Assembly: GCA_964549875.1 (NCBI GenBank)
Contig: CAZJVL010000001.1
Location: 1 to 28,343 of the forward strand
Length of the DNA stretch: 28,343 bases
DNA from: an uncultured Candidatus Saccharibacteria bacterium
GTDB taxonomy: Bacteria > Patescibacteriota > Minisyncoccia > UBA6257
Direction of reading: 5' to 3'
The notes under the pieces are model-generated. The model did not search any database. It had not been told where the DNA came from and saw only the letters and a list, made by a program, of their open reading frames with translations. Positions 1 through 28,343 of the stretch are shown one piece after another. Both the position numbers and the translations under genes were made by a program. Every line of letters starts with the position of its first letter. Position 1 is the first letter of the stretch.

Positions 1-20
1 ATTTTTAAATAAATCCTTGA

Positions 21-110
21 TTCATAATTCATAATTCATAATTCATAATTCATAACACTTGATTCTTAATTCTAATTGTGGGTTTTGAGTTTTGAGATTT
101 GAGATTTGAG
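21..110. repeat. Heptamer tandem arrays: (TTCATAA)x5 at 21-55 and (T/A)TTTGAG x4 at 83-110
   Basis: Read directly from the sequence; lies immediately upstream of trmD. The same (TTCATAA)x5 occurs at 10646-10680. Confidence 0.95.
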
Positions 111-121
111 TTATTATTATC

Positions 122-802
122 ATGCGCTTTGATATTCTTACAATTTTTCCAGAAGTTTTCAAAAATTATTTTGATACATCCATTATTAAAAGAGCGCAAT
201 CAAAAAAGATAATAGAGATTTATATTCACAATCTTAGGGATTGGACGACTGATTCTCACCAAAGCGTTGATGACGCTCCTTATGGCGGCGGCAAGGGAAT
301 GATTTTTAAAGTAGAGCCGATTTTTAAGGCGGTGAAGGATTTAAAAAAAGGACAGAGCAAACAAGGCGCAAAATACCGCATTATCCTTTTCTCTCCTAAA
401 GGGAAAAAACTGAATCAATCACGGGTAAAAAAATTAACCCGATATAAAAGATTAATTTTGATTTGCCCTCGTTATGAAGGGGTAGACGAAAGAGTGGCAA
501 AATATATCGCCGATGAAGAGATTTCAATTGGCGACTATATCCTGACTGGAGGAGAGTTGCCGGCAATGGTTTTAGTTGATAGTATAACCCGTTTACTGCC
601 GGGGGTGATTAACAAAGAATCTTTATTGGAAGAATCTTTTAATATTAAAAATTTAGGCGAGTACCCCCAATATACTAGACCAGCAATTTTTTACCCTAAC
701 AAAAAAAACAAAAAGATAGCTTGGCGAGTTCCAAAGACCCTACTTTCTGGCAATCATAAGAAAATTCAGCAGTGGCAACAGAAGCATATGGCCAGTAATT
801 AG
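122..802 (+). CDS. trmD: tRNA (guanine-N1)-methyltransferase TrmD
   Basis: Motifs [56 protein letters not shown]. Confidence 0.98.
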
Positions 803-834
803 CATTCTGTAAATAGTATCCAAAATACAGAACT

Positions 835-1050
835 ATGATCATTCTTTCTTTTAAAGTAAAAAGACAGAAACATCAAATTCGCGTTGAAAGAGGGGAAGAT
901 TTGCTGCTTTCCCTTGACAAATTTTGTAAAAAGCATAAAATAGAAAAAGCAAGTATCAAAAATTGGCAGTTAAGTTATTATCAACAAAAAAGTATTATTT
1001 CCAAAAGAATTGCTCAATCTATTTTTGACGCTTTAAAAATTGCAGCCTAA
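835..1050 (+). CDS. Small basic hypothetical protein resembling an N-terminal fragment of TsaB/YeaZ
   Basis: 71-aa ORF co-oriented between trmD and rpoB. EDLLLSLDKFCKKHKI...SKRIAQSIFDAL recalls TsaB LLPxIDxLL...LRIG..AKAL, but the GPGSFTG motif is missing. Similarity judged by eye. Confidence 0.55.
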   Translation: MIILSFKVKRQKHQIRVERGEDLLLSLDKFCKKHKIEKASIKNWQLSYYQQKSIISKRIAQSIFDALKIAA

Positions 1051-1118
1051 TTCTAAATTTAGGATTATTTTTATTCCTCCTTTTTCTAATATTTTTTACG
1101 TTTAAGTAAGCTTTTTTA

Positions 1119-4100
1119 ATGATGAGCCAGCCAATAATAAAAAATTTTTCCCGTTATTCCCGGAAAATTTTAGAGCCCCCGCGTCTGACTGAATTTCAGT
1201 TGGATTCTTTCACCTGGTTTTTGGAACAAGGAATTAAAGAAGTTTTTGATGAGTTATTGCCAATAAAAGATTACACTGGCAAAGATTTAGAATTGGGGTT
1301 TGTTGATTACTATCTCGAGTCTCCAAAAATATCAGAAAATCAGGCAAAAGAAAAAGGATTAACTTATGATGCGGCTTTGAGGGTAAAGTTAAAATTGACG
1401 AATAAAAAATTAGGCGTTGTCAGAACAGAAGAGGGGATTTATTTCGGGGAAATTCCGATGATGACTCCACGAGGGACTTTTATTATCAATGGAGTTGAGA
1501 AAGTTGTTATCTCTCAAATTAATCGTTCGCCGGGAATATATTTTACTTCTTCCAAGTTGAAAGGGAGAAAGTTTTTTAATGCTAAATTAATTCCCAATCA
1601 TGGAGCTTGGTTGGAATTTGAAACTGATAATGACGGAGCTTTGGGCGTTAAAATAGATCGTAAAAGAAAAGTGGCCGTGACAACGCTTTTAAGAATTTTT
1701 GGTTTGGAAAATGATAAAGATATAAAGCAGGCATTTAAAGAAGAAGAAGAAAAATCGCCAGTAAAATATATTGAGAGTACTTTGAAAAAGGATTTGGCCT
1801 CAAATAAAGAAGAAGGTTATATCGAGGTTTATCGTCACTTACGGCCCGGAGAATTAGCTACCTTTGATAACGCTGCTGATTTAATTAACAATATGTTTTT
1901 TCGAAGAGATAGATATGATTTAGCTAAAGTTGGAAGATACAAAATCAATCAACGACTGGGGCTGAATGTTCCTTTTGATCAAAGAAGTTTAACTCAAGAA
2001 GATTTAGTGGCTATTATCAAGGAGATGATTCGCTTAAATAATGATGAGGAAGCATTGGAAGATGATATTGATCATTTAGGAAACCGGAGAGTGAAGGCAG
2101 TGGGGGAAATCTTAACTGAGAGATTCAGGGTAGGATTAATGAGGATGCGAAGAACTATTCAGGACAGAATGGCTATTTTAGATCCTGAAAATTTGACCGC
2201 GGGGCAGCTAATTAATCCCCATCAATTAGTTTCTGTTATCCGGGAATTTTTTAATGTTTCTCAGCTTTGCCAATTTATGGAGCAAATGAATATGCTTTCT
2301 GAGGTTGAGCACAAAAGAAGAGTTACTTGCATGGGGCCGGGTGGTTTAGTTAGGGAAAGAGCGGGATTAGATGTCAGGGATATTCATATAAGTCATTATG
2401 GACGTTTATGTCCTATTCAAACTCCTGAAGGACAAAATATAGGATTGGTCCTTTCTTTGGCTCTCTACGCCCGGTTAAACGAATTTGGCTTTATTGAAAC
2501 TCCATATATTAAAGTGAAAAATAATCAGATTACTGGAGAATTAATTTGGTTAGACGCTTTTGAAGAATTAAAATACAAAATCGCTCATAGCGCCGTTGAA
2601 ATTGATGAAAATGGGAGGATAAAAGAAAAGTGGATTGGTGCCAGGGTTAAGGGAGAACCAATGTTGGTTCAAAGTAAAGAAGTTGATTTAATGGATGTTT
2701 CCTGCCAACAGATTATCTCGGCGGCAGTTAGTTTAATTCCTTTCTTAGAGCATGATGAATCCAACAGAGCTCTTATGGGCGCTAATATGCAAAGGCAAGC
2801 AGTTCCTTGTGTTAGGGCGCAAGCACCTCTGGTAGCCACGGGTATTGAATCGAAGATCGCGCTTGAATCAGGTCAATGTTTAATTAGTGAAAGCGACGGG
2901 GTGGTTGAAGAAGTTGATGCCAGCCACATTGTAGTAAGAACTGATGATAAGGGTAAAAATAATAAAGTTGTTTATGAATTAATTAATTTCGGCCGCAGTA
3001 ATAAAAATAGTTGCTTGATGCAAAAACCAATAGTTAAGAAAGGAAACAGAATAAAAAAAGACGATATTTTGGCAGACGGAGCAGCTACTGAAAATGGCGT
3101 TTTAGCTCTGGGCCAAAATTTACTGGTTGCCTTTATGCCCTTTTTTGGCGCTAATTACGAAGATGCGGTAGTTATTTCAGAAAGAGTGTTAAAAAATGAT
3201 TATTTTACATCAGTTTATTTAGAGGAATTTATTTGTGATGTGATTGAGACTAAATTAGGTCCGGAAACAACAACACGAGATATTCCTAATGTTTCTGAAG
3301 AAAAATTAAAAAATTTAGATGAAGAAGGAATAGTTAGGATTGGGGCTGAAGTACGCGGCGGCGATATTTTAGTAGGTAAAATTTCTCCAAAAGGTAAAGC
3401 AGAATTAACTTCTGAAGAAAGATTGCTTCAGGCTATTTTTGGAGAACAGATGAAAGATATCAAGGATACATCTTTAATATTAGAACCCTCACGTCAAGGA
3501 CGAGTTGTGAGAATAAAAGTTCTTTCTCGTAAAGAAGGAGATAAGTTGAATATCGGCGTCATAAAAAGAATCAGCGTTGAAATTGCTGAATTGAGAAATG
3601 TAATGGTTGGCGATAAATTAGCCGGACGTCATGGAAACAAAGGAGTTATTTCGGTCATTGTTCCGGAAGAAGATATGCCTTATTTGGAAGACGGGACTCC
3701 GGTAGATGTAATTTTGAATCCTTTGGGTATTGGCAGTCGAATGAATTTGGGGCAAGTTTTTGAGAATCATCTGGGTTTGGCGGCAAAAAAGTTAGGTTAT
3801 CAGGCTATTAGCCCTTCTTTAGATGGCGCCACCGAAGAAGATATTAAACAAGAGTTAATTAAAGCCGGTCTGCCAGAGGATGGAAAAGTTGTCTTATATA
3901 ATGGAAAAACTGGAGAACCTTTTGATAAAAAAGTGGCTGTGGGAATGATGTATTTGATGAAACTAGAGCATATGGTAAAAGATAAGGTCCATATGCGGGC
4001 AATTGGGTCGTATTCTTTGATTACGCAACAGCCGCTGCAAGGAAGGGCGCATCATGGAGGCCAAAGATTTGGAGAAATGGAGGTTTGGGCTTTAGAAGGT

Positions 4101-4343
4101 TATGGTTCGGCTTATACTTTACAAGAAATGTTGACAATTAAATCAGACGATGTTTTCGGAAGAGGAGCGGCTTATGAGGCTATTATTAAAGGGGAAAAAA
4201 TAAAAAGCCCCAGTGTTCCAGCGTCTTTTAATGTTATTTTAAAAGAATTGCAAGCATTGGGTTTATCTGTGAATCTTATCGGAGTTAAAGAAAAAGAAGA
4301 AGAAGAGGAGAATAAAAGAGGAATTGAAGAAATAAGTAAATAA
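1119..4343 (+). CDS. rpoB: DNA-directed RNA polymerase subunit beta
   Basis: PMMTPRGTFIINGVEKV, HKRR..GPGGL, RALMGANMQRQAVP, GDKLAGRHGNKGV, GGQRFGEMEVWALE. Start is 1119 or 1122. Confidence 0.99.
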   Translation: MMSQPIIKNFSRYSRKILEPPRLTEFQLDSFTWFLEQGIKEVFDELLPIKDYTGKDLELGFVDYYLESPKISENQAKEKGLTYDAALRVKLKLTNKKLGVVRTEEGIYFGEIPMMTPRGTFIINGVEKVVISQINRSPGIYFTSSKLKGRKFFNAKLIPNHGAWLEFETDNDGALGVKIDRKRKVAVTTLLRIFGLENDKDIKQAFKEEEEKSPVKYIESTLKKDLASNKEEGYIEVYRHLRPGELATFDNAADLINNMFFRRDRYDLAKVGRYKINQRLGLNVPFDQRSLTQEDLVAIIKEMIRLNNDEEALEDDIDHLGNRRVKAVGEILTERFRVGLMRMRRTIQDRMAILDPENLTAGQLINPHQLVSVIREFFNVSQLCQFMEQMNMLSEVEHKRRVTCMGPGGLVRERAGLDVRDIHISHYGRLCPIQTPEGQNIGLVLSLALYARLNEFGFIETPYIKVKNNQITGELIWLDAFEELKYKIAHSAVEIDENGRIKEKWIGARVKGEPMLVQSKEVDLMDVSCQQIISAAVSLIPFLEHDESNRALMGANMQRQAVPCVRAQAPLVATGIESKIALESGQCLISESDGVVEEVDASHIVVRTDDKGKNNKVVYELINFGRSNKNSCLMQKPIVKKGNRIKKDDILADGAATENGVLALGQNLLVAFMPFFGANYEDAVVISERVLKNDYFTSVYLEEFICDVIETKLGPETTTRDIPNVSEEKLKNLDEEGIVRIGAEVRGGDILVGKISPKGKAELTSEERLLQAIFGEQMKDIKDTSLILEPSRQGRVVRIKVLSRKEGDKLNIGVIKRISVEIAELRNVMVGDKLAGRHGNKGVISVIVPEEDMPYLEDGTPVDVILNPLGIGSRMNLGQVFENHLGLAAKKLGYQAISPSLDGATEEDIKQELIKAGLPEDGKVVLYNGKTGEPFDKKVAVGMMYLMKLEHMVKDKVHMRAIGSYSLITQQPLQGRAHHGGQRFGEMEVWALEGYGSAYTLQEMLTIKSDDVFGRGAAYEAIIKGEKIKSPSVPASFNVILKELQALGLSVNLIGVKEKEEEEENKRGIEEISK

Positions 4344-4350
4344 ATAATTT

Positions 4351-7300
4351 ATGATTAAAGATACTGAGACAAAAATCAGTGATTTTGAGGCCTTGAGTTT
4401 AAAACTGGCTTCTCCAGAAGAGATTTTATCGTGGTCATATAACGAGAAGACAAAATCTTACGGGGAGGTTACTAAGGCCGAGACACTTAATTATCGCACT
4501 CAGAAACCGGAAAAAGAGGGTTTATTTTCCGAGCAAATTTTTGGGCCAGTCAAAGATTATGAATGTGCTTGCGGCAAATATCGCGGAGCTCATTACAAGG
4601 GGATCGTTTGCGACCGCTGTGGAGTAGAGGTAACCCGTTCTTTTGTGAGGCGCGAAAAGATGGGCCATATTAAATTAGCAACACCAGTGGCTCATATTTG
4701 GTTTTTACGAAGTGTCCCATCGCGAATCGGGTTAATTCTAAATATCCCAGTATTGCCCTTAGAGAAGGTTGTCTATTATAACAGTTATATTGTTACTTCG
4801 GTTGATGAAGAAGCTAAAAAAAGAGTCGCCGCAGAGATTGAATCAGAGTATCAGGCAAAATTAAAAACTTGGCCTCTCCAAAAAAAGAAAGAATTAGAAG
4901 AATCTAGAAGTCAAACAAGGGCAGAGCTGGAGGCAATTAAATTAAAAGCCATTTTTTCTGAAATTGATTATATCAGCTTATCAAAAAAATATGGTGAAGT
5001 TTTTACCGCAGAAACAGGAAGCGAACCGATAAGAAGGTTTCTGGAGCAAATAGATTTAGAGAAATTAGTAAAAGAATTAGAGGGGCAAATAGAGAAAAAA
5101 TCTAAAAATATCGATAAAAAGATTCTCGCTCGTTTAAAATTAGCGAGAGGGTTTTTGAAATCACAAACACGGCCAGAATGGATGTTTTTGACAGTGCTGC
5201 CTGTCTTGCCACCAGATTTAAGACCAATGGTTCAGTTGGACGGAGGAAAGTTTGCCACGTCTGATCTCAATGATCTTTATCGGCGGGTTATTAACCGTAA
5301 TGTTCGTTTGGTAAAGCTGATAGAGCTTAAAGCCCCAGAAGTGATTATCAAAAACGAGAAAAGAATGCTTCAAGAAGCAGTTGATGCTTTGATTGACAAT
5401 TCAATAAGGAAAACATCAGGAACAACTCCAATGCATTCATCTCAGCATCGTCCTTTACGGTCTTTGGCTGATATTTTACAAGGTAAACAAGGTCGTTTCC
5501 GCCAAAATCTTTTGGGAAAAAGAGTAGATTATTCAGGGCGTTCGGTAATTGTTATTGGCCCGCAATTAAAAATTGATGAATGCGGCATTCCAAAAAGAAT
5601 GGCTTTGGAATTATTTAAACCTTTTGTTGCCAGTGAATTAATTAAAAAAGAAATTGTTTTTAATCCCCGAGGCGCTAATCGTTTTATAGAAGAAGGCTCG
5701 GATATTGTTTGGGAGATATTAGAAAAAATAGTTAAAGATAAATATGTTTTATTAAATAGGGCGCCGACATTGCATCGTTTGAGCATTCAGGCATTCAAAC
5801 CAAAGTTAATTGAGGGTTTGGCGATTCAAATTCCAGCGTTGGTAACGCCTCCTTTTAATGCTGATTTTGATGGAGATCAAATGGCAGTTCACCTCCCTTT
5901 ATCCGAAGAAGCGCAGAGAGAGTGTGAAACAAGAATGATGTCTCATTTAGGATTATTGAAACCAGCTAATGGCGAGCCGGCAATGTTGCCCCGTCATGAA
6001 ATGGTTGCTGGTATTTATTGGCTGACAATGGAGAAAATTGAAGACGAAAATGAAAAGAAGCTGGATAAAAAGGAAAAGGTTTTTTCCAATGAGAGAGAGG
6101 CCTTGTTAGCATATGAATACAAAAAAATAGGGCTTCAGGAAACAATCAAAACACGGGTAGCTAAAGAAAATAATCAGTTAACGACAACGACAGTGGGGAG
6201 AATTATTTTCAACGAAGTTTTACCAGAAGATTTTCCTTTTTTCAATAAGCAATTGACAACCAAAGAAATAAAACAAATTACCAAAGAAATAATTCACCAT
6301 TATCGGGATTTTAAAAAGAGCGCCAAAATTTTAGATGCAATAAAAGATTTGGGTTTCTACTACGCAACTTTATCCGGTCTTTCTTGGGGGCTTACTGATT
6401 TAAAAATTCCCCCAGAGAAGCAGTCCATTTTAACCGAGGCCTCAAAAAAAGCAGAAGAAATAATAAATCAATATAAGGAAGGTTTTCTTACTGCTGAGGA
6501 AAAAAAGGTTTTAACGGAGACAGAATGGAGGCGTGCTGTAAGCCAATTATCAAATTTTATTCCAAACGCTTTGAAAAAGGATGACCCAGTTTATATTTTC
6601 TTTGATTCTGGCGCTAAAGGTAATTGGGGAGTGGCTGTTCAGATAATGGGAATGAAAGGGCTGGTGGTTAATCCGGCAGGCCGATTAATAGAGATGCCTA
6701 TTTTATCTTCTCATCAGGAAGGATTTAATGTTCTTGAATATTTTGCTGCTTCGCATGGTGGGAGAAAAGGATTAGCAGATACGGCGCTGAAAACTTCTTT
6801 TGCTGGTTACCTGACAAGAAGATTGGTAGATGTTGCCCAAGAGATTTTGGTTAAAGAAGAAGATTGCCGAAGTAAAGAGGGGCTTATTATAAATAAAAAG
6901 GAATGTGAAGCAGAAGGTGATAGTTTTGAAAAAAGAATTTTTGGAAGATTTATCGCTCAGGATATAGTTGATAAAAATGGAAAAATAATTCTGAAATCAG
7001 GGGAGCTGATTGATGAAGAAAATATTGAAAAAATATTAAATTCACAAGTGGAGTCAGTAGTTGTTCGCTCTCCTTTGACTTGCGGAACTTTAAATGGTGT
7101 CTGCCAAAAATGTTATGGCATTGATTTGGCTTGGAGGAAACCGATTGATTTAGGAGAAGCTGTTGGTGTTGTTGCTGCCCAATCTATTGGTGAACCGGGA
7201 ACGCAATTAACCTTAAGAACTTTTCATACCGGCGGCGTGGCTCAGGCAATTGATATTACTCAAGGATTACCGAGGGTAGAAGAGATTTTTGAAGCGCGAA

Positions 7301-7956
7301 TTCCAAAAGGAGAAGCGCCTTTGAGCGAGGTTGAGGGCACAGTTATCGATATCAAAAAAGCCAATCACCAAAAACATATTGTTATAAAATCAAAAGATAA
7401 AAAATCTTTAACTATTCAATACTCGGTCCCGGAGAAAGTCACTCTTTGGGTTAAAGAGGGGGATTTGGTAAAGAAAGGAGATCAACTTTGTGAAGGAAAT
7501 ATCAATTTAAAAAAACTTTTAAAAATTTCAGGGAGAGATGTCTGCCAGCAGTATATCTTGAAAGAAGTAAAGAAAGTATATAATATTGCCGGAGAAGATA
7601 TTAATGAGAAACATTTTGAAATTATAATCAAACAGATGTTTTCCCGGGTAAAAATAACATCCAAAGGAAATAGTGAATTTATTCCCGGAGAAATAGTTTC
7701 CAAGAGGGCTTTTCAAGAAGTGTCGCAAAATTTAAAAGATCATGGGAAAATTCCTCCCAAGGCAGAAGAAGTATTAATGGGTGTTAAAAATGTCGCCCTT
7801 AATTCAGAGAGCTTTTTATCAGCGGCTTCTTTCCAGGAAACCTCTCGGGTTCTCATCAGAGCAGCAATAGAAGGTCAAAAGGATTATTTGAAAGGGTTGA
7901 AAGAAAACGTCATTATTGGCAGATTGATTCCTGCTGGGACAGGGTTTAGAGAGTAA
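4351..7956 (+). CDS. rpoC: DNA-directed RNA polymerase subunit beta'
   Basis: Zn ribbon CACGK..CDRC, GRFRQNLLGKRVDYSGRS, catalytic NADFDGD, GEPGTQLTLRTFH, GLKENVIIGRLIPAGTG. Confidence 0.99.
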   Translation: MIKDTETKISDFEALSLKLASPEEILSWSYNEKTKSYGEVTKAETLNYRTQKPEKEGLFSEQIFGPVKDYECACGKYRGAHYKGIVCDRCGVEVTRSFVRREKMGHIKLATPVAHIWFLRSVPSRIGLILNIPVLPLEKVVYYNSYIVTSVDEEAKKRVAAEIESEYQAKLKTWPLQKKKELEESRSQTRAELEAIKLKAIFSEIDYISLSKKYGEVFTAETGSEPIRRFLEQIDLEKLVKELEGQIEKKSKNIDKKILARLKLARGFLKSQTRPEWMFLTVLPVLPPDLRPMVQLDGGKFATSDLNDLYRRVINRNVRLVKLIELKAPEVIIKNEKRMLQEAVDALIDNSIRKTSGTTPMHSSQHRPLRSLADILQGKQGRFRQNLLGKRVDYSGRSVIVIGPQLKIDECGIPKRMALELFKPFVASELIKKEIVFNPRGANRFIEEGSDIVWEILEKIVKDKYVLLNRAPTLHRLSIQAFKPKLIEGLAIQIPALVTPPFNADFDGDQMAVHLPLSEEAQRECETRMMSHLGLLKPANGEPAMLPRHEMVAGIYWLTMEKIEDENEKKLDKKEKVFSNEREALLAYEYKKIGLQETIKTRVAKENNQLTTTTVGRIIFNEVLPEDFPFFNKQLTTKEIKQITKEIIHHYRDFKKSAKILDAIKDLGFYYATLSGLSWGLTDLKIPPEKQSILTEASKKAEEIINQYKEGFLTAEEKKVLTETEWRRAVSQLSNFIPNALKKDDPVYIFFDSGAKGNWGVAVQIMGMKGLVVNPAGRLIEMPILSSHQEGFNVLEYFAASHGGRKGLADTALKTSFAGYLTRRLVDVAQEILVKEEDCRSKEGLIINKKECEAEGDSFEKRIFGRFIAQDIVDKNGKIILKSGELIDEENIEKILNSQVESVVVRSPLTCGTLNGVCQKCYGIDLAWRKPIDLGEAVGVVAAQSIGEPGTQLTLRTFHTGGVAQAIDITQGLPRVEEIFEARIPKGEAPLSEVEGTVIDIKKANHQKHIVIKSKDKKSLTIQYSVPEKVTLWVKEGDLVKKGDQLCEGNINLKKLLKISGRDVCQQYILKEVKKVYNIAGEDINEKHFEIIIKQMFSRVKITSKGNSEFIPGEIVSKRAFQEVSQNLKDHGKIPPKAEEVLMGVKNVALNSESFLSAASFQETSRVLIRAAIEGQKDYLKGLKENVIIGRLIPAGTGFRE

Positions 7957-7968
7957 GGCGCGGAGGAG

Positions 7969-8158
7969 CAAGGCGAGAAGAAGTTATCTCAAAAACACGC
8001 TATCAAATTCCCCAGCGAGGAATTTGCGCTCGCGCTCGGCCTCGCTCTCTCACTCGCTTCGCCACGTTAGAAGTTTACTTCTAACGTGGCTTCGCTCGTT
8101 CGAACCATGCCCGCTTCGGCCTGCGCGACGGTTTTCTCAACAACTTCTTCTCGCCTTG
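7969..8158. repeat. 190-bp GC-rich nested palindromic element (REP/MITE-like)
   Basis: Perfect 17-bp terminal IR CAAGGCGAGAAGAAGTT (7969-7985 / 8142-8158); internal 8-bp stem 8004-8011 / 8019-8026; perfect 14-bp arms GCCACGTTAGAAGT-TT-ACTTCTAACGTGGC at 8061-8090. Confidence 0.85.
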
Positions 8159-8165
8159 TTAATTG

Positions 8166-8183
8166 TTAAAGTTTGAACTTTAA
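8166..8183. promoter_or_regulatory. Operator-like palindrome TTAAAGTT-TG-AACTTTAA upstream of uppS
   Basis: Perfect 8-bp IR with a 2-nt spacer, 4 nt upstream of a TATAAT (8188-8193). Function is inferred only. Confidence 0.3.
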
Positions 8184-8194
8184 ACAGTATAATA

Positions 8195-8893
8195 ATGAAA
8201 CAATTGAATAATTTATTGCCAAAGCATATCGGTATTATGATTGATGGTAATCGTCGTTGGGCAAAAGCGAGAAAAATGCCCAGTTTTTTGGGCCACAAAA
8301 AAGGAATTGAAAGAGTGGTTGAGATAATTAATTATGCTTTTCAGAAAAAGATTAAGGTCTTAACTTTGTATGGTTTTTCCACAGAGAATTGGAAAAGGTC
8401 AAAAGAGGAGGTTGATTATTTGATGCGTCTCTTTACTGAGTTTGCTAAAAAATACGCCTCCTCTTTTAAAAAGAAAGGGATCCAGTTTCGTCATTTGGGC
8501 AATATTGAGATGCTGCCGCCGAGTTTGCAGAAAGAATTAAAAAAAGCGCAGAGCTTGACGAAAACTAACAGCAAGATGTTTCTAAATATCGCTCTTAGCT
8601 ATGGGGGACGGGATGAAATAGTGAGAGCAGTAAAAGAAATTGTCCATCAAAAAATACCTCCTGAAAAGATAAATGAAAAAGTTATTATGGATCATTTAGA
8701 TACCAAGGGATTACCAGAAGTGGATTTCATTATCAGAACTTCAGGTGAAATGCGTTTATCTAATTTTTTGCCTTTTCAAGGAACCTATGCCGAGTTGTAT
8801 TTTCCAAAAGTTTATTGGCCTGATTTTAACAAAAAACAATTTGATTTAGCCCTGAAAGAATTTCAAAAACGGCAACGTCGTTTTGGAAAATAA
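8195..8893 (+). CDS. uppS: Undecaprenyl/polyprenyl diphosphate synthase (cis-prenyltransferase)
   Basis: PKHIGIMIDGNRRWA, FSTENWKRS, ALSYGGRDEI, IRTSGEMRLSNF, ELYF...WPDF. Confidence 0.97.
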   Translation: MKQLNNLLPKHIGIMIDGNRRWAKARKMPSFLGHKKGIERVVEIINYAFQKKIKVLTLYGFSTENWKRSKEEVDYLMRLFTEFAKKYASSFKKKGIQFRHLGNIEMLPPSLQKELKKAQSLTKTNSKMFLNIALSYGGRDEIVRAVKEIVHQKIPPEKINEKVIMDHLDTKGLPEVDFIIRTSGEMRLSNFLPFQGTYAELYFPKVYWPDFNKKQFDLALKEFQKRQRRFGK

Positions 8894-8903
8894 AATGAGT
8901 TTA

Positions 8904-8912
8904 TGATATAAT
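8904..8912 (+). promoter_or_regulatory. Extended -10 promoter element (TGnTATAAT), probable htrA promoter
   Basis: Perfect TGATATAAT 10 nt after the uppS stop; the -35 candidate is weak (TTGGAA at 8883-8888). Confidence 0.55.
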
Positions 8913-8923
8913 TAGCCAGTAAA

Positions 8924-8996
8924 CTATAAATCCTAAATTCTAAACAAATTACAAATTACAAATTACAAATTACAAACAAATTACAAATTACAAATA
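8924..8996. repeat. Heptamer array (CAAATTA)x4-CAAA-(CAAATTA)x2-CAAATA, preceded by three degenerate units
   Basis: Read directly: core 8945-8996; degenerate CTATAAA/TCCTAAA/TTCTAAA at 8924-8944. Confidence 0.95.
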
Positions 8997-9006
8997 GTTT
9001 AAAAAT

Positions 9007-9118
9007 TGACAACGTAGCTGTCATCCAGAGGAGTGAGATTCTTCGCTTTCGCTCAGAACAGGCTCCGCAATCTCATTGGGATTGCCACGCTCGCCTGCTG
9101 GCTCGCTCGCAATGACAG
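9007..9118. repeat. REP-like palindromic element 1 (CTGTCAT...ATGACAG)
   Basis: Terminal IR 9018-9024 / 9112-9118; internal GCAATC/GATTGC hairpin 9067-9085; GAGATTCTTCGCTTTCGCTCAGAA at 9035-9058; flanking small hairpin TGACAAC-GTA-GCTGTCA at 9007-9023. Confidence 0.85.
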
Positions 9119-9121
9119 AAA

Positions 9122-9174
9122 AAATTGTAAATTGAAAATTGATTGAAAATTGTAAATTGTAAATTGGAAATTAA
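9122..9174. repeat. Heptamer array (AAATTG[T/A])x3-TTGA-(AAATTxx)x4
   Basis: Read directly; 9129-9165 is the exact reverse complement of 20752-20788. Confidence 0.95.
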
Positions 9175-9178
9175 TTTA

Positions 9179-9227
9179 TACAGAATACAGAATACAGTAT
9201 ACAGAATACAGTATACAGAATACAGAA
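9179..9227. repeat. Heptamer array (TACAG[A/T]A)x7
   Basis: Seven units ending 16 nt before the htrA ATG; inverse of the array at 10472-10499. Confidence 0.95.
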
Positions 9228-9243
9228 TTTAAAGTATCCTTCT

Positions 9244-10470
9244 ATGGAAAAACAAATACGAAAACTTTTAATAATTTTTCTTGTTGTCGGCCTTGCCGGC
9301 GCCTTTACCTTTGGTTTTCTGGGTGGAATTTTCTCGTCCCGCTATTTGGCAAAGAGTTCAGAAATAGATTCTTCCTTGGAGAATTTAAGAGAAACATCGG
9401 TTTCTTGGGAGGCAAATGATTATGAGGGGAGAATAATAGAGATAATTGAAAAGAGTGAGGATTCAGTAGTCAGCGTGATCGCGACAAAAGATCTGCCAGT
9501 TATTGAAGAATATTATATTGATCCTTTTGAAGAATTTGGGGAGTTAGGTCCATTCGGTTTTTATTTTAGAATTCCTCAATATCGTCAAAAAGGGACTGAA
9601 CCAAGGGAGGTAAGCGCTGGCAGCGGATTTGTTGTTGATTCTCGTGGATATATTATTACCAATCGTCATGTGGTAGAGGACCCGGCAGCCAGCTACACGG
9701 TTCTTACAAATGACGGGAAAAAGTATAATGCCGAGCTAATTGCCCGTGATCTTTTGGAAGACTTTGCTATATTAAAGATAGAGAAATCAGGATTAATCCC
9801 TTTGAATTTAGGCGATTCAAGCAACCTTGTTTTGGGACAAACAGTTATCGCTATCGGCAATGCCTTAGGGGAATTTCAAAATACCGTTTCTTTGGGCGTG
9901 ATTTCTGGTTTATCCCGTTCAATTGAGGTGACTGATAATTATGGTCAGACAGTAGTTCTTAATGATGTTATTCAAACTGATGCGGCGATTAATCAAGGCA
10001 ATTCAGGGGGTCCTTTATTGAATCTTAATGGTGAAGTTATCGGAGTGAATACAGCAAAGGCCTCCAATGCTGAAAATATTGGTTTTGCCATTCCTATAAA
10101 TAAGGTTAAAAATGCGGTAAAGCAGGCAATAGAGACAGGAAAAATTAAAATTCCTTATTTAGGCGTGAGATACATTTTAGTTAATCCGGCAATCCAGGAA
10201 GAAAAACAATTGCCAGTTAATTTTGGGGCTCTTCTGGTAAGCGGAGAAAATAACGAACCAGCAGTAGAAAAAAATTCTCCTGCTCTACAAGCCGGTCTTC
10301 AAGAAGGTGACATTATTTTAGAGTTTGACAATCAAAAAATAGATCAAACTAACCAATTGGCAACTTTGATTCGTCAATATAATGTCGGCGATAAAGTTGT
10401 GTTGAAAATATTGCGTGGTGACGAGACTTTGACCAAAGAAGTTGTTTTAGGAGAATACTCCCCAGAATAA
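9244..10470 (+). CDS. htrA: HtrA/DegP-family trypsin-like serine protease, N-terminal TM anchor plus one PDZ domain
   Basis: SAGSGF, TNRHVV (His), DFAILK (Asp), QTDAAINQGNSGGPL (Ser), PYLGVRY...GLQEGDII (PDZ). Confidence 0.95.
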   Translation: MEKQIRKLLIIFLVVGLAGAFTFGFLGGIFSSRYLAKSSEIDSSLENLRETSVSWEANDYEGRIIEIIEKSEDSVVSVIATKDLPVIEEYYIDPFEEFGELGPFGFYFRIPQYRQKGTEPREVSAGSGFVVDSRGYIITNRHVVEDPAASYTVLTNDGKKYNAELIARDLLEDFAILKIEKSGLIPLNLGDSSNLVLGQTVIAIGNALGEFQNTVSLGVISGLSRSIEVTDNYGQTVVLNDVIQTDAAINQGNSGGPLLNLNGEVIGVNTAKASNAENIGFAIPINKVKNAVKQAIETGKIKIPYLGVRYILVNPAIQEEKQLPVNFGALLVSGENNEPAVEKNSPALQAGLQEGDIILEFDNQKIDQTNQLATLIRQYNVGDKVVLKILRGDETLTKEVVLGEYSPE

Positions 10471-10471
10471 A

Positions 10472-10499
10472 TCTGTATTCTGTATTCTGTATTCTGTAT
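10472..10499. repeat. Heptamer array (TCTGTAT)x4
   Basis: Begins 1 nt after the htrA stop; reverse complement of the upstream TACAGAA array. Confidence 0.95.
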
Positions 10500-10514
10500 A
10501 AATCAACGTTATAG

Positions 10515-10618
10515 TGTCATTCTGAGCGAAGCGAAGAATCTCGCCACTTGTTGGCGAATCTTGCATCCGCAAGAGATCCTTCGGCCTTAACGGCCTCAGG
10601 ATGACAGCTACGCTGTCA
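10515..10618. repeat. REP-like palindromic element 2 (TGTCATTCTGAG...CTCAGGATGACA)
   Basis: 12-bp terminal IR with one G-U (10515-10526 / 10595-10606); GAAGAATCTC/GAGATCCTTC inner stem; hairpins TCGCCA/TGGCGA and TCTTGC/GCAAGA; TGACAGC-TAC-GCTGTCA at 10602-10618. Confidence 0.9.
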
Positions 10619-10638
10619 ATTTACAATTTTCCAATAAA

Positions 10639-10708
10639 TTCTTAATTCATAATTCATAATTCATAATTCATAATTCATAATTCTTAATTCTTAATTCTAA
10701 ATTCTAAT
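10639..10708. repeat. Heptamer array of 10 units: TTCTTAA, (TTCATAA)x5, (TTCTTAA)x2, TTCTAAA, TTCTAAT
   Basis: Read directly; ends 27 nt before the clpB ATG. Confidence 0.95.
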
Positions 10709-10735
10709 TTGATTTTTGAATTTTAAATTTATATT

Positions 10736-13366
10736 ATGCCTTTAGGTAGATTCACAGCTAAAGCCCAAGCGGCAATAGAAAGGGCCCAGCAATTGGCCCT
10801 AGAAAGAAATCAGGGAGAGATGCGCGCCTTGCATCTTTTATATGTTTTATTAGACGAAAGCGATTCTGGCGTGAGAGAGATTTTAGAAAACAATATGAAT
10901 GTAGATGTAGAAGAACTTTTAAAGGATGTTTTTGAGGAAATCACTAAACTGCCGAGGATTTTTAGCGTTGGCGGAGGTTTTGGCCAGATGTATCTTTCAC
11001 AGGAAATGATGCAGATTATTGAAAGCGCAGCAAAAAAGACAATTGAAGATAAAAATGAATACATTTCTCCAGAATATCTATTTTATGGAATTCTCACTAC
11101 TAGAAATTCCGCGCAAGAATTAATAAATAAATATGGACTTAAAAAAGATGACTTTTTACAAGCTCTCTATCAGTACTCAAAGGGAGAGAAGATAATAGAT
11201 GAATTTCAAGAAGTAGGCACAGCGATAGAAAAATACACTCAAGATTTAACGAAATTAGCTGAGGAGCATAAATTAGATCCGGTAATAGGAAGGGAAGAAG
11301 AGTTGAGGCGGTTAATGCAGATATTATCTCGACGGACAAAAAACAACCCGATTTTAATTGGAGAGGCTGGGGTTGGAAAAACAGCTATTGTTGAAGGATT
11401 GGCGCAGCGGATTACTGCTGATGAAGTGCCAGAGAGTTTAATTAATAAAAGAATTATATCTTTGGATATAGGTGCTTTAATTGCCGGCACTCGTTTCCGA
11501 GGAGAGTTTGAGGAGAGGTTAAAAAATCTATTGAAGGAGATAAAGAAAGCCGGTGATGTTATTATTTTTATTGATGAGATTCATACTTTAGTTGGGGCTG
11601 GGGCGGCTGAAGGAGCGATTGACGCATCAAATCTTTTAAAACCAGCATTGGCGCGAGGAGAATTACGAGCTATTGGGGCAGCTACTTTTAAAGATTTTAG
11701 GGAGTATATTGAAAAAGACCCGGCTTTAGAACGCCGCTTCCAACCTGTGTTTGTAGAAGAACCTTCTCCGGAAGAAGCGTTAGAAATTTTAAGAGGGTTA
11801 AAATCAAAATATGAAGCTCATCACGGGCTTAAAATCTCAGAAGAAGCGCTTATTGCAGCGGTTCAGTTATCAAGCCGTTATATTACTTCGCGATTTTTAC
11901 CAGATAAAGCAATAGACCTTATAGATGAGGCAGCTTCAGCTTTAAGCATGGAAATCGGCAGCGTTCCTTTGGCAATAAGTGATTTAAAAAATAAGATAAA
12001 ATCTTTGGAGTTAAAACAGCAAGCAATTAAAAAAGAGGCTTCGCGAAACAACAAAAAGGCTCAAAATAAAAAAATTGACAAAGAGCTAAAGTCATTAAGA
12101 AAAAAATTTAAAGAGCTTGAAAGCAAATGGCAAAAAGAAAAAGAGATATTTACTGAAGTTGCAGAAACAAAGAAGCAAATGGAGCAATTATTTAAAGAGT
12201 CCCAGGAATATGAGAAAGCGGGGCAATTAGATAAAGTTGCTGAAATAATCTATGGGAAAATTCCTCAATTGGAAAAAAAGCTGAAAATTAAGGAAAAAGC
12301 ATTAGAAAGTATTCCCCAAAAAGAAAGATTTTTAAAAGACGAGGTTATGGCTGAAGATATCGCCCGCGTGGTTTCTAATTGGACTGGTATTCCAGTGACA
12401 AGAATGTTGGAAGAAGAAAGTCAAAAATTAATGCGGATAGAGAAAGAATTAGCTAAAAGGGTTATCGGTCAAGATGAAGCCATTCAAGCGGTAAGCCGAG
12501 CAATAAAAAGAGCGAGGGCTGGCATAGCAGAGGAAGAGAGGCCAATTGGGTCTTTTATGTTTTTAGGCCCGACCGGTGTTGGCAAGACAGAACTTGCTAG
12601 AGCCTTGGCAGAATTTATGTTTTCTGATGAAAAAGCATTAATTCGCATTGATATGTCAGAATATATGGAGAAGCATAATGTCGCTCGCTTGATCGGCTCG
12701 CCCCCAGGCTATGTCGGTTATGAAACAGGAGGGCAATTAACCGAGGCAGTGAAACATCGACCTTACAGTTTGATTTTATTTGATGAGATAGAAAAAGCTC
12801 ATCCCGAAGTGTTTAATATCCTTCTTCAAATTTTAGATAATGGCCGCTTGACTGATGGTAAAGGCAGGGTAGTTAATTTTAAGAATACCATTATTATTAT
12901 GACTTCAAATTTAGGCGGGGAATATGTTCATGAATTAGCTTCTTTAGGATTTGCCGTTGATAATGAAAAAAGTAAACTGGAACAGCAAAAAGAGGCATTG
13001 AAAAATAAAATTTATGAAGCGCTTACAGAAAGATTCCGGCCCGAATTTCTGAACCGCATTGATGAAATTGTTATTTTTAATTCGCTCAGCAATCGCGATA
13101 TCCAAAAAATAGTTGATTTACAGATAGAAAAAATAAATTCCCGCTTGGCAGATAAGAAAATTTCTATTCAATTAAGTCCTGAAGCCAAAAAATATTTGGC
13201 CCAGAAAGGATATAGCCTTAATTATGGAGCGCGTCCTTTAAAAAGATTGATAGAGAAAGAAATTTTAGATCCTCTGGCAGATAAAATTATTGCCGGCCAA
13301 GTAGAAGAAAACATGGAGATTTTGGTGGATTTTGATAAGAATAGTTTAAGGATATGTCAAAAATAA
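10736..13366 (+). CDS. clpB: ATP-dependent chaperone ClpB
   Basis: Clp N-domain, Walker A GEAGVGKT and GPTGVGKT, Walker B IIFIDE, long coiled-coil middle domain, [13 protein letters not shown]; 876 aa. Confidence 0.93.
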
Positions 13367-14034
13367 AAGATTTTCTTGTTTTGCCGGAGACAAAAATATT
13401 AGTTTTTTTTGTCCTTTATGCCACTTGCCTTTTTGGAAGCGTTATTTTGCCTTTAAATTTTTTTTATGCCATTTTAATTGGCTCAATCATTATTGTCCTT
13501 TGGAAGATTCTTTGGGGGATGTCTTGGGTCAATTTTTTCTTTCTTTTTTTTGGTTTTTTAGAGGCCAATATTATAAGCTCTTTTATAAAATCTTTTTGGG
13601 CCATAATTTTTATTCTTTTATTTTTGGTGTTTTTTTGGAAAAAATGTTTTTCTGGTAAAATAAAAAGCCCCGAGAGGCCAGATGCAAGGGCAGAAAAATA
13701 TTGGCGCGAGATTTTGTTTTATTATCTTTTTCTGGTTTGGATAATAATTTCTTACGGCTGCTATTTCTTTTTAAATTATTCCTTTGGAGCGAGTTTTTTA
13801 ATATATACTTTGGGATTGATATTATTCTCTTACCTGTATTTTTTGTTTTCCAATATTTATTTTTCAAATTTTTTGTTTTCTTTTTTGACTCACATTCTTG
13901 TTAATTTAGAGTTTTTCCTTCTCTTTAATTATCTTTCTTTAAGTGTTTTGGTTTTGAGTATTTTTTTGCTTTTGGTTTTTCGTTTATCTGTTTATTGTTT
14001 AAGATATAAGTTTCTATCAGCCGCTCCTCTATAA
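13354..14034 (+). CDS. Hypothetical polytopic membrane protein (about 6-7 TM)
   Basis: 226-aa ORF of repeated Phe/Leu/Ile-rich segments and one charged loop; start overlaps the clpB end by 13 nt. Confidence 0.7.
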   Translation: MSKIKDFLVLPETKILVFFVLYATCLFGSVILPLNFFYAILIGSIIIVLWKILWGMSWVNFFFLFFGFLEANIISSFIKSFWAIIFILLFLVFFWKKCFSGKIKSPERPDARAEKYWREILFYYLFLVWIIISYGCYFFLNYSFGASFLIYTLGLILFSYLYFLFSNIYFSNFLFSFLTHILVNLEFFLLFNYLSLSVLVLSIFLLLVFRLSVYCLRYKFLSAAPL

Positions 14035-14557
14035 GAGGGAAGATTCCTTCTAATATTTTCTTTTCTTCATCATTAAAATTTTTAAGGACTAATTTTTCAG
14101 CCTTTTGATGGCGAGAAAAAGGACGCACGCCAATTCTAATCCGACAAAAATTTTTTGATTTGAGTTCTTGAATGATAGATTCAACTCCTTTATGTCCGGC
14201 AGATCCGCGGCCGAACTGAATTTTAAAATCACCCAAAGCAATATCTGTGTCGTCATGAGCAATAAAGATGCTTTGGAGGGATAAGTTGTAAAATTGTTTA
14301 AGTAAATTCAGGGTTTTCCCCGACTGATTCATAAAAACAGTAGGTTTGGCTAAAATGATTTTGCGGCCATTTTTGCGGATAAAGATTATTTCTGCAAGAC
14401 ATTTTTTGCTTATTTTCCAATCATTATTGCTCCATTTAGCGGCTAGATAATTAAGGAAATGAGAACCAATATTGTGGCGATTTTTTTGAAAAGACGGCCC
14501 TGGATTGCCTAAGCCAACAATGGCAAGTTGATGTTTTTTTTGTTTTGAATTTGTCAT
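13925..14557 (-). CDS. pth: Peptidyl-tRNA hydrolase
   Basis: IVGLGNPG, NRHNIG, KPTVFMNQSG, AHDDTD, SAGHKGVESI, RIRIGV. Confidence 0.97.
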   Translation of the reverse strand: MTNSKQKKHQLAIVGLGNPGPSFQKNRHNIGSHFLNYLAAKWSNNDWKISKKCLAEIIFIRKNGRKIILAKPTVFMNQSGKTLNLLKQFYNLSLQSIFIAHDDTDIALGDFKIQFGRGSAGHKGVESIIQELKSKNFCRIRIGVRPFSRHQKAEKLVLKNFNDEEKKILEGIFPLIEERLIETYILNNKQINEKPKAKKYSKPKHLKKDN

Positions 14558-15561
14558 TGAGTAGAGATTTTTTCTTTGATATAATTTTGAATCTGTTGAT
14601 ATTGTTCAAATCCTTGACGGGGAATCAGGGCATAGATATATTCTCCTTCTGAGCCATCAGTAAAAGTTACTGTTTGCAATAGCTGGTCTGGCGGCCGGTT
14701 AGTGATTTTAATATATTCTATTTGGTCCACCGGTATATCTTTGACCAAATTAAAAATTTGCCAAAGAGTATTGAAATTTAGATCAGTGATGACATGTTTA
14801 TTTAGGGATTGCCAAATCTTCAACCAAGTAGTTAAATTCCAAACATCGGCTAATTCGGCTAATTTATTTTTTAAGGCAGCAATGATTTGTTGTTGGTTTT
14901 GCATTCTATAAAAATCTCCTTCAGGCGCATAACGAGTACGGACAAATTTAATAGCTAAATCTCCATCTAAATGACGCCAGCCAGCGGCAAGATGAAAAAT
15001 CTCGGAAGGATTATGTGGATTGACCAGCAAAGGGTCAGAAATATCCTCTGCTAGCCAGATATCAATACCGCCAATAGCATCAATCAATTTACCAAAACCT
15101 TCTAACTCTAAGATGGCAGTATGGTTTATGGTTAGTCCTGTGATTTCTTCTATCTTTTGTCTTATTAAATTTGAATTTGTCGCTTGGGAGAATGGTTTAT
15201 CTTTATTTTCTAAATCATAAAGACCATTAATTTTAATTTTTTGGGAGCGATTGGGAATTTGAACCCATAAGTCCCGAGGAATGGAGATAAGAGCAATTTT
15301 CTTTTGTGAGAGATTAAGATGGATTATTAAAATGGCGTCTGTTAAGAATTGTCCTCGGGAGCCCTCGCCGGCAATCCCTAAAAAAAGAATATTCAAAGGG
15401 GGCTTTTCGGCCTCGGTCGTTTTTCCAACAAAATTATTCTGAGAGGCATTGTAAGAAAAGATATACTCTTTTGGCTGCATTTGAGCAAGAAATAAAAAAG
15501 ATGCCATCCCCACTAAGATGATGATAATAAGGAAAGAAATTTTTTTGGAAGGAAAAGTCAT
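14554..15561 (-). CDS. LytR-CpsA-Psr (LCP) family cell-wall polymer ligase
   Basis: N-terminal TM; NILFLG, TDAI, SIPRDLWV, KING, IDAIGGI, FVRTR, GDFYRMQNQQ. The ORF extends to 15597; Met at 15561 is preferred because it directly precedes the TM. 4-nt overlap with pth. Confidence 0.9.
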   Translation of the reverse strand: MTFPSKKISFLIIIILVGMASFLFLAQMQPKEYIFSYNASQNNFVGKTTEAEKPPLNILFLGIAGEGSRGQFLTDAILIIHLNLSQKKIALISIPRDLWVQIPNRSQKIKINGLYDLENKDKPFSQATNSNLIRQKIEEITGLTINHTAILELEGFGKLIDAIGGIDIWLAEDISDPLLVNPHNPSEIFHLAAGWRHLDGDLAIKFVRTRYAPEGDFYRMQNQQQIIAALKNKLAELADVWNLTTWLKIWQSLNKHVITDLNFNTLWQIFNLVKDIPVDQIEYIKITNRPPDQLLQTVTFTDGSEGEYIYALIPRQGFEQYQQIQNYIKEKISTQ

Positions 15562-15580
15562 TTTAAGTAATTTACCACAT

Positions 15581-15609
15581 TTGCTTTCAGAGTTCAATTA
15601 TGGTATTAT
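15581..15609 (+). promoter_or_regulatory. Sigma70-type promoter TTGCTT-N17-TATTAT with extended TG, for the lepB-hisS operon
   Basis: -35 at 15581-15586, 17-nt spacer, TG at 15601-15602, -10 at 15604-15609. Confidence 0.55.
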
Positions 15610-15628
15610 GCCGAAGATATTTAAAAAT

Positions 15629-16159
15629 ATGTGGCGGAAAATTTTTTGGGAGAATTTAGAAATGATTTTTATCGCGATCCTTATAGTTATTCCTATAAGA
15701 TATTTTTTAATACAACCATTTATAGTGCATGGAAGTAGTATGGAGCCGAATTTCTACACTCGGGATTATCTTATTATTGATGAATTAACTTATCGTTTTC
15801 GCGACCCCAAAAGATATGAAATAATTGTGTTTAAAGCCCCTAATCATCTAGAGCAGTTTTATATAAAAAGGATTATCGGTTTGCCTGAGGAAACGATAAT
15901 CATCAAAGACGGCCAGATAACAATTGTCAGCCCTTTGGGAGATTTTGTAAAGATAGAAGAGGATTTTTTACCCAGCGGTTTAATGACCTCAGGTAACCTT
16001 GAATTAACCCTTGGCGCTGATGAGTATTTTGTGTTAGGGGATAATCGTTTGGCTTCTTATGATTCCCGCAATTGGGGGCCAGTAAAAGAAGATTTAATAA
16101 TTGGTCGCGTTTGGCTTCGTCTTTTTCCTCCTCAAAGGATTGAGGCATATGGCTATTAA
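15629..16159 (+). CDS. lepB: Signal peptidase I
   Basis: QPFIVHGSSMEPN (Ser), YIKRIIGLP (Lys), VLGDNRLASYDSR. The ORF opens at 15518; start 15629 chosen from promoter position and TM location. Confidence 0.93.
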   Translation: MWRKIFWENLEMIFIAILIVIPIRYFLIQPFIVHGSSMEPNFYTRDYLIIDELTYRFRDPKRYEIIVFKAPNHLEQFYIKRIIGLPEETIIIKDGQITIVSPLGDFVKIEEDFLPSGLMTSGNLELTLGADEYFVLGDNRLASYDSRNWGPVKEDLIIGRVWLRLFPPQRIEAYGY

Positions 16160-16165
16160 AAAAAT

Positions 16166-17464
16166 ATGAAAAAAGGGCACAAGTCTTTTCAATCTCTTCG
16201 GGGGATGAAGGATATTTTAGCAGAAGATCACTTGTATTATGATTCAGTTTTATATACTGCTAAAAAAATTTTTGAATTTTACAATTTTCAAAGAATAGAA
16301 ACTCCTCTTCTTGAAGAAGCGGAATTATTTGCCAAGGGTGTCGGTAAGAAAACGGAAATGATTGAAAAACAAATGTATCTTTTGAGAAATAAAGAAAATA
16401 AAGAATTATTGGCTTTACGGCCAGAGGGGACGGCGCCGGTGATGAGGGCTTATTTAGAGAAGGGAATGTTTAACTTGCCACAACCGGTAAAATTATATTA
16501 TTTTGGTCCTTTTTTCCGCCACGAAAAACCCCAAGCCGGACGTTATCGTCAGTTTTATCAAGTAGGCGCCGAAATTATAGGTGAAGATGATGCGGCGATA
16601 GATGCAGAAATTATTCTCATTTCAAAGGTCTTTTTAGAATCTTTAGGTTTTCCCAAGAAGGATATTTATCTGCTTATTAACAGCATTGGTTGTTTAGATT
16701 GTCGGCGTCTTTATATAAGAGAGATAAAAAGACATTATAAGAAACACAATAAACAGATTTGTTCTGATTGCCGGAGGCGTTTAGAAGAGAATCCTTTGAG
16801 AGTTTTAGATTGTAAAAATGAAAAATGTTTTCTTGTTAAAGAAGAAGTTCCGTCTATTCTAGATTACCTTTGTTCTGAATGCCGCGATCATTTTAAATCT
16901 GTTTTGGATTACCTCGATTATTTAAATATTCCCTATATTTTGGACAAAACTTTAGTTAGGGGGCTGGATTATTATACTAAAACCGTTTTTGAATTTTATT
17001 TAGACAGCAAGTCAAATAAAATTTCTTTAGGCGGCGGCGGCAGGTATGATAAATTGGCGGAAGCAATCGGAGGATTTGAAAAGCCGGCGGCAGGTGTCGC
17101 TTTTGGCGTTGAAAGGTTGATTCAAGAGATGATTCAGCGTGGTAAAAAATTAAAGCTCCCAGCTCCAAAATTATTTTTGGTTCAAATTGGAGAACCGGCA
17201 AAGAAAATGTCTTTTAAAATTTTAGAACAATTTCGGAAAGAAAATATTCCCTTAGGGGAGAATTTAGGAAAGGAGAGTTTGAAGTCGCAGTTAAAAACAG
17301 CCGATCGATTGGGGGTCCAATATGTTTTAATTCTTGGACAGCAGGAGGTTTTAGATGGTATGATAATTCTAAAGGATATGAGGTCAGGCCTTCAGGAGCT
17401 CATCCCTTTAGACAAAATAATTCCGGAGGTAAAAAAACGCCTTCAAAGACAAAATAGCAAATAA
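16166..17464 (+). CDS. hisS: Histidine--tRNA ligase
   Basis: LRGMKD, LRPEGTAPV, FRHEKPQAGRYRQFYQ, LVRGLDYY, GGGGRYD, GVAFGVERL. Confidence 0.98.
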   Translation: MKKGHKSFQSLRGMKDILAEDHLYYDSVLYTAKKIFEFYNFQRIETPLLEEAELFAKGVGKKTEMIEKQMYLLRNKENKELLALRPEGTAPVMRAYLEKGMFNLPQPVKLYYFGPFFRHEKPQAGRYRQFYQVGAEIIGEDDAAIDAEIILISKVFLESLGFPKKDIYLLINSIGCLDCRRLYIREIKRHYKKHNKQICSDCRRRLEENPLRVLDCKNEKCFLVKEEVPSILDYLCSECRDHFKSVLDYLDYLNIPYILDKTLVRGLDYYTKTVFEFYLDSKSNKISLGGGGRYDKLAEAIGGFEKPAAGVAFGVERLIQEMIQRGKKLKLPAPKLFLVQIGEPAKKMSFKILEQFRKENIPLGENLGKESLKSQLKTADRLGVQYVLILGQQEVLDGMIILKDMRSGLQELIPLDKIIPEVKKRLQRQNSK

Positions 17465-17495
17465 AAAATTAATAAATTTCAATAATTCATAAGAT

Positions 17496-17711
17496 ATGGC
17501 AATTACAATTAAAAGAAGAAAAGGGGAAAATATGAGTTCTTTTTTGAGCCGCGCTTTCAAAACTATTAAAAAGAGCGGTATTCTTTTAGAAGCTCGAAAA
17601 AGAAGATATTATATTCCAAAACCCACAAAAAGAGACCTCAAATTATCGGCGCTCCATAAACAAAAAGTGCTTAAAGAAATAGAAAGGAAGAGAAAGAAAG
17701 GACTTATTTAA
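17496..17711 (+). CDS. rpsU: 30S ribosomal protein bS21 (divergent)
   Basis: 71-aa very basic protein with S21-like KSGILLEARKRRYYIPKP; context hisS-rpsU-ybeY. Confidence 0.75.
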   Translation: MAITIKRRKGENMSSFLSRAFKTIKKSGILLEARKRRYYIPKPTKRDLKLSALHKQKVLKEIERKRKKGLI

Positions 17712-17717
17712 AAAACA

Positions 17718-18173
17718 ATGTTTCCAAAAAATGAAATTTTGTTATATAATTTGACTAATGAGAAGATTCCTCCAAAAAGATTTTTCCAAGAATTAATTAA
17801 CGAAGTTTTAGTTATTTTAAAAGAGAAAGATAAAGTCAGCCTGTCGTTAGTTTTTATCACTCCTCAATCTATTAGACAATTAAATAAGTTTTGGCGCCAT
17901 AAGAATAAAACTACTACTGTTCTTTCATTTCCTCTCACCGAAAACTTGCCTTTAGGGCTGAGGGGAGAGAAGAAATCGTTGGGAGATATATTCCTCTGTC
18001 CGTGGCAGATAAAATCCCAGGCGCAAAAACTGAATATCCCTCTTATTTCACTTTACCGCAAATTAATAATTCACAGCTTGCTTCATCTTTATGGCTATGA
18101 TCACTCGCAGATAGAAACGCGGCAAAAAATGGAAAGATTAGAAGATAAAATTTTCAGGTTAGTTAATAAATAA
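17718..18173 (+). CDS. ybeY: rRNA maturation endoribonuclease YbeY
   Basis: LNKFWRHKNKTTTVLSF, LGDIFLC, metal motif HSLLHLYGYDH. Confidence 0.93.
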   Translation: MFPKNEILLYNLTNEKIPPKRFFQELINEVLVILKEKDKVSLSLVFITPQSIRQLNKFWRHKNKTTTVLSFPLTENLPLGLRGEKKSLGDIFLCPWQIKSQAQKLNIPLISLYRKLIIHSLLHLYGYDHSQIETRQKMERLEDKIFRLVNK

Positions 18174-18174
18174 T

Positions 18175-19395
18175 ATGAGCTCTCCTATTTTAGCTATAGA
18201 TTTAGGTTCGGCAAATATAAAAGCATTAGTTGCTCAAATTGATGCCCAAGAAGGGTGGAATATTATTTTACCAGCTTGTCGTAAATCCAGAGGCATTAAA
18301 GAAGGAGTAGTTAATAATTTAGAGGAAGCAGCTGAAGAGCTTGATAAAATGATAGCTGAGATAGAGGCGATGCTGAAGAATGTTGTTTTTAGAGAAGCTA
18401 TTGTTGGCATTGGAGGCCCCCATTTAGAAGCTCGTCTTTCAAAAGGAGTTGCTGTGGTTGCTCGACCTGATCAAGAAATAGGTGAGGATGATGTTTATAG
18501 GGCCAATAAGGCGGCAGAAGCTTTTGCTTTGCCCCCAAACAGGAGTTTAATCCAAACCGCTTTAAAAAGTTATGTTGTTGATGGGGTGGCAAAAGTAAAA
18601 GACCCTGTGGGAATGAAAGGATTAAAAATAGAAACTGAGTGCCTTTTGATAGATGCTTTTACTCCTTTTGTTCATTCTCTTGATCGTCTAGGAGAAATGA
18701 TTAATGTAAAATTTAATCCGAAGTTTATTCTTCCCTATGCTGGGGCAGAAATAGCGCTTAATGCTCAAGACAAGGATTTAGGGGCAATGGCGCTGGATTT
18801 AGGCGCCGGCACCACCAGTCTTTGTGTCTATGAAAATAATGAGATTTTAGATTTGAAAATTTTTCCGATGGGAGGAAATGCCGTCACTAATGATATTGCT
18901 GTTGGTTTAAAAACAAGTGTTGATATAGCAGAAAAAATTAAAATTAATGAGGGCATTGCTTTAAAAAAGAGAGTGATTAAAAATGAAGATATAAATTGGG
19001 GTGTTTATTATGAAGAGGATAATGCCGGCGACAAGGTAAATAGGAAATTTTTAGCCGAAATAATAGAAGCTCGTCTCTCGGAAATTTTTGATTTAGTTGC
19101 TAAGAGATTAAAAGAAATAGACCGATTTGAAAAATTGCCCGGGGGTGTGGTTATTTATGGAGGAGGGGCCAAGATGCCTTTTATTGTTGATTTGGCAAAG
19201 GAAAGATTAAAACTTCCAGTTCGCGCGGCAAAACCCGAGATAGAATGGTATAAGGAATCAGCGGATTTAAGTTTTGTATCGGTTTTAGGATTGTTAGCTT
19301 TAAAGACTCAAACCCAAAGGGAAGGTTTTTCGCCGTTAGAGACAGGGGCTTGGAAAAAGATAACTCGCTTTTTTAAAAACACTTTTTCTATTTAA
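18175..19395 (+). CDS. ftsA: Cell division protein FtsA
   Basis: AIDLGSANIKA, LDLGAGTT, GGNAVTNDIA, EIIEARLSEIF, GVVIYGGGAKM, C-terminal amphipathic helix WKKITRFFKNTF. Confidence 0.96.
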   Translation: MSSPILAIDLGSANIKALVAQIDAQEGWNIILPACRKSRGIKEGVVNNLEEAAEELDKMIAEIEAMLKNVVFREAIVGIGGPHLEARLSKGVAVVARPDQEIGEDDVYRANKAAEAFALPPNRSLIQTALKSYVVDGVAKVKDPVGMKGLKIETECLLIDAFTPFVHSLDRLGEMINVKFNPKFILPYAGAEIALNAQDKDLGAMALDLGAGTTSLCVYENNEILDLKIFPMGGNAVTNDIAVGLKTSVDIAEKIKINEGIALKKRVIKNEDINWGVYYEEDNAGDKVNRKFLAEIIEARLSEIFDLVAKRLKEIDRFEKLPGGVVIYGGGAKMPFIVDLAKERLKLPVRAAKPEIEWYKESADLSFVSVLGLLALKTQTQREGFSPLETGAWKKITRFFKNTFSI

Positions 19396-19481
19396 TTTAT
19401 TAATGACATTATGGAAAAGAAAAATAAAAACACTTTTTCTATTTAATTTATTAATGACATTATGGAAAAGAAAAATAAAAA
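19374..19481. repeat. Perfect 51-bp tandem duplication spanning the ftsA stop and ftsZ start
   Basis: Period 51 over 108 nt, bounded by TAAAAA microhomology at 19374, 19425 and 19476. Confidence 0.95.
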
Positions 19482-20721
19482 AAATATAAAAAATAAAGAG
19501 AATAAAGAGAATAAAGAGAATAAAGAGCATAAAGAGAAAGTTTTTAAAAAAGTTAAGCCGGCGAAAAGAGTAAAATCGCAAAGGAAACAAAAACCGAAAT
19601 CAAAAGTAGAGAAAAAAGAAAGGAGAGAATTTTTAAATAAGAATATCTGTATAAAAATAATCGGCGTTGGCGGGGCTGGTTGTAATGTAGTTAATAGAAT
19701 GAAGGAGAAAAGACTTGAGGGAGTGGATTTTATTGCTATCAATACAGACATTCAAGGGCTGCAGCATACAAAATCTGATTTTAAAATTCAAATTGGAAAA
19801 GAATCTTGCCGCGGATTGGGAGCAGGAATGGATCCATTAAAAGGAAAAGAAGCAGCAGAAGAAAATATTGAAGAAATTAATCAAGTTTTACAAGGCGCTG
19901 ATATGATTTTTCTTGCTTGTGGATTAGGCGGCGGGACAGGATCTGGCGCTTCGCCGATAATTGCCAATTTAGCTAAGCAAGCCGGAGCTTTAGTTGTTGG
20001 TGTCATTACTAAGCCCTTTGCTTTTGAAGGGGAAAAAAGAACAGAGATTGCTGAAGAGGCTTGGCAAAAACTTTTTAATGAAGTTGACGCTTTGGTGACG
20101 ATTCCCAATGATAGGATTTTTAACGTTATTAGTGAAGAAACGTCAATTTTAGACGCTTTTGGCAAAGTTGATGATATTTTGCGGCAGGGAGTAGAGGCGA
20201 TAGTTAATTTGATTTCCTATCCCGGTTTAATTAATTTAGATTTTGCTAATATCCGGACAATTCTTACCGAAGCCGGAAGCGCTTTATTAGGCATCGGAGT
20301 TTATAAAGGGCAAGATAGAGCTAAAAAAGCGGCAGAGTTGGCGATTTCCTCGCCTCTTTTAGATATTTCAATTGAAGGAGCAAAAAGAGTCCTTTTTAAT
20401 GTTGCCGGGACAAAAGATATGTCTTTAGTAGAAGTCCATAATGCCGCCCGGGTAATTACCCAATCAATAGCTAAAGATGGGCAAGTAATCTTTGGCACCA
20501 GTTTTGATAATGATCTTCACCAAGGGGAAATTAAAGTTACGGTTATTGCCGGGGGTTTTGGAGAAGAACAGCGAGAATTGAGCCCGGCACTGCCTTTAGA
20601 AATTAAGGTTCCTATTAATAAAGAGCCAGATGGAATAGAGAAAGAACAAGAAGAACAAAAAGAAGAATTTGAAATTCCTGCTTTTTTGAGGAGGAAAAAG
20701 AAAAAAGAAAACGAAGAATAA
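19462..20721 (+). CDS. ftsZ: Cell division protein FtsZ with a ~60-aa Lys-rich N-terminal extension
   Basis: IKIIGVGGAGCN, AINTD, GLGAGMDP, GGGTGSG, PFAFEG, INLDFA, C-terminal EIPAFLRRK. Confidence 0.98.
   Translation: MEKKNKKNIKNKENKENKENKEHKEKVFKKVKPAKRVKSQRKQKPKSKVEKKERREFLNKNICIKIIGVGGAGCNVVNRMKEKRLEGVDFIAINTDIQGLQHTKSDFKIQIGKESCRGLGAGMDPLKGKEAAEENIEEINQVLQGADMIFLACGLGGGTGSGASPIIANLAKQAGALVVGVITKPFAFEGEKRTEIAEEAWQKLFNEVDALVTIPNDRIFNVISEETSILDAFGKVDDILRQGVEAIVNLISYPGLINLDFANIRTILTEAGSALLGIGVYKGQDRAKKAAELAISSPLLDISIEGAKRVLFNVAGTKDMSLVEVHNAARVITQSIAKDGQVIFGTSFDNDLHQGEIKVTVIAGGFGEEQRELSPALPLEIKVPINKEPDGIEKEQEEQKEEFEIPAFLRRKKKKENEE
19492..19536 (+). repeat. In-frame 9-bp repeat (AATAAAGAG)x4 plus CATAAAGAG, encoding (NKE)4-HKE
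   Basis: Read directly within the ftsZ 5' end. Confidence 0.95.
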
Positions 20722-20798
20722 AAATCTGTATACTGTATAAATCAATTTTTTAATTTACAATTTACAATTTTCAATCAATTTTCAATTTTTAATTTACA
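20722..20798. repeat. TCTGTAT/ACTGTAT module plus CAATTT array; inverted copy of the htrA upstream modules
   Basis: 20752-20788 is the exact reverse complement of 9129-9165; CTGTATAAATCAA (20733-20745) equals 10494-10506. Confidence 0.93.
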
Positions 20799-20803
20799 CG
20801 GTA

Positions 20804-20925
20804 ACAAGAAACAAATTACAAGATACAAGATACAAACAAGATACAAGAAACAAAATACAAACTGTTTGTAATTTGTAATTTGTAATTTGTAATTCATTTG
20901 GAATTTGAAATTTGTAATTTGTAAT
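20804..20925. repeat. Self-contained inverted heptamer array (long imperfect hairpin)
   Basis: Left arm (ACAAxxx)x4-ACAA-x3 at 20804-20856; centre ACAAAC-T-GTTTGT at 20857-20869; right arm (TTGTAAT)x4-TCAT-x4 at 20866-20925. Confidence 0.9.
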
Positions 20926-20967
20926 TTAATACTCATTTTTCATTTTGATTTTTAAATTTATTTTTTT

Positions 20968-23900
20968 ATGTCTCCTCAAAAAAAATTTCATAACCATTTA
21001 AAAGAGGTCAGAAAAAGAACTGGCGAAATAGTGCCTTTTGAGAAGAAAAAAATAGAAGAAGCTATTTATAAAGCTTTAACAGCGACAGATGAAGGGGGGA
21101 AAACCTTGTCTCGGGAGTTATCAAATCGAGTTATTAGGATTCTCAATAGAAGGTTTAAAAAGGGAGAGATCCCTTCAGTTGAGGAAATACAAGATATTGT
21201 TGAAGAGGTTTTAATTTTGGAAAATTTAATTGAAACTTCAAAGGCGTATATCTTATATCGGGAGCAGAGAAGAAAATTAAGAGAAAGCCGTATTGTTTCT
21301 GAAGAAGCAGTAAGTTTAGTGGATGAATATCTAAACGAGAAAGATTGGCAGGTGAAAGAAAATAGCAATATGGCTTTTTCTTTGCAAGGATTGAATCATT
21401 ATGTCTCTGCTTATGTGGCTAAAAAATATTGGTTAAGAAAGATCTATCCCAAAGAGGTAAAAGAAGCAGTAGAGAGAGGGGATTTTCATATTCATAATTT
21501 AGATATTTTAGCCACTTATTGCTGCGGCTGGGATTTATACGACCTTCTTGCAAAAGGGTTTGGAGGGGTTTTTGGAAAGATTCAATCAAAACCACCAAAA
21601 CATTTTGGTTCTGCTTTGGGACAGGTGGTTAATTTTTTTTATACCCTTCAAGGAGAAGGAGCTGGAGCTCAGGCCTTTTCTAACTTTGACACTCTTTTAA
21701 GTCCGTTTATTCGTTATGATAATTTAACGTTAAAAGAAGTAAAACAATCTTTACAGGAATTTCTTTTTAACTGCAATGTTCCAACTCGGGTAGGGTTCCA
21801 ATGTATTTCACAGGACACAGAAATATTAACTCCCAGTGGTTGGAAAAATTATCAGGAAGTTAAAAAAGGAGATACAATTACCACTTTTAATTTAAAAACC
21901 AAAGCATTAGAAAATAAAAAAGTTAGTTATGTATTTAAAAAGAGATATCAAGGAATAATGTATTCTTTGTGTAATCGAATACAGAATCAACTTATTTCTC
22001 CAAAACATCGTGTAGTAAGAAGAAAATTTTATGCTGAAGAATATAGTTTAGAGCCAATAGAAGAAGTAATGAAATTAAAATCTCCCTTTATAGTTCCTAT
22101 TGCTGGGGAAAATATAAAACCAGATGCAAAACTAAGCGATGAACAAATCAGATTAATGGCTTGGATTATTAGCGAAGGAACAATTGAAAAAAAATCAAAA
22201 TATCGCAGTTCCTACAGAGTTTCTATATATCAATCTAAAGCTAAAAACAGAAAAAATTATAAACAGATAGTTGATTTATTAAAATATTTTAAATTTAAAT
22301 ATTTAGAATATAAAACAGCGGCTTTAGGCGATGATGTTTGTAGAATAAGGTTAAACGCTGAGAGTTCTAAAATTATTCATCAATGGTTTGGTTCAAAGGA
22401 AAATGTCCATTTTATTCCAGAAATTTTAACCAATCTTAGCCAGAGACAGTCAAGATTATTTTTAGAGACATATCTTCGCGGAGATGGTTCTGAAGAGTGC
22501 AAGATATCCACTACAGAAATGAATTTATTAGACGGATTGCAAAGAATAATTATTAACGCCGGATATGGCTTTACTGTTTTAGAAAGAAAACCCACTATTG
22601 GCAAAAAAAACATATATGTTTTAAGAATTATTAAACATTCAGAAACTTATATCCAAAAAATAAAAAAAATTAATTATAAAGGAGTAATATGGTCAGTTCA
22701 TACGGAGAATGAAACAGTTATTGCCCGACGCCAAGGTAAAGTTTTTATCACCGGCAATACTCCTTTTGAGAATATTACACTAGATTTAAAAGTTCCAAAT
22801 CATTTCAGAGACCTGCCGGTTATAATTGGCGGTCAACCACAAAAAGAGACCTATAAAGATTTTCAAAAGGAAATGGATATTCTCAATCAGGCGCTTTGCG
22901 AAGTTTATACTGATGGCGATGCTAGCGGCAGAGTGTTTACATTTCCGATTCCCACTTATAACATTACTAAAGATTTTGATTGGAGGGATCCTAACTATGA
23001 CGGGATTTGGAAGATGACCGCGAAATATGGCCTTGCCTATTTTTCAAATTACATTAATTCTGATATGACGCCTGAAGACGCAAGGTCAATGTGTTGCCGG
23101 CTTCGCCTTGATAATCGTGAGCTTTATAAACGCGGAGGCGGTTTGTTTGGGGCTAATCCGCTAACTGGCTGTTATGATGAAAAAACTGAAGTTTTAACTA
23201 AAAACGGTTGGAAATTTTTTAGAGATTTAAACAAAAACGATGAATTATTCACTTTAACCGAAGACAATAGAATAGAGTTACACAAACCAATTAAGGTTTT
23301 TCAATATGATTACGAGGGAGAGATGTATCATTTCCAAACAAGGTCTTTAGATTTATTTGTGACGCCAAATCATAGAATGGTAGTTGATCAAGTAATAAGC
23401 GAAAAAAGAAAGTTTGTTGAGGCTAAAAATTTTGATTTTAATAATCACCGCATTCCCAAGCAGTCCCTATGGGAAGGGGAAGAAAAAGAGTGGTTTATTT
23501 TGCCACCTATAGAATTTACTAAATACGGAAGACAGGGGAGAACTCTTTATCAAGTAGTAAGAAATGCTTTGAAAATTAAAATGGATTATTGGTTAAAGTT
23601 CTTTGGTATTTGGTTAGCAGAAGGTTGTATAGATAATGAGAAAATCGCTAAAAGACACGGCTATCGAGTAATTATTACTCAAGTAAATAAGCAAAATCGA
23701 GAAGAAATTAAAGAAGTTCTGGATAAGTTACCATTTCATTATTATATTGAGAGAGATAGCCACTTTATTATTTGTAATAAGCAGCTTTGGAGCTATTTGA
23801 AACAATTTGGAAATAGATACGTAAAATTTATTCCTCCAGAGATTAAAGAATTAAACAAAAGGCAATTGAAGATTCTTTTTGATTGGTTGGTAAAGGGGGA

Positions 23901-25086
23901 TGGTCATATAAGAAAAACAACTGGCCAGATAAATTATTGGACTACCTCTAAAAAATTAGCTAATGACCTCCAAGAAATAATTCTAAAATTAGGATGGTTA
24001 GGAACCTTAACCGAACAGAAAAACAAAGTTAGTAAAATTAAAGGAAGGGAAATTAAAGCTAGTACTCTTTATAACATTGGTGTTCAGAAAGCACTTCATT
24101 ACCGCTTACGGCCATCTAACCTTAGAAAGGTTTATTATAAAGGGAAAGTTTATTGTTGCGAAGTCTTAAACCACACCTTATTTGTCAGAAGAAATGGTAA
24201 GGTAAGTTGGTGTGGTAATTCTATTGGCGTCGTTACTATTAATTTACCCCGTTTGGCATATTTATCAAAGACCAAAAAAGAATTTTTCCAACAATTAACC
24301 CATATAATGGGGTTAGCGAAAACAAGTTTAGAAGTAAAAAGAAAAGTTTTGGAAGATTGGACAGAAAAAGGGCTTTATCCTTATGCCAAGTATTATCTTG
24401 CCAATGTTAAGAAGATGAGAGGAAGTTATTGGGGAAATCATTTTTCTACTATCGGGTTAATAGGGATGAATGAGGCGCTGCTTAATTTTTTGGGTATAGA
24501 TATAGGCAATAAAAAAGGCGTGGCTTTTGCTTCTGAGGTCCTTGATTTTATGCGAGAGAATCTTGTCAAGTATCAAGAAGAAACCGGGAATTTATATAAT
24601 TTAGAGGCAACGCCAGCTGAAGGCACCTCTTATCGTCTTGCCCTTAAGGATAAGCAGGACTTTCCTGATATTATTACTGCCGGCGAAAAAGAACCTTATT
24701 ATACGAATTCCACCCAATTGCCGGTAAATTATACTGATGATTTATTTGAAGCTTTAAAACTACAAGACGAACTCCAAACTAAATATTCAGGAGGGACTGT
24801 TTTCCATGCTTTTTTGGGTGAAGCAATTTCAGATCCTGAGGCAGTAAAATCCTTGATTAAACTTGTTTTTGAAAAGTTCCGTCTTCCTTATTTTACCTTG
24901 ACGCCAACTTTTTCTATCTGCCCGACTCACGGCTATATCGCTGGAGAGCATTTTATTTGCCCCAAATGCACTATTGAGCAGCCCTGTGAGGTTTATTCGC
25001 GAGTAGTGGGTTACCTCAGGCCGGTTCAGCAGTGGCATAAAGGAAAACAAGAAGAATTTAGCCAGCGGAAAACATTTAAAATATAA
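20968..25086 (+). CDS. nrdD: Anaerobic (class III) ribonucleoside-triphosphate reductase with ATP-cone; precursor with two inteins (703 aa predicted after splicing)
   Basis: ATP-cone, GDFHIHNL, YCCGW, SMCCRL, NLEATPAEG, TLTPTFSICPTHGY, glycyl-radical loop YSRVVGYLRP. 1372-319-350=703 aa. Confidence 0.96.
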   Translation: MSPQKKFHNHLKEVRKRTGEIVPFEKKKIEEAIYKALTATDEGGKTLSRELSNRVIRILNRRFKKGEIPSVEEIQDIVEEVLILENLIETSKAYILYREQRRKLRESRIVSEEAVSLVDEYLNEKDWQVKENSNMAFSLQGLNHYVSAYVAKKYWLRKIYPKEVKEAVERGDFHIHNLDILATYCCGWDLYDLLAKGFGGVFGKIQSKPPKHFGSALGQVVNFFYTLQGEGAGAQAFSNFDTLLSPFIRYDNLTLKEVKQSLQEFLFNCNVPTRVGFQCISQDTEILTPSGWKNYQEVKKGDTITTFNLKTKALENKKVSYVFKKRYQGIMYSLCNRIQNQLISPKHRVVRRKFYAEEYSLEPIEEVMKLKSPFIVPIAGENIKPDAKLSDEQIRLMAWIISEGTIEKKSKYRSSYRVSIYQSKAKNRKNYKQIVDLLKYFKFKYLEYKTAALGDDVCRIRLNAESSKIIHQWFGSKENVHFIPEILTNLSQRQSRLFLETYLRGDGSEECKISTTEMNLLDGLQRIIINAGYGFTVLERKPTIGKKNIYVLRIIKHSETYIQKIKKINYKGVIWSVHTENETVIARRQGKVFITGNTPFENITLDLKVPNHFRDLPVIIGGQPQKETYKDFQKEMDILNQALCEVYTDGDASGRVFTFPIPTYNITKDFDWRDPNYDGIWKMTAKYGLAYFSNYINSDMTPEDARSMCCRLRLDNRELYKRGGGLFGANPLTGCYDEKTEVLTKNGWKFFRDLNKNDELFTLTEDNRIELHKPIKVFQYDYEGEMYHFQTRSLDLFVTPNHRMVVDQVISEKRKFVEAKNFDFNNHRIPKQSLWEGEEKEWFILPPIEFTKYGRQGRTLYQVVRNALKIKMDYWLKFFGIWLAEGCIDNEKIAKRHGYRVIITQVNKQNREEIKEVLDKLPFHYYIERDSHFIICNKQLWSYLKQFGNRYVKFIPPEIKELNKRQLKILFDWLVKGDGHIRKTTGQINYWTTSKKLANDLQEIILKLGWLGTLTEQKNKVSKIKGREIKASTLYNIGVQKALHYRLRPSNLRKVYYKGKVYCCEVLNHTLFVRRNGKVSWCGNSIGVVTINLPRLAYLSKTKKEFFQQLTHIMGLAKTSLEVKRKVLEDWTEKGLYPYAKYYLANVKKMRGSYWGNHFSTIGLIGMNEALLNFLGIDIGNKKGVAFASEVLDFMRENLVKYQEETGNLYNLEATPAEGTSYRLALKDKQDFPDIITAGEKEPYYTNSTQLPVNYTDDLFEALKLQDELQTKYSGGTVFHAFLGEAISDPEAVKSLIKLVFEKFRLPYFTLTPTFSICPTHGYIAGEHFICPKCTIEQPCEVYSRVVGYLRPVQQWHKGKQEEFSQRKTFKI
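21802..22758 (+). mobile_element. Intein 1 (319 aa, NrdD residues 279-597) with a LAGLIDADG-type homing endonuclease domain
   Basis: Junctions RVGFQ|CISQDTEILTPSGWK and RRQGKVFITGN|TPFENITLDL; block B SPKH; endonuclease-like AWIISEG and TYLRGDG. Confidence 0.93.
23170..24219 (+). mobile_element. Intein 2 (350 aa, NrdD residues 735-1084) with a LAGLIDADG-type homing endonuclease domain
   Basis: Junctions ANPLTG|CYDEKTEVLTKNGWK and RRNGKVSWCGN|SIGVVTINLPRL; block B TPNH; endonuclease-like GIWLAEG and WLVKGDG. Confidence 0.93.
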
Positions 25087-25118
25087 AGCTAAAATAGCAA
25101 AAGTTGTAAGTTAATTTT

Positions 25119-25814
25119 ATGCTTTTTGGCGGTTTACAAAAAACAACACTGGTTGATTTTCCGGGAAAAGTTGCAGCGACAGTTTTTACTTTGGGCTGTA
25201 ATTTCCGTTGTCCTTATTGCCATAACCCTGAATTGGTTCTGCCAGCATTAATAAATCAACAGCCAAGAATTTCGGAAAAAGAAGTTATTAATTTTTTAGA
25301 AAAACACAAAGGGTTTTTAGAAGGGCTATGTATTACTGGCGGAGAGCCAACAATTCATCCAGATTTGTCGGATTTTATCCGCAAAGTAAAAAACTTGGGT
25401 TTTTTGGTAAAACTGGATACTAATGGCTCTTATCCTGAAGTTTTAAAAAGATTAATTGAGGATAAATTAGTTGATTGGATCGCTATGGATATTAAAGCTC
25501 CGCCATTAAAGTATAATCTTTTTACCAAAGGGCAGATGGTTGTTGAAGCTATTAATCAAAGTATCCAAATCATCAAAGGAAGCCAAATTGATTATGAGTT
25601 TCGAACAACTTTAGCGCCAGAAATTCTCACCGAAAAAGATATTCTGGATATAGTTAATTGGATTAAACCGGCTTCTCGTTATTACCTTCAACGTTTTAAA
25701 AACAACAAAGTTTTAGAGAAAAAATTTAAAAATATTCAACCTTGGTCAGAACAAATAACACAGGATTTATTAAAACAAATAAAACCATATTTTTCTGAAT
25801 GCAGTCTTCGCTAA
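25119..25814 (+). CDS. nrdG: Anaerobic RNR activating enzyme (radical SAM)
   Basis: GCNFRCPYCHN (CxxxCxxC), ITGGEPT, KLDTNGS, AMDIKAP, YEFRTT; adjacent to nrdD. Confidence 0.95.
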   Translation: MLFGGLQKTTLVDFPGKVAATVFTLGCNFRCPYCHNPELVLPALINQQPRISEKEVINFLEKHKGFLEGLCITGGEPTIHPDLSDFIRKVKNLGFLVKLDTNGSYPEVLKRLIEDKLVDWIAMDIKAPPLKYNLFTKGQMVVEAINQSIQIIKGSQIDYEFRTTLAPEILTEKDILDIVNWIKPASRYYLQRFKNNKVLEKKFKNIQPWSEQITQDLLKQIKPYFSECSLR

Positions 25815-25837
25815 AAATTGTTCATTTTTAATTTGTT

Positions 25838-27262
25838 ATGACGCTCTCTTTCTCTAGAGTTTTCCGTCAATGTGGGGCGTCTTTTTTAATAGGCATAATT
25901 TTGTCCCGTTATTTTTCTTTTTCTTTTTGGCTGGTCTTAATTATCAGTTTACTTGTTTATCTCTTATTTTTGAGACCGCGATTGTCTTCTTGTTCGCGAA
26001 AACAGCGATACGCTATTTTGCTTTTGATATGGCTAAGTTTTTTGTTAGGGCAATATCGTTATTTCTCTTTTAGGGACAAATTAAATCAGTCAGCTATTAA
26101 AGAGGAAAAACAAATTGAGATTGAAGCTCCTATTATAGCTGAGCCGATTTTAAAAACCAATTATCAAAGGATTCTTATTCCTCATATCGTTATTAATACC
26201 GAAAGATTTCCGGTTTATCAATATGGAGATATCTTAAAAATTAAAGGTAAAATTCAACCTTTACAGGAGTTTCGCTCTTATAGTTCCATTTTAGTTTCTG
26301 CTAAAATGAGTTACCCGAAGATAGAATTAGTCGCTTCAGGCAGGTTTTCTTTTAAAAAAATTGCGCTTTCTTTTAAAAACAAAATAATCCATTTACTTCA
26401 GAAAGTTATTCCTGAACCTCAGGTAAGCCTTTTGGCAAGTATTATGTTTGGCGGTAAGCATAATTTAACGGTTTCTTTGGAAGAAGAAATTCAAAAATCA
26501 GGCGTTTCTCATATCATTGTTGCTTCGGGGTTGCATTTATCTATTATTACTCAAATGCTTTTCGCTCTTTTGGGTGTTTTTTGCTTGGGAAATCTTTTAA
26601 ATTTTATCCTTTCGGGATTGTTTATATTAGGATTTTCTTTTATGGCTGGTTTAACCCCATCTATTATTCGGGCGGCAATAATGGCTTTTTTACTGGTTTT
26701 GTCCCGTTTTAATTTCCGTCTTTATAATTCTTTTAATGCTTTGCTTTTGGCAGGATTAATTATGGTTTGGTTTAATCCTTTTCTGCTTTTTCTGGATTTA
26801 GGCTTTCAACTTTCCTTTTTAGCCACAGCCGGCATATTATTGTTTTATCCTTTGTGGAATCGCGCTCCTTTTTGGCAGCAAGATTTTTTTCATAATTGGG
26901 CAGCGCAGATTTTTAAACAAACGACGCTTTGTTGCTTTTCAGCGATGGCTTTAGTTGTTCCTTGGCTTACCTTCAAAACTCAAAATGTTTCTTTGATTGC
27001 TCCTTTAACTAATGTTTTAGTTATTCCTTTTGTTTCTTTAATAATGGTCGGGGGATTTATAACTGCCCTTTTTTCATTTTTAATTTATCCTTTGGGATTA
27101 TTTTTCGGATTTTGGCTTAACTTTATGATGACTTATCTTCTCAAAATAATCTCTTATTGTGCCGCCTTGCCTGGGGCAGAGATTTATATTCCTTCTCTTT
27201 TGCGTTGGTTGATTGTCCCTTATTATATTTTTTTGTTTTTCTACATCCGTAAAAGAACTTGA
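25838..27262 (+). CDS. comEC: ComEC/Rec2 competence membrane channel (no fused beta-lactamase domain)
   Basis: SGVSHIIVASGLH, TPSIIRAAIM, LGFQLSFLATAGI, APLTNVLVIP; many TM segments. Confidence 0.9.
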   Translation: MTLSFSRVFRQCGASFLIGIILSRYFSFSFWLVLIISLLVYLLFLRPRLSSCSRKQRYAILLLIWLSFLLGQYRYFSFRDKLNQSAIKEEKQIEIEAPIIAEPILKTNYQRILIPHIVINTERFPVYQYGDILKIKGKIQPLQEFRSYSSILVSAKMSYPKIELVASGRFSFKKIALSFKNKIIHLLQKVIPEPQVSLLASIMFGGKHNLTVSLEEEIQKSGVSHIIVASGLHLSIITQMLFALLGVFCLGNLLNFILSGLFILGFSFMAGLTPSIIRAAIMAFLLVLSRFNFRLYNSFNALLLAGLIMVWFNPFLLFLDLGFQLSFLATAGILLFYPLWNRAPFWQQDFFHNWAAQIFKQTTLCCFSAMALVVPWLTFKTQNVSLIAPLTNVLVIPFVSLIMVGGFITALFSFLIYPLGLFFGFWLNFMMTYLLKIISYCAALPGAEIYIPSLLRWLIVPYYIFLFFYIRKRT

Positions 27263-27333
27263 AATATGGAACTTGAAACTTTCAATTTTTTAAACAATTC
27301 GTATAATTTGCATAATAAGATTGCAACAACTCT

Positions 27334-28155
27334 ATGAACAAACTTCGCAAATATCTTTTAATAATTCTTATCTGTGTCAATTTTTTCACTTTTTGGATTA
27401 TTTTTGATTATCTCTTTTTGGAAAAAGGAGAGGTAAGTTTTCTTGATGTTGGCCAAGGAGACGCTGAGCTAATTCAAACGCGGTCAGGAAATATCTTAAT
27501 AGATGCGGGCCCTGATATAAGCGTTATCTCTGCTTTGGATGCGTCTCTTCCTTTTTTTGACCGCACTATTGACTTATTTATTCTTTCCCATCCTAACAAA
27601 GACCATTTTAATGGTTTGTTTGAGGTGCTTAGAAGATTTAATGTCCGAGCAGTAATGCTTAATAACTTATCTTATCCTGATTCTTTGTATCAAAAATTGC
27701 TTCAAGAATTAGCAAAGAAAGATATTTTAGTTATTCAGGGGATAAAGGGGACGAAAGCTATTTTGGAAAATGACAATCTTTTTGTGCTTTATCCCAAGGC
27801 GATGGTTTCTTCAGCTGAAGATCCTAATAAATTTAGTTCGGTAGTTTCTTTAGATCTTGGGGGAAATTATTTTCTTTTTCTTGGTGATATCAGCGCTGTT
27901 CAAGAAAAAGAAATTTTGCCCTTATTGTCGGAAAATAACAAATTAAGGATTTTAAAAGTGGCTCATCATGGTTCCTCTTATTCTTCTTCTTGGCAGTTTC
28001 TTGAAGCATTTAAACCCCATTTTGCAGTGATTGAGGTTGGCAATAATAGTTATGGCCATCCTCATGCCGATACTCTAAACCGTTTGACGCAGATAGGAGC
28101 TAAAATTTTGCGCACCGATTTAGAAGGAACAATCCGATTTAAGGAAAAAAAATAA
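27334..28155 (+). CDS. ComEC-type metallo-beta-lactamase-fold nuclease, stand-alone with its own N-terminal TM
   Basis: FLDVGQGDA, LIDAG, LSHPNKDH, FLGDI, LKVAHHGS, VGNNSYGHP, RTDLEG. Confidence 0.9.
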   Translation: MNKLRKYLLIILICVNFFTFWIIFDYLFLEKGEVSFLDVGQGDAELIQTRSGNILIDAGPDISVISALDASLPFFDRTIDLFILSHPNKDHFNGLFEVLRRFNVRAVMLNNLSYPDSLYQKLLQELAKKDILVIQGIKGTKAILENDNLFVLYPKAMVSSAEDPNKFSSVVSLDLGGNYFLFLGDISAVQEKEILPLLSENNKLRILKVAHHGSSYSSSWQFLEAFKPHFAVIEVGNNSYGHPHADTLNRLTQIGAKILRTDLEGTIRFKEKK

Positions 28156-28174
28156 TTTTCATCTAATCGGCAAT

Positions 28175-28203
28175 TTGCTTTAATTAGTTTTTTATCATAC
28201 AAT
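28175..28203 (+). promoter_or_regulatory. Sigma70-type promoter TTGCTT-N17-TACAAT
   Basis: -35 at 28175-28180, 17-nt spacer, -10 at 28198-28203; same -35 hexamer as the lepB candidate. Confidence 0.55.
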
Positions 28204-28210
28204 ATCATTA

Positions 28211-28293
28211 CTTAAACCTTTAAACCCTTAAACCTTTATTTAAACTTTTAAACTTTTATACTTTTAAACCTTTATTTATTTAAACCTTTAAAC
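28211..28293. repeat. Octamer array (consensus [C/T/A]TTTAAAC) with 4-nt CTTT/ATTT interruptions
   Basis: About nine units read directly between the promoter and the ATG at 28306. Confidence 0.9.
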
Positions 28294-28305
28294 TTTTTTA
28301 TTACT

Positions 28306-28343
28306 ATGCGCCTCTGGATAAAAGACACTCCGCAATATCTTCA
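28306..28343 (+). CDS. Possible 5' end of a gene truncated by the window edge (MRLWIKDTPQYL...)
   Basis: ATG after an AT-rich leader and predicted promoter; open to the window end; too short to assign. Confidence 0.4.
   Translation, partial: MRLWIKDTPQYL

Follow-up and report, generated by a model that had tools for sequence, protein, structure and literature searches.

Modular intergenic repeats with a variable internal tandem unit are represented by BOX in Streptococcus pneumoniae and MIRU in mycobacteria, which occupy about 100 sites and are co-transcribed with their neighbours; we know of no mobiliser for either. MITEs, REP and Correia elements insert between genes; they are short non-coding sequences that are dispersed and form hairpins, and Correia transcripts are RNase III substrates. 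Intergenic heptamer arrays are a published kind of repeat, described in cyanobacteria, Beggiatoaceae, Bacteroidetes, and Xanthomonas. Assemblages of TAACTGA and other heptamers were reported from Beggiatoaceae, cyanobacteria, and Bacteroidetes (MacGregor, 2015; PMC4679880); their function was given as unknown, and the TAACTGA arrays of Beggiatoaceae were proposed as protein-binding sites or as leaders tuning translation or transcription. The heptamers GGGAATC in Xanthomonas and GGGGAYT in Nostoc are G-rich and quadruplex-capable (Rehm, 2015; PMC4692102).

The window analyzed here (the whole 28,343-nt stretch of DNA) stems from a Candidatus Paceibacterota (CPR) bacterium, not from a cyanobacterium, and four of its spacers are copies of one composite repeat with a fixed module order, not independent microsatellites. 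This composite resembles BOX and MIRU in being modular, intergenic and dispersed at about 100 sites with a variable internal tandem unit, but its units measure 7 nt as compared with 40–100 nt there, and the sequences are unrelated. With the assemblages described by MacGregor (PMC4679880) it has in common tandem 7-nt units in spacers, often up to the start codon, different heptamers side by side, near-identical assemblages at several loci, shorter repeat-free spacers in close relatives, 7-nt strain indels and contig breaks in repeats; it differs in the CPR host and in its AT-rich units, among which TAACTGA is absent. Intergenic location, hundreds of loci, variable unit number and occasional inverted pairs are also features of the STRR and Rehm (PMC4692102) heptamers, from which unit sequences and host clade differ, and for which a modular order is not known to have been reported. 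The analogy with cyanobacterial STRR arrays drawn in an earlier note on this DNA thus holds for the kind of repeat, but not for host or unit sequences.

The linear module order is A (TCTGTAT), B (CAATTTN), C (ACAAGAW), D (TAATTTG), E (TTAGGAT), F (TTCATAA/TTCTTAA), and G (GWTTTGA), any one copy being a subset of these modules. The features of the window are as follows:

1–121, + strand: 3′ part of composite copy 1, upstream of trmD, the contig beginning inside the copy; F (TTCATAA)x5 at 21–55, TTCTTAA/TTCTAAT at 63–76, G (GWTTTGA)x4 at 82–109, then GTTATTATTATC and the trmD ATG at 122.
7957–8194, no strand assigned: long GC-rich palindrome in the rpoC–uppS spacer, a separate repeat family outside the heptamer composite.
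8894–9243, − strand: composite copy 2, in reverse orientation in the uppS–htrA spacer; read on the + strand, it has E′ at 8930–8943, D′ (CAAATTA)n at 8945–8990, the junction CAAATAGTTT and then the GC core, followed by B′ (AAATTGN)n at 9121–9173 and A′ (ATACAGN)x7 at 9178–9226.
9018–9118, − strand: nested GC-rich palindromic core inside copy 2, with the ends CTGTCAT.../...ATGACAG.
9178–10499, + strand: inverted bracket around htrA, (TACAGAA)x7 upstream and (TTCTGTA)x4 downstream.
10471–10735, + strand: composite copy 3, in forward orientation in the htrA–clpB spacer; A (TCTGTAT)x4 at 10472–10499, GC core, B at 10617–10630, F (TTCATAA/TTCTTAA/TTCTAAA)x10 at 10639–10708 and a G-like tail reaching the ATG at 10736.
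10514–10607, + strand: nested GC-rich palindromic core inside copy 3.
20722–20967, + strand: composite copy 4, in forward orientation in the ftsZ–nrdD spacer; A x2 at 20725–20738, B at 20751–20796, C (ACAAGAW)n at 20804–20856, the junction AAACTGTTTG, D (TAATTTG)n at 20869–20921 and an AT-rich tail reaching the ATG at 20968.
28156–28305, + strand: octamer array of a separate family, (TTTAAACY)n at 28212–28297.

Eight copies were mapped: three in L151, one in L050, and four in or at the window. Their module order is colinear, and they have irregular junctions in common. The irregular 37-mer AATTTACAATTTACAATTTTCAATCAATTTTCAATTT is common to three copies, and the same irregular 11-mer lies inside module B among copies; these common junctions and irregular units indicate descent from a common template and block copying between intergenic sites. 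The full-length version of copy 1 (A x5–B–F–G, about 270 nt) is present in L002, L003, and L004. Inverted reuse of modules is evident between 9122–9170 and 20747–20795 (49 nt, 92% complementary), 8921–8978 and 20863–20920 (58 nt, 86%), and 9171–9205 and 10472–10506 (35 nt, 94%). Reuse in both orientations, as proposed in the earlier note, is therefore upheld, but not the free combination of modules, since one linear order is kept. Composites extend from the upstream stop codon, or a conserved promoter, up to the next start codon, and no terminator-like sites were found within the arrays. Six of the eight copies are directed toward the downstream gene and arrays adjoin start codons, an arrangement that fits an expression role as well as tolerance.

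Period 7 is specific and restricted to spacers. Tandem Repeats Finder reported period-7 arrays at 20–77, 82–112, 8944–8995, 9122–9172, 9178–9228, 10472–10499, 10637–10709, 20752–20798, 20803–20861, and 20865–20927. In a lag-7 self-match test period-7 tracts totaled 306 nt, exclusively within spacers, and the same test gave 0 nt for periods 4–6 and 10–12. Period-7 coverage of the four array spacers was 87, 128, 110, and 97 nt, as opposed to 0 in 300 dinucleotide-preserving shuffles per spacer and 0 across 26,300 nt of coding sequence. The dispersed short-array spacers first noticed in the sequence are thereby confirmed, with heptamer modules in four spacers and not in five: the array at 28156–28305 has an 8-nt unit (TTTAAACC/T; Tandem Repeats Finder period 8) and a lag-8 but no lag-7 signal, so that one of the five modules listed in the earlier note is an octamer. 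The array ends with TTTAAACTTTTTTATTACT, after which comes the ATG of a gene of the aspartyl/asparaginyl-tRNA synthetase type. The same array recurs shortly before an L28-like gene at a second locus (L048, 7566–7606), where the 3′ junction is nearly identical.

The arrays are present beyond the contig, and more than eight independent assemblies reproduce them. Array k-mers reached 40–150 times single-copy depth (80–120 times for copy 4), and runs from a landfill, an oil field, groundwater, and a digester gave comparable ratios. Copy numbers taken from contig depth are rough, as word depth is raised by perfect arrays and other members of the community may add to it. Joints leading to other combinations of modules lay at exactly single-copy depth. 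Together with the common order and junctions of the eight copies, the depth in these four metagenomes bears out a dispersed repeat family. Composition-matched control heptamers form arrays in viral contigs too (17, 9, and 20 matches vs 47), so that the occurrence of TCTGTAT in different phyla lends common descent little support.

GC-rich palindromic elements were inserted secondarily into some composite copies. The core at 10514–10607 folds as a long hairpin (−44.9 kcal/mol, z −5.1) and is the inverted partner of that at 9018–9118 (29 nt, 93%). A coreless D–B junction (joint 9000→9120) exists at single-copy depth at another locus of the same genome, and the core in L151 has an internal position matching the core of copy 2. 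The palindromic element that the earlier note placed in a sixth spacer (7957–8194) does form a long hairpin (−88.4 kcal/mol, z −5.5); it is absent from L042, where the spacer measures 1 nt, lies in inverted orientation at this site in L044, and has a sister copy in L050 and L051, not in L048. The nested cores are MITE-like in their inverted ends, and a related element shows presence/absence polymorphism. The composite itself is small, non-coding, dispersed, hairpin-forming and placed between genes like MITEs, REP, and Correia elements, but it lacks terminal inverted repeats and a detectable target duplication and is polar, not palindromic.

Comparison with syntenic relatives (HtrA 73–83% identical) shows the composite family to be lineage-specific. 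The uppS–htrA spacer measures 65–69 nt in relatives vs 350 nt here, the htrA–clpB spacer 8–33 vs 265 nt, and a further orthologous spacer 59 vs 403 nt, all three being array-free in the relatives. At most one short tract was found across about 55 kb of the relatives' sequence; proto-arrays are (TAATTTT)x4 in the htrA–clpB spacer of L045 and (GAATACA)x2–3 in L042. At trmD, a promoter-like site and hairpin conserved in three relatives directly adjoin the ATG there, and here the composite lies between them and the ATG. Mobilisation in trans, suggested in the earlier note, found no support: the composite yielded neither a mobiliser nor terminal inverted repeats, a target duplication or an empty-site polymorphism, so that insertion is deduced solely from comparison at 73–83% protein identity. 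The earlier note saw no mobiliser encoded in the window, and no transposase-like gene lies there.

Inverted heptamer arrays also bracket S23p genes (TIGR02436, PF05635; bAvd-like four-helix-bundle), known from 23S rRNA intervening sequences (IVS). In the Coxiella IVS, (GACAGAT)n of strain-variable number lies at an RNase III cleavage site, the cut falling at the first repeat (PMC4990558). Inverted heptamer brackets, mentioned in the earlier note, surround all eight TIGR02436 genes examined and span from the neighbor's stop codon to the next ATG; outside rRNA the cassettes occupy this gap inside operons. The htrA bracket has the same polarity and shares its TACAGAA/TTCTGTA pair with the L124 cassette, and its flank complementarity score was 29 (5–8 for ten control genes, 10–36 for the eight TIGR02436 genes). 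Inverted arrays as a stem and strain-variable unit number are thus common to both systems, but the majority of the modules described here are direct arrays that enclose no cargo gene. Neither the window nor the approximately 44 kb of this genome that were examined has a four-helix-bundle gene, and 120 loci retrieved by their (CTGTATN)3 arrays include only 2. In copy 4 (20722–20967), the C and D arrays pair as a hairpin (−41.6 kcal/mol, z −3.0), and a further hairpin lies in L151 at 6060–6335 (−63.7 kcal/mol, z −4.9).

Contigs often end within arrays, and the window starts and ends in arrays, as would be expected of an assembly or binning artefact with collapsed repeats or chimeric joins. Such an origin is scarcely credible, as the spacers recur base for base in at least eight contigs from different samples, centers, and assemblers, and Logan unitigs from four runs extend across the junctions at single-copy depth. 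Copy 2 is identical in seven of eight other assemblies (in L003, D′ is 18 nt longer and A′ 14 nt shorter), and module A of copy 3 has three or four units depending on the assembly, a 7-nt deletion variant occurring in three runs. Strain differences concern whole units only (3 vs 4, 3 vs 5, +18 nt, −14 nt), the pattern expected from replication slippage. This variation, the proto-arrays of the two relatives, the arrays of arbitrary heptamers in viral contigs, and the general over-representation of heptamer repeats in bacteria (PMC4692102) speak for microsatellite growth in place from AT-rich spacers, favoring 7-nt units and involving no copying between loci. However, in the eight copies up to seven different modules follow one another in the same order, the non-repetitive junctions are identical and the irregular 11-mer recurs in B, and module words have roughly 100-fold depth with single-copy joints to other combinations. 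The common junctions refute slippage in place as sole cause, and we regard it as quite improbable.

Binding sites for a DNA- or RNA-binding protein (of S1, Csp or KH type) or expression-tuning leaders would agree with arrays that reach start codons through near-identical 3′ junctions, a placement also reported by MacGregor (2015; PMC4679880), with the orientation toward the downstream gene of six of eight composites and of both octamer arrays, and with the TTCATA-17-CATAAT promoter-like sites that (TTCATAA)n yields at five or more units. This cis-regulatory role seems unlikely, however, given two reversed copies and a 6 to 2 bias that is not significant, an orientation of 10 vs 12 relative to co-directional genes at 36 metagenome loci with called neighbors, promoter-like sites not above shuffles within most composites, unit numbers differing among strains, and flanked genes that are unrelated housekeeping genes. 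Moreover, close relatives lack the elements beside these genes, which counts against an essential role in regulation and against the genome-wide binding or structural code suggested in the earlier note. Contingency (phase or rheostat) loci, in which gain or loss of units alters promoter geometry or leader length and thereby varies expression, could explain why co-existing strains differ in unit number, and strains carry three or five (TTCATAA) units, the promoter-like site existing only from five onward. Heptanucleotide promoter repeats of Haemophilus reportedly act in this manner. Yet core housekeeping genes adjoin the arrays, and not genes for surface or restriction functions, and about 100 copies per small genome is far above any contingency set known to us, which makes this explanation very improbable.

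On balance, we lean toward a lineage-specific, high-copy, non-coding composite repeat that fills long spacers, is probably co-transcribed, and is selfish or neutral rather than a required code. Composites would have been copied as blocks between intergenic sites from a common template, GC-rich palindromes then entering some copies, and they may be tolerated owing to the lineage's AT-rich upstream regions without a Shine-Dalgarno sequence. Their placement from stop codon or promoter to start codon suggests co-transcription as leader or inter-cistronic RNA, in which the partner arrays C/D, E/F, and A′/A around htrA would form long duplexes. By their match to the inverted heptamer brackets of S23p/TIGR02436 cassettes, RNase III-type processing of paired arrays, as in the Coxiella IVS stem, is plausible. 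The family, regarded here as selfish or neutral DNA and not as a required regulatory code, adds to what is documented for the MacGregor assemblages an invariable order of seven modules, arrays with inverted partners, and a copy depth of about 100-fold.

The window (28.3 kb, G + C content 35%) carries mostly co-directional housekeeping genes, namely trmD, rpoB, a single full-length rpoC, uppS, htrA, clpB, pth, an LCP transferase gene, lepB, hisS, rpsU, ybeY, ftsA, ftsZ, nrdD (with an intein), nrdG, and a split comEC. The closest homologues of its HtrA bear the names of CPR bacteria (Candidatus Pacebacteria/Paceibacterota and Minisyncoccia), and a cyanobacterial host is excluded by an rpoC that is not split and by the presence of ftsA and nrdDG. 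Landfills, oil fields, groundwater, digesters, and sludge are the sources of 20 public runs that contain near-identical sequence. A tRNA search of the window found none, and no RAYT (TnpA-REP) gene lies within it. NrdD (20968-25086) reaches 1372 aa owing to the intein, whose N-terminal splicing motif is present; an identical product on another contig of the host species (L047) has a LAGLIDADG_3 match, and the intein is the sole nuclease-type mobile element of the window. The comEC region (25838-28155) consists of two ORFs of 474 and 273 aa, 71 nt apart, the first of which is called as 406 aa in other strains. An ORF of 226 aa (13354-14034) that overlaps the 3' end of pth by 110 nt on the opposite strand has no NCBIfam or Pfam family match, and the relatives carry an ORF of only 36-64 aa at its site. 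A perfect 51-bp tandem duplication (19374-19475; 2.1 copies, 100% identical) covers both the stop of ftsA and the start of ftsZ, lengthening this spacer to 66 nt versus 13-25 nt in relatives, and has about twice the single-copy depth in four runs. The 5' end of ftsZ (19474-19538) contains an in-frame 9-nt tandem repeat, (AATAAAGAG)x7, which gives the protein a repetitive N-terminal extension.

The presence of tandem heptamer arrays in the long spacers, as described in the earlier note, was confirmed by Tandem Repeats Finder (period 7 in four spacers) and by direct reading. A lag-7 self-match test placed 306 nt in period-7 tracts, exclusively in spacers (0 nt of the 26.3 kb of coding DNA), and the same test detected no tract at periods 4-6 and 10-12. 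Four spacers hold 87-128 nt of period-7 sequence each versus 0 in 300 dinucleotide-preserving shuffles, and the arrays thus withstood the comparison with AT-matched sequence. The modules do occur in both orientations, with 86-94% complementarity across 35-58 nt. The fifth spacer (28156-28305) contains a true tandem array, but its unit is an octamer (TTTAAACC/T) and not the heptamer previously assumed, whereas the sixth (7957-8194) is palindromic as expected and forms a GC-rich hairpin (-88 kcal/mol, z -5.5). The remaining long gaps are occupied by small genes (a conserved 71-aa ORF and rpsU). A CRISPR array was ruled out, since the units of 7-8 nt follow each other head-to-tail without spacers, whereas CRISPR repeats measure 23-47 nt and alternate with unique spacers. 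Rfam contained no family for the arrays, the GC-rich cores, or the 7957-8194 hairpin.

Eight copies of the composite formed by these arrays were oriented and tokenised: four in or at the window, one located 4 kb to its right (on L050, a contig of the host species), and three on L151, a contig from the same landfill sample. A single linear module order applies to all eight; each copy holds a subset, and the order is never altered. The "different combinations" of modules reported earlier are therefore not free.

Composite element and tandem arrays of the window
Composite, first half: A (TCTGTAT), junction AAATYAA, B (CAATTTN), C (ACAAGAW), junction AAACTGTTTG, D (TAATTTG)
Composite, second half: E (TTAGGAT), F (TTCATAA/TTCTTAA/TTCTAAA), TGTGG, G (GWTTTGA), short AT-rich run, ATG
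1-121: composite copy upstream of trmD
8894-9243, reverse: composite copy between uppS and htrA
10471-10735, forward: composite copy between htrA and clpB
20722-20967: composite copy between ftsZ and nrdD
28212-28297: octamer array of period 8, the exception to the 7-nt unit

An irregular 37-mer inside B is common to three copies and non-repetitive junctions are common to several, which, together with the fixed order, indicates descent from one template and not independent slippage. Of the eight copies, six are directed at the downstream gene and two run the other way, a bias that is not significant. Classification of the composite as a MITE was rejected because it lacks terminal inverted repeats, its ends being A (TCTGTAT) and G/AT-rich sequence that are not inverted, and because no target-site duplication is visible at the gene boundaries. 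The composite is filled in all assemblies of the host species, and empty sites were found only in relatives at 73-83% identity. The last two htrA codons depart from those of the relatives precisely at the start of the A array.

In three syntenic relatives, whose HtrA proteins are 83, 80, and 73% identical, gene order is kept and the spacers are short. The uppS-htrA spacer measures 350 nt here versus 65-69 nt in the relatives, the htrA-clpB spacer 265 versus 8-33 nt, the KH-trmD spacer 403 versus 59 nt, and the rpoC-uppS spacer 238 nt versus 1 nt in one relative. In approximately 55 kb of sequence from the relatives, at most one short AT-rich tract occurs; small seeds are present, e.g., (GAATACA)x2-3 following smc in one relative (L042). 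Judged from these genomes, the element is lineage-specific.

The arrays are not confined to this contig either. Besides the copies on L050 and L151, contigs of four runs from four habitats were placed on the window, and array words had 40-150 times the single-copy depth, at a similar ratio across habitats (single-copy to array: 93 to 14,194; 132 to 15,785; 35 to 4,192; 94 to 11,166). Word depth is a rough copy measure because perfect arrays inflate word counts; read as such, the depth corresponds to between tens and a few hundred arrays in each genome. Joints leading to different module combinations had exactly single-copy depth in each run, which identifies them as paralogous loci within one genome. 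The uppS-htrA and htrA-clpB spacers are base for base alike in eight contigs from differing samples and assemblers, and strain differences consist of whole units only (TCTGTAT 3 versus 4, TTCATAA 3 versus 5, +18 nt in D, -14 nt in A); three runs lack 7 nt at 10472. Contigs, the window included, tend to terminate within arrays. A search with the junction pattern TGTATNCTGTATAAATYAA across a set with one genome for each species gave 33 single matches in unrelated taxa, which were dismissed as chance matches since no arrays occur at the matched sites; the host species is missing from the scanned genome set.

A GC-rich palindromic core of approximately 100 nt, with the ends CTGTCAT.../...ATGACAG, lies in both htrA-flanking copies and in one L151 copy, and an identical D-B junction without the core exists at another locus of the same genome. 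A palindrome sister to 7957-8194 is located inside an octamer array, (TTTAAACC)n, in two strains and is absent from a third. The only true filled/empty polymorphism found is this kind of GC-rich palindrome (filled at L050 4800-4990, empty at L048 7540-7610, both contigs of the host species). The GC-rich palindromes look like MITE-type elements inserting into arrays, and are a family apart from the heptamer composite. Their outer stems (7957-8194; L044 8857-9229 in a relative; L050 4800-4990) vary in sequence and stay complementary, and at the rpoC-uppS site one relative carries the palindrome in inverted orientation, whereas another lacks it. On L048, to the right of the window, a G + C-rich, apparently structured non-coding stretch of about 170 nt (7383-7560; GGGTCTTACCGGATTAAGGAACGAG...GCAGGTAAGGCCCCC) follows a tRNA-synthetase gene and precedes an octamer array; it had no Rfam match at E <= 0.01, and a tRNA lies 600 nt beyond it.

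Within the composite, C pairs with D and E with F, so that fuller copies fold into long imperfect hairpins (L151 6060-6335, -63.7 kcal/mol, z -4.9; window 20722-20967, z -3.0), whereas the trmD copy, which is without C, D, and E, has no fold (z -0.2). Folding showed no strand asymmetry that might point to an RNA-level constraint; both strands fold about equally relative to shuffles, and folding thus does not distinguish between the RNA and the DNA level. Four genomes (the host and three relatives) have in their trmD spacers a conserved promoter-like TTGACA-18-TATTAT that overlaps a hairpin and T run.

Promoter-like sites (TTGACA-18-TATTAT with a 16-bp hairpin and T run) upstream of trmD
L002 568-616: contig of the host species, upstream of window position 1
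L042 1332-1390: syntenic relative
L045 1940-2003: syntenic relative

This promoter/hairpin, a candidate attenuator or small RNA, adjoins the trmD ATG in the relatives, whereas here the composite intervenes between the two, for which reason the trmD copy is predicted to form the 5' leader of the transcript. Terminator-like sites are absent from the arrays, and promoter-like sites in the composites were not above shuffles save in the htrA region (15 versus 7.8 ± 2.9). Three tiny metatranscriptomes, from one study with the organism, contained no sequence matching the window.

The htrA gene is bracketed by inverted arrays, with (TACAGAA)x7 in the reversed upstream copy and (TTCTGTA)x4 in the forward downstream copy (35 nt, 94%). 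Heptamer brackets round four-helix-bundle genes, which the earlier note had mentioned, were found at every TIGR02436 gene examined (n = 8). Flank complementarity was 13-45 nt at these eight genes and 32 nt at htrA (31 matches), versus 5-11 nt at ten control genes. Six further family members, for which long contigs were the sole selection criterion, are all bracketed by (CAGTGGT)n ... (ACCACTG)n; these arrays extend from the stop codon of the gene upstream as far as the ATG of the gene downstream, and the cassettes are co-directional within operons (response regulator-dnaK, cheA-cheR, rnc-lplA, and fabH followed by an AMP-binding enzyme gene). At the TIGR02436 loci L270-L282, the arrays supply the last codons and the stop codon of the upstream gene (e.g., ...CAGTGGTCAGTGA) and adjoin the next ATG. 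Many members of the family lie on very short contigs, as expected if the flanks break assemblies. The converse fails, as most arrays have no TIGR02436 gene nearby. A metagenome contig scan with three TCTGTAT-type units matched at least 120 contigs of 26-67% G + C; among the matches listed, the arrays are usually intergenic and often adjoin other CTG/CAG-containing heptamers, and two contigs carry a TIGR02436 gene inside inverted heptamer arrays, one of them with TACAGAA/TTCTGTA. The orientation of (TCTGTAT)n relative to co-directional genes was unbiased in 36 metagenome loci (10 versus 12). As an iterated four-helix profile search drew in translated arrays ("...NTEYRIQNTEYRIQ..." peptides), a clean profile of 120 family proteins was used instead, and it detected no TIGR02436/PF05635 gene in the window or the same-genome contigs (~44 kb).

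The 23S rRNA intervening sequence (IVS) of Coxiella, which contains an S23p four-helix-bundle ORF, carries (GACAGAT)x3-4 in strain-variable number and is cut by RNase III at the first repeat (Warrier et al., 2016, PMC4990558). Inverted heptamer arrays are common to the IVS/S23p cassette and the present system (the htrA bracket; C/D and E/F inside the composite), but the cassette encodes a four-helix-bundle protein, whereas the composite is without one in the window and same-genome contigs. The likeness to the brackets of four-helix cassettes suggests, at a lower probability, that the paired arrays could be RNase III substrates and that such cassettes, through loss of their cargo, may have given rise to the composite.

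Cyanobacterial STRR units are CCCCAGT, TTGGTCA, and CAACAGT. A cyanobacterial STRR in the strict sense was ruled out by the different units and by the CPR host, as indicated by gene content and HtrA homologues. The arrays agree with the broader, STRR-like class of intergenic heptamer repeats in their 7-nt tandem unit, exclusively intergenic location, many loci, and strain variation in 7-nt steps. Intergenic arrays of TAACTGA and other heptamers have been described in Beggiatoaceae, cyanobacteria, and Bacteroidetes; they lie just upstream of start codons, several heptamers are assembled, contigs end in the repeats, 7-nt indels occur, close relatives have shorter repeat-free spacers, and a translational regulator was proposed (MacGregor, 2015, PMC4679880). 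The same placement, multi-heptamer assemblages, short spacers in relatives, 7-nt indels, and contig ends are seen here, but TAACTGA itself is not present as an array in the window, and as to unit membership the likeness is one of placement only. G-rich heptamer arrays are known from Xanthomonas and Nostoc, in a study that also gives an overview of the Calothrix STRR and of how heptamer repeats are in general over-abundant (Rehm et al., 2015, PMC4692102). In the cultured Bacteroidota member Chryseobacterium taihuense, the nuoN-nuoM spacer (L028 7137-7290) contains (GAGATTT)n, the unit of module G, followed by other 7-nt arrays. Composition-matched control heptamers form arrays as well (17, 9, and 20 versus 47 matches in viral contigs; 2-5 times rarer); the TCTGTAT unit shared across phyla was therefore not taken as common descent, and horizontal spread was not relied on. 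A literature search found no paper tying CPR bacteria to heptamer arrays. The repeat is of a known, still unexplained kind, and what is new here is the phylum and the clearer anatomy.

The evidence best fits a burst, specific to this lineage, of a modular non-coding repeat, which would have been copied as a block from one intergenic site to another, with the arrays slipping in unit number after copying. It would be tolerated because it lacks terminators and resembles the native AT-rich, Shine-Dalgarno-free leaders of the lineage. Of the earlier interpretation, the dispersed repeat family stood and its selfish (or neutral) reading is favoured, whereas a required role is disfavoured by the relatives without arrays; the repeat is accordingly rated as probably selfish or neutral and not required, since close relatives express the same genes without it. 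Among the rivals, a regulatory role ranks first; the relatives' repeat-free spacers speak against its being essential. Pure slippage in place, ranked next, would account for unit-number changes and is opposed by the shared template. Contingency behaviour, ranked third, would likewise draw on whole-unit strain differences. The lowest-ranked rival is an artefact, to which the contig ends within arrays might point and which the recurrence of two spacers across samples and assemblers opposes.

A more comprehensive reading, considered unlikely, would make inverted heptamer arrays the defining ends of a widespread uncharacterised element class. A complete member of the class would include a gene for an Avd-like four-helix bundle (the "23S rRNA intervening sequence protein") and insert exactly from stop codon to start codon within operons, with RNase III excising it from the transcript; the window would then reflect a burst in which a streamlined CPR genome gained about 100 derivatives lacking cargo, and the STRR, Beggiatoa, and Bacteroidetes arrays would be relics or non-autonomous copies.

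CPR bacteria are models of genome streamlining, and the expenditure of 120-400 nt per spacer at about a hundred sites, with close relatives lacking the repeat, indicates that repeat bursts occur even in sub-megabase genomes; such bursts explain the assembly of these genomes into short contigs. The class of intergenic heptamer arrays gains a fourth or fifth phylum and some anatomy, in that the modules keep a fixed order, partner arrays are inverted, and palindromes are nested within. The TIGR02436 brackets and the RNase III cut in Coxiella make the nature of STRR-type arrays and IVS elements directly testable.
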